Source: Cyclobacteriaceae bacterium | GTDB lineage: Bacteria > Bacteroidota > Bacteroidia > Cytophagales > Cyclobacteriaceae | Direction of reading: 5' to 3' | NCBI GenBank assembly: GCA_027067135.1 | Contig: JAMOMJ010000456.1 | Coordinates: 1 to 60,584 of the forward strand | Length of the DNA: 60,584 nucleotides | Shown: one piece after another, positions 1 to 60,584 of the stretch | How positions within the stretch are numbered: the stretch's first letter is position 1 | How the letters are laid out: every line of letters begins with the position of its first letter | Notes under the pieces: generated by a model | Told to the model about the DNA's origin: nothing | Database searches by the model: none | What the model saw: only the letters and a program-made list of their open reading frames with translations | Translations under genes and position numbers: made by a program

Positions 1-477
1 AGAACCTGCTGAGTTAACAGGCACTAATGGATATACACAACCCGTTGAAAATGCAATAATGTTTGCATTCTTAAATCGTTCGGCAATTAGACCAGGCAAA
101 TAGGAATTCATTGCCCAGGTAAGCGATTCGTTACCTTCGGTGCCAAATTTTTGACCTGCCAGATAAAATACATGGGTGGCATTTGGCAGGGATTTTAGAA
201 AATCCTGATCCATTAAATCTCCTTTAATGGTTGAAATGCCATGCTGTTCAAGGTAACCTTGTTGTTCGGGCGAGCTAAACCGGGCAACACCTGTTACTTT
301 ATTACTGCCTCCTGCTGTATCAATTGCTTTTTTAAGCATTCTGGCCATAGAAACCCCCATTTTACCAGCTACTCCTAAAAAGAGAAAATCTCCTTTTAAG
401 CTGCTAATATCTTTTATAAGTTCCTCCGAAGGGGTTGATAACAGCTCTTCAAGTTCAATTTCATTCTTAATTTGCAT
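1..477 (-). CDS. NAD-dependent epimerase/dehydratase family protein, 5' part only (gene runs off the left window edge)
   Basis: My own minus-strand translation from the ATG (complement of 475-477) reads MQIKNEIELEELLSTPSEELIKDISSLKGDFLFLGVAGKMGVSMARMLKKAIDTAGG... It has a Rossmann GxxGxxG motif (GVAGKMG) and the frame stays open to position 1. It is absent from the ORF track because it is truncated. Confidence 0.55.
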   Translation of the reverse strand, partial: MQIKNEIELEELLSTPSEELIKDISSLKGDFLFLGVAGKMGVSMARMLKKAIDTAGGSNKVTGVARFSSPEQQGYLEQHGISTIKGDLMDQDFLKSLPNATHVFYLAGQKFGTEGNESLTWAMNSYLPGLIAERFKNANIIAFSTGCVYPLVPVNSAGS

Positions 478-486
478 ATTCTTTAT

Positions 487-2019
487 TCATTTATCGTTAT
501 CGAAACTGTTGTTAAAAACAGATGGTATTTTAAAACTGTCTGTTTCAAATTCATAAGCTCCGATGTTACTTTTTGTACTATCTTTACTATTTGCCTCCTT
601 GCTAATATCTATACCATAAAGTGTGTAAAAGGACTGAAATATATTTTCCACACCCAAGCCTGAACCTATTGCCGCGCTTAATGGTTGCAAGCTAAAATCA
701 TTTATATCAACGTTGGTAAACTTTGGGTCTTTTTCAACAGGGTTAGTGCCATAGCTGCCGGTTTCCCAAAAAAGATTATGGCTAACCTCTATATTTTCAG
801 CAGGTGTATTGGCAAGCATTAAACTTGCCGTGCTAATTTTACTAAAGATGTTATTATAGACAGAAAAATTAAATTGGTCTCGCCAGGGCTCTGAAATACC
901 CGTTTTCATATTGTGTAAGGTATTATTAATAATATAGGTTTTCGTTCCTTCTTTTTCAGGAATAATCCCTGCTCCTTCTATATTGTAAATCAGGTTACCG
1001 ATAATCCAGATACTATCTGTTTCTTCAATACGAATACCTTTACGGCAATCATATATTCTATTAAAAATTATCCAAACCCGGCTTGGTGCACCATCGCTGC
1101 CAACTACAATCGGGCTAACATCTCCGGTTTCGACCGGAATTAAATAACCGTGCAGTTTGTTTTGCGAAATAATAACGTCAGATGCGTACTTTAGATCAAT
1201 GCCATTTTCTTTATCTCCATGAAAATCGTTACGCCCAATGTAAAGGTGGTCTGGGCCGGGTTTGCATTGATGGCATGCCTGTATGCCATCTCCTCCATTA
1301 TTATAAATGTGATTATCAAGTACCCATATCCGTTTACCTCCGGCACTGGCCTGAACACCATGCACGTCTTTGTCATCAGACATTACATTGTCATGAATTT
1401 CATTATGATAGATAACAATATGCTCGCCTGTGGCAGAAACCGTTGGGTTTTTAGCACCACCCACTCCTACCGGATTATGCACCTCGCAATGCCTAAAAGC
1501 TCCGTATTTTGAACTCTCTGCAAACCTGATTAGCGATTTATTGTAAAAATCAAGGTTTTCTACAATAAAATACTGCCCAACTAATTTAAAAGTTGAGTTG
1601 GCAACTACAGGCCGGTTGACATTGGAAACCCCTCGAATAAAAACAGGTTTTTCTACCGTGCCATTCATTGTATAGGTTCCGCTTATTGCAGTATAAGGGC
1701 CACCTCTAATTTCTACCACACTTCCGGCATTTAATTCCAGCGGTATCGTTAATCGCGGCCTTTCAGCACTACCCAAAGGGTTGTTGGCATCGGTGGCCTT
1801 TGCATGGGTATTATCAACATAATGGGTATAAAAGGAAGCTGCCCCATATACTGATTCAACGGTTTCATTAATCCCAAACTCGGGTGCCGGAATGCCAATG
1901 GGGGGAATATATTTATGTTCGACTTGTGCTATAGAGCTGCTTATTTCTGTAACTTTATTGTTACAGCTAAGACAGAATAGTAAACCTGTATAAACTATAT
2001 GAAGTATTAGTACTCTCAT
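487..2019 (-). CDS. Lipoprotein with right-handed parallel beta-helix repeats (pectate-lyase-fold carbohydrate-active enzyme candidate)
   Basis: 510-aa ORF with a signal peptide and lipobox (LLFCLSC). It has periodic beta-helix-type repeats (IVIYHNEIHDN, WVLDNHIYNNGGDGIQ, LYIGRNDFHGDKENGIDL, VIISQNKLHG, IIGNLIYN, YIINNTLHN). The family and activity cannot be assigned by eye. Confidence 0.6.
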   Translation of the reverse strand: MRVLILHIVYTGLLFCLSCNNKVTEISSSIAQVEHKYIPPIGIPAPEFGINETVESVYGAASFYTHYVDNTHAKATDANNPLGSAERPRLTIPLELNAGSVVEIRGGPYTAISGTYTMNGTVEKPVFIRGVSNVNRPVVANSTFKLVGQYFIVENLDFYNKSLIRFAESSKYGAFRHCEVHNPVGVGGAKNPTVSATGEHIVIYHNEIHDNVMSDDKDVHGVQASAGGKRIWVLDNHIYNNGGDGIQACHQCKPGPDHLYIGRNDFHGDKENGIDLKYASDVIISQNKLHGYLIPVETGDVSPIVVGSDGAPSRVWIIFNRIYDCRKGIRIEETDSIWIIGNLIYNIEGAGIIPEKEGTKTYIINNTLHNMKTGISEPWRDQFNFSVYNNIFSKISTASLMLANTPAENIEVSHNLFWETGSYGTNPVEKDPKFTNVDINDFSLQPLSAAIGSGLGVENIFQSFYTLYGIDISKEANSKDSTKSNIGAYEFETDSFKIPSVFNNSFDNDK

Positions 2020-2021
2020 AA

Positions 2022-4166
2022 CTAATTACTTTTGGGTATCGCTTTTACAAGCAAATGGTTTTTAAAACTAATGTTGAGTTTTTCGTTGCCCTTGATGCTT
2101 CCCAATTCAACATTATGTTCATAGTCAATTATATCATACGCTTTATCTTCTAAGCCTCTAAACTCAATCTCCCCATTCCATTCGGTTGCGTAAAGTGCAT
2201 AATGCAGTATGCCGTCTTTAAGAATGGCGTGTGTTTCGGGAAAATCGTACCCAATGTCGTATAAGTTTAGGTACTCCCCTTTGCTAAGGGTATTTTCATT
2301 ATAGATTCGCAGCCATTTGGTAAATAGCTCTTTTCGTTCGGGCGATAGGTAGCCAGGATATTTTGCCCTTAAAAAATCAGCATTATCTTCCTTACGGCTT
2401 ACGAACATAGTTCCGGGTATTCCTCCAACACCTATCATTGACGGGAAATTTTCCGGGGAATATCGCCTCTCAATATGATCGCCATAAAATGCTGCGGACG
2501 ACCCCATTAATGCTTTTATGGTTTTCCCTCTATGCCTGATTTGCCAGGTAGTATTAAAATCTGACGATACGGGCTGATTATAATAAGGCATTTTGTAAAA
2601 AGAGGGAAACATGCCGCAAGGGCATACTTCCAGGATGGCATCCGGTTTAAGCTTCACGGTTTCTTCATATAAAATTTTATATAGTTCAGGAAGTGCCTCT
2701 ACGGATTCCTCGGGGTATTTATGCTGATGCTCTTTGGCGTAGCACTTACCTACTGAGTTGATTAGCTCCTGATCAACTTTAAAACCATCATAGCCCCACT
2801 CTCCTATAAATTTTTTAGCCATTTGCCTGTAATAATCCTGTACACCTTTTACTGCCGGACATAAAAACGGGGTGTATTGTTTGCCCATAAATTTATACCC
2901 TTCTGTTTTTCCTTCTTTATTTAATAATAACCACTCGGGGTGCTCAGCAGCCAGCTTTTCACCTGCTACATGGGTTGTAATCCAAATCTTTATTTTTAGC
3001 CCGTTATCGTGGAACCTCTTCACAAAGTTTTTCATTCCTTCGTCTCCTAAAGGGAAGGTGTCATCACGAGGGATATAGTCTCCATTATAATAAAACCAAC
3101 CGGCATCTACTGTGGCCACCTTAAACCCAAAATCCTTGATAACGGGTATTATTTCGAACATTTGTTCCTGCGTAAAATCAGGCCCAAACCCCCAACCACA
3201 CCAGACAGGTTCGTACACATCGGCAGGGGGCTTAGGCATTTCAAAACCATTTCGAGCCATTATTTTCGAATAGGTTCTGAGGCCATTATAAAAATCGCCA
3301 CCGTGTACTGCCATTACCACCGGTATGGTTTTATAGGTATCCTTAAACTCCATATTACCCCTATCGTATTGCATGCTGATTTCAAAAGTCTTGCGGTCAT
3401 TCACTTTGGCCGGTAGCGATATCAACGTAGGTTTATCTCTCAGGCTGCCAATTAAAAGACCCGACTCTTTATTCCACACATCAAGAACAGGCAAGCCTCC
3501 ACCCACCTCGCCCTTATCAAATTGAGCCCCCTGGTAATTTTCGAAAGAAAAATTTTTAGTTACAGGCAATATCCAATCCGGCCTTTCTTTGTAAGCTCCC
3601 CCCTGCAAAATCCAAAAATTATGTGATAGCTTAGTGCTATCTGTAAGGCTGGCATTTAGGGTAAAATGGTTATTAATTTCGCTGTTTATTATAAGACCGG
3701 CCGTTGAATTAGTATTGCGATAGGTTATATTGAGTATGATGGCTTCGGGAAAATCTTCGTATAAATCGAAATTCATTTGTTTTTCGATTTGTGAATTTAA
3801 CGACCCGTTTGCACTGGCAATTACAGTTAACCGTTTGCCTTTACCATAATTCGTATCAATATCAGCATATTTTATTTGGGTATTGTCAACAATAAATTGA
3901 TTTACTTTTTTCCCATTTACAATAATATAATGGGGTGTGTTCCCCGGTTGAATTATTGACAGTTCCCCCCTGGAGGTCTTTCTAAAAACATTTATTCTGG
4001 TTGCACTGTCAACTTCCAGTTTTATGTAATTATTTTTTAATACAATGGCTAAATCTGATGTTTTAGTATGTGTGCATGAAAAAAATAAGAGTATAGAAAA
4101 TGGCAAGCTTAATAACCATCGTACATACATATTTATTATTTTCATCAGTTTATAATTTATTTTCAA
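2022..4166 (-). CDS. Alpha-galactosidase-like glycoside hydrolase (clan GH-D, GH36/GH27-type TIM barrel), lipoprotein
   Basis: 714-aa ORF with an N-terminal signal and Cys (LLFFSCTH). VWCGWGFG...KVATVDAGWF and WGYDGFKVDQ resemble the melibiase-type barrel start and the KxD nucleophile region. The family call is from memory of motifs only. Confidence 0.5.
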   Translation of the reverse strand: MKINYKLMKIINMYVRWLLSLPFSILLFFSCTHTKTSDLAIVLKNNYIKLEVDSATRINVFRKTSRGELSIIQPGNTPHYIIVNGKKVNQFIVDNTQIKYADIDTNYGKGKRLTVIASANGSLNSQIEKQMNFDLYEDFPEAIILNITYRNTNSTAGLIINSEINNHFTLNASLTDSTKLSHNFWILQGGAYKERPDWILPVTKNFSFENYQGAQFDKGEVGGGLPVLDVWNKESGLLIGSLRDKPTLISLPAKVNDRKTFEISMQYDRGNMEFKDTYKTIPVVMAVHGGDFYNGLRTYSKIMARNGFEMPKPPADVYEPVWCGWGFGPDFTQEQMFEIIPVIKDFGFKVATVDAGWFYYNGDYIPRDDTFPLGDEGMKNFVKRFHDNGLKIKIWITTHVAGEKLAAEHPEWLLLNKEGKTEGYKFMGKQYTPFLCPAVKGVQDYYRQMAKKFIGEWGYDGFKVDQELINSVGKCYAKEHQHKYPEESVEALPELYKILYEETVKLKPDAILEVCPCGMFPSFYKMPYYNQPVSSDFNTTWQIRHRGKTIKALMGSSAAFYGDHIERRYSPENFPSMIGVGGIPGTMFVSRKEDNADFLRAKYPGYLSPERKELFTKWLRIYNENTLSKGEYLNLYDIGYDFPETHAILKDGILHYALYATEWNGEIEFRGLEDKAYDIIDYEHNVELGSIKGNEKLNISFKNHLLVKAIPKSN

Positions 4167-4256
4167 CGGTCAAATGAAGCTTTTGTACAGACAATCATTC
4201 TTTTGTGTGTAAATAATTTAGTATGCCGGTTTCATAACTTTAGATTTTGCAATAGC

Positions 4257-5570
4257 TTATTCAGAACAGGTATAAACCGTACCTTGAAGCATATTGCGGG
4301 TAATTGATAATTTATCCATTTCAATATCTGCCACAAGCAAATCTGCACTTTTACCCACTTCAATTGACCCTGTTCCAGGTTGTATATCAGTATTTTCGTA
4401 AATTCCTAACAATTTGGCCGGATTGGTACTAAACATAACAGAAGTTTGAATTAAAGCCTCGTGAAATGATAAAGCCTTGTGCATTCGATGCCATGTGCCC
4501 GATATGGAACGGGTGAGCCAGGAAAGGACATTGGCATAACCCACATCTGATTTTAATACACTGCCAAATAATGTATTTTCAGAGCCTAACACTTGTAAAA
4601 ATTGTTTGTTTTTACTTACAGCTCCTTTTAGTCCAAGCAACTCAAACCGCTCTAAATTAGGCAAGCCATTGGCAAACATAGAGTCGGTAATCATTATTAC
4701 CCGCTCATGTCCTTTTCTTGCAATTATATCTCGTACATAAGAGGGATCAACATGGTAGCCATCGCAAATAATTTCTAAATACACGGCATCCGAACGAAGT
4801 ATAACTTCTACGGCACCTCCCATACGAAAGCTTTTGCTATTGCTTCGGCTTGGCCCGTTTAAAAAATGAATGGCTAAATTTAATCCGGCATCTACTGCCT
4901 CTAAAAATTCATCACCAAAAGCCGCACTGTGGCCTCCGGCTACAACAATCCCTTTTTTTATTAATTCTTCTGTAAGTTCACAGCCTTTTTTGCCATGCTC
5001 AGGCGGCACATTTACTATTTTTAACAGGTTTCCCGAGGCCTCCTGAAGGACATCAATAATTTTCTGGTTTGGCTCGCAAAAATATTTTGGGTTTTGAGCC
5101 CCTGCATAAACAGGGTCTTTTAAAAATGAGCCTTCTAAATTAATACCATACACCAGTTTTTTGTACTTCGGGTGGTCATACAAAAAACTTTTAATATACC
5201 CTAACGTAACACAAAGTTTGTCCAAAGGAGCAGCCATAGTGGTTAAAAGCACTCTGGTTGCCCCCATGTTTATATAAAAATCAAGTGTAGCTTTAAGTCC
5301 ATTTTTATATACCTGTTCCGAGGCGTCAAACGAATCTGTTTTTTCCTGATACATACCAAAAGAGGCATCGAAACCTGCCGAACCATGGTTGTGAATATCA
5401 ATAAACCCGGGCAGTACGTATTTGCCTTCTGCCTTTATAATGGTTGTAGCCGAATCGGGCTGGATAGATTGATTAATTTCGGAAATAACGCCCTTTTCAA
5501 CCAGTAAATCAGCTTCGTAAACCTTGCTGCAACCAATAATTGATGCTCCTTTTATAAGTACTTTTTCCAT
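4257..5570 (-). CDS. Amidohydrolase superfamily protein, N-acetylglucosamine-6-phosphate deacetylase (NagA)-like
   Basis: 437 aa. It has a GFIDIHNHG metal-binding motif near the N-terminus, AIHFLNG (compare the NagA HxFN motif) and ITDSM (compare NagA TDA). It is longer than canonical NagA, so the substrate is uncertain. Confidence 0.6.
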   Translation of the reverse strand: MEKVLIKGASIIGCSKVYEADLLVEKGVISEINQSIQPDSATTIIKAEGKYVLPGFIDIHNHGSAGFDASFGMYQEKTDSFDASEQVYKNGLKATLDFYINMGATRVLLTTMAAPLDKLCVTLGYIKSFLYDHPKYKKLVYGINLEGSFLKDPVYAGAQNPKYFCEPNQKIIDVLQEASGNLLKIVNVPPEHGKKGCELTEELIKKGIVVAGGHSAAFGDEFLEAVDAGLNLAIHFLNGPSRSNSKSFRMGGAVEVILRSDAVYLEIICDGYHVDPSYVRDIIARKGHERVIMITDSMFANGLPNLERFELLGLKGAVSKNKQFLQVLGSENTLFGSVLKSDVGYANVLSWLTRSISGTWHRMHKALSFHEALIQTSVMFSTNPAKLLGIYENTDIQPGTGSIEVGKSADLLVADIEMDKLSITRNMLQGTVYTCSE

Positions 5571-5574
5571 CGTG

Positions 5575-7245
5575 CTACTTACCTATTTGAATTACTAACC
5601 AGCCGAAAATTACGAGAGCTGCAACAAATAACCAGGCTAATAAAAAGCCACTCCAATCTTCTTTGTACCGTTGCTTAAAATTAACCCATCGCGAAGCTTT
5701 TAGCCAGCCTGGTAAATCCACCAAAATCAGAGCCATTCCTTTGCTTCCTGCTTCTCTTTCTTCTTCGCTGCCTTCCATATCATCCGTAGAAATTGTGTTT
5801 AGCTTTATAAAAAACCTGTCAATATTTTCGGCAGGCTCGGGTGTGGTAAACTTGCTAACCACAATTAGTGCTAAAAACCCGGCTAACATAGCCCAACCAA
5901 AAGGGGCAGGTTGCCATTTATAAATTAGCATAAGTGCACCCTGGTCTAGGTAATTTAGCATATAATACGTAATAAAAGCAAAACTTACCGAAGCCAGAGC
6001 TCCCTGGCGGTTTGCTCCTTTCCAAAGCATTCCCCCAAAAATCATAATACCCATAAAGGCTGCAATGGATTCGGTAAATAAGAAAGCCGACAATACATTT
6101 TTGATGGTCATGGCAAAGCCTACACTTAGCAGAGTTAATAAAAGCCCCGCCAGTCTTCCGGTTTTAACAGAGTTCTCGTCTGTAATGTCCGGTTTAAAAT
6201 AGGGTTTATAAATATCCTTTACAAATAATGCCCCCAGATTAACCATAAAATTTGAACAGGAAGACATGTTTGCGGCAAGCAGGCAGGCTATCATTAAACC
6301 TACCAGCCCGGGAGCCAGCAGTGTACGCGTGGCATAACCAAATGCATGTTCGGGGTCGTCCAATACAACACCTTTGTGAATAACCAGTGCAGCTACAATT
6401 AACCCGGTTAAAGCCCAGCCCAGTGTTACAAAACGTTTTACAAAATTGCCATAGGTTTGCCCAACCCTACAGGCACGCTCAGTATTACCTGTTGCAAATA
6501 ATGACATTGAGTGCGGTTGCGCAGTAATACCTATTATGCCGTTGAGTGCCAGCATGGAGAGTGTAAAACCCCCTAACCCTAAATCTGCACTAAATAAGGA
6601 GAAAAAATTATCCGGAAGTTTCTCTCTCATGGCTGCAAAACCTCCCACCTCGGTTAAGCCACTGGGAATTAGCATAAAAGAAAGAATAATAATTAACAAG
6701 CCCTGTACAAATTCGGTATGTGCCGCAGCTACCAGGCCTCCAAAATAACTATATACAATAAAAGCTATGGTCATTAAAACCACTACCATATTGGAAGAAA
6801 CAGCTCCATCGGTAGCTACCGATATTACTTTAGCGGCTCCTTGTAGCATGGCACCCATTATAAACACAAAAAAGGCAATGGCAAATATGGTGTAAACCAA
6901 TCGTACGGTTTTACCATAGCGGTCACCTACCATTTCGGCTACGGTAGTGCGGTCGCTTCTTCTGTACCAGGGGGCAATAAGCCAGTAAAACGGGGTGATC
7001 AGCAGGTTTTTCCATTGATACCAAATAGTGGCAAACCCTCCATGAAACGATGCCCCTGCCTGAGCCACGGGCATTTCGGCATGGGTACCAGTACCAAAGG
7101 CCTGCCCCATCATTGTCCACCATTTAAAAGACCGGCCTCCCCTAAAGTATTGATCACTGGTTTTTGTTCGCCTGGCAACCCAAAGCCCATAGGCGGTAAT
7201 ACCTAAAAAATAAACGATAAGTACAGTAAGATCGAGTGTTGACAT
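5575..7245 (-). CDS. Sodium:solute symporter (SSS family)
   Basis: 556 aa and polytopic, with SSS-type helices throughout. It sits 4 nt upstream of the NagA-like gene, which suggests an operon. Confidence 0.8.
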   Translation of the reverse strand: MSTLDLTVLIVYFLGITAYGLWVARRTKTSDQYFRGGRSFKWWTMMGQAFGTGTHAEMPVAQAGASFHGGFATIWYQWKNLLITPFYWLIAPWYRRSDRTTVAEMVGDRYGKTVRLVYTIFAIAFFVFIMGAMLQGAAKVISVATDGAVSSNMVVVLMTIAFIVYSYFGGLVAAAHTEFVQGLLIIILSFMLIPSGLTEVGGFAAMREKLPDNFFSLFSADLGLGGFTLSMLALNGIIGITAQPHSMSLFATGNTERACRVGQTYGNFVKRFVTLGWALTGLIVAALVIHKGVVLDDPEHAFGYATRTLLAPGLVGLMIACLLAANMSSCSNFMVNLGALFVKDIYKPYFKPDITDENSVKTGRLAGLLLTLLSVGFAMTIKNVLSAFLFTESIAAFMGIMIFGGMLWKGANRQGALASVSFAFITYYMLNYLDQGALMLIYKWQPAPFGWAMLAGFLALIVVSKFTTPEPAENIDRFFIKLNTISTDDMEGSEEEREAGSKGMALILVDLPGWLKASRWVNFKQRYKEDWSGFLLAWLFVAALVIFGWLVIQIGK

Positions 7246-7269
7246 TTGTAAACTTGTAATTAAATTAAT

Positions 7270-7287
7270 AAACTTGTAAATACAAGT
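7270..7287. promoter_or_regulatory. Operator-like inverted repeat AACTTGTA-AA-TACAAGTT in a divergent promoter region
   Basis: 8-nt arms are perfectly complementary with a 2-nt spacer. An extra half-site AACTTGTAATT lies at 7250-7260. Nearly the same 16-mer recurs at 48274-48289. Confidence 0.4.
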
Positions 7288-7565
7288 TATTCAAATTCAA
7301 AGGTTAATCTTTTTTTTAGAAAGTGCAATAAAAGATGTAGTTAAAAAACCTGTAAAGAATTTTATTATTCCTTACAGGTTTCTATTTTAGCAAAATTCTT
7401 AAGATGTTCTAATACGCAATTACAACGAAAAAGCACATCTGAAATAATATTATCAACCAAGGTAATGCTTGCTTATATAGCAATAAGCAGAATTATTTCA
7501 ACATTAGTTTCTACCTATAAGGGTAGAGGAAAGATTGTATTAACGCTTTATAAAATCAATAACAC

Positions 7566-7835
7566 ATGAGTACTAAAAAAGAGCGCCACAAGTACTGGCA
7601 AAAAAATATATACTATCTTATTATACTATTAACCGTATGGTTTATTTGCTCCTTCGGGTTCGGTGTTCTTTGGGTAGATGAGCTAAACAGCATTAAAATG
7701 GGCGGATTCAAACTAGGATTTTGGTTTGCCCAACAAGGAGCAATTTATTCGTTTGTAATAATCATATTTATTTATGTGTATTTGATGAATAAACTAGATA
7801 ACAAGTACAATACTAACCAACAAGATAAGCAATAA
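7566..7835 (+). CDS. DUF4212-type small membrane subunit associated with SSS symporters
   Basis: 89 aa with two TM helices, immediately upstream (6 nt) of an SSS permease. This is the known DUF4212 plus VC_2705-type symporter pairing. Confidence 0.7.
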   Translation: MSTKKERHKYWQKNIYYLIILLTVWFICSFGFGVLWVDELNSIKMGGFKLGFWFAQQGAIYSFVIIIFIYVYLMNKLDNKYNTNQQDKQ

Positions 7836-7841
7836 AATAGT

Positions 7842-9515
7842 ATGGATATTCAAATTTGGACGTATATAATCGTTGGGTTATCATTTTCGTTATACATAGG
7901 TATTGCACTATGGAGCAAGGCCGGTAGCACAAAAGAATTTTATGTGGCAGGTGGAGGTGTATCGCCACTTGCCAATGGTATGGCTACTGCTGCCGACTGG
8001 ATGTCAGCAGCTTCTTTTATTTCAATGGCCGGCCTTATTTCTTTTATGGGATACGATGGTGCCGTTTACTTAATGGGCTGGACAGGCGGCTATGTATTAC
8101 TTGCGCTTATGCTTGCCCCATACCTGAGAAAGTTTGGAAAATTTACGGTTCCTGATTTTATTGGTGATCGTTATTATTCCAATATAGCACGTAGTGTTGG
8201 GGTTGTGTGTGCTTTAATAGTTTCGTTTACGTATGTTGCCGGGCAAATGCGCGGAGTGGGAGTTGTTTTTGCCCGTTTTTTGGAAGTACCTGTAAATACA
8301 GGTGTAATTATAGGAATGATTATCGTGTTTTTTTATGCTGTTTTAGGCGGCATGAAAGGCATTACCTATACCCAGGTAGCCCAGTATTGTGTGCTGATAT
8401 TTGCGTATATGGTACCTGCCATTTTTATTTCCATTCAGCTAACCGGTGAGTGGCTTCCTCAAATAGGATTTGGCAGCGAACTGGCAGATGGCTCCGGCAC
8501 CTACTTGCTTGACAAATTAGATGGTTTACATGAGGAGCTTGGTTTTGCAGCTTACACCTTAGGGTCTAAATCTACCCTTGATATGTTTGCCATTACCCTT
8601 GCTCTTATGGTAGGCACGGCAGGGTTGCCTCATGTAATTGTCCGCTTTTTTACCGTACCGCATGTGCGCGATGCAAGGATGTCAGCCGGGTATGCACTGG
8701 TATTAATTGCTATCCTTTATACCACGGCTCCTGCCATTGCTGCTTTTGCACGAACCAATTTAATTGAAACCGTTTCTAATGCTGAGTATTCCACAGTTCC
8801 CGATTGGTTTAAAAACTGGGAGTCAACGGGGCTAATATCGTTTACAGATAAAAATGCAGATGGCAAAATTCAGTATGTAGCCGATCCGGCTCAAAACGAA
8901 TTAATTATTGACAGGGACATAATAGTTTTAGCCAACCCTGAAATTGCTCATTTGCCCAACTGGGTAATAGCTCTGGTAGCAGCCGGTGGGTTGGCTGCCG
9001 CCCTTTCTACTGCCGCAGGGTTGTTGCTGGTTATTTCTACCAGTATATCTCACGATTTAATAAAAAAGCAGATAAAGCCTGATATTTCGGACAAAGGCGA
9101 GCTTATGTGGGCAAGAATAGGTGCCGGATTAGCTGTAATTGTTGCCGGCTATTTTGGTATTAATCCGCCCGGTTTTGTGGCTGCCACCGTTGCCCTGGCT
9201 TTTGGCCTGGCTGCAGCATCGTTTTTCCCTGCCATAGTTTTGGGCATATTCGATAAACGAATGAATAAAGAAGGTGCAGTAGCAGGCATGGTTATTGGCA
9301 CCTTACTAATGCTGTTTTATATGGTTAAATTTAAGCTTCAGGGCTTTGGTGGGGGAACGGAAGACGAGTGGTGGTTTGGTATTTCTCCTGAAGGGTTTGG
9401 AACAGTAGCTATGCTTGTTAATTTTGTAACATCAATTACTATTTCAAGGTTTACACCTCCGCCACCGGCAAACGTACAGGCTATTGTTGATTCCATAAGA
9501 GAGCCGGGAGATTAA
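7842..9515 (+). CDS. Sodium:solute symporter (ActP/VC_2705-like cation/carboxylate symporter)
   Basis: 557-aa polytopic SSS-family sequence, paired with the DUF4212 gene. Confidence 0.8.
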   Translation: MDIQIWTYIIVGLSFSLYIGIALWSKAGSTKEFYVAGGGVSPLANGMATAADWMSAASFISMAGLISFMGYDGAVYLMGWTGGYVLLALMLAPYLRKFGKFTVPDFIGDRYYSNIARSVGVVCALIVSFTYVAGQMRGVGVVFARFLEVPVNTGVIIGMIIVFFYAVLGGMKGITYTQVAQYCVLIFAYMVPAIFISIQLTGEWLPQIGFGSELADGSGTYLLDKLDGLHEELGFAAYTLGSKSTLDMFAITLALMVGTAGLPHVIVRFFTVPHVRDARMSAGYALVLIAILYTTAPAIAAFARTNLIETVSNAEYSTVPDWFKNWESTGLISFTDKNADGKIQYVADPAQNELIIDRDIIVLANPEIAHLPNWVIALVAAGGLAAALSTAAGLLLVISTSISHDLIKKQIKPDISDKGELMWARIGAGLAVIVAGYFGINPPGFVAATVALAFGLAAASFFPAIVLGIFDKRMNKEGAVAGMVIGTLLMLFYMVKFKLQGFGGGTEDEWWFGISPEGFGTVAMLVNFVTSITISRFTPPPPANVQAIVDSIREPGD

Positions 9516-9652
9516 GAAATTTTATCAATCATTACTATCAATTACTATTGCAGCAAGCTTAAATAATAATACTTGTACCGTATTATTGCTTTAGATTTAT
9601 CATATAGTTGGATTCCAAAAGGGTTTTGGTTTTTTTGAATAATGACAAAAAA

Positions 9653-10225
9653 ATGATCTCAAAAATAATTGAGCACCTGCTGCACTATATAAGCCTTAGT
9701 TCTGATGAAATCACTGCCATCAGCGAATCTATTCCAATACAAAGTTTTAGCAAAGGAAGCATTTTATTAAAAGAAGGAGAGGTTTCAAAACATGCATATT
9801 TTAATATTAAGGGGTGCGTACGACTTTACTATTTAATTGACGGGGAAGAAAAAACCACTTTTTTCTATACCGAAAACCAATTTATAACTTCGATTAAAAG
9901 TTTTACCAATAGAGTGCCTGCACACCACTTTTTAGAGTGCGTTGAAGATTGTACTCTAGGAGTATTATCCTACGAAGCAGAAATATATTTACTTAAAAAA
10001 TTCCCTAAATTCGAATACCTGTCTCGTATTTTACTAGAAGAAGAACTGGGTCATTATCAGGATATGCTATCAACTTATATTACTACCAAACCCGAGGATA
10101 GGTATAAAAAGCTATTAAAGTTAAATCCTCAGTTATTGCAAAGAATTCCACAATATCAACTTGCTACTTTCTTAGGGGTAACCCCCGAATCATTAAGCAG
10201 GATTCGGAAAAGAATAATTCAGTAA
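9653..10225 (+). CDS. Crp/Fnr family transcriptional regulator
   Basis: cNMP-binding-like beta-roll (GSILLKEGEVSKHAYFNIKGCVRLYY) and a C-terminal HTH (QLATFLGVTPESLSRIRKR). The track ORF starts at a TTG (9608); I prefer the first ATG at 9653. Confidence 0.75.
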   Translation: MISKIIEHLLHYISLSSDEITAISESIPIQSFSKGSILLKEGEVSKHAYFNIKGCVRLYYLIDGEEKTTFFYTENQFITSIKSFTNRVPAHHFLECVEDCTLGVLSYEAEIYLLKKFPKFEYLSRILLEEELGHYQDMLSTYITTKPEDRYKKLLKLNPQLLQRIPQYQLATFLGVTPESLSRIRKRIIQ

Positions 10226-10307
10226 GAATCCATTTCTTACCTTTAGTCAATGAAATATAAACATTAGACAGATAGTTTTGGTACTTTAAATTAAACTCGC
10301 ATTAATT

Positions 10308-10691
10308 ATGAGTTATCAAAAATTCAGCATGACTTTAGGCTTCCTTATCTGGCTGGTGGCAACATTGCTCTTCAGGTTTTATGGAGCAGATTTCTTTTTA
10401 ACAGAGGATGCCATGGTGATGGGTACATTTTATTTTGGCATTATTCCTTTGTTATACTTATTAGTTAATTGGATGTTTAAAAAATACCGATTATCCAAAA
10501 CAGATAGAATACGGAGTGTAGTTTTAATGATACTTCCTGGGATGGCCTTAGACACCTTATGTATTAAATATTATTGGGTAGTATTTCCGGCTTTTTCGCA
10601 AGAAACAGCCGTAACATTAGGTTCCTGGGTAATTTGGGTTAATTTTATTATTTTAATAATTGGACTGCTTTCAAAAGAAAAAGGGGAATGA
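10308..10691 (+). CDS. Small 4-TM membrane protein (possibly DUF5367-type)
   Basis: 127 aa with four hydrophobic segments. Its last ~51 codons are duplicated as a fragment at 32613-32768. Confidence 0.6.
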   Translation: MSYQKFSMTLGFLIWLVATLLFRFYGADFFLTEDAMVMGTFYFGIIPLLYLLVNWMFKKYRLSKTDRIRSVVLMILPGMALDTLCIKYYWVVFPAFSQETAVTLGSWVIWVNFIILIIGLLSKEKGE

Positions 10692-10751
10692 CGGCAAACA
10701 ATTAGAGGCTAATGCCTTCTAAAACTTACACCTCCCTCAATATTTTAGCAG
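10536..10751. repeat. Left copy of a 216-bp direct repeat (pairs with 32613-32828)
   Basis: Hand alignment is gap-free with about 19 mismatches (~91% identity). It contains the 3' end of gene 10308-10691, a spacer and an antisense copy of the last 8 codons plus stop of galT (10726-10751). Confidence 0.85.
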
Positions 10752-10817
10752 AAAAAAAGTAACTATCTGATTAATTTTCAGATACTTGAACATATAGCCT
10801 TTCTGTTTGTATACTAC

Positions 10818-10836
10818 TAACCTGAGTTCGGGATAA
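10818..10836 (+). repeat. Half-copy of palindromic element (TAACCTGAGTTCGGGATAA)
   Basis: 19 nt identical to 31201-31219 and to one arm of the complete palindrome at 59765-59828. Confidence 0.7.
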
Positions 10837-10966
10837 TAGTTAAACATGTTAAAACCAGAACTCAAACAAGAGGAGAAAACAGAAGCGGCCTCCCCTACTG
10901 AATTACCCTTCTTTTGAAGGAAATCGCTGGTTCCAACTCTCAAGAAAGCAGAATTGGTAAAGAGGA

Positions 10967-13900
10967 TTATTTTGAAACAACTATCCTTTTTGAGATTCTT
11001 TTGTCACTTAATACTATACCTATATAATAAATCCCATTGGGATAATTTCTAAAGTCCAAAACAAAGCTCTGTTTACTATTTTTATTAGTTTTAATAAAAA
11101 TAGTTTTCCCGTAAGCATTATATATCTTAATGAATTTTACCTGCTTAAATGATGCACCTACATTGAGATATACCTTCTCATTTGTTGGATTTGGATATAT
11201 GGCAATTGTATTATCGCCTTCTCTTTTGTTGATTCCTGTAATTAAAGGAGCGTCCAAAAGAGATATAGCTTCTTCTGGAGTTAATGCGTAATCATATATT
11301 AATACTTCATCAATTAAACCATTATAATTAAAGTCATTATTATCATCAGCTAGCATTCTTCCCATAAGAAAATCATAGGAAGTACTTTTAATGCCTCCCT
11401 CCAACTTGGTAGAACTATCCAGTTTCCCATTGATATATAAAAGGACATAAGTTCTGTCATAGGATGCCACAATATGGTAGAACTGACCATTTTTCAACTC
11501 ATCGCTACTATCCACATCTTTAATTGATAGTGAAGTGTTGAGTGTCCATCTCACTTTTCCCGAATTTATAGAAAGCTTCCACCTATTTTGCCAACTACCA
11601 TGAGATAGAATAAAAGACTCATTACCAATTGATAAATTATCAGGCCTAATCCAGCAGCTAACTGTTATAGCATCAGAAAAGTTTAATGTGTTATCATTAT
11701 CTACTTTGATAAAATCGTTTTGTCCATCAAAAAGATAAGCATTATTAGCATTTCCATCTAAATCTTCGGTTGCAGTAGCTCCAAACACTTGCCCATGCAG
11801 GTTATTCCCACTATAATCATCAGCATTCCCAGAAAAGGAATAATAAGCAATGAGGCTACCTGTATTAGGTATTGAATAGTCTTTAACAAGAAACTTTAAT
11901 TTCCCCTCAACTGTTCCACCCATCCCGTCTTCTACTAGTACGCTCACTTTATATATCCCTTCTGCAGATGGACTTTCCCATATTACTTTATCACCCTCAC
12001 CCGCAATAGTCCCATCACTTACAGACCAGTTATAAAGCAAATTATCACCGTCTATATCTTCTGCTACACAAGAAATTTCAACCTCTTCTTGCGGATTAAT
12101 ATTATTTATAGCTGAAAACATATCTATGATGATGGGTGCAGAATTAATATGATCCACTGCTTCAATACTTATAGACTTACTAGTTTTATTAAGTTGCTCG
12201 TCTGATACAGTGACAACTATTTGATAATTTCCAATAGCAGGTGCAGTCCACGAAATCGTTTCGGTTACTTCTGTAAGTTGCTCTCCATTTACAGTCCAGC
12301 TATAGGATAAAACTTCTCCTTCTTTATCGGTAGCTGTTGCATAAATAGTAGCTACATCCCCAATTTCGAGTAATGGATTAGTAACAGCTAAGCTTTTTAT
12401 TCTTGGAGGGCTATTATAAGTTTGGCTCGTTTGCATATAATCTACCACAATATCATTGATAAGAAACTTATTAAGGTCATAACTAACAGTTCCTCCGGAA
12501 GGAACTACAACCAGTTCAACTGCTTTATCTGCACCAATATCAAAATTGGTGTCTCCAGTTACATCCTGAGCTATAAAAGTTTCTGTTAATGCATCATACA
12601 AGTCCACTGGGGCTGATCCAACATCTATAATTACTGTTTTAATGCTAGAATAAGGGTTGTAATACAAAAAAGTGGGATAAGCATCTTCCTTATAAAAATC
12701 GGTTTTTAACAGATCGAGCTGGAGTATTTTTTCCACATTCGTAGTTTTAATAATGCCACCAAAAATACCTACAGATGATGAGCCATAGAGGGCAAGGTTT
12801 GTATTTGCCCAGCCTGCAGCTACTGCATCACCCGTAGAAAATGGCCCCAGGTTCCCATTCATTTTTTCCCTTAAACCCTCATAGCCAATATATCCATTAG
12901 GGTCATGCATATTTGACCAATTGGAAGCATCTTGTTGTTCAGCAGGTAAAAACCCTGGATAAAACAAACGTGATGCATTGGCTAAGTTGAGCATCCATTT
13001 ACCTATGGCTCGGGCAAAACGCTTATCGTACCTAACCATAGGCACAAGCGCACCGGCATGCTGAAAGCCATTCATTAAAAAAGCATAATCATTGCCCTGA
13101 TCGTTGGCTTCACCAATAAGGCCGAAAGCTTCCACTCCATTCCAATTTCCAATAATTGCACCCCAACCTCTTAATTCTCCCCTATCAAATGTCCAATTTA
13201 GCATCTTTTCAATATCATAAGATGTGCCAATTTGAGCATTCATTTTGGCAGCCACATATATACCGTAGGGTAATTGAAGTTCATACGAAGGATTTGAACT
13301 AAGATTGTTTAAAAACTCCATGCTCCATTCCGCCCCTTTTAAATAGCTGGAGTCTCCTGTTTCGATATAAGCGTTATACAATAGCCAGGCTATGCCTCCG
13401 GCAGCTTCGGGTTCTTTTACACCAGTAGTCAAAGGTGTCATAGTTGCCAGATTCCAGGCCCGATAGTTCATAAATGGCACTTCCCAGGGCGTATCAGTTC
13501 CTCCCATGGTTTTTACGGCTGTTAACCATTGGTTGGCAACAGATGTAAACTGAAAATCAGCATCGCCTATGCCCGGGTATAAATCATTGAGCTGATAAAA
13601 ATAGATATTGGGCATAATGTCGTACCACCAATCATTCCCACTATTTCCATTATAATTATTGAGATAGACGTTCTCTTCGGCTCTTTTATTAAAAAAATCC
13701 TGTGCCATCAGCACCCAGTTTATGTTGTTTTGGTCACCTTTATCTACTCCGGCAAGCGTAGCTCCTATTAGCGAAGGAAGCACATTAATGGCTTCTCCGC
13801 TTTTAGCAAAAAATGTGCCTACATAGGAGTCTAACCCAAAATTTTTATTTTGAGGATAATTGACTCCTTCATCACTCATAAAAACAAGTGGCAGGTAATC

Positions 13901-14083
13901 TCCAGTTTTATCAATATCAAATACCAGGCTATCATACCCTATTGTTACACGCTCCCAATTTCGCATAAAATAGGGCGAAGGGGTGTTGGGCATTTGTTCA
14001 ATACGATTTATGGTAACTTGATTTACCTGCGCATTAACAAACCCATTAAACAAAAGTATAAATGCCAGTAAGGATTTTTTCAT
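10967..14083 (-). CDS. T9SS-secreted multidomain protein: unassigned N-terminal ~540-aa domain, two PKD/Ig-like repeats, LamG (concanavalin-like) domain, Por/T9SS C-terminal sorting domain
   Basis: Signal peptide MKKSLLAFILLFNGFVNAQ (the track ORF starts 15 codons upstream at 14128). The N-terminal domain is paralogous to ORF 19969-21690 (INRIEQMPNTPSPYFMRNWE vs IKRVEGMPNQPTPYKMLDWK; DWWYDIMPNIY vs DWWYDVFPNVL; IGKWMLNLANASRLFYP vs IGKWTLNTANATRLCYP). The PKD-like repeats show as YSWTVNG... and YNWSVSDG... The LamG-type block is YYSFSGNADDYSGNNLHGQ...IDEVLIYDYALT. The C-terminus is IYPNPTNEKVYLNV...ISKRIVVSK. Confidence 0.7.
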   Translation of the reverse strand: MKKSLLAFILLFNGFVNAQVNQVTINRIEQMPNTPSPYFMRNWERVTIGYDSLVFDIDKTGDYLPLVFMSDEGVNYPQNKNFGLDSYVGTFFAKSGEAINVLPSLIGATLAGVDKGDQNNINWVLMAQDFFNKRAEENVYLNNYNGNSGNDWWYDIMPNIYFYQLNDLYPGIGDADFQFTSVANQWLTAVKTMGGTDTPWEVPFMNYRAWNLATMTPLTTGVKEPEAAGGIAWLLYNAYIETGDSSYLKGAEWSMEFLNNLSSNPSYELQLPYGIYVAAKMNAQIGTSYDIEKMLNWTFDRGELRGWGAIIGNWNGVEAFGLIGEANDQGNDYAFLMNGFQHAGALVPMVRYDKRFARAIGKWMLNLANASRLFYPGFLPAEQQDASNWSNMHDPNGYIGYEGLREKMNGNLGPFSTGDAVAAGWANTNLALYGSSSVGIFGGIIKTTNVEKILQLDLLKTDFYKEDAYPTFLYYNPYSSIKTVIIDVGSAPVDLYDALTETFIAQDVTGDTNFDIGADKAVELVVVPSGGTVSYDLNKFLINDIVVDYMQTSQTYNSPPRIKSLAVTNPLLEIGDVATIYATATDKEGEVLSYSWTVNGEQLTEVTETISWTAPAIGNYQIVVTVSDEQLNKTSKSISIEAVDHINSAPIIIDMFSAINNINPQEEVEISCVAEDIDGDNLLYNWSVSDGTIAGEGDKVIWESPSAEGIYKVSVLVEDGMGGTVEGKLKFLVKDYSIPNTGSLIAYYSFSGNADDYSGNNLHGQVFGATATEDLDGNANNAYLFDGQNDFIKVDNDNTLNFSDAITVSCWIRPDNLSIGNESFILSHGSWQNRWKLSINSGKVRWTLNTSLSIKDVDSSDELKNGQFYHIVASYDRTYVLLYINGKLDSSTKLEGGIKSTSYDFLMGRMLADDNNDFNYNGLIDEVLIYDYALTPEEAISLLDAPLITGINKREGDNTIAIYPNPTNEKVYLNVGASFKQVKFIKIYNAYGKTIFIKTNKNSKQSFVLDFRNYPNGIYYIGIVLSDKRISKRIVVSK

Positions 14084-14232
14084 ACTAAAAATAAATGTAG
14101 ATTTCTTGTTATAAGAAGACTTAAACAATTTTTAGAAAGTTTAAAGCTTTCTGAAAATTAACTACATAAAAAAGACGATAGGATAAACCTACCGCCCTTT
14201 TAACCAAGCAATAATCAATCTAATTAACTATA

Positions 14233-15288
14233 TTATTTTTCATCATCATAAATACTTTTTACCTGCGGCCCTGTAAGAACCGTATTATAAATTCTTAGCT
14301 CATCCATTGAGCCATTAAAATAGCCTCCCCACGCTTCAGGGATAATTTGATCATTGTCATAATTATCAGGCGTATCGGCATATTTACTTGAACCTACCCC
14401 AATAGCAAGGTTATGACCTGTTACATTAACCAAATCACCAGGAAGCGAGGCTACCCTATTTGTTTCAAAACCATCAATATAAAACACCATTTCACCACCA
14501 CCAAAACTTACGGCAAGGTGATACCATTGGCCAGTATTTAAAACAGGGTCAGTATCTTTATCATAAATACCCTCAGATGAAGCAGCAGTAAAAAAGGCTT
14601 TATTGGCTGACTGTAACTGAAACTTATACCCATTCCAAGAATGTAACCCTAAAAAACGATTACTTTCTCTTATTTCTGCTGCATTTACCCATAATGCAAT
14701 TGTTATTTGAGCTGGGTTAATTGCTGCATTATAAGGCACTTCAACCCATGCTCCGCTATTAAACGAGATAGCTTTACCTGCATTGCCATTACGGTCTTCT
14801 GCCCATACAGGATCTCCTGCACCCCAATTTGTACGACCTGTATTAAATGTGCCATCAAAACCATTACCCGAAGCGTCAGCAGCCGAAGTGCCACTACCCT
14901 CATTGAATTTCCAGTAACCCACAAGCGTGGCGGGGTCAATAGCTGCGATTTTCTTTGTTTCATAAAGATCCATAGCTGCTTGTAATGCTGTAACTGTGTT
15001 ATCAACGGCAGTTTGATCTGATGTTTTAGAAGCTACTACAACTTTTGCATCGCCAATTACTTTCTGTAGCTCTACTTTAGAACCAATCTCATAATCACCC
15101 ACATCGGCACCTTCTGAAGTTGTAGAAATAAGGGTTTCAGCTTCGGAAATTTTAGCATTTAATGCTGCAAAATCTGCTGGTTCTACTACTGGTACAGGAT
15201 CATCTTTACAACCACTTATCAAGGCCATACTTGCTATGGCAACAAAAAGCAGTAATGAACCAACTTTTGTAAATTTTAACTTTCTCAT
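14233..15288 (-). CDS. Surface lipoprotein with helical N-terminal region and LamG/concanavalin-like domain (SGBP-like, downstream of SusD)
   Basis: Lipobox LISGC; WKFNEGSGTSAADASGNGFDG...MDELRIYNTVLT is typical of Laminin_G_3-type domains. Its position directly after susD is typical of surface glycan-binding proteins. I prefer the internal ATG (MRKLKF...). Confidence 0.65.
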   Translation of the reverse strand: MRKLKFTKVGSLLLFVAIASMALISGCKDDPVPVVEPADFAALNAKISEAETLISTTSEGADVGDYEIGSKVELQKVIGDAKVVVASKTSDQTAVDNTVTALQAAMDLYETKKIAAIDPATLVGYWKFNEGSGTSAADASGNGFDGTFNTGRTNWGAGDPVWAEDRNGNAGKAISFNSGAWVEVPYNAAINPAQITIALWVNAAEIRESNRFLGLHSWNGYKFQLQSANKAFFTAASSEGIYDKDTDPVLNTGQWYHLAVSFGGGEMVFYIDGFETNRVASLPGDLVNVTGHNLAIGVGSSKYADTPDNYDNDQIIPEAWGGYFNGSMDELRIYNTVLTGPQVKSIYDDEK

Positions 15289-15318
15289 AATTTTAAAGGT
15301 TTGTTTATACATAAATTA

Positions 15319-16827
15319 TTAATTTGAAATTGCATTATTTGTGTCCACTTCACTTTGAGGAATAGGGAAATACCTGTGAGTGGCATAGTTGAAATTAGTA
15401 TCGGATAGTGCTGCCTCCGCTGTAGTTGTACCATACCTCATCAGGTCGTAAAACCGATGAAATTCAAAGCCCAGCTCTACTCTGCGCTCATGCCGGATAG
15501 CTGTTCTTAAAGTACTCTGATTTGTACTGATTACATCGGGTAATAAACCAGCTGGAATTGCTCCAAAACCGGGTAGGGTTTCATCAAACATGTAGCTTTC
15601 GCGTGCTCTCTTTCTTACTTCATTTAATGGAATTAAGGCTTCTGCACCACTCCCAAGCTCATTAAGTGCTTCTGCTTTAATTAAAAGTACTTCGGCATAG
15701 CGCATAAACGTGTAGTTTAAATCTCCATCTCCTTTAGTTCCAGTGCCTATTTCGGATAATGGTTGAATATGCTTTTTCTGTAAATAGCCGGTTTCCGGAG
15801 ACCAAGCCGGGTCAAAATCTTCACCATTAATCCATTTTTGGTTTTCTCTTCCAACCGTATAATCCAGCCGTGGGTCAATAACTCCTCCTCCAGTTACTTC
15901 AAACTCATCAACAAAATTTTGGGTAGGTGCATTAAAGAAATAGCCATTTTCAACTTGTGGTGAAAACCACTGGTTTAAATTACTACCCAAAAAAGGAACC
16001 TGGCCTGTTAAATGCTGAATTTCAAATATGGATTCAACATTATTTTCATATGAAAACTCGAAATTATTTCTATGAAGAGGCATAAGCGAGTACCCTGATT
16101 GCTCCAGGCTCGTAATTGCATCTAAACAAGGTTGCCATTTTTCCTGAAACAAAAGAGCTTTGGCAAGCAATCCCAAAGCGGCACCTTTGGTTGCCCTACC
16201 CGTTTCAGAACTTTTATACGAAACAGGCAATACCTGCGAAGCTTCCGTTAGGTCTTGTTCTATCTGTAAGTAAATGTCGGCAACAGACGATACCGGAACA
16301 TGTAAATCATCGGATGAAAATGCAGGTTGTGTTTTTAAAGGAATTTCTCCAAAAATATTTACCATATGAAAATAGAAGTAAGCCCTTAAAAATTTGGCTT
16401 CGCCAACTATTCGCTGCTTTAACCCATTATCCATTTCTATATCAGGCACATAGTAAATTACTTTGTTAGCTCGTGTAATGCCTTCGTAATAATGTTTCCA
16501 AATCGACTCTATAAATCCATTATCCGGATTAATGGTAAACTCATCAATAAATCCCATATCGCTTTGGTCACCAGGATTTCCGCCTTTTTTAGCATCATCA
16601 GATGCCACATCTCCAAATACCCATAAATTGTTATTAATATTTTTAAACGCAGTAATTTCATAAGTTGCGTTAATTGCAAATACAGCATGCTCTTTAGTTT
16701 GATAAAAAGAGCTATTGCTATATACACCCTGCAATTCTGTATCCAGAAAATCTTTGCACCCTGTGCCGATAACAGTTAAAAATAGAACTGTACAAAGGGT
16801 TGTTATTTTAAAATTTATCTTTTTCAT
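15319..16827 (-). CDS. SusD/RagB family nutrient-binding outer membrane lipoprotein
   Basis: 502 aa with lipobox (GTGCKDFLD). It has a TPR-like SusD pattern (RAYFYFHMVNIFGEIPL, YAEVLLIKAEALNELG, ERRVELGFEFHRFYDLMR) and follows a SusC gene. Confidence 0.9.
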   Translation of the reverse strand: MKKINFKITTLCTVLFLTVIGTGCKDFLDTELQGVYSNSSFYQTKEHAVFAINATYEITAFKNINNNLWVFGDVASDDAKKGGNPGDQSDMGFIDEFTINPDNGFIESIWKHYYEGITRANKVIYYVPDIEMDNGLKQRIVGEAKFLRAYFYFHMVNIFGEIPLKTQPAFSSDDLHVPVSSVADIYLQIEQDLTEASQVLPVSYKSSETGRATKGAALGLLAKALLFQEKWQPCLDAITSLEQSGYSLMPLHRNNFEFSYENNVESIFEIQHLTGQVPFLGSNLNQWFSPQVENGYFFNAPTQNFVDEFEVTGGGVIDPRLDYTVGRENQKWINGEDFDPAWSPETGYLQKKHIQPLSEIGTGTKGDGDLNYTFMRYAEVLLIKAEALNELGSGAEALIPLNEVRKRARESYMFDETLPGFGAIPAGLLPDVISTNQSTLRTAIRHERRVELGFEFHRFYDLMRYGTTTAEAALSDTNFNYATHRYFPIPQSEVDTNNAISN

Positions 16828-16830
16828 AAT

Positions 16831-19800
16831 TTAAAATGTTACCTGTAATCCTAAATTAAAAGAAACTGCCGTTGGGTATGTTCCCCACTCTATACCGGCT
16901 GCTTTATCCCCTTCAGCAGTTGAATTATCGCTGGTGGTCATTTCCGGGTCAAGCCCTGGATATTTTGTAAGCGTAAACAGATTGTTTGCCAAAAAGTAAA
17001 CCCTGCACTTTTGTAAGAACAACCTATCCAACAAGTTTTTAGGTAACTGATAGCCAATTTGAAGGGTTTTTAATCTGGTATAAGAACCATCTTCTAAAAA
17101 CCGGGTAGAAGGTTTTGTATTATTGGGTTTGGCTTTCCACGATGGTCTAGGTTGTGTATTACTGCTACCTTCCCCTGTCCATCGTTCATCATAATACCTT
17201 TTTGTAAGGTTAAACGGCCTGTAAAATCCTTCGATATCTGTGGCAACCTGATAATAAATTTGCTGGCCATAGGCACCCTGCACAAAAACGGTAAAATCAA
17301 AATTTTTATAATTTATCCCCAGGTTTGCTCCCAGTATCATATCAGGGATGGACTTACCTACAAAAGTTCTGTCGTTTGCATCTATAATACCATCACCATT
17401 TTGGTCTTTATATTTTATATCTCCCGGTTGAATTTGGCTACTGCTTCCCTGAATAGCGTGGGTAATAATATCGGTTGAGTTCTGGAAGATTCCTTCCATT
17501 TCGTAGAGGTAAAATGAGCCAATAGGCTGTCCTTGCACGGTTCTAGTAGCCCAAACACCATTATCAATTCGGGCATTTTGATACACACCATCAAGTTCCA
17601 GCACCTCATTTTTTATCGTGGCTACATTGGCACTAATCGAGTAATTCAGATTATCAGATATTTGCCCATTATGCTCTAATTCAAACTCAATACCTGTGTT
17701 TAGCACTTTCCCATCATTTACCCAAGACGGAGTTGCATATCCTGCCGAAGAAGGATTTGTATTAATCATCAACTGATCTCTTGTTACTTTTCGGTAATAA
17801 TCCAGTGCCACTATTAGCTTGCCCGAATAAATACTTATATCTGCACCTATATCCAATTGGGTACTTGTTTCCCATTTTATATCGGCATTACCCAATGCAG
17901 TAGTTGTATATCCCCCTTGTGCAATGTCTCCTAATGGGTATTCAAAACCGGGGTTAATTTTTTCTAAATAGGCAAAATTGTCGATGGCTTGATTTCCATT
18001 AGCTCCATAACCAATCCTTAATTTTAATTGATCTATCATATTGCTATTAGCAAGAAATGCTTCCTTATCAATTCTCCAACCTAGTGATACCGAAGAAAAT
18101 GTACCCCATCTGTTTTCCTCTACAAACCGGGTAGAGCCATCCCTTCGTATAATACCTGTTAATAAGTATTTTCCTTTAAAATCGTAATTAACTCTGGCAA
18201 AATAAGAAAGCAGCCTGTACTCCCAAATAGCTTCAGAAGTACTTATGATTCCTTGTCCGTTTCCCAGGTTAATTAGGTTTAAATTCTGATCTGCAAAATC
18301 CCTTTCGGTGGTTACAGTAGATTCACTGTTAACTGCTATGGCTTCTGCTCCTATAATTGAAGAAATAGTATGACTGCCAAATTCGTAATCGAAGTTAATC
18401 AGGTTAGTCCACGACCAATTAAAGTTTGACCCGTTATATACCGATAATGAATTGGGGTTATTAATCCTGTCATTGGTTCCCCATGTTTTATTAAATCTCC
18501 TGCGCTTATAATTATTATTGTCTATTCCAAATTTTGTACTAAAACTAAGGTTTTTAGCAAAATCGATTTTGGCATTAATATCTCCTAAAATCTGAACATC
18601 TTTATTTACATTATAGGTATTATTGGCAAGGCCTACGGGGCTATACCCATCTCCAAAAAACTCCGGGTTATTAGGTAAATCAACAAATTCACCATTTTTA
18701 TCGTAAATTGGTATGGCCGGTGACCTAAAAAAAGCATATCTGATAACACTACCTCCATTGCCTCCAAATCCATCACCGGAGCTGCCAATAATGTTGGTGG
18801 TGGATTGTGCCACATTTAGGTTTACTCCAATATTAAACCATTCTTTTGCTTGTGTACTTACACTTACTTTACCTGTTAATCGCTGATAATCACTTCCAAT
18901 TATTATTCCTTCCTGTCCAAAATAACTACCGGAGATACTATAATTGGTTTTTTCGTTTCCTCCACTGACCCCCAGGTAATAATTTTGAAGTATCGCCTTT
19001 CTAAAAATTTCATCCAGATGACTTATATCAGGCAATGTATCTGCCATAGCTTCGGTTATTTTATTCCTCTGCAATGCAAGAGGAACACCCACATTATCGT
19101 AATCGGCAGCTTCGTTATATACTTCTATGTATTCGTCTTTATTGGTCATTGGAGTTAAACGCCCAACCTGTTGAATACCAACACTTGAGTTGAAAGTGAT
19201 TTGAGTTCCGCCTGAACGGGAACCTTTTTTTGTGGTGATTAGTACCACACCATTATTAGCCCTTGACCCATAAATAGCTGCTGAAGCCGCATCTTTTAAT
19301 ACACTAATTGATTCAATATCAGCGGTAGAAAGGTAATTCATAGCGTTTTCGGTGGGTACACCATCAACAATGTAAAGTGGTGCGTTTCCACTGTTTATTG
19401 AGCCTACGCCCCTTATCCTTACTGCTACGCCAGCACCAGGTGCCCCTGTAGTTTGTGTAACATTTACTCCCGCAGCCAATCCTTGCATAGCTTGTGTAAC
19501 ACCCGGTGTTGGAATCCTGATTAAATCTTCGGGCTTAACAGAAGCCACTGCACCCGTTACATCCGCTTTTTTCTGTACCCCATAACCTGTAACTATAATT
19601 TCATCCAGAATCTCTACATCGGCTTCCATAGATACATTAATTGAGGTTTGGCTACCTACTAAAATTTCAATCGCTTTATAGCCTACATACGAGAATATAA
19701 GAACATCAGAACTGCTTACATTACTTAATGTATAAGCCCCATCCATATCGGTAACTGTACCGTTTTGGGTTCCTTTAATTTGAATAGTAACCCCCGGCAA

Positions 19801-19923
19801 TGTGGTGCCGTCTTCCGAATCTGATACTGTGCCAGAAATGGTTGTACCTTGTCCATACGTCTGAGAAAAACTGCCAATAAGCAAACATGCGATGGAAATA
19901 CACTGTAAAATTTTAGATTTCAT
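16831..19923 (-). CDS. SusC/RagA family TonB-dependent outer membrane transporter
   Basis: 1030 aa. It has a carboxypeptidase-regulatory-like N-domain (ISGTVSDSEDGTTLPGVTIQIKGT), a plug region (IIVTGYGVQKK...LKDAASAAIYGSRANNGVVLITTKKG) and a C-terminal aromatic residue (LGLQVTF). Confidence 0.92.
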   Translation of the reverse strand: MKSKILQCISIACLLIGSFSQTYGQGTTISGTVSDSEDGTTLPGVTIQIKGTQNGTVTDMDGAYTLSNVSSSDVLIFSYVGYKAIEILVGSQTSINVSMEADVEILDEIIVTGYGVQKKADVTGAVASVKPEDLIRIPTPGVTQAMQGLAAGVNVTQTTGAPGAGVAVRIRGVGSINSGNAPLYIVDGVPTENAMNYLSTADIESISVLKDAASAAIYGSRANNGVVLITTKKGSRSGGTQITFNSSVGIQQVGRLTPMTNKDEYIEVYNEAADYDNVGVPLALQRNKITEAMADTLPDISHLDEIFRKAILQNYYLGVSGGNEKTNYSISGSYFGQEGIIIGSDYQRLTGKVSVSTQAKEWFNIGVNLNVAQSTTNIIGSSGDGFGGNGGSVIRYAFFRSPAIPIYDKNGEFVDLPNNPEFFGDGYSPVGLANNTYNVNKDVQILGDINAKIDFAKNLSFSTKFGIDNNNYKRRRFNKTWGTNDRINNPNSLSVYNGSNFNWSWTNLINFDYEFGSHTISSIIGAEAIAVNSESTVTTERDFADQNLNLINLGNGQGIISTSEAIWEYRLLSYFARVNYDFKGKYLLTGIIRRDGSTRFVEENRWGTFSSVSLGWRIDKEAFLANSNMIDQLKLRIGYGANGNQAIDNFAYLEKINPGFEYPLGDIAQGGYTTTALGNADIKWETSTQLDIGADISIYSGKLIVALDYYRKVTRDQLMINTNPSSAGYATPSWVNDGKVLNTGIEFELEHNGQISDNLNYSISANVATIKNEVLELDGVYQNARIDNGVWATRTVQGQPIGSFYLYEMEGIFQNSTDIITHAIQGSSSQIQPGDIKYKDQNGDGIIDANDRTFVGKSIPDMILGANLGINYKNFDFTVFVQGAYGQQIYYQVATDIEGFYRPFNLTKRYYDERWTGEGSSNTQPRPSWKAKPNNTKPSTRFLEDGSYTRLKTLQIGYQLPKNLLDRLFLQKCRVYFLANNLFTLTKYPGLDPEMTTSDNSTAEGDKAAGIEWGTYPTAVSFNLGLQVTF

Positions 19924-19968
19924 CTGTTTATAATTTATTATTATCGGGCATATTTCTAACTAATACTT

Positions 19969-21690
19969 TCATAAATAAAAGGCTGTTTTTCCATTAATAA
20001 CTGCCTCGCCTTCCCGGTATTCTACAGTACTTCCTGCCGGAATTACTATAATGAGCCGGGCTTCATCACCAGAAATGGTGAACTTACCTTCTGTTTCAAT
20101 ATTTTCAGAAACAGTTGTTCCTGTCAGTACATCAAACAGGTCTATGCTTTCATCTTTTTTGTTATGATAAATAATTTCCTTATTGCCTGGATAAGGGTTA
20201 TAGTATAAAAACATGGGGTAATTATGTTCTGCATAAAAATCAGTTGCCTGACAGTTTAGTTTAAGAATTTGCTCTACATTGGTTTCTTCTATAATTGCCC
20301 CGAAAATCCCTACATGAGCCGAGCCATAAATACTAAACATAGACTGTTCTGGTTGACTAACCACCCAATTAGGGCCGTCTCCCAAGGCTACAGGGCTTAC
20401 TCCTTTAAGGCTTTCTTTATTGTATGCATCAGTTTTTTTAACGCCTTCATATGCAATTACATTTTTGGTTATTTTCTTAAGTTCTGGCAGCCACTGGTTT
20501 TCATCAGGAATTTCATACGGATAACATAAGCGTGTGGCATTTGCAGTGTTCAGCGTCCATTTGCCTATTGTTTTGGCAAGTTGAGGATCGTATTTAACTA
20601 AAGGAACAAGTGGCCAGGCCATATCAAACGTGTTCATTAAAAAGCCGTACCCTCCTTCGTGGGTTAAACTTCCCTGCATTCCATGTATATCATATTCTCC
20701 CCATCTTTCACTCAAAATCCCCCATCCTGTTCTGCCATCCTCTGCTACACATCCATCATACGTCCAATCTAAAATTTTCATTACATCATAGCTGGTTCCC
20801 TGTTCCGCATTCATCCTTGCTGCTGTTAAGGCTCCAAAAGGCATTAGCACTTCATAAAACCTACTTTCTTTTTGGCTTAGTAGTGCTTCAAGAGCCGATT
20901 TCGCCCCATTTAGGTATTTTTCATCCCCAAATTTTTTGTAGGCGGCATATAACACATACGCATGTCCTGCGGCTGCATCTTGCTGGTATGGAATTTGGTT
21001 TCTTTTTCCTTCCATTACTGCATAATCAAAATAGGAGTAATCATAATTTCCAGCCAATACTGAATCTGCTTTATAAAATTGTTCTGCAATTGTTCTTTGT
21101 ATTTGGTCTGCACCATCTACCTCAGGGAATAATTCACAAACCGCATAATAAAGTACGTTAGGAAAAACATCGTACCACCAATCGCGCCCGTAACCGCCTC
21201 CAAGCATTGCAATACCGGGGTTGGTATTGTTCATTATTATGTTCCACCCATTATCAGAATTAAAATAGTTCTGCACCATTTTAACATAATTATAGCCATC
21301 CTGATTAGTCTTATCTATTCCTACCAGCCCTGCACCCATTATTGCGCCCAACGAAGCAAGTGCCTCGTGAAATTCGCCATTATTAATACCAGACCCCTGG
21401 CGTAAATCACCAATTACAGTAAATAACCCAAATGTGTTTTGCTCTATATTTCTGTGGGCACTATCAATCCAAATTAAAGGCAGATACTCACCTTTGGCAT
21501 TATGATTAAATACATAGCGGTCAAAGTTGATTGCCTTTTCTTTCCAATCCAGCATTTTATAGGGCGTGGGCTGATTGGGCATCCCTTCTACCCGCTTAAT
21601 TGCAACCTGTGTAACTGTTACAGGTTCAGGCTTATTACAACTAGCAATGGCTGAAATAATGATTAATAATAGTGTAGTATATCTGTTCAT
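19969..21690 (-). CDS. Lipoprotein of unassigned family, paralog of the N-terminal domain of 10967-14083 (candidate glycan-degrading enzyme)
   Basis: 573 aa with lipobox (IASCNK). It is collinear with the N-terminal ~540 aa of the T9SS protein and is the first gene upstream of susC in the same operon-like run. Confidence 0.6.
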   Translation of the reverse strand: MNRYTTLLLIIISAIASCNKPEPVTVTQVAIKRVEGMPNQPTPYKMLDWKEKAINFDRYVFNHNAKGEYLPLIWIDSAHRNIEQNTFGLFTVIGDLRQGSGINNGEFHEALASLGAIMGAGLVGIDKTNQDGYNYVKMVQNYFNSDNGWNIIMNNTNPGIAMLGGGYGRDWWYDVFPNVLYYAVCELFPEVDGADQIQRTIAEQFYKADSVLAGNYDYSYFDYAVMEGKRNQIPYQQDAAAGHAYVLYAAYKKFGDEKYLNGAKSALEALLSQKESRFYEVLMPFGALTAARMNAEQGTSYDVMKILDWTYDGCVAEDGRTGWGILSERWGEYDIHGMQGSLTHEGGYGFLMNTFDMAWPLVPLVKYDPQLAKTIGKWTLNTANATRLCYPYEIPDENQWLPELKKITKNVIAYEGVKKTDAYNKESLKGVSPVALGDGPNWVVSQPEQSMFSIYGSAHVGIFGAIIEETNVEQILKLNCQATDFYAEHNYPMFLYYNPYPGNKEIIYHNKKDESIDLFDVLTGTTVSENIETEGKFTISGDEARLIIVIPAGSTVEYREGEAVINGKTAFYL

Positions 21691-21696
21691 ATTATT

Positions 21697-23013
21697 TTAT
21701 GCGCTTTCTAATACAGGTTCATCTTTAGGGCCAGGTATTTTTTTAATTTCCTTTTGCTGGTTTGCTTCCTTAGTTATATGCTTGGCCACGGGTATAGAAA
21801 TTAATTGCAAGGCAGCTATAATTAGTATAGAATATTTTAGGGAGAAATCAATGGATACATAATTTGATAAGATAAGGAATAGTATCAATCCTAAAAATCT
21901 GCCTACAAACAAGCCAAATTCGTGATTAAAAATATAGGCAAATTCGCTTCTCTTTTCTTTTTTTACCAGAATATCAATTACTTTCATTTGAATAGGAAAA
22001 TAAGCGATGTCGTGCAGAGGTCTGAATAGCACCAGGCATAGCACGAATATCATTACACCTGTAGCTGAAAATAGCATAGCATTAGCAAAAGAGCCTATAA
22101 AAAAGATAAACAGACCTACTGTAAAAATGGCAATCCTGTGTTTGGGCTTGCTTACCCTGCCAAGTATATAAAGGGCAATAGCAGTTACAATTCCGCTAAT
22201 ACTTTGAATTACTCCTAATGAATTTTCATCTCCCAGTAATCGCATCACCAATATAGCTGGTGCCGTTACCAAAAAGCCCTGTGCCAGCCCTTTTAAACCA
22301 GACAGAAATAACATTTTATTCCAGAGCTTGTCGAATTTAAAATACACGAATTTTTTTTGTGTAGGGTTAGTAAATTTCCCTTTATGGATAATTAAACTTG
22401 ATAACACCGTAATAATAAGTACGCAATAAGTAACTATACGGTAGGCAGAAGCTATATCACCGTTTTTAAACCAGTCAAAACTTTGATAAGAAACCAAAAA
22501 CGAGCCAACGGCAAAAGGAACAATGATAGACGTGGTGGTAAAAAAGAAGGTTTCAAGGCCATAGTAGTAATTTCTATTATCATCTTTGGTAGTGATAAGT
22601 GCTAGAAAATCACGATTTGCCCAAAAGAAACCAAACGAACTGCCCATAATTAATCCGGCAAATGCCACACCGAATAAATCCATATTATCAAGCGACATCA
22701 TTACCAACATAGAAATACCGCTTAATATCATACCAAAACTATACAGGTTGGATATATTGAATTTGTTAAGCAAAAAACCATTGATTAAAAATGTAAAAGG
22801 GATACCAACATATAAAAACATTTGGTAAGTAGCTACCAAGTTGGGATCGTTTGAGCTACGCATAATGTATGCACTTACAAAAATATCTACAACGGGTAGT
22901 ACAAAAGCATACACCATATTGGTAACTAGCAATACCCGCATGTTGCGAGGCATACTTAAAAAGAAGTTGTACTCGATCAATGGCTTTTTTAAAATGTTTA
23001 AAATTGCTTTCAT
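21697..23013 (-). CDS. MFS transporter (probable oligosaccharide importer)
   Basis: 438 aa with ~12 hydrophobic helices, located between the cytoplasmic GH130 gene and the PUL outer-membrane genes. Confidence 0.7.
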   Translation of the reverse strand: MKAILNILKKPLIEYNFFLSMPRNMRVLLVTNMVYAFVLPVVDIFVSAYIMRSSNDPNLVATYQMFLYVGIPFTFLINGFLLNKFNISNLYSFGMILSGISMLVMMSLDNMDLFGVAFAGLIMGSSFGFFWANRDFLALITTKDDNRNYYYGLETFFFTTTSIIVPFAVGSFLVSYQSFDWFKNGDIASAYRIVTYCVLIITVLSSLIIHKGKFTNPTQKKFVYFKFDKLWNKMLFLSGLKGLAQGFLVTAPAILVMRLLGDENSLGVIQSISGIVTAIALYILGRVSKPKHRIAIFTVGLFIFFIGSFANAMLFSATGVMIFVLCLVLFRPLHDIAYFPIQMKVIDILVKKEKRSEFAYIFNHEFGLFVGRFLGLILFLILSNYVSIDFSLKYSILIIAALQLISIPVAKHITKEANQQKEIKKIPGPKDEPVLESA

Positions 23014-23022
23014 ATTATTTGT

Positions 23023-24081
23023 TTAGCTTTCCTGCTTATTGGTTAGTGTTTCCAGTATTTGTTTAATTGAGAAAGTTGCCCCACAAATAACTTCATCTGA
23101 TGCACCATAATAAATGGTAATGGTATCTCCATTTACTATATGCCCGTTTGTAAAAACAACATTGCCAAAAAAGCCTGTTTTTTCATAGTCCATAATGGGC
23201 TCCATAATAGGTTCTTCTGATCTGGCAATAACCTTTGAAGGGTCTTGCAGGTCGAATAATAATGCGCCCAAACAGTAACGATTTTCACTATTGGCTCCGT
23301 GGTATATTTCGAGCCAGCCTTTGGGTGTTTTAATAGGTGATGCCCCGGCTCCGATTCTGGCACTGTCCCATTTGCCTGGCCTAGTTACGGCAATACATAT
23401 ATGGTTTCCCCAATGCACTAAATCTTCCGATTCGGCCAGCCAAATATAATTCCCTCCTAAATCAGGGCTACTGGGTCGGTGCAGGGCATAATATTTACCA
23501 TTAATTTTTTCTTCAAACAGGGCACAATCTTTATTATGGGGCGAAAATATCATCCCTTTTCTGTTATACTCTTTCCAGTTATTGGTTTGAATGTACCCTA
23601 CTCCCACCCCTGTGCCTGATACCTTGGTATAGGTTAAATGGAACCCATCTTCGAAGGCTGCAACCCTGCAATCCTCAATACCATACGCTTCGGATTTGCC
23701 TTCTCCATATATAGGCGGAAATTCATTTTCTTCTTTAAAGTCAACACCATTAAGGCTGCTTACCAGCCTTAAATGCGACATAGTTGTTAAAAAATAATCT
23801 TCTTTATATTTAATAACCCTGGGATCGGAAAAGTCAAAATCAGGATCGTTTTTATCAAACGATATAATTTTTATACCCTTGCCATCCTCCAAAACAGGGA
23901 AACTAACTTTGCCTTCCTTTTGTACAGGGCGTTCTGCAACCCTAAGCAATAACCAAATTTTGCCTTTATATATAAAAACACCTGGATTTAGAAGACACTC
24001 TATCACCAAGCCCTCATTGCTTGGCTTAATGTCTTTTGGAGACATTATTGGGTTTTCTTTAAATCTTTTGGCAATATCCAT
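23023..24081 (-). CDS. GH130 family glycoside phosphorylase/hydrolase (beta-mannoside-type), cytoplasmic
   Basis: 352 aa with no signal peptide. The five-bladed propeller GH130-like sequence shows as NPGVFIYKGKIWLLLRVAE, GIEDCRVAAFEDGFHLTYT, ALHRPS, GAGASPIKTPKGWLEIYHGA and ITIYYGASDE. Whether it is a phosphorylase or a hydrolase cannot be decided by eye. Confidence 0.7.
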   Translation of the reverse strand: MDIAKRFKENPIMSPKDIKPSNEGLVIECLLNPGVFIYKGKIWLLLRVAERPVQKEGKVSFPVLEDGKGIKIISFDKNDPDFDFSDPRVIKYKEDYFLTTMSHLRLVSSLNGVDFKEENEFPPIYGEGKSEAYGIEDCRVAAFEDGFHLTYTKVSGTGVGVGYIQTNNWKEYNRKGMIFSPHNKDCALFEEKINGKYYALHRPSSPDLGGNYIWLAESEDLVHWGNHICIAVTRPGKWDSARIGAGASPIKTPKGWLEIYHGANSENRYCLGALLFDLQDPSKVIARSEEPIMEPIMDYEKTGFFGNVVFTNGHIVNGDTITIYYGASDEVICGATFSIKQILETLTNKQES

Positions 24082-24147
24082 TAAGGTGCAATTTGGCTTT
24101 GTGTTTTATTAGCTCAATAGTAAACATCCAAAGTTTTTGTGTAAATC

Positions 24148-24232
24148 AAGTGCTCTATAGTACCAAATTGGTTACTAATATAACTATGGTAATAAGGTGT
24201 ACACATTGGTACTATTGGTATCAATGTGTGTT
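24148..24232. repeat. Copy A of ~85-bp direct repeat, upstream of the GH130 operon
   Basis: Aligns with 24825-24909 at roughly 88% identity. It contains GTACCAA/TTGGTAC-type motifs (GTACCAAATTGGTTAC, CATTGGTACTATTGGTATC). Confidence 0.75.
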
Positions 24233-24236
24233 TTGG

Positions 24237-24698
24237 CTACAATATGCTGTCCTGACAAGGACTCACATCCTTTTCCAGTAGTTTCGTGATATCGCTTATC
24301 ACATTTTCCAGCTCTTCGGCAGCCCTTAATATCCTTTTGTTAACATCGTCCTTTTCGTCATTACTGATAGCATCTATATGTAATAACTTGGCTAATCCTA
24401 ATAATCGTGCAAGCGGGGCTCTTACTTTATGTGAATTTGAAAAGGCATATCCATCCAGTTTATTATGTAGGGTATGAATGGTTTTAGCTCGCTCTATAGC
24501 TGAACCTTTAAGCGATTTCAAAAGCCTGTTCATATTTTCATTTGTGTTTTCTAGTTCTTTTATTTTGTTTAGCAGGCAATTCATGTATTCCTTAAGAAGC
24601 AAAACATCGGGGCTTTGCAAAAATCTCTTAGTCTCATCGCCATTATATTTACTATTGTTTTTCCTTGAAATCTGCATTGGTAAACTAATTACTAACAA
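24237..24698 (-). CDS. Orphan histidine-kinase dimerisation/phosphoacceptor (DHp/HisKA)-only protein; no ATPase domain
   Basis: 153 aa. It has a coiled-coil-like N-terminus and an H-box (YAFSNSHKVRAPLARLLGL). The ORF ends ~55 aa after the H-box with no HATPase_c motifs (N, G1, G2). Confidence 0.55.
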   Translation of the reverse strand: MLVISLPMQISRKNNSKYNGDETKRFLQSPDVLLLKEYMNCLLNKIKELENTNENMNRLLKSLKGSAIERAKTIHTLHNKLDGYAFSNSHKVRAPLARLLGLAKLLHIDAISNDEKDDVNKRILRAAEELENVISDITKLLEKDVSPCQDSIL

Positions 24699-24824
24699 CT
24701 GTCACGCAAAAATTTACAAAACCTGCTCAAAACACAGATTCTCCCCAACCTGCCCTAAAATTGGAGCCAAGAAAAGCCTTTTACGTAAAATCGCTTAAAC
24801 TACTCTTGTAATATCCAAAACTTG

Positions 24825-24909
24825 CCTGCTATTTAAGTACTCTATAGTACCAAATGTGTTGCCAATACAGCTATGGTAATAAGGTGTACACATTGGCACT
24901 ATTGGTATC
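24825..24909. repeat. Copy B of ~85-bp direct repeat, upstream of the DHp-only gene
   Basis: See 24148-24232. It has the same orientation and sits 677 bp away. Confidence 0.75.
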
Positions 24910-24961
24910 GTATTCATTTAAAGGAATACGGTTACTTAGTAAAATAATATTTTAATGTATA

Positions 24962-26869
24962 ATGGAAGATTTTTTTAGACTGGGAGCACAAGTATTTATC
25001 GAACCCGGACAGGATAAAGAAAGGGTAGAAAAATGGTTTGGCTTATTGGCAGAACATGGTATGTCAACTTCCAGAATCAGGTTATTTGAAGATCATATTA
25101 GAGAGGAAGGTCAATGGAATTATGAATTATATGATTTTGCTTTTGATATGGCAGCCAAATACAATATTAAGTTACTGGTTACACTTTTCCCGTCAGACAA
25201 CTCTGTGGGCGGTTTTAAATTTCCACGAGATGAGAAACACCTGAATGAAATTGCTGACTATATTAAAAATGTAGTCAGGCATTTTAAGAACCACCCTGCA
25301 ATGGATTGTTGGGTTTTGCAAAATGAACCGGGAGTGGAAGAACGAACCAAAGCAGGTTTGGCAGAAGAAAAGTATAAGGCGTGGCTATCTGATAAGAAAA
25401 AAAACAGTGCACCTGCCCAAGAGTATATTAGCTGGGAATTATTTTTTAGAGATTATACAACCTGGTATTTAAAATGGATTGGAGAACAAATTAAACTATA
25501 TGATACCCAAAACCTTACCCATATAAATAACCACCAATTATTCAATAACCTGTCGCAATACGATTTTAATAATTGGATGCCGTTTTTGTCAACACTGGGA
25601 GTTTCTATTCATGCCTCCTGGCATTTAAGGGCTTTTGATAGGAAACAATATACTATGGCAATAGCGGCACATTGCGACATAATAAGGCAGGCAAGCCTGC
25701 CAAAGCCATTTTGGGTAACAGAACTGCAAGGAGGAAATAATATTTTTAGTGGGTTTGAACCTATGAGTGTATATGCTAAAGACATTGCCCAATGGGTTTG
25801 GACGAGTGTAATATGCGGAGCAGAAAGGGTGATTTTTTGGACACTTAACCCACGAGGCAAAGGGCACGAAACCGGTGAGTGGGGTATGATAACCTACCAG
25901 GATGAGCCTACTGAACGGCTATTAATGTCGAAAAAAATTGCAGATGTAATAAATGAAAACAAGCATTTTTTTAAGAAAGCACGGCCATTAGAACCGGCCG
26001 TAACCTTACTTTATTCCATCGAATCTATGTTAACACTTGAAAAAGTAATGTCAAACGAATTTGATGACGGGTATAAAGGCAGGAAACAAGGCGCACATAT
26101 TTTATCATTACTGGCCTATTACGAAACTTTATTAGAACTGGGAGTTCCTTGCGAGATTAAGGATATTAATGAATTTAAATGGGCAGAGGTTTCTTTAGGG
26201 CATACTGTAATTTTAGCAAATGTAGTATCTGTATTTTCGGGTATGACAGATGAAATTTGCACATTTGTTGAAAACGGCAACAAATTAATTATGACCGGAA
26301 TGACCGGTTTTTTTGATGAAAATATGCAAAACGTATATCAACAAAAATCTCCATTTAAGGAATTAACAGGAGCCGATTTAGCGGGGTTTGAGTTTGTTGG
26401 CGAATACGGTGAAATTGAAATAGATGGCTTTAAGCTGCCTGTTCACATGTTAAAAGGAGGGTTGAAAAATTATACAGGAAAAATTATTAGTAAATGCAAA
26501 GAAAAAGTAACGGGTGTAAGAAATACGTATGGCAATGGCACAGTAACCTGGATACCCTCTTTAATTGGCTTAGGTAGCTGGCAAAATAGTAATGAGGCAT
26601 TGGCCGACTTTTTACAAAACGAGCTTAGCAAAAGCTTTGACTGCCTTCCGTTCCTATTCGAAAAACATTTACCTAAGGTAATAATGAAAGTTCTTGAATT
26701 TGAAAAGGAGTATGTTTCTATGATTATTAATACCAATAATTGTGCAGTTGAGGTGCCATTATGTGTGCATACCAATAATAACCCGGTGGTTATTTTTGGA
26801 GAACCGGAGCAAATAGGAAATAAAATTATTGTAAATTCAGGCGATACAGTAATTATTAAGTGGGGTTAA
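24962..26869 (+). CDS. GH42-like (clan GH-A) glycoside hydrolase, cytoplasmic
   Basis: 635 aa with no signal peptide. WVLQNEPG (acid/base NE context) and PFWVTELQGG (nucleophile context) resemble GH42 beta-galactosidase motifs. A central segment (VTLLYSIES...) sits where the GH42 trimerisation domain lies. The family call is from motif memory. Confidence 0.55.
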   Translation: MEDFFRLGAQVFIEPGQDKERVEKWFGLLAEHGMSTSRIRLFEDHIREEGQWNYELYDFAFDMAAKYNIKLLVTLFPSDNSVGGFKFPRDEKHLNEIADYIKNVVRHFKNHPAMDCWVLQNEPGVEERTKAGLAEEKYKAWLSDKKKNSAPAQEYISWELFFRDYTTWYLKWIGEQIKLYDTQNLTHINNHQLFNNLSQYDFNNWMPFLSTLGVSIHASWHLRAFDRKQYTMAIAAHCDIIRQASLPKPFWVTELQGGNNIFSGFEPMSVYAKDIAQWVWTSVICGAERVIFWTLNPRGKGHETGEWGMITYQDEPTERLLMSKKIADVINENKHFFKKARPLEPAVTLLYSIESMLTLEKVMSNEFDDGYKGRKQGAHILSLLAYYETLLELGVPCEIKDINEFKWAEVSLGHTVILANVVSVFSGMTDEICTFVENGNKLIMTGMTGFFDENMQNVYQQKSPFKELTGADLAGFEFVGEYGEIEIDGFKLPVHMLKGGLKNYTGKIISKCKEKVTGVRNTYGNGTVTWIPSLIGLGSWQNSNEALADFLQNELSKSFDCLPFLFEKHLPKVIMKVLEFEKEYVSMIINTNNCAVEVPLCVHTNNNPVVIFGEPEQIGNKIIVNSGDTVIIKWG

Positions 26870-26870
26870 T

Positions 26871-29800
26871 ATGAGGCTAAAAGATGTAAATATTAGTATG
26901 CTAATATCTTTACTACATGCATTAAGGACATATTGCCTTACACCTAAATCCATCTTTATAGGGTTTTTACTTCTTTTTCTCCTTATAACTTCAGCAGATA
27001 CACATGCACAATATTGGAAATTAAAGAAAATTGACAACAATCAGGGGCTGTCAAATAGTGCTGTTACATCTATTTTTTTAGATAGCAAACAATATATGTG
27101 GTTTGGAACCTGGGATGGCCTAAACCGGTACGATGGCAAGCATGTATCTGTTTTTAAGCCCGATGGCTCTGTAAAAACAAGTATTGGCAATAATATTATC
27201 CGTGAAATATTCGAGGATAAAAATAATAACATGTGGGTAGTTACCGATAAAAACATCAACCAATACAAGCGTGATACCGAACAGTTTCAGGTGTTTTTAA
27301 ATTCTGATGATTATTCACCGGGTAAAGAGCGTATCATTAGAAGCAGCATAAGCAGAGACTCAATACTTTGGTGTAGCATTTATGACGTTGGAGTTGCTTA
27401 TTACTCAGAACAAAACAATGTGTTTGAGCAAATTAAAAGTACTAAAAACATTGATTCATTTTTAAAAAGAATAATTGGCATTAAGGCTTTTTCGAAACAG
27501 CGGCTTGCTTTATTAACCGAAACAGGCAACCTTGTTACCCTTATAAAAGAAGATGAGTGGACTCCCGTTAGAATAGATTCGTTAGCAGCAATTTTTGATG
27601 TAATACCCGGCCAACATTGGTTTATCGACTTTAAAGGTAAGCCTATGCTGCTTATGTCAATTGAAAGTGGAGGGTTGCTATATATTAACCTGGATAATGG
27701 ATTATCTAAAACAATAGAAGCAGGCAATTCTGATTTTATAATTACCGAGATTTCTAAAAGCAAAAAAGAAGGCTTTCTGTGGTTAGGAACTGATAACGGG
27801 AAAATTTTAAAACTGTTTTTAAATAATAAAACCTCTATTAAAAACCTTGATTACCTGTTTCCGGAGTTGGCAAATGAAAAAGTAAAAATTTTAAAAATTT
27901 ATGAAGCAAGCCCTCATTTATTATGGATTGGCACCGATGGCAATGGTATTTTAGAATATACCACACAAGGAACGCCTTTTTCCTCCATCAAAAAAGGTGA
28001 TATTGCCAAAGGTGAATTAAGCCATAGTATAGTTAGGGCTATTTATGAAGAGCCAACGGGAGAAATTATTGTTGGTACCAGGGGAAGCGGGTTAAATATA
28101 ATAGATAAAGACCTGTTGAAAACCAGGCTAATTACAACCAGCGAAGGGCTTTCGAACAATGCTGTGCTATCTATTGAAAAAGACAAACACAATAACTACT
28201 GGATTGGCCTTGATGGTGAGGGTATAGATTTTTTAGAAAAAGAAACAGGCAATATCCTGCACTTTCCCAATGATTTTATAAATGATGTAAACCTCACATT
28301 TAAATCGGTTTATGCTATTTGCATTGATTCTTACGAAAATATTTGGCTGGGCACCAGCGGGTATGGTGTTATAAAATTAAGTGTGTCAAAAAAAGGAAAC
28401 GGAAAATACGTTCTTGATAGTTTCAAACAATTTCGAAGCACATCAACAACAAATCATTTAAAAAGCAATATTGTGTATTCCATTGTGGAGGATCGTCCTA
28501 ATTTTTTATGGGTTGGAAGCCGTGGTGGGGGTGTGCAGCTACTTAATACGGTTACAAACGAGTTTTCTAATTTACCCAATAAAATTGACAGAGACGTTAT
28601 ATCGCTCTATAAAGCTGCATCGAATAAAGAATTGTGGGTTGGCACAAGCAACGGACTTTACAGGGTTGCCTTACAAAATAAGAACTATACTTTTAATTTG
28701 TACAACGAGGGTAACGGGTTGCCTAATAATACAATACACGCTATTCAGGAAGACAATGTTGGAAATATATGGGTAAGTACAAATAGAGGCTTATCTTATT
28801 GGAACAGGGAGCTTGACCAATTTAAAAACTTTAATAAAAACGATGGGCTTGCCGGAAATGAATACACTGACGGAGCTTCCTTTTTTGGGAAAAACTCAAA
28901 AAAAATATTCTTTGGGGGAATCAACGGCCTCACAATTATTAGACCCGAAAAAGTTAAAAATTCTGATAACCACCCCAGGTTGGCGTTGCAGGAGTTTAAA
29001 CTTTTCAACAAGCTTATAACCCCCGGAAATAAAAACGGGTTGCTTAAAAAGCATATTGACGATACCGATTCGCTGGTTTTTGAGAGCAACCAGAATTTTT
29101 TTAGTTTAAACTTTGCTGCACTTAACTATGTAAACAACGAAAAATCTGAATATGCATACTATTTAGAAGGCTTTGATAAGGAATGGATTCAGGCAGGAGC
29201 TCAACGTACAGCCTATTTTACCAATGTTCCTCCCGGAGAATATACCCTTAAATTAAAATGCACCAATCAGGATGGCATCTGGAACACAGCGTACAGGTCT
29301 ATTTCTATTATTATAAAGCCTCCGGTTTGGAAAACATTCGGAGCCTATATTATTTATGCAATTATTGGTTTACTGTTAGTTGTATTGGTTTACCTGTTTA
29401 TAAAAAGAAGAAACAGGATGCAACAGGAACTATATTTTGCACAGTTGGAAAAACGAAATATAGAGGAAATCAATAATTATAAACTTCGCTTTTTTACCAA
29501 TGTTTCACACGAATTCAGAACCCCGTTATCGCTTATACTAATCCCCGCCAATAAGCTTTTTGAAAAAAAGGAAAAATATCCGGAATTAAAATCATCGTTT
29601 GAAAGCATATTTTATAATACAAACAGGTTATTAAAACTAATTGGTGAATTAATTGAGTTTAGAAAAGCTGTTTCTGATCAGGTAAACCTAGCCGTAAGTA
29701 AAGGAAATATTTCTTTATTTGTAGAACAAATTACAACCGGTTTTTCTAATTATGCCGAAGCACATAGTGTAAGTATTGTGTTCGAAAACGACTTGGAAAG

Positions 29801-31058
29801 CGAAGAAGTATGGTTTGACCACGACAAAGTAAAAACCATTGTGCTTAACCTAATATCAAATGCCATAAAGTACAACCGACCCAACGGGGTAGTTACCGTA
29901 ACCGTTACGGTAGCTCGAAATGAGGCATTAATTAAAGTAGAAGATACAGGTATTGGCATACCCGAAAACTTTTTGGATAATATTTTTCAACGGTTTTACA
30001 ACCTTTCTTCAGTAAGCAAATCAGGAATAGATGCCTCTAAAAGTAGTGGAATAGGCCTGGCACTTACAAAAAGCCTTGTAGAATCGCATAAAGGCAGTAT
30101 TAAGGTAAGTAGCAAACAGGGCGAAGGCAGTATTTTCCTTATCCGTTTTCCGGTAGATAAAGCCTCTTATGCCGGATTTTTGGTGGATAGGATACTTGAG
30201 CCAGACCCCTTGGCTATTGAAGAAAATATTGATGCAGAATTTGTAAACTTTAATTCTGTTAACACAGCCAGCAATGATTTAGCACATATTACTGCAAACC
30301 GTTATTGCTTATTAATTGTAGATGATAATATTCAGTTCCGCAATATTGTAAAAGAGATGTTTGCACAACATTACGATATAATTGAAGCTGGAAATGGTGC
30401 AGAAGCCATGGATATTATTAGAGAAAACTCCATAGATTTAATAATAAGCGATGTGCTAATGCCTAAAATAAACGGGTATGAGCTGTGTAAAATAATTAAA
30501 GAAGATATTAACACCTGCCACATTCCGGTAATTCTGTTAACGGCCTTAGGCGAAATTGAAAATCGTATTAAAGGAATAGATATTGGAGCAGACTCATATA
30601 TCCCAAAACCATTTCATCCCAAGCACCTTATTGCAAGGGTAGAAAAACTGATAGAATCGCAGGAGAACATTAGAGAATCGTTAAAAAACGCACCTTGGAA
30701 GCTAGCTGATAATGTAAATGGCCTGGCTCAAAAAGATAAAGCCTGGCTTAACAAAATGATCGTTTTTATTTTGGATAATATGGCGAGCACTCATTTAGAC
30801 TCTAATATGCTAATGAAAGAATTTGCGATGAGTAAAACCCAATTATACCGTAAAGTAAAAGCAATAACCGACTGTACGCCCCATGGGTTTATTAAAAAAT
30901 ACCGGCTAACCAGAGCTGCAGACCTTCTAAAAAACAGTGATAAAACCATATCGGAAGTAGCTTATGAAACAGGGTTTAACAACAGGTCTTACTTTTACCG
31001 AAGCTTTAAAGAAGAGTATAATTGTTCTCCTTCAGAATTTAAAAACAAGGTTTGTTAG
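26871..31058 (+). CDS. Hybrid two-component system regulator (HTCS): periplasmic beta-propeller/Y_Y_Y sensor, HisKA, HATPase, receiver, AraC-type HTH
   Basis: 1395 aa. Repeated propeller motifs are visible (WFGTWDGLNRYDG, WLGTDNGKI, WIGTDGNGI, WVGTSNGLYR, WVSTNRGLSYW), followed by a TM helix. The kinase and receiver parts show as H-box FFTNVSHEFRTPLS, G-box GIGLALTKSLVESHKGSI and receiver LLIVDDN...DLIISDVLMPKINGYE. The AraC HTH is AYETGFNNRSYFYRSFKEEY. The start lies 1 nt after the GH42-like stop. Confidence 0.9.
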   Translation: MRLKDVNISMLISLLHALRTYCLTPKSIFIGFLLLFLLITSADTHAQYWKLKKIDNNQGLSNSAVTSIFLDSKQYMWFGTWDGLNRYDGKHVSVFKPDGSVKTSIGNNIIREIFEDKNNNMWVVTDKNINQYKRDTEQFQVFLNSDDYSPGKERIIRSSISRDSILWCSIYDVGVAYYSEQNNVFEQIKSTKNIDSFLKRIIGIKAFSKQRLALLTETGNLVTLIKEDEWTPVRIDSLAAIFDVIPGQHWFIDFKGKPMLLMSIESGGLLYINLDNGLSKTIEAGNSDFIITEISKSKKEGFLWLGTDNGKILKLFLNNKTSIKNLDYLFPELANEKVKILKIYEASPHLLWIGTDGNGILEYTTQGTPFSSIKKGDIAKGELSHSIVRAIYEEPTGEIIVGTRGSGLNIIDKDLLKTRLITTSEGLSNNAVLSIEKDKHNNYWIGLDGEGIDFLEKETGNILHFPNDFINDVNLTFKSVYAICIDSYENIWLGTSGYGVIKLSVSKKGNGKYVLDSFKQFRSTSTTNHLKSNIVYSIVEDRPNFLWVGSRGGGVQLLNTVTNEFSNLPNKIDRDVISLYKAASNKELWVGTSNGLYRVALQNKNYTFNLYNEGNGLPNNTIHAIQEDNVGNIWVSTNRGLSYWNRELDQFKNFNKNDGLAGNEYTDGASFFGKNSKKIFFGGINGLTIIRPEKVKNSDNHPRLALQEFKLFNKLITPGNKNGLLKKHIDDTDSLVFESNQNFFSLNFAALNYVNNEKSEYAYYLEGFDKEWIQAGAQRTAYFTNVPPGEYTLKLKCTNQDGIWNTAYRSISIIIKPPVWKTFGAYIIYAIIGLLLVVLVYLFIKRRNRMQQELYFAQLEKRNIEEINNYKLRFFTNVSHEFRTPLSLILIPANKLFEKKEKYPELKSSFESIFYNTNRLLKLIGELIEFRKAVSDQVNLAVSKGNISLFVEQITTGFSNYAEAHSVSIVFENDLESEEVWFDHDKVKTIVLNLISNAIKYNRPNGVVTVTVTVARNEALIKVEDTGIGIPENFLDNIFQRFYNLSSVSKSGIDASKSSGIGLALTKSLVESHKGSIKVSSKQGEGSIFLIRFPVDKASYAGFLVDRILEPDPLAIEENIDAEFVNFNSVNTASNDLAHITANRYCLLIVDDNIQFRNIVKEMFAQHYDIIEAGNGAEAMDIIRENSIDLIISDVLMPKINGYELCKIIKEDINTCHIPVILLTALGEIENRIKGIDIGADSYIPKPFHPKHLIARVEKLIESQENIRESLKNAPWKLADNVNGLAQKDKAWLNKMIVFILDNMASTHLDSNMLMKEFAMSKTQLYRKVKAITDCTPHGFIKKYRLTRAADLLKNSDKTISEVAYETGFNNRSYFYRSFKEEYNCSPSEFKNKVC

Positions 31059-31198
31059 TCTGTTTGCAACCTTCGGCTAAACCTCACGCCTGTCGAGGAA
31101 AACCCAAGCGTAGCAAATCACATATTTTACTCATTGCATTAAATAAGTATAACAGGCAGGTATTAGCTTTTCTTTCCTGTAATGAAATCCCTTTTGAT

Positions 31199-31224
31199 AA
31201 TAACCTGAGTTCGGGATAAGGAAT
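31199..31224 (+). repeat. Half-copy of palindromic element (AATAACCTGAGTTCGGGATAAGGAAT)
   Basis: 26 nt identical to the reverse complement of 59803-59828 (the right arm of the complete palindrome). It has the same orientation as the 19-nt copy at 10818. Confidence 0.75.
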
Positions 31225-31236
31225 TGTTGTAGCCAG

Positions 31237-32055
31237 TTATTTTTTATCAATCGTTCTTCTTGCTCTATTAATTATTTTTGCAGTTTCTTTAGTCGGTGAT
31301 TCTTTCTGCCATTTTTCGCATAATTCAATCACAAAATTTGGCTTAGATTTACTTGCATCGTTTAACCAATTTCCAACACTGTCTTGAACATACTTTGATT
31401 CATCAGAATTCAAATTTTCCAAAATAGGTAATGCAATTTCAGGGTTTTCTTTTAGCCGTTCAATATGTTTACACCAAACACCTCTTGGTCTTGTAGATTC
31501 AGTTGTAAATCGTCTTATGTTTTCATTTTCGTTTTTTGTCCAATCACTTAAAATTTCGATAGATTTTTCTAAATTTCCATCAATTTCAGGTCGTAAAGCC
31601 ATCCACACAACTTCTCGCACTCCAAAATGATTGTCGGCAATAAGTTTTTCAGATTGATTTAGTTTTTCGGTTATGTTTAAATTCTCATTTAAAGACTTAA
31701 GATATGGTGCGAAACAACGAATAGAGTCGGACAAGTGAGAGCTCAATTTGTCAAAGATTGAGTTAAACACTTTGTTATCAGAATATAGTTCATAAAGTAT
31801 TGAGCCTACTAACTTGATTGTGTTCATCGTAGAAGGCTTTTTTTGAGCTTTTACTTTTTCGGAAATTAACTTTGTATTCTCTTCTGAAATTCCAATTTCT
31901 CCAAAGTTTGTTTCGATGAGCTTTAAGTGGTCAATCGCTAACCATTCCGTTAAATTTACCGTTTCGATTTTTCCTACATTCAGCAATTCCAAGACCTCTT
32001 TCGGAATGTCTTGGGCTTTTCTTGCTCCTTTTCGGTCAGTGATTTCTTTTTTCAT
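31237..32055 (-). CDS. DNA alkylation repair protein (AlkD-like HEAT-repeat family)
   Basis: 272 aa and helical-repeat rich. Motifs FGVREVVWMALRP, IRRFTTESTRPRG and YVQDSVGNWLNDASK resemble the 'DNA alkylation repair enzyme' family. Confidence 0.6.
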   Translation of the reverse strand: MKKEITDRKGARKAQDIPKEVLELLNVGKIETVNLTEWLAIDHLKLIETNFGEIGISEENTKLISEKVKAQKKPSTMNTIKLVGSILYELYSDNKVFNSIFDKLSSHLSDSIRCFAPYLKSLNENLNITEKLNQSEKLIADNHFGVREVVWMALRPEIDGNLEKSIEILSDWTKNENENIRRFTTESTRPRGVWCKHIERLKENPEIALPILENLNSDESKYVQDSVGNWLNDASKSKPNFVIELCEKWQKESPTKETAKIINRARRTIDKK

Positions 32056-32144
32056 TTAGGTGCTCTTTAATATTGACTAACGTCAAATTTTGTTTCTGAT
32101 TTTCAGCATGCTACGGATTCTCCTTTTAACACTCATATTTGCTC

Positions 32145-32400
32145 TTTTCATTGCTTTGACATTAGCTATTGAAATCAATTTGAAAAGGAAGAAATTGATG
32201 CCTTTTCCTATCAATTTCTGTTCCCCAAAAATCTCCCCAATAGTTGCTATCGCTCTACAATAAACTTCGGTAGAGAACTTAAAAGTACAAAATAACCCAC
32301 GGAGGCAAACTTTTTGATTTGCTAGCCGCGCAGCAGACATGGCAAATCAGAATAACACTTAGTCTGGCCGGAAAGGCACGGAAAATTAAAAATTTGACGG
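32145..32400. ncRNA. Candidate structured RNA / structured repeat, copy 1 (paired with 53124-53386)
   Basis: A ~256-nt segment collinear with 53124-53386. It has conserved blocks plus stems that differ by compensatory changes (details in findings). The overlapping track ORF is read in a different frame from its counterpart in copy 2. Strand undetermined. Confidence 0.5.
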
Positions 32401-32612
32401 GGCTAGCTATAAGAAATAAACTTAGTATTTAACCACTGAAACCCTATTGAGCACAGAATGTTAGCAGTATTTATGATAGTCTGAAACTTAAAGGAATAAT
32501 ATATGCAAAAGCCGAAGAATATTACAACTCTCCAGTTTTTGCTTTATTCTGAGTTTTTCAGCAGACCTTAAATAGTTTTTACATTAAACTCTCAGTAGTT
32601 ATATAGCATTAA

Positions 32613-32768
32613 CCCGGAATGGCCTTAGACACCTTATGTATTAAATATTATTGGGTAGTGTTTCCAGCTTTTTCGCAAGAAACAGCCGTAACATTAGGCT
32701 CTTGGGTAATTGGGAGCAATTTTATAGTTTTAATAATCGGACTGCTTTTAAAAGAAAAGTGGGAATAA
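32613..32768 (+). pseudogene. 5'-truncated fragment of the small membrane-protein gene (copy of 10536-10691)
   Basis: Reads PGMALDTLCIKYYWVVFPAFSQETAVTLGSWVIGSNFIVLIIGLLLKEKWE*. The homologous sequence in the intact gene is ...WVIWVNFIILIIGLLSKEKGE*. No start codon or N-terminal two thirds is present. Confidence 0.8.
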
Positions 32769-32828
32769 CGGCAAATAATTAGAGGTTAATGCCTTCTAAA
32801 ACTTACACCTCCCTCAATATTTTAGCAG
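32613..32828. repeat. Right copy of the 216-bp direct repeat (pairs with 10536-10751)
   Basis: See 10536-10751. It contains the genuine 3' end of galT. Confidence 0.85.
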
Positions 32829-33825
32829 CACTTTCTGGGGTAATATCCCGTTGTGGCCCGGCCATCATTTCGTATCCCACCATAAATTTTTTAACCATTG
32901 CCGACCTCAAAAGTGGGGGATAAAAGTGCATATGTAAATGCCATTCGGGATGTTTCCGGCCATCGGTTGGGCACTGGTGAATACCAGATGAATACGGAAA
33001 TGGCGTATCAAAAACCTTATCATATTTAGCGGCAAGCACTTTTATGCACTCGGCAAAACCCTGCTCTTCATTGGGTGTTAATTCAGTTAAATTTGAAATA
33101 GCTCGTTTAGAAATTATAATGGTTTCATAAGGCCAGATAGCCCAAAAAGGAACAAGTACCGCAAACGTGCTATTTTCAAACACAATACGTTCCTGCTTTT
33201 TCAATTCCAGTTTTAGGTAATCGGCCAAAAGGGTAGCTCCTTTTAACTTAAAATACGCTAGCTGCTGTTGCTGCTCTTTAAGTACTTCGTTAGGAATGGA
33301 GTGCTGTGCCCAAATTTGCCCATGCGGATGTGGGTTGCTACAACCCATCATTTCGCCTTTATTTTCAAAGATTTGAACATGATTTATCTCAGGCATTGCC
33401 CCCAGTTCTCTATACTCTTTTTTCCAGGCTTTAACCACTTTTAATATATCGGCAACGTGCATGTGCCCAAGTTGGGCTCCGTGGTTGGGCGAAAAACAAA
33501 TTACTTTGCAAATTCCTTTTTCCGATTCGGCCATTAGCAAATTATTTTCTTCTAGTTCTCCTACAGGGGTTTCCAGGCTTAAAGCACCAAAGTCGTTAGT
33601 AAAAATATATACATCCTTATAGTCTTCGCTTTTCACCCCGTTTACACGTACATTGCCCGGGCAGAGATAGCATTTTTTATCATAGCTAGTGACAGCAGTT
33701 TTTGGTGCTTGTTCTGTTTTGCCTTGCCATGGCCTTTTAAAACGGTGTGGAGAAACCAACACCCATTCGCCTGTAAGTATATTTAACCTACGGTGTGTAT
33801 TGGTATTAATATTAAATTTTTCCAT
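32803..33825 (-). CDS. galT: Galactose-1-phosphate uridylyltransferase
   Basis: 340 aa with the Zn-site CYLCPGN, the active-site HPHGQIWA motif and typical length. Confidence 0.9.
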   Translation of the reverse strand: MEKFNINTNTHRRLNILTGEWVLVSPHRFKRPWQGKTEQAPKTAVTSYDKKCYLCPGNVRVNGVKSEDYKDVYIFTNDFGALSLETPVGELEENNLLMAESEKGICKVICFSPNHGAQLGHMHVADILKVVKAWKKEYRELGAMPEINHVQIFENKGEMMGCSNPHPHGQIWAQHSIPNEVLKEQQQQLAYFKLKGATLLADYLKLELKKQERIVFENSTFAVLVPFWAIWPYETIIISKRAISNLTELTPNEEQGFAECIKVLAAKYDKVFDTPFPYSSGIHQCPTDGRKHPEWHLHMHFYPPLLRSAMVKKFMVGYEMMAGPQRDITPESAAKILREV

Positions 33826-33971
33826 TTCTAATTTATAGAGGTTCTTAACCTGAATAACTTATAAAGAACCAACTGGTATTGCTCAAAAATCCTCAAAGCC
33901 ACTTAGGGCACAGGCTCCTGCAGAGGCAGTAATAACAATAAGAGGGGTTTTGTGCAACACCAACATTCAGG

Positions 33972-35078
33972 TTAAAGTTTTCTTGCTCCATCTGAAATTT
34001 TTATATCGTAAAATGCTGCCTCTTTGCCACTTTTTAATTTATAATGGCTGGCAACAGCCCTTTTAAAACTGGCTAAAACATCCGATTTTATCAAATTAAT
34101 GGTACAGCCTCCAAAGCCGCCACCCATCATTCGGGCTCCTAGAACACCGGGGTAGCTTTTGGCAAAATCAGCCAATATATCCAACTCGGTACAGCTTACC
34201 TTATACTTATTTTTCAGGCCATCATGCGATTGAAACATTAAGGCTCCCAGCAATTCCATGTTTTTAAGTTTTATGGCTTTAATGGCTTCTAATACACGAT
34301 TGTTTTCTTTTATAACAAACTCGCAACGGTTAAAAACATCAGTTGAAATTTTTGATTTAACCTCTTCTAAATCTGTAAGGCTTACATCGCGTAAGCTCTT
34401 AACCCGGCTATTATTAGCCTGCATAGCCTTTACCCCCGTTTCGCATTCTATTTTTCGGGTATTATATTCGGTAGAAGCAAGCGAGTGTTTTACTTTGGTA
34501 TCGCAAAGCAGCAAACTATACCCTTCAAAATCTCCTTTTACAATGTCATGTTCAAGCGAGCGGCAATCAATTTTAATAAGGGCATCCTTTTCGCCAAAAA
34601 CGCAAGCATATTGATCCATAATGCCACAACTTACCCCCACAAAATCATTTTCTGACTTTTGAGCCATCAATGCAATTTCTACCTTGCTTAACCCCAATTC
34701 AAAAAACTCGCTTATGGCCATAAGCAAGCCACAGGAAAGGGCGGCAGAAGAAGAAAGTCCGGCTCCTAAAGGTATATTTCCACCAAAAGAGCATTTAAAC
34801 GGAGCTATATTTATGTCTTTTTTGTTTAGCTGGTCTATTACACCCGTACAGTAATTAACCCATTCTATATCTGACTTAACACTGTTTTTGGGGCTAATCT
34901 TTACAGATTCCTGCAGGTCGGTTGCTGTTAATTCAATCATTGAACCTGTAGTTGGCTCAATGGTAAATTCAATGGCTTTATCAATGGCTGCGGGCAATAC
35001 AAAACCCATATTATAATCAGTATGTTCTCCAATTAAATTTATCCTTCCCGGAGATCGTACCGTTAAATTTTTCTTCAT
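33972..35078 (-). CDS. galK: Galactokinase
   Basis: 368 aa with the galactokinase signature GRINLIGEHTDYN and the GHMP ATP loop PLGAGLSSSAAL. Confidence 0.92.
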   Translation of the reverse strand: MKKNLTVRSPGRINLIGEHTDYNMGFVLPAAIDKAIEFTIEPTTGSMIELTATDLQESVKISPKNSVKSDIEWVNYCTGVIDQLNKKDINIAPFKCSFGGNIPLGAGLSSSAALSCGLLMAISEFFELGLSKVEIALMAQKSENDFVGVSCGIMDQYACVFGEKDALIKIDCRSLEHDIVKGDFEGYSLLLCDTKVKHSLASTEYNTRKIECETGVKAMQANNSRVKSLRDVSLTDLEEVKSKISTDVFNRCEFVIKENNRVLEAIKAIKLKNMELLGALMFQSHDGLKNKYKVSCTELDILADFAKSYPGVLGARMMGGGFGGCTINLIKSDVLASFKRAVASHYKLKSGKEAAFYDIKISDGARKL

Positions 35079-35210
35079 GTTTTATAATTATTTTACTGCA
35101 AAGACGCTGAGACGCAAAGAAAAGTTTTAACTCATACTCTTACATGCCCCGATTCTTTGCTTTGTCAGTTTCTACCTTTTTAAGTTTTAAAAATTGTATA
35201 GCAGGGCAAC

Positions 35211-36884
35211 CTACCAGAAAAACGCATATAAAAATGTTAGAATCAGCAGTATTAACATAGCCGAAATATTAAATGAAGCACTGGTATGGAATAGTTTTTT
35301 GGTAAGTGTTATTCCTTTTTCATCATCGTTGCCCTTGCCTTCGAGCCTGCTTATGCCCGCTATTATGGCTAACGTACCAAGGCAGGTAATTAGCATTTGG
35401 TGCATAAACGGAATGTTTACAAAAACCATGGCATCAGACCAGCCGTTAGGAGCTACCTTAAAATACATAGCAATAGGAATAGAAAGAATTACACCCCAGA
35501 TAGCCCCATTATTAGTTGCTTTTTTATAGAATAGTCCGGCAAGAAACACGGCTAAAATACCTGGGCTAACCACCCCTGTATATTCCTGAATAAATTGAAA
35601 TGCCTGCCCTAAACTACCCAGCATAGGAGCTATTAATATGGCTATTACCAACGAAGCAGCAGCCGTTATCCTGCCTACGTTTACGGTTTGTTTATCGCTT
35701 GCTTTTTTGTTGATATAAGGCAGGTAAATATCCATGGTAAAAATAGTGGCTGTTGAGTTTAGCATAGAGGCCAGAGAGGAAACTATTGCTGCTGCTAAAG
35801 CTGCCAACACCAGACCTTTAAAGCCAACCGGCACAAAATTCTTTATCAGCCAGGGCGCTGCGTTATCATTGGCAATAGAACCATCCGCATTTATAAAATC
35901 TGCACCAATCACCGCACCGGAGGCATCAATATTCATTACATAGGCAATAATGCCAGGCACTACCACAATTAATGGAATTAATAATTTTAGAAAAGCAGCA
36001 AAGGCTATTCCTTTTTGGGCTTCTGCCAAACTTTTAGCAGCCAGTGTTCTTTGAATAATATATTGGTTAAAGCCCCAGTAATATAAATTGGCTACCCACA
36101 TGCCGCCAATAATAACAGCCAGACTGGGCAAATCCCACCAGGCATCTTTGCCATTGGGTGTAATAATTTCACCCTTTTCCAGTATCATCGAAAATTTTTC
36201 GGGTACCACCTGGTATATATGCACCAGCCCGTTAATAATGCCCCCGTTAGGAGCTACATGGTCTAAGGCAATAAAAGCAGTGATTAACCCACCTGCAATA
36301 AGCAATACCACCTGCACAACGTCTGTCCAGGCTACAGCCGAAAGCCCTCCCCAAAGTGAATAAACGGCTGCAAATAGTGCCAACCCAATAATGCTTATTA
36401 GCATTAAACTGCCATCTCCGTTGCCAATAATGGTATCCAGTGCCTTACCCCCTAAATACAGTACGGTGGTTAGGTTTACAAAAACAAAAAGTGCAATCCA
36501 AAATACAGCTAAAATAGTTTTCAGGTTTTTGCTAAACCTTTTTTCGATAAATTCGGGGATGGTATAAAGCCCTTTTTCGATAAATACGGGCAGAAAATAC
36601 TTACCTACAATTATTAATGTAATAGCTGCCATCCATTCGTACGAAGCAATGGCCAGGCCAATGGCAAAGCCCGAACCTGACATGCCAATAAATTGCTCGG
36701 CCGAAATGTTAGCTGCAATTAACGAGGCTCCTATTGCCCACCAGGGCAATGATTTGCCTGCCAAAAAATAATCTTCGGCATTTTTCTGATGCCCTTTTTT
36801 ATCTCTGGACACATAAAGACCCACACCTATAATTAATAAGGCATACGAAACAAAAACAAGTATATCTATTGTTGAAAATTCCAT
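35211..36884 (-). CDS. Sodium/sugar (glucose/galactose) cotransporter, SGLT-type SSS family
   Basis: 557 aa. YFLAGKSLPWWAIGASLIAANISAEQFIGMSG is typical of SGLT/vSGLT-type transporters. It sits at the head of the galK-galT run. Confidence 0.85.
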   Translation of the reverse strand: MEFSTIDILVFVSYALLIIGVGLYVSRDKKGHQKNAEDYFLAGKSLPWWAIGASLIAANISAEQFIGMSGSGFAIGLAIASYEWMAAITLIIVGKYFLPVFIEKGLYTIPEFIEKRFSKNLKTILAVFWIALFVFVNLTTVLYLGGKALDTIIGNGDGSLMLISIIGLALFAAVYSLWGGLSAVAWTDVVQVVLLIAGGLITAFIALDHVAPNGGIINGLVHIYQVVPEKFSMILEKGEIITPNGKDAWWDLPSLAVIIGGMWVANLYYWGFNQYIIQRTLAAKSLAEAQKGIAFAAFLKLLIPLIVVVPGIIAYVMNIDASGAVIGADFINADGSIANDNAAPWLIKNFVPVGFKGLVLAALAAAIVSSLASMLNSTATIFTMDIYLPYINKKASDKQTVNVGRITAAASLVIAILIAPMLGSLGQAFQFIQEYTGVVSPGILAVFLAGLFYKKATNNGAIWGVILSIPIAMYFKVAPNGWSDAMVFVNIPFMHQMLITCLGTLAIIAGISRLEGKGNDDEKGITLTKKLFHTSASFNISAMLILLILTFLYAFFW

Positions 36885-37044
36885 TCTAAAAAATTAAGGT
36901 TTTTATTAATACCAAACCCAAGGGATAAACCCCTATTGGGATGGCGATAAAATTTATATTATTGCTTGAAACCCGGGCTCGAACTCAGGTTAAAAATTCG
37001 ATCAGCAGGTACTCAATCCGTAAACACCTTCTTCATTTTATTTA

Positions 37045-37214
37045 ATAGGGTTACCCATTTAAGTTGCAAATATATATATAAACCAGTCATCCTGAATTTA
37101 TTTCAGGATCTGGGCAAATGATGTCTTTAGATCCTGAAATAAATTCAGGATAACCATATATTTGATGTTATTCTGATACAGCAACTTCTCTGCGCTTTAA
37201 ATGGGTAACCCTAT
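37045..37214. repeat. Nested palindromic miniature element, family B, copy 1
   Basis: Outer inverted repeat ATAGGGTTACCCATTTAA / TTAAATGGGTAACCCTAT and inner inverted repeat GTCATCCTGAATTTATTTCAGGATC / GATCCTGAAATAAATTCAGGATAAC. It is ~85% identical (my estimate) to the reverse complement of 45992-46174. Confidence 0.75.
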
Positions 37215-38656
37215 TATTTAATTTTAACTATCCTCATTATATTTTCTGTGCAAGATACAATCAAACGGCCTGCATTGCCTAATGCTTCACTTAAATCCAT
37301 AGGTTTGTTTACAATAGAAAAAACAGAACTAACACCAAGTGTATAAATTTCTTCCATCTCATCTTCAACTTTTCCTGCAATGGCTATTACCGGCACCTGG
37401 TTTTTTTTAGCTATACCTGCAACTCCCATTACTACTTTGCCATAAAGCGTTTGAGTATCAATTTTTCCTTCTCCTGTAATTACCAAATCAGCCTGCTGAA
37501 TATGCTTTTCTAACTGCAATAAGTTAATAATAAGGTCAATCCCTCGCATTAGTTTTGCATTAAAAAAAGCTGCCATTGCCGCTCCCATGCCACCTGCTGC
37601 CCCTGCTCCGGCTATGGCATTAACCTCAACCCCAACATCTGATTGTATAATTAAAGTATAATGCAACAGGCTTTTGTCCAGTTGCTTTAATTCTTTGGAA
37701 TTCCCTCCTTTTTGGCCACCAAAAACAAGAGAAGCTCCATTGATACCTGTTAATGGATTGGACACATCACAAGCTGCAATAATTTCGCACTTGGCCAGCC
37801 TGTGGTCTAACTCCGAAAAATCGATTCGATGGAGTTGGTTCAATGCGCCTCCGGCACCTGTAATTAAAATAATTACTCCTGCTTCTTTTAACGCATTCGT
37901 TACCCAGCCTAATCGACTCTTGATGGTTATTCCCTTATCAACTAACTGCATGGCAAACAGTATTCCTATAAACAAGGCTACCAAAGGGTTGCCAAAAAAA
38001 GAGCAGGCTTTATACAATAGACCCTGCCCAAATGGGAATGAAGGATAATCCGCAACAGACCTAAGTGCTATGAGTAATATAGGGATTAGAATAGGAAAAA
38101 AAACAGCTAACATTCCTTTTTTGCTTTCAACAATTGCATCACTCTTTTTGCTTTCAACTTCTTTTATTTCCAGTTTGCTTCCTGAAATTTTAGCCCAGAG
38201 GTAGCCTGCAAAAGCGGTGGGTATGGCCAGTGCTATGCCCATAAGAATAACCAAACCAAGGTCGGCCTTTAATGCGGCAGCGGCTGCCAGTGGCTCCGGT
38301 GTGGGTGGTATAAAAACATGCGAAACATATAAGCCTGTAGAAAGAGCCACTGCAAAAACAACAATGGAAATACCCGTTTTTTTGCTTAATGCCTTATTTA
38401 ACGAGGCAAGAATAATAAATGCAGAGTCGCAAAAAACCGGAATAGAAACCAAAAGACCCGTTAAGTTCATTGCCAATGGCGATTTCTTTTCTCCTATGAG
38501 CCTTAACAGGTAGTTTGCTATAGCGGCTGTTCCTCCTGATTTTTCGAGAAAAGCACCAATAATGGAACCAAATGCTATAATAATACCAATATTTGAAAGT
38601 GTTTTGCCAAAACCTTCGTTTATTTTAGCAATTATGGTACTACCATCCAGGCCCAT
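37214..38656 (-). pseudogene. In-frame fusion remnant: 5'-truncated GntP-family permease (aa 1-~262) joined to the C-terminal ~215 aa of glycerate kinase
   Basis: The N-terminal part (GFGKTLSNIGIIIAFGSIIGAFLEKSGG ... GVIILITGAGGAL) is GntP-like. From about nt 37870 downward it switches to glycerate-kinase-like sequence (LDHRLAKCEIIAACDVSNPLTGINGASLVFGGQKGG ... ADLVITGEGKIDTQTLYGKV). The frame stays open upstream of the ATG to a TGA at 38753-38755 and encodes the rest of a first TM helix, with no start codon there. Confidence 0.6.
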
Positions 38657-38819
38657 TAAAAACCCTGCAAATACCGAAGAAAGAAGTGCTATCAGAAAAT
38701 AAGGTAACAGGTGAGATTTTGGAAATAAAAAGTGAAAAAATAGCGGATTATTTCATCCAATAGCTATTTCTAAAAGATTATCTGTTACAAATTTCTCTTA
38801 CGAGCTTTAACGAAACATC

Positions 38820-38968
38820 GTAACTATTCAGCCCAAAAAACATAGCCACAAAGACAGAAAGGCTCAAAGAACCACAAAATAGTAACTTAAAGCACATAAA
38901 TTTTTGTGAAACCTGGAGATTTCGTGCCTTAGTGGCTAAAAAGGGCACTTTAATGGCTGAATAGTAAC
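38820..38968. mobile_element. MITE-like element, family A, copy 1 (14-bp terminal inverted repeats, 8-bp target-site duplication)
   Basis: Terminal inverted repeats are GTAACTATTCAGCC (38820-38833) and GGCTGAATAGTAAC (38955-38968). It is flanked by the direct repeat GAAACATC at 38812-38819 and 38969-38976. Confidence 0.7.
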
Positions 38969-39154
38969 GAAACATCTCTAAACTTCCCCAAATTTCTTTG
39001 AATTAACTCGTTAATCCTGCATAAATTTGAGTTGTGTATGAAATTTTCACTTAAAGCTGAGCGTATTCCTTAGATCGAACACAGGTTTATGATAATTAAG
39101 AAAAACATGGTACTTTATCATAATTAATCAGAATAGAAAGAAATAGCAAAAAAT

Positions 39155-40135
39155 ATGAAAATAACCATAAACCCTGTTACCGATAAACTAACTGACATTT
39201 TTAGAGAATTTGGAAAAATGATAGATTTTTCTGTTGATGAAGATGGGGAAGATAAACTTATTCAGTTGTCTGAAAAATATGGAAGTGGAAGTATTTGGTA
39301 TCGCGAAGTGATAAACGGCATAGGATTGGTTATTGCAAAAGAGTTAGAGTTTAATACAAATGTTGAAATTACATATCGTGCCAATGAAAACATACCTGCA
39401 TACATTATTACATTTATAAAAAATCTTGGAGGAAGCTTTACGGTGGTTTTTGAAAACGAATCGCACACCATAACACAAGGCGGCTATATAATTTGTTCGC
39501 ATTTTATGGAAATAGACAGCTTTTTGCCAAACAAACCAACTGATTGTGTAAGTATTGTTATCCTATCAGAGTTTATCGAAAAATACCTGAAATCCTATAT
39601 AAAGCCTTTGTCAGAACACTCAAATAATAAAAACAGTGCACATTTTTACCAAATAAAAACACTATCGCCAGAAATGATTTTGGCAATGAACTCGCTTGAA
39701 AATATTCAATTTACAGGTGGCCTGAAAAGGCTTTACCTGGAGAGTAAAGCCCTTGAGTTGATTGCATTGTTTTTTGAACAATTAAGAAAACATAATAACA
39801 AAAAATCATTACTCTCGCAACGCGAGCGCAACCAAATACTTGAAGCAAAAAATATTTTAGATAACAGCTTAGAGCATCCGCCTTCTATAGCTGTTTTATC
39901 GCATAAAGTGGGTTTAAATGAATACAAATTGCGCTATGCCTTTAAAGAGCTTTTTAATAATACAATTTTCGGCTATGTGCAAAAACAACGAATGGTTAAT
40001 GCAAAAAAACTAATTGAAAAAGACGAACTATCCGTATCAGAAGCGGGCTACCGGATAGGCTATTCCAATTTAAGCCATTTTGCCCGAGCCTTTAAAAAGG
40101 AATTTGGCATTTTACCAAGTGTATTTAAAAAGTAA
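39155..40135 (+). CDS. AraC family transcriptional regulator
   Basis: 326 aa with a C-terminal double HTH (SIAVLSHKVGLNEYKLRYAFKELF ... EAGYRIGYSNLSHFARAFKKEFGILPS). Confidence 0.85.
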   Translation: MKITINPVTDKLTDIFREFGKMIDFSVDEDGEDKLIQLSEKYGSGSIWYREVINGIGLVIAKELEFNTNVEITYRANENIPAYIITFIKNLGGSFTVVFENESHTITQGGYIICSHFMEIDSFLPNKPTDCVSIVILSEFIEKYLKSYIKPLSEHSNNKNSAHFYQIKTLSPEMILAMNSLENIQFTGGLKRLYLESKALELIALFFEQLRKHNNKKSLLSQRERNQILEAKNILDNSLEHPPSIAVLSHKVGLNEYKLRYAFKELFNNTIFGYVQKQRMVNAKKLIEKDELSVSEAGYRIGYSNLSHFARAFKKEFGILPSVFKK

Positions 40136-40403
40136 AACACCTCATTGTTTTTTAGCAAAGGCTAATTTGTTTTCACTAACCGTTTGTCCATAAAGTCTAT
40201 CCTGTAAGCAATGGGTATTGTCTTTACTGTCCACATCAGCATTGAATAAAGGTTTGTAAAGACATAAACCTTGGCATAGTTTAGCAATTTTTTCTCATAA
40301 AACTTCGAATTATCGGGGCATTAATGCTCTCTTTTGGGGTTGGTGTGTGGGGCTTTCCATATCTACTTTCGCATTAGGATTTTAATTATGTAAAAAGAAA
40401 CTC

Positions 40404-41171
40404 ATGGAAGGTTTATTTAAAAAACTCTTGGCAATTGCGGTTATGATATTTAGCAATTTGGGGTTGTATGCGCAACAGTTTTCAGCCGATGAAATAATGA
40501 AAAAAAATAATCGGCTGCCGGAACCCAAAGATTCTTATTCGGAAATAACCTTAACGTTGACTGATAAAAATGGCAACAAAATACAACGAAAACTAAAATC
40601 GTATGCAATGAAAACCGATTTGGGCTACAATTCTTATTTTAATGTTACGGCTCCTGCCGATATTGAAGGAATGAAACTTTTGTCAATCGCCCAAAAAGGG
40701 GAAGATGACCAGCGTATGTACTTGCCGGCATTTGGAAAAACCAGGAAAATTTCAAGCTCTGGAAAAACCGGAAAATTTTTAGGTTCCGATATCTATTTCT
40801 ACGACCTGGAAGACCACGACCTTGATGATTTTACATATCAGGCAATTGGCACAGAAAGTTGGAATGGAAAAAACTATTATGTCATCGCTTCTATACCCAA
40901 AGACAGCAAAGCACCCTATTCAAAAATAATTAATTATGTTAACCCCGGTGATTATTTTATCTATAAAAGCGAAACCTACGACAAAAAGGGGCAGTTGCTC
41001 AAAACCTTGGTTGTAAGCAAAACGAAGATTATAAAAAACATCATTATTCCTGCCGAAATATCTTACACAAATGTAAAAACCAGACATTCAACGCTCTACT
41101 ACCTGGATACCATCAGGGTAGATTCAGGGATTTCGGCCGACATCTTCAATGTTAAAAACCTGGAAGAATAA
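40404..41171 (+). CDS. LolA-like outer membrane lipoprotein-sorting/carrier family protein
   Basis: 255 aa with a signal peptide. The hallmark stretch QRMYLPAFGKTRKISSSGKTGKFLGSDIYFYDLED matches the LolA_like family usually found next to MMPL/RND exporters. Confidence 0.7.
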   Translation: MEGLFKKLLAIAVMIFSNLGLYAQQFSADEIMKKNNRLPEPKDSYSEITLTLTDKNGNKIQRKLKSYAMKTDLGYNSYFNVTAPADIEGMKLLSIAQKGEDDQRMYLPAFGKTRKISSSGKTGKFLGSDIYFYDLEDHDLDDFTYQAIGTESWNGKNYYVIASIPKDSKAPYSKIINYVNPGDYFIYKSETYDKKGQLLKTLVVSKTKIIKNIIIPAEISYTNVKTRHSTLYYLDTIRVDSGISADIFNVKNLEE

Positions 41172-41184
41172 GAAAGGATAAATA

Positions 41185-42771
41185 ATGTTAGCGAAAAAAA
41201 TACTTTTTCTTGCAATTGTATTGATTGCAGGGCAGGCTGTACAGGCTCAAAATCCTATAGATTTTACCCTTAGCGGGAAACACGATTTTTATTACCATTT
41301 TCCGGTTAGCAATTCTGGTGAGTTTGAATACCCCGTTACAGCACCTAAGAATATAAACTTGCTAAGTATAAAACTGAATAATAACCGTTTAAAGTTTGTA
41401 TCGCAATGGCAAATCAGAACTTTTGCGCAAACATACGGTCGGCAAAAAGACCATATTTTGTTGTTGGCAAGAGAAAATTATATAAAGTACAAAGGCAATA
41501 AATTAAACTTTACTTTTGGCTTGCAAAATTTTTCGTGGGGAATGGCCGACCGTATCAACCCTACAGACAGGCTGAACCCGCGCGACTATACCATAACAGC
41601 TTTTGAAACCGAAAAAATTCCGGTGTTTACCACAACAGTTGATTATTATCCTGGCGATAACTGGAAATTGCAGGGCGTTTATATTCCTTACAAACAACCA
41701 GATGATTTTTTTTGGGACAATAATGATCTTATTCCGGATGAATTTGCAGCAAAATATATAATTTCTGATTTAGATTTTGGCACTTTACAGCCACAAATTA
41801 CTTTTATTGAACAAGAGAAGAATATCAGCGAACAAAATCCTGAATTTGGCTTAGAATCAGCTGTTGCAGGTGGAAGAATCAATTATTTTTCATCAAAAAT
41901 TGACTTCTCTTTAAGTTACCTTTATGACTTCGACTCTTATTATACACCCAGAATAACCACTGAACAATACTACCCCGGTATTACACCTGAACTGCAAACC
42001 AAAATCTATCAATCATTGCCACCGGACGATGCCGATAACCTGATAAACTATTTAAACAGCATTGAATCTACATATATATCGGCAATTGAATTGCAACGCA
42101 TACGGATACAAAGAATTGGTATTGATGCAAAAACCATAGTGGGCAAATTTGGCCTGTGGGCAGAAGCCGCCTATTCCATTACCAAACAAAACGGCAAAGC
42201 CGCCTACAAAAACAGAGGAAGCGATTTTTCGTATGTGGCAGGCTTGGATTTTACTTTTGGTGCCAACGAACAACATTATGCCAATTTTCAATATAGCGGG
42301 AAATTAATACCCGGCTATTATTATCGGTTTTTTTCCGATTATGAAAACGGTTTACTGGATAAATCCAGGCAAGCTGATGATGAGTATATGCAAACCTATT
42401 ACTACAGGGCACTAACCCAGCCTATGGGCTTGCAAAATGCCGTTTATTTACACGCTTTAAGTGCCAATATTAAACTATCGTTTTTCGATGGTAAACTACA
42501 CCCATCGCTCCTTGCCTATATGCAGGTTCCTCAAGAATATGATAAAGCCGAAAAAGAGCGATATGCAGATATGCTGTTTATGCCTGCAATAGACTACTCC
42601 CAGGGCAATTCGCTTCATTTTATTTTGGGAGCTTACCTGGCTGTTGCTCCGTACAAGAATATTGGTGAAGACAATATTAAATACGATAATACCTCAACCA
42701 TGATTGGGCTTGCCAACCGGTACAGCAATGTTTATTTAAAAATAACTTACGCATGGATACATAGAAAATAA
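41185..42771 (+). CDS. Putative outer-membrane beta-barrel protein (DUF1302-like role)
   Basis: 528 aa with a signal peptide (AGQAVQAQ). It is rich in alternating aromatic/polar strands and Y/G, with the C-terminal strand ...VYLKITYAW. It lies between the LolA-like and MMPL genes. Confidence 0.5.
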   Translation: MLAKKILFLAIVLIAGQAVQAQNPIDFTLSGKHDFYYHFPVSNSGEFEYPVTAPKNINLLSIKLNNNRLKFVSQWQIRTFAQTYGRQKDHILLLARENYIKYKGNKLNFTFGLQNFSWGMADRINPTDRLNPRDYTITAFETEKIPVFTTTVDYYPGDNWKLQGVYIPYKQPDDFFWDNNDLIPDEFAAKYIISDLDFGTLQPQITFIEQEKNISEQNPEFGLESAVAGGRINYFSSKIDFSLSYLYDFDSYYTPRITTEQYYPGITPELQTKIYQSLPPDDADNLINYLNSIESTYISAIELQRIRIQRIGIDAKTIVGKFGLWAEAAYSITKQNGKAAYKNRGSDFSYVAGLDFTFGANEQHYANFQYSGKLIPGYYYRFFSDYENGLLDKSRQADDEYMQTYYYRALTQPMGLQNAVYLHALSANIKLSFFDGKLHPSLLAYMQVPQEYDKAEKERYADMLFMPAIDYSQGNSLHFILGAYLAVAPYKNIGEDNIKYDNTSTMIGLANRYSNVYLKITYAWIHRK

Positions 42772-42839
42772 AAAAATGGAACCTCTTCCAATCTGTCGGG
42801 TGAGGCTCTATGTGACCGTTGAAAATAAATTATAAGCAC

Positions 42840-45176
42840 ATGAAAAATAAAAAGGAAATATGGTTTGCAAACATTGCCAGCCATATTATTAATAACAGGT
42901 GGAAGTACCTGCTTTTGACCATAGCCATCATAATTGTTTCGGCAGTGGGTTTGCCCAGGATACAATTAGACAGCTCCCTTGAAAATTGGTTTACCAAAGA
43001 TTCGAAGCAGCTTTTTAACAGCAAGCAGTTTGAACAAAATTTTGGAAATACCGATGTGGTGGGCATTCATTTGCAAGCCGATGATGTTTTAGCGGCCAAA
43101 AATTTATACATGCTTCGAAAATTAACCACAGAGCTTGAAGAAAAGGTATCGCATGTTGACAGGGTGCAATCTATTATTAACCTGGAATACACCTATGCCC
43201 GGGATAGTGAAATTATTACCGAGCCATTGCTTGCCGATAATCCTACTGAAGAAGACATTGGTCTTACAAGGCAAAGGGTTTTGGCGAAACCTTATTTGAA
43301 AAACAATTTTGTTTCAGACGACTTTACTGAAACCTGGGTGATTATTGAACTATTGCCATATACCAAAAATGCAGATAGTAACACAAAACTAACCCCGGAA
43401 TATACTGTTGGTAAAGAAATTCTGGATGTTTTAAACCAGAGTAAATACAAAGCATACAATTTGCGACCTGTGGGGGCACCTTTATACAATTATGAAGAGC
43501 TTGTTTTTACCAATGCCGAATCGGGCAAACTAATAATTTTAACATTAATGGTTCTTATCATTTTTTTAGCACTGTTTTATCGCTCGCTAAAGAAAGTTGT
43601 TATTCCAATGCTAACAACGGTTGTTTCTATTTTTATGGTTTTCGGTACTATGGGCTATTTGGGCATAAAAATAAATGCCATACTTTTTGCTGTTCCCATC
43701 ATTTTTTCTTTGTCCGTTTCACTAGGGTTTTCAATACACCTGATAAACTATTATCAACTGGCATTATCAAAAAGAGATAGTGTTAAAGATGCTTTAATCG
43801 AAGCTGTGGGGCAGTGGGGCTGGCCTACAAGTTTTGCGGTATTAACAACCGGTGCCGCCTTATTGTCGTTTTTATCCATTGGTTTAATTCCGTTAAACTG
43901 GCTGGGGCTAACCTCAGCAAGTTTAATTCTGGTAGTATTGATAAACATATTTGTGCTGACCATTATATTGTTAAGTTTTGATAAAAAAGCGAAAAAGAAG
44001 ATAGAAACTAATAGGGTTGGGCTCTTCGATAAAATAGTAAAGTCTGTTTCGCAGTTGCTCATTAATCACCAGAAAAAAGTTGCTGTAACTTTTGCTATGC
44101 TGGCGGTTATTATAGCAGTCGGGTTATCCAATTTTGAAGTGAATTTTGATACCGAACATTCCTACGGAAATAAGGTAAGCTATATTAACCGAATGACCGA
44201 GGTGGCATCAACAAAAATCGGAACATTTGATTCTTACAACGTTACCATAAGATTTCCTGAAAAAGATGCTATAAAAAAGATAGATGTTTTGAAAAAATTT
44301 GAAGAGTTTCAAAATGAAGTAATGAAACTAAAACTGACAAAAAAGACAAGTTCTATTTTAACGATCTTAAAAGATATGAATAAGCTGATGAACGGTGATA
44401 ATCCCAATGCTTATCAGCTTCCGCAGAACAGCAAACAGGTAGCTCAATTGCTTATGCTTTATGAGATGTCGGGTGGTTCGAAACTTTCTGATTGGACAAA
44501 TCCGGATTTTAATATTTTAAGGCTTCGAATCGGGTTAAAAACAATGGACTCAAAAGAATCCATTGCAGAAACAAAATTTTTACGAAAATTATCAGCACAG
44601 CTTTTTCCTGATGCCAAAATTAATGTTACGGGTTCCTTGCCAAGTTTGGCAGAGGTAAACCATTTAATTGCCGTAGGGCAAATCAAATCGCTTATCATTG
44701 CTTTGTTAGTGATAAGCATAATGATGATGTTGGCATTTGGCAGCATTAGGCTAGGTTTAATTGGGCTAATACCCAATATTTTCCCACTTATAATTGTGGG
44801 TGGCACAATGGGTTTTTTCGATATCCCGATAGATTTTTTAACGGTAACCGTGGCACCAATGATACTTGGAATTGCCGTTGATGATACCATTCATTTTTTT
44901 AACCATGTAAAGCAGCATTACAAAAAAAGTGCTAATTATAAAATAGCGGTAACCGAAGCCATAAAAACGCTTGGGAAAGCCATCATTACCACCTCGGTGG
45001 TCATAGCATTGGCGTTTAGTGTTTATTTAATTTCGTCTTTTAATATTATGCGCAATTTAGGCCTGTTGGTGGTGATTGGCATATTATCTGCACTTTTTGC
45101 AGATTTACTCCTTTCGCCTTTGCTTATTATTTTAACAAAACCATTTGGCGATAAAGGCAATAACAACAAAAGTTGA
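42840..45176 (+). CDS. MMPL/RND-superfamily transporter (HpnN-like lipid exporter type)
   Basis: ~778 aa from the ATG at 42840 (the track ORF starts at TTG 42819). It has two blocks of ~6 TM helices separated by large soluble loops. The GIAVDDTIHFFNH motif is typical of RND/MMPL TM4-type regions. Confidence 0.8.
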   Translation: MKNKKEIWFANIASHIINNRWKYLLLTIAIIIVSAVGLPRIQLDSSLENWFTKDSKQLFNSKQFEQNFGNTDVVGIHLQADDVLAAKNLYMLRKLTTELEEKVSHVDRVQSIINLEYTYARDSEIITEPLLADNPTEEDIGLTRQRVLAKPYLKNNFVSDDFTETWVIIELLPYTKNADSNTKLTPEYTVGKEILDVLNQSKYKAYNLRPVGAPLYNYEELVFTNAESGKLIILTLMVLIIFLALFYRSLKKVVIPMLTTVVSIFMVFGTMGYLGIKINAILFAVPIIFSLSVSLGFSIHLINYYQLALSKRDSVKDALIEAVGQWGWPTSFAVLTTGAALLSFLSIGLIPLNWLGLTSASLILVVLINIFVLTIILLSFDKKAKKKIETNRVGLFDKIVKSVSQLLINHQKKVAVTFAMLAVIIAVGLSNFEVNFDTEHSYGNKVSYINRMTEVASTKIGTFDSYNVTIRFPEKDAIKKIDVLKKFEEFQNEVMKLKLTKKTSSILTILKDMNKLMNGDNPNAYQLPQNSKQVAQLLMLYEMSGGSKLSDWTNPDFNILRLRIGLKTMDSKESIAETKFLRKLSAQLFPDAKINVTGSLPSLAEVNHLIAVGQIKSLIIALLVISIMMMLAFGSIRLGLIGLIPNIFPLIIVGGTMGFFDIPIDFLTVTVAPMILGIAVDDTIHFFNHVKQHYKKSANYKIAVTEAIKTLGKAIITTSVVIALAFSVYLISSFNIMRNLGLLVVIGILSALFADLLLSPLLIILTKPFGDKGNNNKS

Positions 45177-45193
45177 AGAAAACCTAAAAAATT

Positions 45194-45784
45194 ATGAAGA
45201 AAACAACTGTAATTTTTCTATTCTTTCTCACTGTTCAACCGGCTTTTAGCCAGGATTGGGAATTAAAAAAGGAAACCGATAATGCCAGGGCATATTTAAG
45301 ATCAACAGAAAGCTCACTCAAGGAGTATAAAATAGTAAGCTATTTTAATGCTTCTGCCAATTGCATTTACAATAATATTGTTGACTTTAATAATTACCAA
45401 AAGGCAATAAAAGACTTAAAGGAATTAACAATTATTTCAAACAAGGAAAATGTTATTATTGCCTATTGGGTATATGGCCTGCCCTGGCCTTATACTGACC
45501 GGGATGTTGTTACGAAAACTACTATTAAGAGGAAAGAGGGAAAAACTGAAATTCTAACAACAGTTTACAATAACCACAAAATTCCTGAAAAGGAAAGCCT
45601 GGTTAGAATTGCCGATTATTCGGATCTTTATATCATTGAAGAAATATCAGCAGGCAAAACAAAAGTAACGCTCACAGGAAGGGTTGATGTTGGTGGCAAG
45701 GTACCTGCATGGGTGCAAAATTTGTTTTTAACTGACAGCCCTTTGGAATTTATTGAATATATCAGAGACAGGTGTTTGGATTGA
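45194..45784 (+). CDS. START/SRPBCC-fold lipid-binding domain protein, secreted
   Basis: 196 aa with a signal peptide. START-like features are W-EL-K...R at the N-terminus, WPYTDRDVV and the C-terminal GKVPAWVQNLFLTDSPLEFIEYIR. Confidence 0.6.
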   Translation: MKKTTVIFLFFLTVQPAFSQDWELKKETDNARAYLRSTESSLKEYKIVSYFNASANCIYNNIVDFNNYQKAIKDLKELTIISNKENVIIAYWVYGLPWPYTDRDVVTKTTIKRKEGKTEILTTVYNNHKIPEKESLVRIADYSDLYIIEEISAGKTKVTLTGRVDVGGKVPAWVQNLFLTDSPLEFIEYIRDRCLD

Positions 45785-45991
45785 AATACCAACAAATACC
45801 ATTGTATGGTAAATAAAGTGCTTGGTATTAGTAATAAATTTTTGATAGCTGGAATAATTTTTTTCCACTGCTTTCAATACATAAAAAAAGGTTTGCAAGT
45901 AGTTAATATTTTCACTTGTTTAACTTTGTTTTGGCAAAACAGCGAACAATTCGTACGACCTTGGCCTAAAAGGATCGTTTATAAAAATTGA

Positions 45992-46174
45992 ATAGAGTTA
46001 TCCGTTTAAAGCGCATGGAAATTGCTGTATTAGAATAGCATCAAATACATGGTCATCCTGTCTCGATATTTATCATCGGGATCAGTGTCTGGACAAATGG
46101 TTATCTTTAGATTCTGAAATAAATTCAGGATGACTGGTTTATTGATATTTTTGGGACTTAAACGGGTAACCCTA
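45992..46174. repeat. Nested palindromic miniature element, family B, copy 2 (inverted relative to copy 1)
   Basis: Outer inverted repeat ATAGAGTTATCCGTTTAA / TTAAACGGGTAACCCTA and an inner ...TCTGAAATAAATTCAGGATGAC arm. It is collinear with the reverse complement of 37045-37214. Confidence 0.75.
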
Positions 46175-46183
46175 AAATTAAAA

Positions 46184-47041
46184 ATGGACAAAATAATTAC
46201 CAGGCAAATGCAGCAGGCGGATATTCCGGTTGCCATGAAACTAAAAGAAGCAGAAGGATGGAATCAAACCGAGGCGGACTGGGCATTACTGCTTTCGCAT
46301 AACCCGGAGCTTTGCCTTGTGGCAGAAACCGGTGGAGAGGTGGCAGGGACTGTTACAGCTATTAATTTTGAAAATAAGGTTGCCTGGATAGGCATGATGC
46401 TGGTTAGCAAAAGCCACAGAGGCAAAGGACTAAGTAAGCTACTTCTCAATACCATTATTAAACAACTGGATGCCTGTAAATCCATTAAGCTGGATGCTAC
46501 CCCGGCAGGCAAAAAAGTGTACGATAAATTAGGGTTTGTTGATGAATATGGCATTGCCCGAATGACCACCCAAAACTTAGTACAACCTACTAATAATGAT
46601 GCAGCGATGGAACCGAAAGAATTAACACCTGCTAAACTCAATGAAATTATTTTATACGACAAAAAGGCATTTGGGGTTAATCGGGAAAAGGTGCTGGATT
46701 TTCTGCTCAAGAATCAAACAGAAAAAGCGTGGTATTTAGAAGAGAATGGTGAAATAACCGGCTACATACTAAGCAGGCCTGGCTGCAATTTTACTCAGGT
46801 TGGGCCTGTTGTTGCCAATACATTGAACAACGCTAAAGCACTGTTATTTTCTGTTTTAAATAAAATGGAAGGGCAACCTGTGGTAGTTGATGTAATGGAA
46901 GAACACAAAGAACTAATAGCCTGGCTGGAAGGGTTGAATTTTACAGTGCAACGGTCGTTTAGGCGTATGTACCTAAAAGCTAACCCTTTTGCCGGTAACC
47001 CATCTCAGCAAGTGTTAATTGCCGGCCCGGAACTTGGATGA
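46184..47041 (+). CDS. GNAT family N-acetyltransferase (two-domain, YitH-like C-terminus)
   Basis: Acetyl-CoA motif VSKSHRGKGLSKLLL. I place the start at MDKIITRQ (46184) because the track start (46130) lies inside the repeat element. Confidence 0.75.
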   Translation: MDKIITRQMQQADIPVAMKLKEAEGWNQTEADWALLLSHNPELCLVAETGGEVAGTVTAINFENKVAWIGMMLVSKSHRGKGLSKLLLNTIIKQLDACKSIKLDATPAGKKVYDKLGFVDEYGIARMTTQNLVQPTNNDAAMEPKELTPAKLNEIILYDKKAFGVNREKVLDFLLKNQTEKAWYLEENGEITGYILSRPGCNFTQVGPVVANTLNNAKALLFSVLNKMEGQPVVVDVMEEHKELIAWLEGLNFTVQRSFRRMYLKANPFAGNPSQQVLIAGPELG

Positions 47042-47066
47042 TGCTGCCTAAAGGCAAATAGCTTGC

Positions 47067-48248
47067 CTATTCTTTCAATTCATTTATGGCTAACCATGCC
47101 ATTAACCCTGCCCCGGCTTCTAATGCTTTTTCATCAATGTTAAAAGTTGGGGTGTGCAGTCCCGAATTGATGCCTTTATTATTATTTTGTACACCCAGCA
47201 AATAAAAGGTAGAAGGCACCAAATGAGAGTAATAGGCAAAGTCTTCAGAAGCCATCCATATTTCCTGATCGAGCACATTTTCTTTACCTAAATATTCTTG
47301 GGCAAGTAGTTTAGCCCGTTTGGTAAGTTTTTCATTATTAAATACAAAAGGATATCCATCATTAATTTTTATCTCACAACTTCCGCCTAACCCTTCTGCA
47401 ATTGAAGTTGCCATCTTTTTAAGTTTGGCCAATGCTTCTTTTCGCCAGGCTTCATCCACCGTTCTAAAAGTTCCTTCTAAATACACGTTGTTTGGAATTA
47501 CATTTACCGAACCATTGCCCATTATTTTGCCAAATGATAAAACAGTAGGTGTTTTTGGGTCGGATATCCGGCTTACCAGTTGCTGTGCTGAAGTTACTAT
47601 TTGGCAGGCAATAAAAACAGGGTCAATGGTAGTTTCGGGCATTGCCCCATGACCTCCTCTGCCTTTAACGGTAATATAAATTTCGTCCATGCTGGCCATA
47701 AATTTGCCGGATTTAAATCCAACTTTACCTACCGGCATCTGGGGGAAAACATGCTGGCCCAATACAGCGGAAGGTACTGGATTTTCCAAAACTCCATGTT
47801 TAATCATTATAGGTGCACCCCCGGGCATTTTTTCTTCTCCCGGCTGAAAAAGCAGTCTAATGGTTCCTGTAAATTCTTTTTTTAGACTGTTTAAGATAAA
47901 TGCCGCAAACAATAAAGAGGTTGTATGAACATCGTGCCCACAGGCATGCATCACATTTTCGTTTTTAGATTTATAATCGGTTTGCAACTCAGTATTAATA
48001 GGCAGGGCATCTATATCGGCTCGTAGTAAAATTGTTTTACCACTACCTTTTCCTTTTATTATTCCCAAAACCCCGGTCTCACCAATTTGCTTTACTTCAT
48101 CAATTCCGGTTTTTTTAAGATAGTCTTTAATGAAAGCACAGGTATTATACTCTTTAAAAGATAATTCGGGATTGGCATGCAGGTGTCTTCGAACTTTAAT
48201 AAAAGTGCTTAATTTAGATTTAGCTGCTTCCTTAATTTTCTTAATCAT
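47067..48248 (-). CDS. M20D family amidohydrolase (N-acyl-amino acid deacylase-like)
   Basis: 393 aa with metal ligand motifs MHACGHD and FQPGEE, and the typical M20D length. Confidence 0.8.
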   Translation of the reverse strand: MIKKIKEAAKSKLSTFIKVRRHLHANPELSFKEYNTCAFIKDYLKKTGIDEVKQIGETGVLGIIKGKGSGKTILLRADIDALPINTELQTDYKSKNENVMHACGHDVHTTSLLFAAFILNSLKKEFTGTIRLLFQPGEEKMPGGAPIMIKHGVLENPVPSAVLGQHVFPQMPVGKVGFKSGKFMASMDEIYITVKGRGGHGAMPETTIDPVFIACQIVTSAQQLVSRISDPKTPTVLSFGKIMGNGSVNVIPNNVYLEGTFRTVDEAWRKEALAKLKKMATSIAEGLGGSCEIKINDGYPFVFNNEKLTKRAKLLAQEYLGKENVLDQEIWMASEDFAYYSHLVPSTFYLLGVQNNNKGINSGLHTPTFNIDEKALEAGAGLMAWLAINELKE

Positions 48249-48273
48249 AAGTCGAAGGTAAAAAAAATATATT

Positions 48274-48289
48274 ACTTGTAATTACAAGT
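48274..48289. promoter_or_regulatory. Perfect 16-bp palindrome ACTTGTAATTACAAGT in a divergent promoter region
   Basis: It lies 26 nt upstream of the M20D start (minus strand) and 160 nt upstream of the NagB-like gene. It differs at one central base from the 16-mer within 7270-7287. Confidence 0.45.
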
Positions 48290-48448
48290 TTTTAGATTAG
48301 TTTTTTTTGATGCCATCACTTTTTTACTAACTTGCGCACTTGCACTTTTAAGGTGGTTATAAACAATAATTTTGCCTTTACGGTTTGCATCAGTTTTAAG
48401 CTATAAACGGGGCAAGCATCTCTTCGTTAAAAATAAAATGGAAAACAA

Positions 48449-49192
48449 ATGAAAATAATTGTTTCAGATAATAAAAAGGAGTTGGGCAGCAAAGCTGCTA
48501 AAAAAGGAGCAGAACTAATAAAAAGGGCTATTGCAGAAAATGGGAAAGCCAACATTATTGTTGCTACCGGAGCTTCTCAGTTTGAAATGTTAGAGGTATT
48601 GGTAAAAGAAAATATTGACTGGTCGGTTGTAACTTGTTTTCATTTGGATGAATATATTGGAATTGCTGAAACACACCCTGCCTCTTTTCGAAAATACCTC
48701 AAAGAACGATTTGTTACTATAGTAAAACCACTGGCATTTCATTATGTAAATGGTGAGGGCGATGTACAGGCAGAGTGTCAAAGGCTACACAGCTTAATTA
48801 TTAAACACCCTATTGATGTTGCTTTTGTGGGCGTTGGCGAAAATGCGCATTTGGCATTTAACGACCCCCCGGCAGATTTTGATATTGAAGATTCGTACCT
48901 TGACGTAGAACTGGATTTACCCTGCCGGAAGCAACAAATGGGCGAAGGCTGGTTTAAATGTTTAGACGAAGTGCCAACCCGGGCAATTAGTATGTCGGTA
49001 AATCGAATTATGAAATCGACTCATATTATTTGCAGCGTACCCGATGAACGCAAAGCCAGGGCTGTAGAAAGGGTGGTTAATGGTGAAATAACCCCCGAAG
49101 TGCCTGCTTCTATTTTACAAAAACATGCCTCAACGTATTTGTTTTTAGATAAGAAATCTGCATCTCTGCTAGTGTTAAAGGCTAATTCTTAA
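48449..49192 (+). CDS. Glucosamine-6-phosphate deaminase/isomerase (NagB / 6-phosphogluconolactonase superfamily)-like
   Basis: 247 aa with motifs IIVATGASQ, CFHLDEYIG and GVGENAHLAFNDP, typical of the NagB/Pgl fold. Confidence 0.7.
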   Translation: MKIIVSDNKKELGSKAAKKGAELIKRAIAENGKANIIVATGASQFEMLEVLVKENIDWSVVTCFHLDEYIGIAETHPASFRKYLKERFVTIVKPLAFHYVNGEGDVQAECQRLHSLIIKHPIDVAFVGVGENAHLAFNDPPADFDIEDSYLDVELDLPCRKQQMGEGWFKCLDEVPTRAISMSVNRIMKSTHIICSVPDERKARAVERVVNGEITPEVPASILQKHASTYLFLDKKSASLLVLKANS

Positions 49193-49474
49193 AATTGGTC
49201 GTATTGGTGTCATCAGTTTAAATTATACTTACTTTTGTCAAAGGCTAACAACAGTTGTGGTTTGAAATTAAAAATGTGCCGATGCAAGCTGAAAAAAGAC
49301 CACTCCAAATTAGCCCTAAATACATTGACTTCGAAACAAGACTGTGAGAAGCAACTTTAGGCGAAATACCTCAGCATTTATAACCATGAGGTCACGGATA
49401 AATTCGTTAGCTAGTGGATTTACGCTACTCCTAAAGCAGCTTTTTAGCGGCTTTTTGTTTTCTTACCACAGATT

Positions 49475-50701
49475 ATGCAAAACAACTCATTCAAAAAAAA
49501 GAGAAATAAACCTACTTCAAATGGTAGTAAACCATCAAGTGGTTCTCGAACTAAAAAACGACCTCAAAGGCAAAGTCGTGGGCAGAAAAAGTCAAATTTA
49601 AATCCTGCTTTATTAGTTAAAAAAGCAACACCGTTTGCTGTAAAAAACTATGAGTCAGAAAGGCGAATTGAGGATTTACCTATTAGCCCTAATTTAAAGG
49701 AATGCCTTATTAGTAAAGGATTTAGAAAGCCCACTGAAATACAGGATCGAACCCTAGAAGCCTTACTAGAAAAACGTGACCTACTTGGAATAGCACAAAC
49801 AGGTACGGGTAAAACAGGAGCCTTTTTAGTACCTATCATTGAGCAATTACTTGAGTATAAGCAAAAGAACTTTGCCTTGGTTATGGTACCCACTCGCGAA
49901 TTGGCCACTCAGGTAGAAGAAGAGTTTCAAAGCATGGCCAAAGGGTTAGGGATTTATAGTGCTTGTTTTATAGGTGGAACCAACATTAACAAAGATATCA
50001 ACTCGCTTAAGAGGGCTAAGCACGTAATTATTGGTACACCTGGTAGGTTACTGGATTTGCACAATCGTAAGTCTCTCAATTTCGGTAATTTTAACACCTT
50101 AGTGCTTGATGAATTTGACCGTATGCTGGATATGGGTTTTGTGCACGATGTTAAGAGGATAATTGGAAGTATGCATAAGCGAAAGCACACGCTTTTATTT
50201 TCAGCTACGCTAGACAAAACGCAAGAAGAACTAATTATTGGTATTCTGCATAACCCTATTACTGTAAAAGTAAGTACAGGCGATACCACTGGAGACCATA
50301 TCGATCAAGACATTATTCGACTTAAACAAGGTGAGGATAAATTTAAGGTACTTCAAGAGATGTTATCAGATGGCGATTTTAATAAAGTTCTTCTCTTTGA
50401 AGAAACCAAACATAAAGCCAATCGCCTTTGCGGGAAGTTAAATAAAGTGGGCATCAGTGCTGACCAAATTCATGGCAACAAAAGCCAAAATGCGAGGCAA
50501 CGAGCTTTAAACTCGTTTAAGCAAGGAAAGATACGAGTATTGGTTGCCACTGATGTAGCTGCAAGAGGTATTGATGTATCGGATGTTACTCATGTAATTA
50601 ACTACCAAGTACCTATGACATTTGATAGTTATATTCACCGAATTGGGCGAACAGGTAGAGCAGGAAAAACCGGGAAGGCTTTTACGTTTGTAGAAGCTTA
50701 G
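49475..50701 (+). CDS. DEAD-box ATP-dependent RNA helicase with basic N-terminal extension; motif II is DEFD
   Basis: Helicase motifs are Q motif FRKPTEIQ, motif I AQTGTGKT, motif II VLDEFD, motif III SAT and motif VI HRIGRTGRAG. The first ~45 aa are K/R/S-rich. Confidence 0.85.
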   Translation: MQNNSFKKKRNKPTSNGSKPSSGSRTKKRPQRQSRGQKKSNLNPALLVKKATPFAVKNYESERRIEDLPISPNLKECLISKGFRKPTEIQDRTLEALLEKRDLLGIAQTGTGKTGAFLVPIIEQLLEYKQKNFALVMVPTRELATQVEEEFQSMAKGLGIYSACFIGGTNINKDINSLKRAKHVIIGTPGRLLDLHNRKSLNFGNFNTLVLDEFDRMLDMGFVHDVKRIIGSMHKRKHTLLFSATLDKTQEELIIGILHNPITVKVSTGDTTGDHIDQDIIRLKQGEDKFKVLQEMLSDGDFNKVLLFEETKHKANRLCGKLNKVGISADQIHGNKSQNARQRALNSFKQGKIRVLVATDVAARGIDVSDVTHVINYQVPMTFDSYIHRIGRTGRAGKTGKAFTFVEA

Positions 50702-50708
50702 TAAAAAG

Positions 50709-50860
50709 GCAACTATTTAGGTTTCAAATCAATGGTATCTCCAAAATTAACCGCAAAGGACGCAATGTGCTCGCTAAGAACGCTAAGAAAAGCATCGCAA
50801 ACTTTGCGTAAACCTTAGCGAGCCTTGCGGTAAAGGGGTTAAATATACCTGAATAGTTAC
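50709..50860. mobile_element. MITE-like element, family A, copy 2 (8-bp target-site duplication)
   Basis: Terminal inverted repeats are GCAACTATTTAGGT (50709-50722) and ACCTGAATAGTTAC (50847-50860). It is flanked by GTAAAAAG at 50701-50708 and 50861-50868. The interior is itself palindromic (ACCGCAAAGG...CTCGCTAAG / CTTAGCGAGCCTTGCGGT). It sits directly after the helicase stop codon. Confidence 0.7.
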
Positions 50861-50985
50861 GTAAAAAGTAACCTCTCGCAGATACCACAGATTATTTGTT
50901 TTTAAATGGAGTAATCTCTCGCAGATGCCACAGATTTACGCAGAAAAATACAAATTATCTGTGGAAAACAATAGCACCAAAAAAA

Positions 50986-51648
50986 TCACCAATCAATTTC
51001 AGGTAACCCTTTTTGAGATAAATAAGTATTGCACTTGCTAAAATGCTTATTTCCAAAAAAACCTCTATGCGCAGCAAATGGTGATGGATGCGCTGACTCT
51101 AACACCAAATGTTTTGTTCGGTCGATAATAGCGCCTTTCTTCTGCGCATAAGCTCCCCACAACAAAAACACCAATTGTTCTTTTTGCTCATTAAGTGATT
51201 TTATAACTGCATCTGTAAATTCTTCCCACCCTTTATTTTGGTGAGATCCCGGAGTGGAAGCTCGAACGCTTAAGGTTGCATTAAGCATTAATACTCCCTG
51301 ACCAGCCCACCTTTCTAAATTACCAGATTCTGGTATTGGCTTACCTAAATCGGTGGCTATTTCCTTAAAAATATTTTGGAGTGAAGGAGGCTTTCGCACT
51401 CCATCTGCAACCGAAAAGCATAACCCATTGGCTTGCCCGATACCGTGATAAGGGTCTTGCCCAATAATTACCACTTTGGCATCGTTAAACGAGCAATGAT
51501 CAAAAGCACTAAAAATCTGCTTCCCCGGTGGAAATATTTTATATGTTGAATATTCTGATTTTATAAATTGAACTAAGTTTATAAAATAGTCTTTATCAAA
51601 CTCGTTGCTCAACTGTTCTTTCCACGATTCTTCAAGTTTTATATCCAT
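50986..51648 (-). CDS. ung: Uracil-DNA glycosylase
   Basis: 220 aa with the family-1 UDG motifs VVIIGQDPYHG and HPSPF. Confidence 0.92.
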   Translation of the reverse strand: MDIKLEESWKEQLSNEFDKDYFINLVQFIKSEYSTYKIFPPGKQIFSAFDHCSFNDAKVVIIGQDPYHGIGQANGLCFSVADGVRKPPSLQNIFKEIATDLGKPIPESGNLERWAGQGVLMLNATLSVRASTPGSHQNKGWEEFTDAVIKSLNEQKEQLVFLLWGAYAQKKGAIIDRTKHLVLESAHPSPFAAHRGFFGNKHFSKCNTYLSQKGLPEIDW

Positions 51649-51728
51649 TAGTAATTAAACATCTCTATTAAATAATCGTTTAATATTACAAATTATCAAA
51701 TTAAAAATCTAATCGTTAACTTTGAAAA

Positions 51729-52115
51729 ATGGTAACTGAAGTAACAAATGGTGTTAAGGTAACTGTTGAGGTAGAATATCAACCACAATATTCGAATCCG
51801 AGCCAGCACCATTATGTGTTTACCTACCAAGTTACTATAGAAAATAACAGCTCTAAAACACTGCAATTAGTTCGTAGAAAATGGCTTATTAACGATGCTG
51901 CTTTCCCCATTAGAACAGTTGAAGGCGAAGGTGTTGTTGGCCGGCAACCTATTTTAGAACCTGGGCAAAAGCATCAGTATATATCGGGTTGTAATTTAAG
52001 ATCGGGCATTGGAAAAATGCATGGCAGCTACAAAATGGAACAATTAATGGATGGTCAGGTAATAACCGTTCATATTCCTGAGTTTAAAATGATTGTTCCA
52101 TTTAAGCTTAATTAA
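51729..52115 (+). CDS. apaG: ApaG (DUF525) protein
   Basis: 128 aa. The YVFTYQVTIENNS...LVRRKWLINDA...VEGEGVVGRQPILEPG pattern is typical of ApaG. Confidence 0.85.
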   Translation: MVTEVTNGVKVTVEVEYQPQYSNPSQHHYVFTYQVTIENNSSKTLQLVRRKWLINDAAFPIRTVEGEGVVGRQPILEPGQKHQYISGCNLRSGIGKMHGSYKMEQLMDGQVITVHIPEFKMIVPFKLN

Positions 52116-52895
52116 TTGAATCATCAGATTATTTCTTATGTAAACCATTGGCTAAACGAGGTAAATTCACATTCGCTTCAAGCACCATTTATTTACAATC
52201 TTTATACGAAATTTATCCAAAAGGATTTTAATAAGAGTCATTTTGAATCTATTGAAAAAACAAGAGTTAAGCTTCTGAACGAAGATTTTTCTGTGAAAAC
52301 AGTTAATTATGGAGCCACCTCCATTGTACACGCTAATTTACAACAAACAAGGGTTAGCACCATCACAAAAAAAGGATTAAGCTCTGCTAAAGTCAGTAGG
52401 CTTTTAGCTCGATTAATAGAATTTAATGGAGCCAAAAATATAATAGAACTAGGCACTTCGTTTGGTTTAAACACAATGTATTTGGCGCATAAAAAAGACA
52501 CTAGTGTAATTACATTTGAAGGATCAGAAGATATAGCTAACGTAGCATTGACCAATTTTGAGCATCATCAAAAAAGTAACATTGAGCTTATTTTAGGTAA
52601 TATTGATAAGACTTTGCCAGAGTTTTTAAATGCTAGAATACGCATTGATTTCGCCTACATTGATGCCAACCACAGGTATAAACCGACCATCAGATATTTT
52701 GAATCCATTATAAAGCGAATGCACAAAGATTCAATTCTTGTACTAGATGATATTTACTGGTCGAAAGAAATGACCCAAGCATGGAATGAAATTAAGGCTC
52801 ATCCTGAAGTAACTCACTCCATCGATTTGTTTTCGGTGGGTATTGTATTTTTTCAGCCCGACTTGGTGAAGACAAATTATAGGTTAATGTTTTAA
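52116..52895 (+). CDS. Class I SAM-dependent (O-)methyltransferase
   Basis: 259 aa with a TTG start abutting the apaG stop. SAM motif I is IIELGTSFGLNTMY, and DFAYIDANH is typical of the O-methyltransferase family 3 fold. Confidence 0.7.
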   Translation: MNHQIISYVNHWLNEVNSHSLQAPFIYNLYTKFIQKDFNKSHFESIEKTRVKLLNEDFSVKTVNYGATSIVHANLQQTRVSTITKKGLSSAKVSRLLARLIEFNGAKNIIELGTSFGLNTMYLAHKKDTSVITFEGSEDIANVALTNFEHHQKSNIELILGNIDKTLPEFLNARIRIDFAYIDANHRYKPTIRYFESIIKRMHKDSILVLDDIYWSKEMTQAWNEIKAHPEVTHSIDLFSVGIVFFQPDLVKTNYRLMF

Positions 52896-52951
52896 AAACT
52901 AATTGCTTACATCCAAGTAAAAAACCTTTCTCCCACAGATTTTCGCAAGCC

Positions 52952-53117
52952 CTAGTGTTAAGTCAAGTGTAGTGTGTCGTATAAGTTGTCGACATTTTTG
53001 GGCTAGACAATGCAAAAAATATACCCATAGCCGTAGCTACGGAAATATTTTTTAAAGAAGTATAGGGCAAAAATGTCAAAGCTTGGTTCGGCTAAAGTAT
53101 GCTTGACTTGACACTAG
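52952..53117. repeat. 166-bp imperfect long palindrome
   Basis: The termini are CTAGTGTTAAGTCAAG / CTTGACTTGACACTAG. Internal complementary blocks are GACATTTTTG / CAAAAATGTC and AAAAAATAT / ATATTTTTT, and the centre is CCGTAGCTACGG (~53036). Confidence 0.65.
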
Positions 53118-53123
53118 TTACTA

Positions 53124-53386
53124 TTTTCATTGCTTTGATTTAGCCATTGAAATCAATTTGGAAAGGAAGAAATTGATACCTTTCTCCATCAATTTCTGTC
53201 CCCAAATCTCCCCCAATGAGACCTAACTCCCTACAATTAAACTTCAGTAGGGAGTTTAATTGTACAAAATTTTGATAACCCACGGAGGCATTTTTTTTGA
53301 TTTGTCGTGCCTGCGGCCAGGCTAGCAAATCACAGTAACACGTAGTCCCGCTTGCCTTGGGCACGGCAAATTAAAAAGTTTGACGG
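53124..53386. ncRNA. Candidate structured RNA / structured repeat, copy 2 (paired with 32145-32400)
   Basis: See 32145-32400 and findings. Strand undetermined. Confidence 0.5.
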
Positions 53387-53415
53387 AATTAAACTACAAT
53401 AGGAGAATTAAGTGT

Positions 53416-53451
53416 TTAACCCGAAAAATTTACATGAATTTTTCGGGTTAA
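53416..53451. other. Perfect 15-bp stem hairpin (TTAACCCGAAAAATT-tacatg-AATTTTTCGGGTTAA)
   Basis: Read directly from the sequence. It lies 30 nt beyond copy 2 of the structured repeat and 155 nt upstream of fahA. Confidence 0.6.
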
Positions 53452-53606
53452 TTGCGAAAAACATGAATGCTGAAGATGTTTTCACCGTCCAATTACGCTT
53501 TGCAAGTTAGCCGCCAAAAAAATTGCATAATGCAAGTAAATTGTCATTGTCATGACGTAAATTGTATGTTTCTTTTTATACCCTCAAATAATCAACAATT
53601 AAAAAA

Positions 53607-54860
53607 ATGAAGAAACAAACAAGTTGGATTAATATAGCACCAAATTCTGATTTTAGTATATACAACATCCCATTTGGTATCTTTAAAAAAGGAGAACAAG
53701 TTGGAGCAGGTTCCGCCATAGGCGAATTTGTAATTGATTTAAATTATTTACAAACCAAGGGCTATTTCGCTTCTATCGAATTACCCACAGGCATTTTTAA
53801 TCAATCAACTCTAAACGCATTTATTGGCCTTGGCAAACCCATTACCAATGCTGCTCGAATAAGGATAATAGCCTTATTTACCAATGATAATCAAGAGTTG
53901 CAAAGCAATGAAGAGGATAAAGCTAACTGTCTAATTCCAATGGACAATGTGGAAATGCTGATACCGGTTAACGTGCCTAACTACACCGATTTTTATTCAA
54001 GCATAGAGCACGCCACCAATGTAGGCACTATGTTTCGTAACCCTGATAATGCTTTATTACCCAATTGGAAACATATTCCGGTAGGATATCATGGAAGGCC
54101 TTCGTCTATTATTGCCTCTGGCACCCCCATAAAACGACCAAAAGGACAAACCAAAGCTCCAGATGCAACAGAGCCAGATTTTGGCCCAACTCAACGATTA
54201 GATTTTGAATTGGAGATGGCTTTTATTACAAGTCAAAATACCAACCTAGGAGAATCCATTTCAACCCAAGAAGCCGAAGATTACATTTTTGGGTTTGTAC
54301 TATTTAATGATTGGTCGGCCAGAGATGTGCAAGTGTGGGAATATGTACCATTAGGGCCTTTTCTATCTAAAAACTTCGGGTCATCTGTTTCTCCTTGGAT
54401 TGTAACTTTAGAAGCTCTGGGATATATAAAAGTTGAATCACCCACTCAAGACCCCAAAGTACTACCCTATTTAGAGGTAAGTGGCAAAAAGAATTTTGAC
54501 ATCAATTTACAGGTGGGCATTCAACCACAAGGAGGCGAAGAAAATATAGTTAGTAACTCCAATTTCAAGTATATGTATTGGAATATCAACCAACAATTAG
54601 CACACCATACGGTTAATGGCTGCAATATTGAAGTAGGTGATATGTATGCTTCAGGTACTATAAGTGGGCCAACCCCAGATTCGTATGGTTCCATGTTGGA
54701 ATTGGCTTGGAAAGGCACTAAACCCATACAAATGAATGACGGGACTGAGCGTAAATTTATCCATGATGGAGACACAGTTATTATGAGAGGCTATGCTGAA
54801 AAAAATGGGAAACGTGTTGGTTTCGGAGAAGTTAAAACACTTGTTCTTCCAACAGATTGA
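53607..54860 (+). CDS. fahA: Fumarylacetoacetase
   Basis: 417 aa with an FAH N-terminal domain plus the catalytic domain (RLDFELEMAF, FGFVLFNDWSARD, GDMYASGTISG). Confidence 0.88.
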   Translation: MKKQTSWINIAPNSDFSIYNIPFGIFKKGEQVGAGSAIGEFVIDLNYLQTKGYFASIELPTGIFNQSTLNAFIGLGKPITNAARIRIIALFTNDNQELQSNEEDKANCLIPMDNVEMLIPVNVPNYTDFYSSIEHATNVGTMFRNPDNALLPNWKHIPVGYHGRPSSIIASGTPIKRPKGQTKAPDATEPDFGPTQRLDFELEMAFITSQNTNLGESISTQEAEDYIFGFVLFNDWSARDVQVWEYVPLGPFLSKNFGSSVSPWIVTLEALGYIKVESPTQDPKVLPYLEVSGKKNFDINLQVGIQPQGGEENIVSNSNFKYMYWNINQQLAHHTVNGCNIEVGDMYASGTISGPTPDSYGSMLELAWKGTKPIQMNDGTERKFIHDGDTVIMRGYAEKNGKRVGFGEVKTLVLPTD

Positions 54861-55735
54861 TGGCTATGATTAAATCCATTACACCCAAAGATATATCCAT
54901 TGCAGAACTGCACGGTTTATTGTTGGGTGCGGTATCGCCCAGACCTATTGCTTTTGCCAGTACTGTAGATACTGAAGGTAATGTAAATCTAAGCCCGTTT
55001 AGTTTTTTTAATGTGTTTAGTGCCAACCCTCCTATTATGATTTTTTCACCAGCAAGGAGGGTGAGAGGAAATACAACCAAGCATACATTGGATAATGCTA
55101 TGGCTACCAAAGAAGTGGTTATCAATATTGTTAACTATGATATGGTGCAACAAATGTCGTTGGCCAGTGCCGAGTATGGACAAGGGGTTAATGAATTTAC
55201 AAAAGCTGGATTTACAGAAGTGCCTTCAGAAACAATCTCGCCTCCAAGAGTTGGAGAATCACCAGTTTCGTTTGAATGCAAGGTAAATGACATTATTTAT
55301 TTAGGCACAGAAGGAGGCGCTGGAAATCTTATTATTTGCGAAGTAACCAAAATCCATTTGGATACTGACATATTGGATGGGAATGGAAAAATTGATCCTA
55401 ATAAAATAGACACAGTAGCTCGTATGGGAGGCAATTGGTATTCACGAGCAAGTGGAGATTCCATTTTTGAAATACCCAAACCTATTTCTTCCATTGGAAT
55501 TGGGTTTGATAATATCCCTGCTTCAATCAAAAGTAGTAAGGTTCTTACTGGCAATGAACTTGGGCAACTAGGCACAATTGAAGAGATACCTCTTCCAGTC
55601 AAAGACAATTTGAACGTAAACGAAATTATTGCCTCTAGCAATAATGTTGAGGAGCGACTGCACCAATTAGCTAAAGGCCTCTTAGCTAAAAATAAAATTA
55701 GTGAGGCTTGGGAAGTGTTAATGGCCAACAAATAA
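54857..55735 (+). CDS. Flavin reductase-like (FMN-binding split-barrel) family protein
   Basis: 292 aa. PRPIAFASTVDTEGNVNLSPFSFFN is typical of the family. The ATGA overlap with the fahA stop suggests an operon. Confidence 0.75.
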   Translation: MMAMIKSITPKDISIAELHGLLLGAVSPRPIAFASTVDTEGNVNLSPFSFFNVFSANPPIMIFSPARRVRGNTTKHTLDNAMATKEVVINIVNYDMVQQMSLASAEYGQGVNEFTKAGFTEVPSETISPPRVGESPVSFECKVNDIIYLGTEGGAGNLIICEVTKIHLDTDILDGNGKIDPNKIDTVARMGGNWYSRASGDSIFEIPKPISSIGIGFDNIPASIKSSKVLTGNELGQLGTIEEIPLPVKDNLNVNEIIASSNNVEERLHQLAKGLLAKNKISEAWEVLMANK

Positions 55736-55786
55736 CAATTCTATTGTACTTACGTTTATGAGGTTAAGTTGATTTTATAAACTACT

Positions 55787-56410
55787 ATGAAAGCTCCATT
55801 ACTATTATCATTCTTTTCTCTATTGGTTTTTCAATCTCAAATTGTGAAGGCTCAAATTGAAAAGCTCTATTATGAAGATAGAACAATTAGAGCAGAAGGA
55901 GAGATAAAAAAAGGAGAGAAATTTGGTGAATGGAAATTCTACTATCCTAGTGGAGTAATTCAAGCTATTGAACATTACGAAAACGACAAACTGCATGGAG
56001 TAGCAATGTCGTATAACTTTGATGGCAATATACAGAGCAAAGAAAACTGGGTGAATGGAAGCCTAGAAGATTCCGCTTTTTACTATCACCCTAATAAAAT
56101 ATTAAAGCGAACAGGCGTGTATCTAAATAGTCAATATGAGGGCATTTGGATTAACTATTACTCATCAGGAGTGTTAAAAAGAACTCTTGAGTATAAAAAT
56201 GGGTTGCCAAATGGAATTTGGCTTTATTATTCAGAGAAAGGAACCCTTCTACAAAAAGGATTTTATAAAAATGGGAAAGAAAGCGGCCTTTGGGAATTTT
56301 TCTCTAAAAAAGGCAAGTTAACCTATAAAGGAACTTATGAAAATGGTGTAAAAACAGGTAACTGGGTTGAAATAAAAAATGGAAAAGAGAAACCATTTAA
56401 CTACAACTAA
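55787..56410 (+). CDS. MORN-repeat (YwqK-like) protein, secreted
   Basis: 207 aa with a signal peptide and repeated G-x-W-x-x-Y-Y-x-x-G units (GEWKFYYPSG, GIWINYYSSG, GIWLYYSEKG, GLWEFFSKKG). Confidence 0.7.
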   Translation: MKAPLLLSFFSLLVFQSQIVKAQIEKLYYEDRTIRAEGEIKKGEKFGEWKFYYPSGVIQAIEHYENDKLHGVAMSYNFDGNIQSKENWVNGSLEDSAFYYHPNKILKRTGVYLNSQYEGIWINYYSSGVLKRTLEYKNGLPNGIWLYYSEKGTLLQKGFYKNGKESGLWEFFSKKGKLTYKGTYENGVKTGNWVEIKNGKEKPFNYN

Positions 56411-57873
56411 AAATCACTTGTTAAACTCAAGAAAAAACCACTTTCACCAATATTATTAAACGAGTATTCTGCTCTAATTACAAAATCGTACATAGTTACA
56501 AAGTCGAGACCAAATCCTGCACCTGCCAACCATCTGTCAGATAAGTGGGCATTACCTTCTAAATTTTCAGTATTTGTAGCATAGCCAAAATCTACATAAG
56601 TTTTTAAATATAAGGCATACGGAATGTACTGAAACTGTTCCAGTGGCATACTTTTCCATTTTGTACTTCCTCTAAAAACTGCCTTTTTAAATGTGCTCTT
56701 ATTCAAAAAATAGTTCTGAGCAAAAATGGTGTACAACTCATAGCCTCTTACCAATCTGTTACTAAACCCTAAGCCCGACAACAAGGTATAAGGCTGTTCA
56801 GGGGGCGTGCTTAAATTAACTGATACAAGGCTATTAAAATAAAATCCTTTTTTCAAATCAAAATACTTAGCATAGCTCGTTTGAAAACTAGTGCGATATA
56901 CACTATTTTTTAGTCCAAAACCTATATGGTCTATACCAATAGAAAAGCTATATCCATCCAAAGGGTAAGCAGCTATATCACGCCTATCAACACTATATGA
57001 GTAATTTAATTTTAAGATATTCTGCTCATTGGCGCCCGTACCTAAATAATTAGGATTTAATAAAAGCACAGTATCTGCTACAGTATTTTTGTTATAGTCA
57101 ACCCCAAAGCTATGTCTCGTATAAAAAGAATTTCTTAATGTATAAGAAACCCCAAACCCTAAAGTCGTTCGCAATAAATCTTCCGTTTCAACAAACACTC
57201 TTTTATTCTCAATTGTTTTATAATGCAAATTATTATACTCCAAATATTTTGCTGAGAAAGATAGCCCATGCCGTTGGCTCCTGTCTATGTAAGGCATGGA
57301 ATAGTTTACTTCAAACTTTTTAGTAAAGCCAAATTGGGCTGTTACCGTCATTCGTTCGTTCATGCCACGCATGTTAAAATGATATAAACTTAGCCCGTAA
57401 ATTAATCTGCTCAAATCTGCATCGTGGTTAACCCACCAATCATTAAAATTACGATCAATTATGTCTAATAAAGGAATTGGGAACAAATACCATCTTTCAG
57501 TAACATTTATAACAATATCAACTTTATCAAAATCTAATTCCAAGATAGCTACCTCAACTTCGTTGAAAAGTTTTGTGTTGTAAATTTTATTTCTATCTGC
57601 AATTATTATTTCTTCAAGTGCTTCAAATGAGTATGCCCCTCCTTTTTCAATAGAAAGCTCTCTCAAAATAATACGATCTTTTGTCTTTTTATTTCCTGTT
57701 AAAAAGATATTATCAATAAGAACTCTTCTAGTGGATGCTAATGTATCAACTAGAGAATTATCGAGAGACTGTGAAAATACAGCAAAGGGAAAGAAGAGAA
57801 AAAATAACAGAAAAAAGCAATTTCTTGCCTCACTCTTAATGAACCTATTTGTCACAGTGAATTTATTTTGCAT
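56407..57873 (-). CDS. POTRA-domain outer-membrane beta-barrel protein (BamA/Omp85-superfamily)
   Basis: 488 aa. It has a POTRA-like start (IFLTGNKKTKDRIILRELSIEKGGAYS), then beta-strand-rich sequence ending in an aromatic residue (LSLTSDF). Confidence 0.65.
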   Translation of the reverse strand: MQNKFTVTNRFIKSEARNCFFLLFFLFFPFAVFSQSLDNSLVDTLASTRRVLIDNIFLTGNKKTKDRIILRELSIEKGGAYSFEALEEIIIADRNKIYNTKLFNEVEVAILELDFDKVDIVINVTERWYLFPIPLLDIIDRNFNDWWVNHDADLSRLIYGLSLYHFNMRGMNERMTVTAQFGFTKKFEVNYSMPYIDRSQRHGLSFSAKYLEYNNLHYKTIENKRVFVETEDLLRTTLGFGVSYTLRNSFYTRHSFGVDYNKNTVADTVLLLNPNYLGTGANEQNILKLNYSYSVDRRDIAAYPLDGYSFSIGIDHIGFGLKNSVYRTSFQTSYAKYFDLKKGFYFNSLVSVNLSTPPEQPYTLLSGLGFSNRLVRGYELYTIFAQNYFLNKSTFKKAVFRGSTKWKSMPLEQFQYIPYALYLKTYVDFGYATNTENLEGNAHLSDRWLAGAGFGLDFVTMYDFVIRAEYSFNNIGESGFFLSLTSDF

Positions 57874-58416
57874 ATAGCATAAGCTACAAAAATAAGAGTC
57901 TATGGCTAACTTTTACTAAACTGGTAATATAATCTTAATCGAACTACATCAATTTTTCTTTCCAACATCATACTAGAAGGTTTTTTGAAGCTCAACTGAT
58001 GAATGATCTGGGTTAAGAAAGAAAAACCGCTGTTCTATCCCAAGTCGATGGCTAACTTGAAAATCCCCAGTCCTAGGGCAAGCTGAACAAATTGGAACAA
58101 CCTTAATTCTGAACTATTAATTGCTGGATGATTTCAAATACTAAAACCTGCTATTCAAACATTAAACTTTAAAAGTTCATTAGGTTTAAAGATCACTCCA
58201 AGTCTAATATAAAAAATTTGAGTTTTAGCTTCAGGTTCAATACGATGTCCAATATCACCATTAAATTTTTCAAGTAGTATTGGATTGCCCCTGAGTAAAA
58301 TTGTAAAAGAAAATAAAAATCATATAAAAAATATCGATTTCGAACATTTTACCGAAAAAGTAGAAACACTATTTCTTGCAATTATTAATTCAAGGCTTCA
58401 AAAAAAGTGTAAGCAC

Positions 58417-58445
58417 AAAAAAGCCCCGTACTGTATGTACGAGGC
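58417..58445 (-). terminator. Rho-independent terminator after tRNA-Glu
   Basis: On the minus strand it reads GCCTCGTAC-ataca-GTACGGGGC followed by TTTTTT. Confidence 0.6.
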
Positions 58446-58453
58446 GATTTTTG

Positions 58454-58525
58454 TAGTCCGTAGGGGAATCGAACCCCTGTTGCTGAGATGAAAACCCAGT
58501 GTCCTAACCCCTAGACGAACGGACC
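58454..58525 (-). tRNA. tRNA-Glu (anticodon UUC)
   Basis: The reverse complement is GGTCCGTTCGTCTAGGGGTTAGGACACTGGGTTTTCATCTCAGCAACAGGGGTTCGATTCCCCTACGGACTA. It folds as a cloverleaf with acceptor GGTCCGT/ACGGACT, anticodon stem CTGGG/CTCAG, loop TT-TTC-AT and T-arm GGGGTTCGATTCCCC. It closely resembles bacterial tRNA-Glu. CCA is not encoded. Confidence 0.9.
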
Positions 58526-58578
58526 TCCTTGAAAAGGTGATGCAAATATAGCAGTCGTTTTTATTATGCCAAACTTGA

Positions 58579-59694
<1,116 letters not shown>

Positions 59695-59716
59695 AAAAAG
59701 TTTATAATAAATAAAT

Positions 59717-59741
59717 AAAAAGCGTCCTATGGGCGCTTTTT
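59717..59741 (+). terminator. Rho-independent terminator after gap
   Basis: AAAAGCGTCC-tat-GGGCGCTTTTT. Confidence 0.65.
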
Positions 59742-59764
59742 ATGTTTATTGAAGATTCTACTAT

Positions 59765-59828
59765 TAACCTGAGTTCGGAATAAGGAATGCTGTCAGCTTT
59801 AGCTATTCCTTATCCCGAACTCAGGTTA
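59765..59828. repeat. Complete 64-bp palindromic element, family C
   Basis: TAACCTGAGTTCGGAATAAGGAAT ...16 nt... ATTCCTTATCCCGAACTCAGGTTA. It lies between convergent genes, and its right end abuts the stop codon of the EamA gene. Confidence 0.8.
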
Positions 59829-60584
59829 TTAAGTCTTTCTTTTATCTAAGAGTTGTTTAAAAAATACATTTAAAATTACGCCAATAAGTACCAAAAATAT
59901 CCCTGTAAATGATTTCATCGTATAGGATTCATCAAAAAGCAGGAACCCAAATAAAAGAGCAAAAACTATCCCTATGTATTGAATACTAGAGATTTTAGAT
60001 AATTCCTCCAGTTGATATGCTTTGGTCATAAAATACTGAGCGAATTGAGTTGCTAGCCCAATAGATAATAATACAATTAGTTCCATTAACGAAGGGGTTG
60101 TCCAACCAGTGAACAATAGATACAGACCAGTAATTGGTATAGTAACCAAAGGGAAATAAAATATGATAACCAATGGATGTTCACTCAGCTTAAGCTTTCG
60201 AATGCTATTATAGGCCATACCAGCAGCCATGGCAGAAGAAACCCCAACCAGCAACTGCAATTGTGTTACCCTTGGGTCAAACCCTTGAATAAGAATTACA
60301 CCAATAAATGAGATAAGAAAAAATAACCACTGAATAGAATAAACCCTTTCTTTTACAACTAAAATCCCTAGAAGCGATGTAAAAATAGGAGACAAATATT
60401 GGATGGCTACGGCACTTGCAAGCGGCATTTTTTGGATGGTGGAAAAAAATAATAAAAGTCCAATTGAGCCTGCAATTCCTCTTATAATTAACCATTTTTT
60501 ATTATTACCCCATAAACTAATTCCAAGTCTGTTGAGAGTTACAAATGAAATTATAAACGAAACTACTGATCTAAAGAACACAAT
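59829..60584 (-). CDS. DMT-superfamily (EamA-like) transporter, probably 5'-truncated by the window edge
   Basis: It has 250+ aa, ~8-9 TM helices visible and two EamA-like halves. The track start is a GTG 3 nt from the window end, so the true start is probably outside the window. Confidence 0.7.
   Translation of the reverse strand: MVFFRSVVSFIISFVTLNRLGISLWGNNKKWLIIRGIAGSIGLLLFFSTIQKMPLASAVAIQYLSPIFTSLLGILVVKERVYSIQWLFFLISFIGVILIQGFDPRVTQLQLLVGVSSAMAAGMAYNSIRKLKLSEHPLVIIFYFPLVTIPITGLYLLFTGWTTPSLMELIVLLSIGLATQFAQYFMTKAYQLEELSKISSIQYIGIVFALLFGFLLFDESYTMKSFTGIFLVLIGVILNVFFKQLLDKRKT

Follow-up and report, generated by a model that had tools for sequence, protein, structure and literature searches.

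A PUL segment bracketed by diverged copies of a DUF5367/galT gene junction and its possible entry by homologous recombination

A 21.9-kb segment carrying a SusC/SusD PUL lies between two diverged copies of a tail-to-tail gene junction, at which the 3' end of a DUF5367 membrane-protein gene meets the 3' end of galT. We tentatively attribute this arrangement to insertion-duplication, that is, homologous recombination with DNA of a related lineage that bore a diverged allele of the junction. This type of footprint is already known, and no new mechanism is involved.

The duplicated junction and the divergence of its copies

Within the window (the whole stretch of DNA analyzed, a complete contig of 60,584 bp), positions 10536-10751 and 32613-32828 gave an ungapped 216-nt alignment with 19 mismatches (15 transitions and 4 transversions; 91.2% identity), and MAFFT, a repeat finder and a direct count agreed on this result. 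The pair was the longest repeat that the repeat finder detected in the 60.6-kb window, the runner-up being 100 nt long, and its edges were sharp, since identity in the flanking 20-100 nt beyond either edge was 15-45%. The longest identical runs between the copies measured 42 nt (10710-10751) and 41 nt (10542-10582). A preliminary description of this DNA had reported an ungapped 216-nt alignment with ~19 mismatches and ~91% identity, which the computation confirmed, and its figure of ~45 identical nt at the end of the repeat was essentially right. The features at the two joints are as follows.

10308..10691, + strand: DUF5367 small membrane-protein gene, intact, 127 aa (Pfam PF17329, E 1e-18)
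10515..10535: candidate extension of the repeat by 21 nt to the left (partner 32592-32612), with GTAGTT in common and then a 12-nt scrambled patch
10536..10751: left repeat copy, with DUF5367 codons 77-127 and stop, a 34-nt spacer and a 26-nt galT 3' stub (alignment, repeat finder, count)
10726..10751, - strand: galT 3' stub, comprising the stop, 7 codons and 2 nt and matching the true galT end at every position
32613..32828: right repeat copy, with the DUF5367 3' stub, the spacer and the true galT 3' end (alignment, repeat finder, count)
32613..32768, + strand: DUF5367 3' fragment, codons 77-127 and stop
32803..33825, - strand: galT, intact, 340 aa
33826..33971: galK-galT spacer, 146 nt
33972..35078, - strand: galK, remainder of the gal operon
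35211..36884, - strand: sodium:solute symporter, remainder of the gal operon

The gene content earlier ascribed to the right copy, a DUF5367 fragment followed by the genuine galT end, was upheld. So was that of the left copy, an intact DUF5367 3' end with the spacer and a galT stub, except that the stub falls short of the 8 full codons that had been claimed for it. Each copy runs from the 3' end of DUF5367 through the spacer into the 3' end of galT and thus holds the entire convergent junction; judging from this shared gene order, the DUF5367-galT layout must have preceded the duplication, as had been proposed. An in-frame TAA (32610-32612) stands directly before the right DUF5367 stub, which retains an in-frame ATG at 32619 and with it a putative 49-codon ORF (32619-32768). 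Homology probably reaches 21 nt further to the left, where the translation SVVLMILPGM on the 10515-10535 side can be set against SVVI*H*PGM on the 32592-32612 side. We also noted post hoc that 9 of the 12 positions of the right-copy patch agree with the left patch when the latter is reverse-complemented. The galK-galT spacer was considered as a third remnant of the junction and rejected, as its 12-nt match (33933-33944) was no better than that of shuffled sequence. A tandem duplication was likewise rejected: the DNA that follows the left copy does not recur downstream of the right one, which lacks the 5' part of the gene.

The mismatches fell on 17 of the 156 DUF5367 coding nucleotides and 2 of the 34 spacer nucleotides, while the 26-nt galT tail had none. 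Divergence was uneven also when coding third positions (10 of 52 differing) were compared with the spacer and galT-tail sites (2 of 60; Fisher p = 0.012), which a crossover at the right end of the repeat, or a heteroduplex tract there, would account for. The coding changes comprised 10 synonymous and 6 non-synonymous substitutions, giving a dS of 0.378, a dN of 0.052 and a dN/dS of 0.14; all divergence statistics in this study rest on small counts of 16-70 substitutions. We compared both copies with L081, a 477-bp metagenome contig (NCBI assembly GCA_006243105.1; ~80-88% nucleotide identity) that is the closest relative carrying this DUF5367 gene (80% nucleotide identity in the gene). Synonymous divergence of the window copies from L081 (0.32-0.42) equaled that between left and right (0.38), so that the three alleles are related to one another in a star-like tree.

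If the right stub had evolved neutrally since a duplication in situ, a dN/dS of at least ~0.5-0.6 would be expected, and under this model the probability of finding 6 or fewer non-synonymous changes among 16 was 0.012-0.029. Neutrality was also disfavored for the right-copy branch alone (P 0.01-0.02). Unique changes numbered 11 on that branch and 5 on the left one, and nearly all of the non-synonymous changes (W110G, V111S, S122L and the codon-126 site) fell on the right branch. The earlier claim that the junction copies are diverged is supported, and the pattern is in keeping with two alleles whose divergence took place in functioning genes rather than with a fresh target duplication. Should the 49-codon ORF in the right stub be expressed and under selection, the low dN/dS would no longer count against duplication in situ.

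The intact DUF5367 gene showed a further irregularity relative to L081. Third-position differences amounted to 28 of 64 upstream of the repeat and 8 of 52 inside it (p = 0.0012), which corresponds to a roughly four-fold step in dS from 1.35 to 0.32. The maximum chi-square break was placed after position 10512 (permutation p = 0.007), and the extended repeat begins at 10515. This coincidence points to the intact gene being a mosaic relative to L081, with a recombination boundary at the edge of the repeat.

Content and composition of the inserted segment

The DNA enclosed by the two copies comprises the following features.

10752..32612: inserted segment, 21,861 bp
10967-14128, - strand: T9SS LamG/PKD protein
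14233-15312, - strand: LamG protein
15319-16827, - strand: SusD
16831-19923, - strand: SusC
19969-21690, - strand: 573-aa ORF without assigned identity
21697-23013, - strand: MFS transporter
23023-24081, - strand: GH130
24962-26869, + strand: GH42-like
26871-31058, + strand: hybrid two-component regulator
31237-32055, - strand: AlkD-like gene
~32100-32440: structured repeat, adjoining the right repeat copy

With neighboring SusC and SusD genes, GH130, a GH42-like gene and a hybrid two-component system, the segment is a SusC/SusD PUL. An HisKA-like ORF at 24237-24698 was examined as a piece of the hybrid two-component regulator and dismissed because the two have no similarity. The AlkD-like gene was tried as a tracer of the right edge and proved uninformative on the origin of the segment; its close homologues (82-89% amino acid identity) occur in unrelated contexts in Flavobacteriaceae and metagenome contigs, and homology ends at the gene borders. 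An Rfam search with the structured repeat beside the right copy gave no credible match.

Pfam scans of all ORFs of at least 80 aa between 10752 and 32612 detected no recombinase, integrase, excisionase, transposase or conjugation domain, and the intergenic gaps, none longer than 880 nt, are too small to conceal an integrase; the absence of integrase and transposase noted in the preliminary description was thus borne out. Pfam annotation also revealed no conjugation or mobilization genes (tra, relaxase, T4SS) within the segment, which sets it apart from an ICE, and megablast searches of plasmids and phages with 10300-32900 returned zero matches. We found no terminal inverted repeats at the segment ends (the best inverted match scored 19 against a shuffle mean of 17.7). 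Together with the missing transposase and a duplication of 216 nt where a transposon or IS leaves a target-site duplication of 2-15 bp, this separates the segment from such elements.

The preliminary description had also called for a comparison of the segment with its flanks in GC content and tetranucleotide composition, and these turned out to be indistinguishable, with no sign of a foreign origin. GC content was 0.34-0.40 inside the segment and 0.33-0.42 outside, and the tetranucleotide correlation between segment and flanks (r = 0.984) lay within the control range of 0.969-0.992. Two lineage-specific repeat families, REP-like and SR, were present both within the segment and in the flanks. 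Flank-like composition and shared repeat families suggest that the donor would have been of the same or a closely related lineage, which fits what homology-dependent exchange requires.

Relatives of the locus

In L081, the DUF5367 gene converges directly on galK, with neither a PUL nor galT in between, and lies within ~35 nt of the gal operon. The galK 3' end of this contig is identical to that of the window at 60 of 66 nt and in protein sequence, and the 24 nt nearest galK in the window (33948-33971) are shared with the L081 DUF5367/galK junction. That DUF5367 there directly meets the gal operon at its 3' end supports the earlier claim that the PUL segment is an insertion, as judged from a metagenomic contig of 477 bp which lacks galT, has a frameshifted 5' end and may be rearranged or chimeric. 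The empty site that had been predicted (DUF5367 followed by galT, galK and the symporter gene) was not found: L081 joins DUF5367 to galK, L164 has galK and galT followed by a LacI gene, and L084 joins galK to LacI. The 146-nt galK-galT spacer is missing in L164 and L166, in both of which galK and galT overlap. Compared with L164, the window also differs by a ~39.6-kb inversion and an extra 9-kb block bordered by MITE-like repeats. The locus is a rearrangement hot spot.

The searches that we ran found no donor and no genome closer to the window than ~80-88% nucleotide identity. Among species-representative genomes, the best galT match was in Reichenbachiella versicolor, the nearest named relative (69% amino acid identity), and none of the 80 loci retrieved with galT had a DUF5367 gene nearby. 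A search of 5.8 billion proteins with the DUF5367 protein returned only three homologues, two of which (P0003 and P0004) had 46-49% identity and unrelated gene contexts. Our literature search found no paper mentioning DUF5367.

Proposed route of insertion and competing explanations

We propose that the PUL segment entered the DUF5367/galactose-operon junction and that its recombination partner would have been a second, already diverged allele of this junction on DNA from a related lineage. In the simplest version, a circular molecule that bore the PUL together with ~216-237 bp of the junction would have undergone a single Campbell-type homologous crossover with the junction in the chromosome. 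The outcome would be intact DUF5367 and galT genes plus two stubs, of which the left one would comprise the last 26 nt of galT and the right one the last 156 nt of DUF5367. What we infer is that the donor was circular and that RecA was needed, as well as which way the transfer went and which copy is native. RecA recombination at 91% identity with identical runs of 42 nt or less should be inefficient, and with these values the earlier statement that the repeats make the segment prone to excision was overstated. It also speaks against the model that a circle bearing exactly this piece of the junction would first need two illegitimate joints, which the model leaves unexplained. A multi-step history is possible, given the several other rearrangements nearby.

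Campbell-type insertion-duplication, as in the pop-in of suicide vectors, resembles the present case in that the insert lies between direct repeats jointly representing one contiguous target, the genes on both sides are intact and a recombinase gene is unnecessary. Copies that have diverged in the manner of alleles, and a change-point at the edge of the repeat, are similar to what pop-in/pop-out allelic exchange leaves behind. Campbell-type insertions are known mainly from laboratory constructs and plasmid/IS cointegrates; unlike in those cases, the homology here is only ~216-237 bp at 91%, the segment lacks a replicon and a vector backbone, and the circular donor is a hypothesis. Another parallel is the e14 prophage of E. 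coli K-12, into which icd extends and which has a displaced icdC 3' pseudogene at its far end, the two copies differing mostly by synonymous changes (PMC13626634). Both loci have an imperfect direct repeat derived from a gene 3' end, and in each the functional gene and the displaced 3' pseudogene lie at opposite ends; excision would make a chimeric gene in both (PMC13626634). However, e14 has its own integrase and excises site-specifically, whereas the present segment has no integrase, and the e14 repeat covers one gene whereas the repeat here covers two convergent genes and their spacer. In Bacteroides ovatus and B. xylanisolvens, Pudlo et al. (2022) described the exchange of PULs that lie between conserved 'node' genes (PMC8845570). 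There, as here, the PUL sits precisely between conserved genes without mobile-element functions, and homologous recombination between close relatives was proposed (PMC8845570). The node-gene model involves a double crossover in the flanking genes, by which DNA is replaced and no duplication is left (PMC8845570), whereas the junction duplication that marks the present site implies a single crossover or a staggered insertion. Moreover, the nearest named relative of the present organism is R. versicolor and not a gut Bacteroides.

Duplication of a long target in situ, either by pasting of the segment into a break with ~216-237-nt staggered ends or by replication template switching that re-entered 216 nt upstream, has the merit that one event yields the duplication and both illegitimate joints. 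The shared GTAGTT and the 12-nt patch, scrambled or inverted, at the left edge of the right stub resemble a template-switch or microhomology scar, composition and shared repeats are compatible with an intragenomic source, and the excess of unique and non-synonymous changes on the right branch would also suit it. It entails an old insertion whose copies were identical at the start and have diverged since. The dN/dS between the copies and the non-neutral right branch argue against this, and, with dS at the between-species distance, a useless 156-nt stub would have been kept that long without an indel. The spacer and galT stub are also far too similar relative to the synonymous sites, and the change-point against L081 is left unexplained; we therefore regard duplication in situ as unlikely, though the most credible of the competing accounts. 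Several independent rearrangements in a hot spot (inversion, translocation, gain or loss of galT) in place of a single insertion, for example a gal operon that brought along a piece of its old neighbor while the original galT was truncated separately, would be in line with L081, L084 and L164 each differing from the window downstream of the gal operon, with the inversion and MITE-bounded block relative to L164 and with a galK-galT spacer unique to the window. At least two illegitimate events would have had to enclose the same 216-nt junction in register, which is much less parsimonious than a single insertion-duplication and makes this history improbable.

The segment might also be the remnant of an integrative element of the e14/icd type, which would have brought a surrogate of the target's 3' end and whose integrase acted at a short identical core, the mobility genes being deleted later. 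The locus does have an imperfect repeat with 41- and 42-nt identical runs at its ends, a displaced 3' surrogate, two intact target genes and copy differences skewed to synonymous sites, matching the icd/icdC pattern. Yet we found no recombinase gene, the lack of integrase, excisionase and conjugation domains in any ORF is not offset by gaps that could hold them, plasmid or phage similarity is nil and the content is that of a standard PUL with housekeeping-type genes, so that we judge such a remnant decidedly improbable. Least probable by far is an assembly artefact in which the contig passes from one co-occurring strain to another at k-mers that both possess, making the duplication or its divergence spurious. 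The window being an entire contig, and the sole contig on which its DUF5367 protein was observed, fits a metagenome assembly, and an assembler working with small k might go astray at the identical runs of 41-42 nt. However, a strain switch gives one junction and not two complementary, in-register stubs flanking 21.9 kb, normal k-mer sizes resolve copies whose longest shared run is 42 nt, and composition is uniform over both joints.

Beyond the insertion-duplication that we favor, it is conceivable, if rather improbable, that the PUL segment and its ~216-237-bp junction piece form a cassette without mobility genes that spreads among related marine Bacteroidota. Such a cassette might move purely by homologous pop-in and pop-out at the DUF5367/gal junction, a reading which we rate just as low, and excision at a different point would leave allele-swapped scars. 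If true, this would explain why the junction pieces of L081 and of both window copies are far more alike (dS 0.3-0.4) than the rest of DUF5367 (1.35), with the break at the edge of the repeat.

Variable PULs of Bacteroidota mostly lie between conserved genes without mobile-element genes, and their arrival has been argued from indirect evidence (PMC8845570). If our interpretation is wrong, the locus would simply be a rearrangement hot spot that underwent a local duplication long ago, and of merely local interest. As we read it, the locus retains a readable scar, a duplicated and allele-diverged gene junction, which points to homology-driven insertion from a relative and offers PCR-sized targets, namely both joints, the empty site that was predicted and a circular junction.

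The repeated junction and its genes

MAFFT alignment with 100-nt flanks, a repeat finder and a direct base count agreed that positions 10536-10751 and 32613-32828 are collinear and gap-free over 216 nt, which bears out the hand alignment of the preliminary description. The copies had 19 mismatches (91.2% identity; 15 transitions and 4 transversions), the longest identical run was 42 nt, and beyond both edges identity dropped immediately to 15-45%. This direct repeat (family D1 of the repeat finder) was the longest in the window, the second longest being 100 nt. Six-frame translation and tblastn pointed to a possible leftward extension, SVVLMILPGM in the left copy and SVVI*H*PGM in the right, suggesting that the homology originally started 21 nt further left. 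Both copies had GTAGTT in the extension, followed by a 12-nt patch; inverted and complemented, the left patch agreed with the right one at 9/12 positions; being post hoc, this inverted match gives a hint at most. The features at the junction, with the DUF5367 and galT genes from Pfam annotation, were as follows.

10308-10691, + strand: intact DUF5367 gene, encoding a small membrane protein of 127 aa
10536-10751: left repeat copy, consisting of the DUF5367 3' end, a 34-nt spacer and a 26-nt antisense galT stub
10752-32612: island of 21,861 bp between the repeat copies
32613-32768: DUF5367 stub of the right copy, codons 77-127 plus stop
32803-33825, - strand: galT, with its true 3' end inside the right copy

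The gene content was as first described, except that the left galT stub comprises the stop, 7 codons and 2 nt rather than 8 codons. Past galT the operon continues with galK and then a sodium:solute symporter. Since both copies run from the DUF5367 end through the spacer to the galT end in one register, a contiguous junction of convergent DUF5367 and galT genes predates the duplication, as had been proposed. It follows directly from this layout that the polysaccharide utilisation locus (PUL) must sit within a duplication of the DUF5367/galT junction. Substitutions specific to the right copy clustered at codons 110-111 (TGGGTT to GGGAGC), where they make a hairpin, GCTCTTGGGTAATTGGGAGC, with AATTTTAT after it, at 32698-32717 (+); the left copy lacks this putative terminator-like site.

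The island encodes two LamG-domain proteins (one with a T9SS sorting domain), SusD, SusC, an unknown ORF, an MFS transporter, GH130, a GH42-like protein, a hybrid two-component regulator and an AlkD-like protein, and it holds one copy of a ~340-nt structured repeat. Direct repeats of 100 nt (24123-24222 and 24810-24909, 82% identical) surround a 153-aa ORF (24237-24698, minus strand) between the GH130 operon and the divergent GH42-like and regulator genes. This ORF had a weak HisKA match and no similarity to the island's hybrid two-component regulator.

Nature and source of the island

Pfam annotation of the island ORFs, between which no gap exceeded 880 nt, detected no integrase, transposase or conjugation domain, in line with the preliminary description. 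The island ends had no terminal inverted repeats, and the island had no plasmid or phage matches. A compositional contrast with the flanks, for which a check had been proposed, did not appear: GC and tetranucleotide usage were flank-like (r = 0.984; same-size controls 0.969-0.992). The island also has two repeats in common with distant parts of the window, a REP-like motif of 24 nt and the structured repeat. The flank-like composition and common repeats indicate that the segment came from the same genome or from a closely related one, which is what a homology-dependent route needs; alternatively, the insertion is old and its composition has since equilibrated.

The REP-like motif, TAACCTGAGTTCGGGATAAGGAAT, has four copies, two inside the island (10818-10840 and 31201-31225) and two (59759-59783 and 59810-59831) that lie inverted to one another between convergent genes and make a long hairpin. 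The structured repeat (~32100-32440 and ~53100-53440) has a conserved stem (TGATTTGC...GCAAATCA) enclosing a variable loop and matched no Rfam family; its first copy is found just within the island's right edge, upstream of the AlkD-like gene. The AlkD-like gene (31237-32055) shared 82-89% protein identity with Flavobacteriaceae (e.g. Flagellimonas sp. HMM57) and scattered metagenome contigs. At the DNA level, in three homologue-bearing loci (L169-L171), identity was ~86% and homology stopped at the gene borders; all contexts (L169-L173) were unrelated. galT was only ~60% identical to that family. The AlkD-like gene looks like a single gene spreading horizontally.

The locus in relatives

The window is one complete contig of 60,584 bp from a sparsely sampled lineage; the closest species-representative genome was Reichenbachiella versicolor (galT 69% aa). 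DUF5367 was near galT in 0/80 galT loci examined in species-representative genomes, and a collection of 5.8 billion proteins held only three DUF5367 homologues, L081 among them. Relatives compared at the locus included the following.

L081: 477-bp contig, NCBI metagenome GCA_006243105.1
L164: 8.3 kb, NCBI GCA_024279295.1, 77-89% nt identity to the window
L084: 12 kb, JGI metagenome, with the L164 layout but galT precisely missing

L081 was 80% identical to window 10340-10703, and ~11 nt past its DUF5367 stop it continued into sequence 87.8% identical to 33948-34037, the galK 3' end, with the final 21 GalK residues identical. DUF5367 is thus convergent on the gal operon there, with neither PUL nor galT between. 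The L081 DUF5367 gene shows a 5-nt indel together with in-frame stops close to its 5' end (positions 1-110); possible readings are a pseudogene, translation from an internal start, or errors in a low-coverage contig. In L164 the order symporter-galK-galT is followed by a LacI-family gene in convergent orientation. A second symporter of L164, homologous to window 7842-9515, adjoins the reverse complement of 46202-49161 and then the gal operon, which implies a ~39.6 kb inversion (~9516-49161) between the two, with its left end only ~1 kb from the left repeat copy. In L084 a YhcG/DUF1016 PD-(D/E)XK nuclease-family gene (215-1132) is inserted between symporter and galK, a further lineage-specific change within the same operon. 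galK and galT overlap in L164 and in another relative (L166), whereas the window has a 146-nt spacer, of which the 24 nt closest to galK are common to the window and L081.

The predicted empty site therefore did not turn up among the relatives, as L081 lacks galT and L164 has a LacI gene at that place. The relatives show that the gal operon can directly adjoin DUF5367 without the PUL, and that the locus is rearranged in every sampled lineage.

L164 lacks a block at 37.1-46.1 kb of the window and has 229 nt between the GNAT and symporter genes that flank it. This ~9 kb is bracketed by a MITE-like element with terminal inverted repeats (AATAGGGTTACCCATTTAA...) at ~37020-37215 and its partial, inverted copy at ~46104-46200, and encodes a GntP/glycerate-kinase fusion, an AraC regulator, a LolA-like protein, an MMPL transporter and a START-domain protein. 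The first is one 480-aa ORF (37214-38656, -) with a GntP permease N-terminal part and a glycerate kinase C-terminal part, and may have arisen by gene fusion or by a deletion that brought two genes together.

Divergence of the copies and origin of the duplication

With L081 as a third sequence, we compared the 156 coding nt of the repeat.

Pairwise divergence over the coding part of the repeat
Left-right: 17 differences, 10 third-position; dS 0.378, dN 0.052, dN/dS 0.14
L081-left: 19 differences, 8 third-position; dS 0.32, dN 0.09, dN/dS 0.28
L081-right: 25 differences, 10 third-position; dS 0.42, dN 0.118, dN/dS 0.28

Synonymous divergence gave a star-like relation of the three sequences, the left-right distance equalling that to the other-species orthologue. 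Had the right stub evolved neutrally, as a pseudogene, since an in-situ duplication, dN/dS would be expected to be ~0.5-0.6 or more; at most 6 non-synonymous of 16 changes had P = 0.012-0.029 under that model, and the right-copy branch by itself was non-neutral (P ~0.01-0.02). Most divergence therefore probably accrued in working genes, i.e. in separate genomes, and the substitution pattern is better explained by recombination with a diverged allele than by a newly made target-site duplication. The counts are small, and if the 49-codon ORF kept by the right stub is functional, the argument is void.

Within the repeat, the spacer and galT stub had 2/60 differences against 10/52 at third codon positions (Fisher p = 0.012), the pattern expected if a crossover or conversion tract lay at the right end. 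Against L081, a single short metagenome contig with a frameshifted 5' end, divergence within DUF5367 changed abruptly: codons 13-76 had pS 0.63 and dS 1.35 and the repeat part dS 0.32, with third-position differences at 28/64 and 8/52, respectively (p = 0.0012). The maximum chi-square break fell after 10512 (permutation p = 0.007), close to 10515, where the extended repeat begins. Judged against this one contig, the junction piece thus has a history different from the rest of the gene, which is what exchange confined to the homologous piece would leave.

Insertion-duplication by homologous recombination is the best supported mechanism, if still a tentative one: the chromosomal junction would have recombined with a diverged junction copy carried, along with the PUL, by incoming DNA that was probably circular. 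A long target duplication made in situ, by staggered break or template switch, is economical and has the scar-like 12-nt patch in its favour, but the substitution pattern between the copies speaks against it and we consider it unlikely. The repeat anatomy also agrees with an e14/icd-type island whose integrase was lost later (PMC13626634); the defining recombinase is absent, making this quite improbable. A several-step rearrangement within a hot spot seems hardly more probable, and an assembly chimera very improbable.

RecA and mismatch-repair barriers should make recombination rare at 91% identity with a longest identical run of 42 nt, and the preliminary remark that the island is prone to excision is too strong. 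It is doubtful that the PUL and junction piece form a cassette without mobility genes that would move among relatives by homologous pop-in and pop-out.

The footprint is of the same type as classical Campbell insertion-duplication, and resembles that of islands duplicating the 3' end of their target gene. PULs of gut Bacteroides lie between conserved 'node' genes, without mobile-element genes, and have been proposed to be exchanged by homologous recombination, a picture that the island fits; that model involves double crossovers that leave no duplication, whereas the junction here is duplicated (PMC8845570). The locus is a fresh example of a known event type and its mechanism is not new; its usefulness lies in a scar that is readable and testable.

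Follow-up and report, generated by a model that had tools for sequence, protein, structure and literature searches.

A family of predicted (α/α)6-barrel proteins encoded beside GH130 phosphorylases, with a probable role in the breakdown of β-1,2-linked mannosides

The stretch of DNA analysed here (the window; 60,584 nucleotides of a Cyclobacteriaceae bacterium) carries a polysaccharide utilisation locus (PUL) coding for two paralogous proteins, X and X′. Their shared domain most likely represents an unclassified glycoside-hydrolase-like family, unclassified as judged by Pfam, NCBIfam, the PDB, sequence names and the literature. Our main reading, to which we assign a probability of roughly 0.55, is that X and X′ are glycoside hydrolases of a PUL ending in cytoplasmic phosphorolysis by a GH130_4-type enzyme. 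Because the family adjoins β-1,2-mannoside phosphorylases in many phyla, it probably supplies the missing enzyme that cuts β-1,2-linked mannose polymers.

Results

The following features of the window are referred to throughout:

10976..11200, minus strand: X′ T9SS type A C-terminal sorting domain, aa 962-1036 (PF18962, TIGR04183)
11270..11728, minus strand: X′ LamG domain (Laminin_G_3), aa 786-938, putative glycan-binding module (PF13385, E 6.5e-27)
11894..12373, minus strand: X′ two PKD/Ig-like repeats, aa ~571-730 (PF22352, aa 578-640; PF18911/PF00801/PF17963, aa 647-729)
12398..14083, minus strand: X′ catalytic-type domain, N-terminal ~560 aa including the SPI signal peptide (homology to X)
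14233..15312, minus strand: LamG lipoprotein, candidate surface glycan-binding protein (PF13385, E 6.8e-22)
15319..16827, minus strand: SusD-family lipoprotein (PF07980, E 6e-35; PF14322, E 5e-26)
16831..19923, minus strand: SusC-type TonB-dependent transporter (CarboxypepD_reg-like, Plug and β-barrel domains)
19969..21690, minus strand: X, 573-aa lipoprotein (ORF, lipobox)
21697..23013, minus strand: MFS transporter, presumed inner-membrane di/trisaccharide importer (PF07690, E 5.9e-10)
23023..24081, minus strand: GH130 (GH130_4 type), predicted cytoplasmic β-1,2-mannobiose/triose phosphorylase (homology to Uhgb_MS)
24962..26869, plus strand: GH42-like protein without signal peptide, lineage-specific accessory (PF02449/PF08532, E ~1e-11)
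26871..31058, plus strand: hybrid two-component sensor/regulator (HTCS), transcribed away from the operon (Reg_prop, Y_Y_Y, HisKA, HATPase_c, Response_reg, HTH_18)

A sequence-only reading of the window had described X and the N-terminal half of X′, a 1038-aa T9SS protein (10967-14083, minus strand), as homologs whose common domain could not be placed in any glycoside hydrolase or lyase family. The homology is confirmed, and the second statement holds as far as Pfam, NCBIfam and PDB sequences go. A BLASTP alignment of 561 columns gives 37% identity with 55% positives (E 8e-112), a similarity far beyond chance, and each of the motif blocks quoted in that reading is seen in the alignment. The shared domain yielded zero matches above threshold in Pfam-A (2025), zero matches in NCBIfam (release 20, June 2026) and zero sequence relatives in a 2026 copy of the PDB with either single-sequence or profile searches. 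Its lone Pfam match, to PF06662, reached 19.5 bits against a cut-off of 23.3 bits and spans one helical hairpin (aa 220-273). Family members are named 'hypothetical protein', 'laminin G' or similar throughout their source records. CAZy gains families faster than Pfam and NCBIfam, so the domain could already sit in a recent CAZy family that has neither a model there nor a deposited structure; we regard this as improbable given the negative database searches, the source names, the lack of any near structure in the PDB up to April 2026 and the fact that no β-1,2-mannanase was found in the searchable, non-paywalled literature.

When clustered at 50% identity, the family comprises 1041 groups at E ≤ 1e-3, of which 362 reach E ≤ 1e-30. 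Named members come from Bacteroidota, Ignavibacteriae, Calditrichia, Marinimicrobia, Gemmatimonadota, Actinobacteria (Streptomyces, Gaiellaceae), Planctomycetota and Acidobacteria. Alignment of 112 diverse copies revealed at least 90% conservation of E109, E280, E296, E415, D438 and D484 together with six Tyr and R387, while no Cys or His attained this level; the conserved acidic residues are retained in X and X′ alike. Members carry SLH, F5/8-type-C (CBM32-like), FN3, PKD, LamG or T9SS CTD appendages, which are typical of secreted glycanases.

Translation of X′ from the ATG at 14083 produces a normal signal peptide, MKKSLLAFILLFNGFVNA, followed by Q, whereas the mechanical ORF begins at the TTG at 14128. 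At the other end of the protein, aa 962-1036 match Por_Secre_tail PF18962 (43.5 bits against a cut-off of 27, E 4e-11) as well as TIGR04183 (32.1 bits against a cut-off of 23); signal peptide and C-terminal domain together place X′ with type A T9SS cargo proteins. The proposed fusion to two PKD-type repeats, a LamG domain and a T9SS sorting domain was recovered in full by Pfam. The LamG domain of X′ shares 27% identity (E 3e-12) with that of the separate lipoprotein. X, described previously as a plain lipoprotein, does contain a lipobox, IIISAIAS/C (IASC/NKPEP), and judging from this signal it probably faces the periplasm, since the acidic surface-export motif is absent. The LamG lipoprotein, in contrast, has an acidic motif of the surface-export type (SGC/KDDP).

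The sequence-only reading had guessed at an (α/α)6 barrel, and confident AF2 models agree. Full-length X was modelled with a pLDDT of 91.9 and a pTM of 0.92, and the barrel alone with a pLDDT of 91.0 (pTM of both models 0.92-0.93). In the model of X, an (α/α)6-type helical barrel (aa ~27-470) precedes a C-terminal β-sandwich (aa ~476-572). The Foldseek matches listed are six-hairpin carbohydrate enzymes, namely GH127/146, GH116, GH88/105, GH76, GH94 and cellobiose 2-epimerase (TM 0.33-0.49, identity 10-13%, probability 0.95-1.0). With the barrel alone, none of the matches listed attains E < 1e-3 or TM 0.5, and all of them belong to the six-hairpin superfamily (GH116, GH88/105, GH76, GH94, AGE-type epimerases), with which X has its barrel topology in common. 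The catalytic residue sets of these families are not recognisably conserved in X at 10-13% identity. The predicted domain therefore fits the six-hairpin (α/α)6 glycosidase superfamily at the level of fold, and the modelled resemblance to known glycosidases extends to the superfamily only. Sub-threshold Pfam matches that recur among 46 members, C5-epim_C in 15 (best E 6e-4) and LANC_like in 8, agree with this superfamily, as we take both to lie in one Pfam clan with the six-hairpin glycosidases.

Three established groups were considered and rejected. The β-L-arabinofuranosidases of GH127/GH146 (HypBA1, BT3674; DUF1680) provided the best full-length Foldseek matches and, like X, have a barrel followed by a β-sandwich (E 2e-7, TM 0.33-0.40, about 10% identity; E ≥ 0.01 for the barrel alone). 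The nucleophile of these enzymes is a Cys that a Zn-Cys3 site holds in place. No conserved Cys is seen in X across the 112 copies, and no DUF1680 match appeared in Pfam even at E ≤ 1. GH144/GH162 appeared neither among the Pfam matches (E ≤ 1) nor, for either model, among the 50 best Foldseek matches. Membership of the D-glucuronyl C5-epimerases or (α/α)n polysaccharide lyases was discarded on the sub-threshold score of PF06662, the missing conserved His and the absence of uronate-metabolism genes from all 88 loci examined.

X and X′ might nonetheless be non-hydrolytic on the same scaffold, acting as a polysaccharide lyase or as an epimerase or isomerase of the C5-epimerase or AGE type. The recurrent matches to the D-glucuronyl C5-epimerase C-terminus point in that direction, and so do weak Foldseek matches to cellobiose/glucose 2-epimerases and to a single polysaccharide lyase. 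Several Tyr, along with Asn and Arg, are also conserved in the manner of (α/α)n lyases. We find this highly improbable, however: besides the single-hairpin span of the Pfam match, the lack of a conserved His and the missing uronate genes, a mannoside phosphorylase as partner implies neutral mannosides, which lyases are unable to cleave, and secreted epimerases would yield no DP2-3 products.

The genomic context has the features of a Bacteroidota PUL: adjacent SusC and SusD genes, co-oriented glycan-processing genes and a divergent HTCS gene. Intergenic gaps in the operon measure 3-45 nt, with 3 nt between SusC and SusD. We compared 80 related loci, 48 of them with full flanks. GH130, MFS, SusC and SusD surround X in 46 of the 48 full-flank Bacteroidota loci, in the order GH130-MFS-X-SusC-SusD, often followed by the LamG lipoprotein and a second paralog (the latter in 32 of the 48). 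Across the 80 loci, the MFS gene adjoins X in 76, the HTCS is found in 59 and the LamG lipoprotein in 51; the lipoprotein reported to follow SusD in the window is indeed present and extends over 14233-15312. The GH42-like gene, previously counted with the PUL, falls outside the conserved locus and occurs in a single related locus out of 80 (L001). By inspection, neither its product nor GH130 has an N-terminal signal sequence, as had been proposed.

The six-gene PUL of Bacteroides xylanisolvens XB1A is a minimal version of the locus in which the X homolog is the sole exported (non-cytoplasmic) candidate enzyme; only low basal expression was seen in B. xylanisolvens RNA contigs (conditions unspecified). 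Together with the AF2 fold and the lack of any Pfam, NCBIfam or PDB match, this minimal locus supports the earlier suggestion of a not-yet-classified CAZyme family. Such a small Bacteroides PUL could in principle import small β-1,2-mannooligosaccharides directly, X and X′ then being non-catalytic glycan-binding or scaffold proteins of a PUL fed by pre-existing short oligosaccharides. We give this very little credence. Strongly conserved Glu, Asp and Tyr positions run through a family that spans several phyla and about 1000 clusters, every structural neighbour found uses the six-hairpin barrel, here of 450 aa, as its scaffold for catalysis, and family members bear binding modules of their own (CBM32-like, LamG). 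Moreover, something must shorten longer chains, because the GH130_4 lid admits DP2-3 only (PMC12814180).

The GH130 gene product (23023-24081) scores 556 bits against Uhgb_MS (PDB 9EQQ/9ERG/9ERH), to which it is about 70% identical across 346 aa. Uhgb_MS is a β-1,2-mannobiose/triose phosphorylase specific for β-1,2-mannosides of DP2-3 (PMC12814180), and its specificity residues R47, R88, V89, E136, D137 and K184 are all retained. GH130 thus combines Uhgb_MS homology with the +1-subsite E/K pair, which is the β-1,2 signature among GH130 enzymes (PMC7660257), R47, the R88/V89 lid loop and an N-terminus (MDIAKRFKENP) lacking a signal sequence. With the NCBIfam model for β-1,2-mannobiose phosphorylases, GH130 attains 424 bits, short of the equivalog cut-off of 550. 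R47, R88, E136, D137 and K184 are kept in all 68 syntenic GH130 genes (68/68). These sequence features lead us to predict a β-1,2-mannobiose/triose phosphorylase of the GH130_4 type. The closeness of GH130 to a characterised enzyme narrows the substrate far beyond the broad glycan panel suggested before.

The association with GH130 recurs where no PUL is present. In 6 of 7 non-PUL loci, including those of one Streptomyces and one Gemmatimonadota genome, a GH130 gene lies within 10 kb of the X homolog, here a distant family member, which constitutes an independent replication. Five of the six have the E/K pair; the sixth (L081) has the β-1,3-type E/R pair, and the seventh locus (L085) has no GH130. 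The Streptomyces-type GH130 neighbours best match Teth514_1788/1789, which are β-1,2-oligomannan and β-1,2-mannobiose phosphorylases. Further neighbours with a link to mannose are GH92, genes resembling GH2 β-mannosidases, and a GT4 that carries a fused mannose-1-phosphate guanylyltransferase domain.

These outlying loci also bear on the bond that is cut. The same new hydrolase family could instead act on a heteromannan, either bacterial or of the yeast/fungal type, and break an α-mannosidic bond or another linkage of its backbone, thereby freeing β-1,2-linked Man2-3 fragments or caps. The Streptomyces homolog adjoins a GH92 α-mannosidase with a CBM32, other clusters contain GDSL esterases and a GH2, GH76 α-1,6-mannanases and GH47 figure among the barrel-level Foldseek matches, and Uhgb_MS is listed as also taking α-1,2-mannobiose as acceptor (PMC8950772). 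We consider it a minority possibility, since unrelated six-hairpin families match just as well as GH76 and GH47 do, and no α-mannosidase or other accessory glycosidase was found in the Bacteroidota PULs (the 80 related loci and that of B. xylanisolvens), which a simple homopolymer fits better.

Discussion

Our preferred reading, hydrolysis of β-1,2-mannosides by X and X′, can be laid out as a six-step path. X′ would be exported by the T9SS and, with its PKD and LamG modules assisting, cut a glycan containing β-1,2-mannosides, such as a β-1,2-mannan or an oligomannoside, on the cell surface or close to it. SusD and the LamG lipoprotein would bind the fragments for import by SusC, X would trim them to DP2-3 in the periplasm, and the MFS transporter would move these products into the cytoplasm, where GH130 would convert them into α-mannose-1-phosphate and mannose. 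Finally, an intermediate sensed by the HTCS would induce the operon.

A path of similar design is known for β-1,2-linked glucose: an (α/α)6 endo-enzyme of GH144/GH162 shortens the β-1,2-linked homopolymer, and the cell takes up the short oligosaccharides for cytoplasmic phosphorolysis by GH94. We regard this β-1,2-oligoglucan system as a possible functional analog of the X locus, which differs in involving mannose and a GH130 β-propeller instead of glucose and GH94. In β-1,4-mannan systems such as B. fragilis BF0771-0774, a GH26 mannanase is secreted and a GH130 phosphorylase works in the cytoplasm (references of PMC12814180 and PMC7660257). They follow the same logic of secreted depolymerase, sugar importer and cytoplasmic GH130 phosphorylase, but the depolymerase of the X locus is an unclassified barrel, neither GH26 nor GH5, its GH130 has the E/K (β-1,2) signature in place of the Y/R (β-1,4) one, and the locus has no epimerase. 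The only hydrolases of β-1,2-mannosidic linkages of which we found a description are the GH130_3 β-1,2-mannosidases BT3780, BACOVA_03624 and Dfer_3176 (PMC4599007; ref. 21 in PMC12814180). These are exo-acting five-bladed β-propellers, while X is an unrelated α-helical barrel that co-occurs with GH130 phosphorylases and does not replace them.

As to the substrate itself, a heteroglycan may be the true one, or an α-mannan with β-1,2 caps. β-1,2-Mannan is not known to be an abundant environmental polymer, which is hard to square with a locus found in such varied habitats.

More specifically, and at somewhat less than even odds, X and X′ may found a new GH family of endo-β-1,2-mannanases, an activity for which no description was found in the searchable, non-paywalled literature. 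With GH130 they would form a dedicated β-1,2-mannan pathway reaching from gut Bacteroides to marine Cytophagales, Ignavibacteria-type lineages, Gemmatimonadota and Streptomyces. If so, β-1,2-mannans or oligomannosides of fungal, kinetoplastid or bacterial origin would be a far more widespread environmental carbon source than recognised.

X and X′ are paralogs encoded with GH130, MFS and SusC/SusD genes

The shared domain makes up the 573-aa lipoprotein X and the N-terminal ~560 residues of the 1038-aa protein X′, which are encoded in the following set of genes:

Genes of the X locus
23023-24081, minus: GH130
21697-23013, minus: MFS transporter
19969-21690, minus: X, 573 aa
16831-19923, minus: SusC
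15319-16827, minus: SusD
14233-15312, minus: LamG lipoprotein
10967-14083, minus: X′, 1038 aa

The operon genes are separated by intergenic gaps of 3-45 nt, and 149 nt lie between the LamG lipoprotein and X′. X aligns end to end with the first ~560 residues of X′ (37% identity, 55% positives, E 8e-112), and all motif blocks on which the sequence-only reading had based their homology were found in this alignment, confirming that the two proteins are paralogs. C-terminal to the shared domain, X′ carries two PKD-type repeats, a Laminin_G_3 domain and a type A T9SS sorting domain, each above its Pfam threshold, as had been proposed. X bears a lipoprotein signal (…IASC/NKPEP) and X′ a cleavable signal peptide. 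At the sequence level, neither GH130 nor the GH42-like protein begins with a signal sequence, in agreement with the earlier prediction. The LamG lipoprotein and X′ have homologous LamG domains (E 3e-12), and the sequence KDDP after the lipid-anchored Cys of the lipoprotein resembles the Bacteroidota surface-export signal.

The shared domain lies outside Pfam, NCBIfam and PDB sequence families

Searching Pfam-A with the shared domain returned a single match, to PF06662 (C5-epimerase C-terminus), which spans residues 220-273 and scores 19.5 bits, below the 23.3-bit cut-off. No match was found in NCBIfam release 20 (June 2026), and neither phmmer nor a 46-sequence profile retrieved anything meaningful from all PDB sequences, the only matches being a DnaJ fragment and a T9SS CTD (E ~0.7-1). 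When all 46 alignment members were scanned against Pfam at E ≤ 1, only sub-threshold single-hairpin matches appeared, among which C5-epim_C (15/46) and LANC_like (8/46) recurred; we assume both to be members of the six-hairpin clan. The Pfam HMM search and its NCBIfam and PDB counterparts thereby agree with the original impression that the domain falls outside known families. It quite probably represents a family of carbohydrate-active enzymes that Pfam, NCBIfam and PDB do not cover, and given these searches we consider it improbable that it is already listed as a CAZy family.

X is predicted to adopt a six-hairpin fold

AlphaFold2, run with the 46-sequence alignment, gave a confident model of X (pLDDT 91.9, pTM 0.92) in which an α-helical barrel (~residues 27-470) precedes a β-sandwich (476-572). 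Foldseek comparison of the full model with the PDB (entries to April 2026) placed GH127 and GH146 β-L-arabinofuranosidases on top with a weak match (E 2e-7, TM 0.33-0.40, ~10% identity), followed by GH78, GH94, GH9, GH116 and GH88. A model of the barrel only (pLDDT 91.0, pTM 0.93) matched no PDB entry better than E 1e-3; its best matches were GH116, YPO2471, GH88/105, GH76, GH127, GH94 and cellobiose/glucose 2-epimerases (TM 0.36-0.49, 10-13% identity). Removing the β-sandwich thus weakened rather than sharpened the similarity, which argues against a hidden GH127 membership of X. The (α/α)6 barrel guessed from the sequence is well supported by both models, the nearest structures being six-hairpin enzymes. 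Judging from the models, X is a member of the six-hairpin superfamily that falls into none of the families with solved structures, and its predicted likeness to glycosidases is at the level of the fold only. GH127/146 and the other six-hairpin enzymes resemble X in fold but not in the features that define their families.

Also among the better matches to the full X model was 7xdi_F, a tail protein of the archaeal virus SSV19 (E 2.5e-6, TM ~0.32), which suggests that this tail protein carries a six-hairpin, possibly glycan-active, module.

A large family with a conserved acidic set

When 1.84 billion cluster representatives were scanned exhaustively with HMMER, 1041 family clusters were recovered at E ≤ 1e-3, 362 of them at E ≤ 1e-30, and word-indexed searches returned thousands of family sequences, which their sources name 'hypothetical protein', 'laminin G', 'discoidin domain-containing protein' and similar. 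Named sources include Bacteroidales, Marinilabiliales, Cytophagales and Saprospiraceae, then Ignavibacteria, Calditrichia, Marinimicrobia, Gemmatimonadota and Rhodothermales, and further Streptomyces, Gaiellaceae, Planctomycetota and Acidobacteria; Bacteroides xylanisolvens XB1A and Streptomyces aculeolatus are among the culturable strains with homologs. Long members carry additional SLH anchors, F5/8-type-C (CBM32-like) modules and FN3 repeats, customary appendages of secreted Gram-positive glycanases.

Among 112 diverse domain copies, the acidic residues E109, E280, E296, E415, D438 and D484 are at least 90% conserved, as are Tyr 173, 188, 279, 348, 367 and 455 and R387. This acidic set, the mapping of which had been suggested as a check, is kept in both X and X′. 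No Cys, His or Lys reaches 90% conservation in the 112 copies; the lack of a conserved Cys is evidence against a GH127/146-type cysteine mechanism, and that of a conserved His against a His-based epimerase mechanism. In the model of X, E109, D170, E280 and N353 lie at the N-terminal starts of predicted helices, which may correspond to the active-site position typical of six-hairpin enzymes.

The X locus is conserved among Bacteroidota

Scanning one genome per GTDB species yielded more than 548 relatives, the best 80 loci of which were kept and searched with the proteins of the window.

Occurrence of the proteins of the window in the best 80 of more than 548 loci
MFS: 76/80
SusC: 72/80
GH130: 68/80
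SusD: 67/80
HTCS: 59/80
LamG lipoprotein: 51/80
Second, X′-type paralog: 43/80

Gene order in these best 80 of more than 548 loci is nearly always that of the window. Where sufficient flank was available (n=48), GH130, MFS, SusC and SusD occur together in 46 loci and the second paralog in 32. B. xylanisolvens XB1A (L038) has a minimal six-gene locus (GH130, MFS, X, SusC, SusD and HTCS) flanked by unrelated housekeeping genes, in which X is the sole exported candidate enzyme. The view of X and X′ as a not-yet-classified CAZyme stands in light of this locus, the missing family match and the six-hairpin fold. RNA contigs of B. xylanisolvens, from runs with coded conditions, indicate low basal transcription of the locus, and one of them spans GH130 to SusC. 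In RNA run X20, labeled B. xylanisolvens, a flanking gene is present at 95-99% identity to L038. Since the X20 contig departs from L038 at ~7243 and matches it again over just 31 nt at ~20612, the whole six-gene PUL (L038 ~7243-20612) seems to be present or absent between strains.

Two sets of neighboring genes were rejected as parts of the system. The GH42-like gene (24962-26869, plus), which lies between HTCS and GH130 and had been a potential core enzyme, was found in only one of the best 80 of more than 548 loci, that of a Roseivirgaceae MAG (L001) whose X is 93% identical to that of the window and which is its nearest relative among the 80. Because it is shared with this closest relative only and absent from the 79 other loci, the gene is a recent lineage-specific addition. 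None of the 80 loci encodes either of the upstream β-helix and GH31/DUF6259-like lipoproteins (487-4166), which transporter and regulator genes also separate from the PUL. Both the GH42-like gene and these lipoproteins are outside the X system.

GH130 points to β-1,2-mannosides

The GH130 of the window is ~70% identical over 346 residues (556 bits) to Uhgb_MS (PDB 9EQQ/9ERG/9ERH), an inverting phosphorylase of GH130_4 that acts specifically on β-1,2-mannobiose and -triose. The lid loop of Uhgb_MS shuts out longer chains, and its genomic context is not discussed in the paper describing it (PMC12814180). The GH130 of the window keeps R47, R88, V89 (lid), E136, D137 and K184, and R47, R88, E136, D137 and K184 are retained in all 68 syntenic GH130 genes of the best 80 of more than 548 loci. 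The E/K pair is a published signature of β-1,2 specificity (PMC7660257). This pair and the closeness to Uhgb_MS indicate that the pathway ends with Man-β-1,2-Man(-Man) + Pi -> α-Man-1-P + Man, and the upstream step must yield products of DP2-3 from a larger glycan.

Eight further genomic contexts of family members were examined (L081-L088). L082 proved to be another SusC/SusD locus and was left out of the independent contexts.

Gene contents of the contexts outside PULs
L081 (Gemmatimonadota): GH130 (E/R); GT4 fused to a mannose-1-phosphate guanylyltransferase domain; GH94-like
L083: ABC sugar transporter; GH130 (E/K); GH2 β-mannosidase-like; GH94-like
L084: ABC sugar transporter; two GH130 ORFs (E/K); GH2-family gene; two GH94-like-homologous ORFs
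L085: no GH130
L086 (Streptomyces aculeolatus): LacI; ABC transporter; GH130 (E/K); GH92 with CBM32
L087: LacI; ABC transporter; two GH130 genes; two tandem X paralogs with CBM32; GDSL esterases
L088: LacI; GH130 (E/K); a GH94

A GH130 gene lies within 10 kb of the X homolog in six of the seven non-PUL contexts, five of these six carrying the β-1,2 signature. The GH130 proteins of L086 and L088 are only ~27% identical to that of the window, their best solved relatives being Teth514_1788/1789 (β-1,2-oligomannan and β-1,2-mannobiose phosphorylases), then GH130_3 β-1,2-mannosidases. Since genomes contain few GH130 genes, the repeated adjacency is not due to chance. It recurs over phyla, transporter types and GH130 subfamilies, and is the strongest functional evidence available.

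Other proteins recur in these contexts. A GH94-like/MGH1-like protein of ~830 aa is found beside X′-type genes in L081 (12561-15041), L083 (13159-15675) and L084 (13166-15656, split into two ORFs), with 39-48% mutual identity; no PDB sequence is related to it at E ≤ 1e-5, and it is absent from the best 80 of more than 548 Bacteroidota loci. It is a second uncharacterized six-hairpin-type partner. Besides X, GH130 and an ABC transporter, the LacI-regulated clusters L086 and L087 share a conserved protein of 869/884 aa with no Pfam domain (L086 436-3045 and L087 1809-4463; 26% identity, E 4e-33). The tandem X paralogs of L087 have two CBM32-like modules each.

A proposed pathway for β-1,2-mannoside depolymerization

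We propose a pathway, most steps of which we infer, in which X′ would be exported via the T9SS and attack the polymer extracellularly, aided by its PKD and LamG modules. The LamG lipoprotein together with SusD would bind the fragments for import through SusC, periplasmic X would trim them to DP2-3, and the MFS transporter and GH130 would complete the breakdown. In X and most orthologs, the five residues that follow the lipid-anchored Cys include no more than one acidic residue (0-1), suggesting that X probably stays on the periplasmic side. An ancient duplication into secreted and periplasmic forms would explain the 43 of the best 80 of more than 548 loci that hold both copies. Bacteroides has X only, with no second copy, and to our knowledge lacks a T9SS. 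The arrangement is functionally akin to the pathway of endo-β-1,2-glucanase and β-1,2-oligoglucan phosphorylase and to the β-1,4-mannan loci pairing a GH26 mannanase with a GH130 phosphorylase.

The natural polymer bears on this assignment. Known sources of β-1,2-mannan are Candida, trypanosomatids and some O-antigens (PMC4264767), but it is not known to be a common polymer in the environment; the same study names no source of β-1,2-oligomannan for Thermoanaerobacter. What X and X′ act on may in fact be a heteromannan or a β-1,2-capped α-mannan, a view favored by α-1,2-mannobiose being tabulated as an alternative acceptor of Uhgb_MS (PMC8950772) and by the GH92 adjoining the Streptomyces homolog in L086. 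We give X and X′ as β-1,2-mannoside depolymerases a probability of roughly 0.55.

Other genes in the window

An ORF of 480 aa (37214-38656, minus) joins in frame a partial GntP-family permease (aa 1-275, profile 39-317 of 440) and a partial glycerate kinase (aa 240-477, profile 138-371 of 372), and appears to stem either from a deletion that joined neighboring genes or from misassembly. Between GH130 and the GH42-like gene, a 153-aa ORF (24237-24698, minus) contains a HisKA-like H-box, SHKVRAPL (PF00512, E 3.5e-5, below cut-off); it has no significant similarity to the neighboring HTCS and was rejected as a fragment of it. A separate cluster (487-7245, minus) codes for a β-helix lipoprotein, a GH31/DUF6259/GHL6-like lipoprotein, an amidohydrolase and an SSF transporter; none of its genes is conserved with the X locus (0/80 of the best 80 of more than 548 loci), and it may be another small glycan-use module. 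Downstream of HTCS lies a Leloir-pathway cluster (galT, galK) with a sodium:solute symporter (32803-36884, minus).

Significance

β-1,2-mannoside phosphorylases have been characterized biochemically and structurally (Teth514_1788/1789, Lin0857 and Uhgb_MS), and the only hydrolases found described for β-1,2-mannosides are the exo-acting GH130_3 β-propellers (PMC4599007). Our full-text literature search found no β-1,2-mannanase, mannogen-degrading hydrolase or description of the Uhgb_MS locus, the query for β-1,2-mannanase returning α-1,2 enzymes only. The X/X′ family is a large unclassified six-hairpin group specifically linked to β-1,2-mannoside phosphorolysis, a concrete candidate for the missing step upstream of these phosphorylases, and at present the strongest candidate for an endo-β-1,2-mannanase. 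If correct, this assignment would add one GH family and one new enzyme activity, and provide a functional label for thousands of 'hypothetical' or 'laminin G' proteins. It would also supply a marker PUL for β-1,2-mannoside use in metagenomes of gut, soil and sea, and an enzyme to analyze or degrade β-1,2-oligomannoside epitopes such as those of Candida or Leishmania mannogen.

Follow-up and report, generated by a model that had tools for sequence, protein, structure and literature searches.

The window analysed here, a 60.6-kb stretch of DNA from a Cyclobacteriaceae bacterium, carries traits of a Bacteroidota chromosome, among them a hybrid two-component regulator (Reg_prop/Y_Y_Y/AraC) and galK-galT. 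The nearest named relatives of its fumarylacetoacetase come from Cyclobacteriaceae (76%) and Fulvivirga (~70%). A non-coding repeat is present twice: copy 1 adjoins an AlkD-like gene, and copy 2 lies upstream of the fumarylacetoacetase gene (Table 1). When 32100-32450 was aligned with 53080-53440, the copies proved collinear at ~84% column identity, as an earlier sequence-only reading of this DNA had proposed. The 29-nt and 16-nt conserved blocks have 2 occurrences each in the window, against a chance expectation of 0-0.34 from shuffles. The element had been described as ~260 nt long; the duplication is real, but the true unit is longer (32145-32466 and 53118-53421), with homology ending on the right at ~32466 in copy 1 and ~53421 in copy 2.

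Table 1. Positions in the window of the features discussed, with their proposed identities
Feature	Position	Strand	Basis or remark
AlkD-like cassette	31226-32081	-	Same cassette flanked by attCs in L028 and L029
Possible small attC remnant closing the ext mini-cassette	32078-32166	-	Predicted stem, z only -0.67
ext (left third) of copy 1	32162-32250	-	Helices i and iv; starts at the preceding attC crossover
Copy 1, putative decayed long attC-type site	32245-32466	-	Alignment to 9 intact members, broken arm pairs
Truncated duplicate of the DUF5367 3' end	32613-32828	+	Copy of 10536-10751
166-nt MITE, TIR CTAGTGTYAAGTCAAG	52952-53117		Abuts the end of ext in copy 2
ext (left third) of copy 2	53140-53226	-	Conserved to ~53118, where the MITE abuts
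Copy 2, putative attC remnant	53221-53421	-	Alignment; family homology starts only at GGTTAAACACT
12-bp palindrome AACCCGAAAAAT...ATTTTTCGGGTT	53418-53449		In place of the missing 5' arm of copy 2

The sequence-only reading had interpreted the repeat as a structured non-coding RNA on the strength of local helices that change in both arms. Helix i, the basal stem of helix iii, the alternative pairings of the loop of helix i (helix iv) and the conserved AACCCACGGAGGCA block all lie exactly where it placed them. Helix ii is also real and covaries in the wider family described below, although its arms in copy 2 had been placed one base too high and run from 53227 to 53234 (CTCCCTAC) and from 53247 to 53254 (GTAGGGAG). 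The difference in helix i, described as a concerted loss of one A and one T, is in fact a substitution pair, A-T to G-C (32183/32206 in copy 1, 53161/53184 in copy 2), plus one G.T pair. In helix iii, the ~20 apical nucleotides had been called unrelated between copies, but they are mutual reverse complements: 32315-32355 and 53292-53332 form an inverted pair spanning the apex with 80% complementarity. The apex is a single GC-rich insert that sits in opposite orientation in the two copies and is also found in a metagenome relative, L006. Short GC-rich inserts of this kind (CGTGCC...GCAGGC type) are found in either orientation in hairpin loops of the AT-rich repeat, at 32323-32341, 32356-32380, 53305-53325 and 53340-53362 in the window and at ~1700-1725 of L006 and ~400-450 of L007 among the relatives; they look like a tiny mobile or hairpin-templated motif. 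Coding of a protein by the element was rejected because the overlapping ORFs read homologous bases in different frames, an argument already made in the sequence-only reading.

The window holds several further repeats and gene features. A second MITE-like family is present at ~37043-37215 and ~45991-46174 (TIR ATAGGGTTACCC[A/G]TTTAA); its copies are internally palindromic and intergenic, and one lies just upstream of a GNAT gene. Downstream of the UDG-family gene, the minus strand of 50760-50960 contains the tandem motif AATCTGTGG[C/T]ATCTGCGAGAG[A/G]TTAC at intervals of ~50 nt, together with palindromes of the CGCAAAG/CTTTGCG type; similar GC-rich palindromes lie upstream of the FAA hydrolase gene of L025. 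A conserved stretch of ~45 nt marks the 5' ends of three large genes (4132-4180, 19911-19953 and 42805-42853), two on the minus strand and one on the plus strand, and may be a shared promoter, leader or signal-peptide region. A 100-nt direct repeat (24123-24222 and 24810-24909, 82%) flanks a short ORF with only a HisKA fragment. Finally, a 480-aa ORF at 37214-38656 joins a GntP permease family region (residues 1-275) to a glycerate kinase region (residues 240-477), as either a fusion or a frameshift artefact.

Anatomy of the repeat family

Scanning metagenomes with the pattern GTACAAA-N(0-12)-AACCCACGGAGGCA identified 8 contigs with 11 relatives of ~190 nt each, several of the contigs carrying two or three copies. 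BLAST showed that the relatives share only the right two-thirds of the window unit (~32248-32466); the left third, here called ext, is absent from the metagenome family. All relatives lie in the orientation of the window's minus strand, which is the gene strand, and in L010 and L011 they occupy the gaps between small same-strand genes. The cargo beside them includes a GNAT acetyltransferase, a CHASE2 protein, esterases, DUF proteins, a PycTM effector with a nucleotide cyclase (a Pycsar pair), a SIR2-like protein and AbiEi/AbiEii, a range of genes usual for integron cassettes. The Pycsar pair lies between two repeats of L011 (1866-3148), AbiEi/AbiEii follow the single repeat of L008 (1425-3036), and the SIR2-like protein follows the repeat of L004 (736-1797). 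The MITE that abuts copy 2 has a 93% identical copy near an attC in L009 (1715-1882), so the organisms behind the metagenome arrays are probably closely related to the one from which the window comes. No match to the element was found by blastn in plasmid and phage collections, by three pattern scans of viral contigs, by a conserved-block pattern scan of species-representative genomes, or in a protein database queried with a six-frame chimera for copies caught in spurious ORFs. The loci of L025-L027 (78-84% aa identity) that are syntenic with the window, and other AlkD contexts (L022-L024), are likewise free of family copies.

In gene orientation, the family unit measures ~193 nt, with similarity switching on at ...AAC and off at CGTT.... 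Intact members, for example L011 1654-1846, begin with RYYYAAC-ATT-CTGTAAACT-CAA-TAAGG and end with CCTTA-CTGT-AGTTTACAG-TAAGC-GTTRRRY, and the AAC and GTT at the two ends are invariant in 9 of 9 intact copies. With ATT (5') and TAAGC (3') as spacers between the R and L boxes, the layout is, judged from sequence, that of an integron attC, in which R''/L'' boxes are followed by L'/R' boxes with unpaired spacers. The AAGCGTT and AACATTC near the ends resemble classical attCs.

Of all the family's helices, the long-range terminal arms have the strongest support. Pair counts on the alignment give 97% pairing for these arms compared with 26-47% in slid controls, and three arm pairs show double compensatory changes (UA7/AU2, GC7/AU2 and AU6/GC3). 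The arms had escaped the sequence-only reading, which reported no terminal inverted repeats: this holds for the window copies, but intact members have imperfect inverted arms of ~25 nt, unnoticed because that reading stopped at 32400 and the window copies have decayed. Between the arms lies a branched, conserved middle with the hairpins GTCAAAT../..ATTTGAC and TGATTTG/CAAATCA, the central one of which, GTCAAAT[T/C]...[A/G]ATTTGAC, covaries (UA4/CG5). The local helix ii loses a pair exactly in those copies where the long-range arms are rescued; since helix ii covaries too, structure other than the attC arms may matter.

In the centroid fold of the bottom strand, the terminal arms are paired with each other, and folding with DNA parameters makes the bottom strand the more stable of the two at 17 of 17 sites, comprising 10 family copies and 7 attCs of other families. 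The latter come from the Bacteroidota MAG contig L021 (JBCCLN01), from L028 (assembly GCA_900163505.1) and from L029, in all of which the bottom-strand folds present an R box, a spacer bulge, a long L stem and a branched top. The A/G differences in L021 and L028 amount to G.T pairs in the bottom strand, where the top strand has A.C. Asymmetric internal loops of 3 vs 5 nt and 3 vs 4 nt are present and are at most candidate counterparts of the canonical extrahelical T and G of the L box, the bases that set strand choice. Sites of the window family are 193-196 nt long (222-226 nt with inserts), longer than the ~57-141 nt usual for attCs; those of the other families measure 233 nt in L021, 134 and 195 nt in L029 and 132-133 nt in L028.

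Both window copies depart from this anatomy, and neither retains the pairing of the terminal arms. Copy 1 has an R'' box, TGCTAAC (32466-32460), and reads GATAGCA at the R' position (32251-32245), with GAT for GTT. It also has a 2-nt deletion in L'', two GC-rich inserts, a 6-nt deletion inside the most conserved block and a 3' arm belonging to the other sub-variant, which leaves its two arms unmatched. In copy 2, the 3' arm and the R' box GTTAGGT (53227-53221) survive, and the 5' arm (R''/L'') is gone. These defects make both copies look like relics; as read from their sequences, they would no longer be able to fold as recombination substrates and are presumably functional dead ends. Their shared derived inserts and shared ext point to descent from one ancestral unit of attC plus ext.

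Cassette junctions and the AlkD-like gene

The boundaries of the family behave as recombination junctions. The attCs L010c and L011a differ throughout, with 89% identity over an alignment that includes an identical tail of 118 nt, and this tail, 100% identical in both, is the DNA that follows CGTT|ACAA. Identity beginning at that point indicates that the same cassette stands behind two attC variants, with the switch at the R' box. In 8 cassettes, the flanking 7-10-mers are complementary: GTTACAA/TTGTAAC in L011, GTTGGGC/GCCCAAC in L010, GTTATGG/CCATAAC in L021, GTTGTAGCC/GGCTACAAC around the AlkD cassettes of L028 and L029, and three further cassettes of L028 that follow the same rule. Reverse-complementary flanking heptamers are expected if a cassette circularises through G|TT. 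A G|TT crossover and cassette bounds of the form TTRRRY/RYYYAA were found in the arrays examined.

The AlkD-like gene next to copy 1 is, from these junctions, itself a cassette. In both L028 and L029 it reads CCG|TTGTAGCC...ATG...TAACTGGCTACAAC-attC...CG|TTG, with 9 of 9 flanking positions complementary. In L028 it belongs to a five-gene same-strand array with repeats in the gaps (four measured), and in L029 it likewise lies in an attC array. The window cassette begins at the boundary G|TTAGTC (32081-32075), with GTTAGTC 20 nt before the ATG, continues through the ORF (32055-31237), retains TAACTGGCTACAAC after the stop codon and ends in the R'' box GGCTACAAC (31234-31226). The DNA after the window's AlkD gene forms only a weak palindrome as a candidate attC, no better than shuffles. 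Homologs with 75-89% aa identity are spread across several Bacteroidota families (Flagellimonas, Hyunsoonleella, Crocinitomix, Polaribacter and Reichenbachiella, among others), and nucleotide homology between the window and Flagellimonas is confined to the ORF plus 16 nt. Two further loci, L030 and L031, examined for an array or an integrase, show single-gene contexts with neither. The same R'' box, GGCTACAAC, is kept in the window (31226-31234), L028 (2046-2056) and L029 (2011-2021) with three unrelated attC bodies, which suggests attC replacement or host-specific homogenisation.

Just upstream of copy 1, in array orientation, lies the DUF5367 duplicate. The last ~155 nt of the DUF5367 gene (10308-10691) and the 60 nt downstream of it have been duplicated there at 91% identity, and the result is a truncated pseudogene, the end of which runs over the stop codon of galT (32803). 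Upstream of the fumarylacetoacetase gene, the window has a UDG-family gene (-), apaG, an O-methyltransferase gene, the 166-nt MITE, ext and the attC remnant. The relatives L025-L027 (78-84% identity) have hgmA-hppD directly upstream of the same gene, and when 50701-53606 was compared with them, hgmA and hppD stood between the Glu/Leu/Phe/Val dehydrogenase and fumarylacetoacetase genes only in the relatives. This difference places copy 2 at a rearrangement junction, and the presence of the UDG, apaG and O-methyltransferase genes in place of hgmA-hppD suggests that part of a tyrosine-degradation operon has been replaced.

The left third of the repeat

Conservation between the two window copies runs past ext of copy 1 to ~32145. 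Three 8-mers, AAATTGAT/ATCAATTT, alternate along ext at a spacing of 18 nt, an arrangement for which we know of no described counterpart. An A-B-A' pattern scan of the genome collection identified a third copy of ext in L021, and the nine other matches were rejected as chance matches in coding repeats. In L021, ext starts right after the GTT of an unrelated attC-like palindrome of 233 nt (z -4.5), which follows a YkuD-type gene. All three copies start at the crossover (GTT|AGGT, GTT|AGGC and GAT|AGCA) and end in RGCTAAY, which is complementary to the start at 4-5 of 7 positions. A coding role was discarded: the single frame that is open across all three copies lacks a start codon, its conserved residues coincide with inverted repeats, and the copies share no ORF with a start codon. 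A group II intron end, an IS1111-type end and an attI were also considered and set aside, since they seem to fit neither the sequence nor the position of ext.

The start of ext at a crossover and its recurrence behind an unrelated attC make it, as read from its three copies, the probable cargo of a gene-less mini-cassette. An attC of its own may survive in the 89-nt stretch at 32078-32166, which is bordered by 11-bp terminal inverted repeats (CTAATGTCAAA/TTTGACGTTAG) and closes with the GTTAGTC that bounds the AlkD cassette on its 5' side; the stretch folds no better than shuffles. As in known gene-less integron cassettes, ext is short and non-coding, starts exactly at the R' crossover and recurs behind unrelated attCs in different organisms; it differs from them in that its own attC is tentative and in being represented by three copies only. 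Helix i can be paired on the plus strand in all three copies (AU, GC and GU at one position, with three G.U cells), a pairing without statistical weight given that there are three sequences and that 326 of 500 shuffles do as well, and the B:A' helix of ext is invariant. In function, ext may be an RNA, a protein-binding site or a promoter.

Weighing the readings

We consider it likely that the two copies are decayed integron-type attCs, each with a gene-less cassette, and not an RNA gene. The element would be a composite of two pieces of mobile DNA on the minus strand, an attC of ~190-200 nt and the ~85-nt ext. In the single-stranded bottom strand, the ends would pair into R and L boxes around the conserved branched middle, and a tyrosine recombinase would, by analogy with integrons, cut between G and TT of the 3' box, so excising or inserting the adjoining gene cassette; by the same analogy, the enzyme would be an IntI-type recombinase. 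Lying directly after the crossover, ext would behave as a mini-cassette of its own. Copy 1 would thus stand in a small decayed cassette cluster formed by the DUF5367 fragment, the long attC, ext and the AlkD-like cassette, and copy 2 would be left at the rearrangement junction. Most of the compensatory changes would be the imprint of past selection on DNA hairpins, and the rest local palindromes. Counted against this reading are the site length, the rarity of integron reports from Bacteroidetes, the covariation of the local helix ii, the small number of ext copies with the poor fold of the proposed attC of ext, and the fact that two decayed copies 21 kb apart share attC and ext as one unit.

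The recombinase itself was searched for in the window and at contig ends. A Pfam scan of 30 window ORFs gave no tyrosine recombinase, none of the arrays was linked to an integron integrase (IntI) or to an attI, and no integrase fragments were found at the ends of the array contigs, which are <=4.8 kb or end at a repeat. A survey of complete Bacteroidetes genomes with IntegronFinder 2.0 listed only In0 elements and one complete integron, in Salinibacter ruber (PMC9024848), and a review names Bacteroidota among the phyla with integrons.

Among known systems, the closest are the attCs of sedentary chromosomal integrons, such as the VCRs of Vibrio cholerae. Both have RYYYAAC/GTTRRRY ends, imperfect arms with an unpaired spacer, a sequence conserved at the species level with one copy after each same-strand cassette, a G|TT crossover, a better-folding bottom strand and small accessory or defence cargo. 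Unlike them, the sites studied here reach ~190-233 nt, their middle is highly conserved and branched, their host is a Cytophagales-like member of the Bacteroidota, a phylum with few reports of integrons, no integrase was seen, and the two window copies are solitary and decayed. The CALIN and SALIN classes of IntegronFinder are also comparable, being attC-type sites without a nearby integrase, here next to a cassette-like gene (AlkD-like), although the window sites are decayed and might not score with its covariance model. On this reading the element is of a known kind, an integron-type attC; what is unusual is the length of the site and its host.

A different emphasis, compatible with the attC explanation, would see in the conserved block a portable promoter or 5'-UTR module responsible for expression of the downstream cassette, with the recombination features secondary. 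The motif GTTTGCCT-CCGTGGGTTATCA-(T/A)AATTTTG can be read on the gene strand as a Bacteroidota-type promoter with -33 TTTG and -7 TAnnTTTG. The block is the most conserved part of 13 copies, with GTTTGCCT invariant and a perfect TAATTTTG in 3, and it is always oriented towards the next gene, which begins ~50-60 nt downstream. We nevertheless regard this as unlikely to be the main explanation: the 16-nt spacer between the motifs is shorter than the ~17-23 nt of Bacteroidetes promoters, copy 1 has a 6-nt deletion inside the block, and the block is missing from the other attC families (L021, L028 and L029). For gene-less cassettes in general, promoter activity is documented (PMC6557892; bioRxiv 10.1101/2023.11.21.568050).

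Less probable still is a structured non-coding RNA, be it an sRNA gene or a 5' leader, that is made from one strand and has its helices kept for RNA function. The sequence-only reading was right that the structure is conserved and covaries and that no protein is encoded, but the evidence points to a single-stranded DNA recombination site with a gene-less cassette. Its suggestion that copy 1 would be the 5' leader of the AlkD-like gene if transcribed on the minus strand likewise gives way to an attC and an adjoining gene-less cassette. Speaking for an RNA, both strands of copy 2 give folds better than those of shuffles (z -4.7 and -3.7), G.U pairs on the plus strand preserve helix i of ext in its three copies, local hairpins covary across the family, and integron cassettes encoding sRNAs or promoters are known. 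Against this, the fold of copy 1 is unconvincing on the two strands (z -2.0 and +0.15), and the relation to a downstream gene is inconsistent, copy 2 facing the 3' end of a convergent gene. Simple scans found no promoter or terminator bounding the unit, the B:A' helix of ext never varies, and the right two-thirds are fully explained by attC anatomy and array context. Rfam agrees with the earlier statement that no RNA family could be recognised: at the gathering threshold, the sole match in the whole window was a tRNA (58454-58525), both copies gave only noise at a permissive E<=10, and nothing credible appeared among 8 related loci at E<=0.1. The Pedo-repair RNA motif, a Bacteroidetes motif found upstream of DNA-repair genes, is similar in that it, too, is non-coding and precedes genes of the DNA-repair type in Bacteroidota, but it differs in that neither copy matches any Rfam family even at E<=10 and no repair gene lies downstream of copy 2. 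An RNA role is possible for the ~85-nt ext part only.

The weakest alternative, and a very improbable one, is that the repeat was scattered in the genome by a transposase, as a MITE or as the conserved end of an IS element: the genome has at least two true MITE families, the repeat is short, multicopy and non-coding with inverted terminal arms in its intact members, and short-read contigs with the genes that flank it in the window are interrupted within the element, in the way assemblies usually are at repeats. But the family lacks target-site duplications (no direct repeats among the 4-mers on the two sides of 8 intact copies), the genes between copies are bordered by sequences that are mutual reverse complements, the copies keep one orientation relative to genes and fill the intergenic gaps of arrays, their boundaries behave like those of site-specific recombination, and there is no plasmid or phage match and no transposase nearby. 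The sequence-only reading had itself named the conserved end of a known IS or MITE as a finding that would count against an RNA, and an integron attC comes close to that.

For the window, the integron-type attC explanation is deflationary, since an apparently novel structured RNA is better explained as debris of cassette recombination. Cassette arrays are under-reported in Bacteroidota, yet clear ones are seen here, with attCs of ~190-233 nt. They offer leads in their anti-phage cassettes (Pycsar, AbiE and SIR2), in the shared alkylation-repair cassette and in the recurrent gene-less mini-cassette, and they could be used in tuning attC detectors and in finding the integrase in long-read assemblies. 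More speculatively, and with a small chance of being right, an uncultured Cytophagales-like lineage and other Bacteroidota may possess long-attC cassette systems with promoter-bearing middles, a travelling ext and swapped AlkD attCs. If so, a promoter in the attC middle would let each cassette bring expression to its downstream neighbour, and the ~85-nt ext, with a possible pseudoknot and G.U tolerance on the bottom strand of the array, would move from one array to another and serve as a regulatory RNA or as a module bound by protein. The AlkD-like cassette would, in turn, exchange its attC body from host to host but retain the R'' box.
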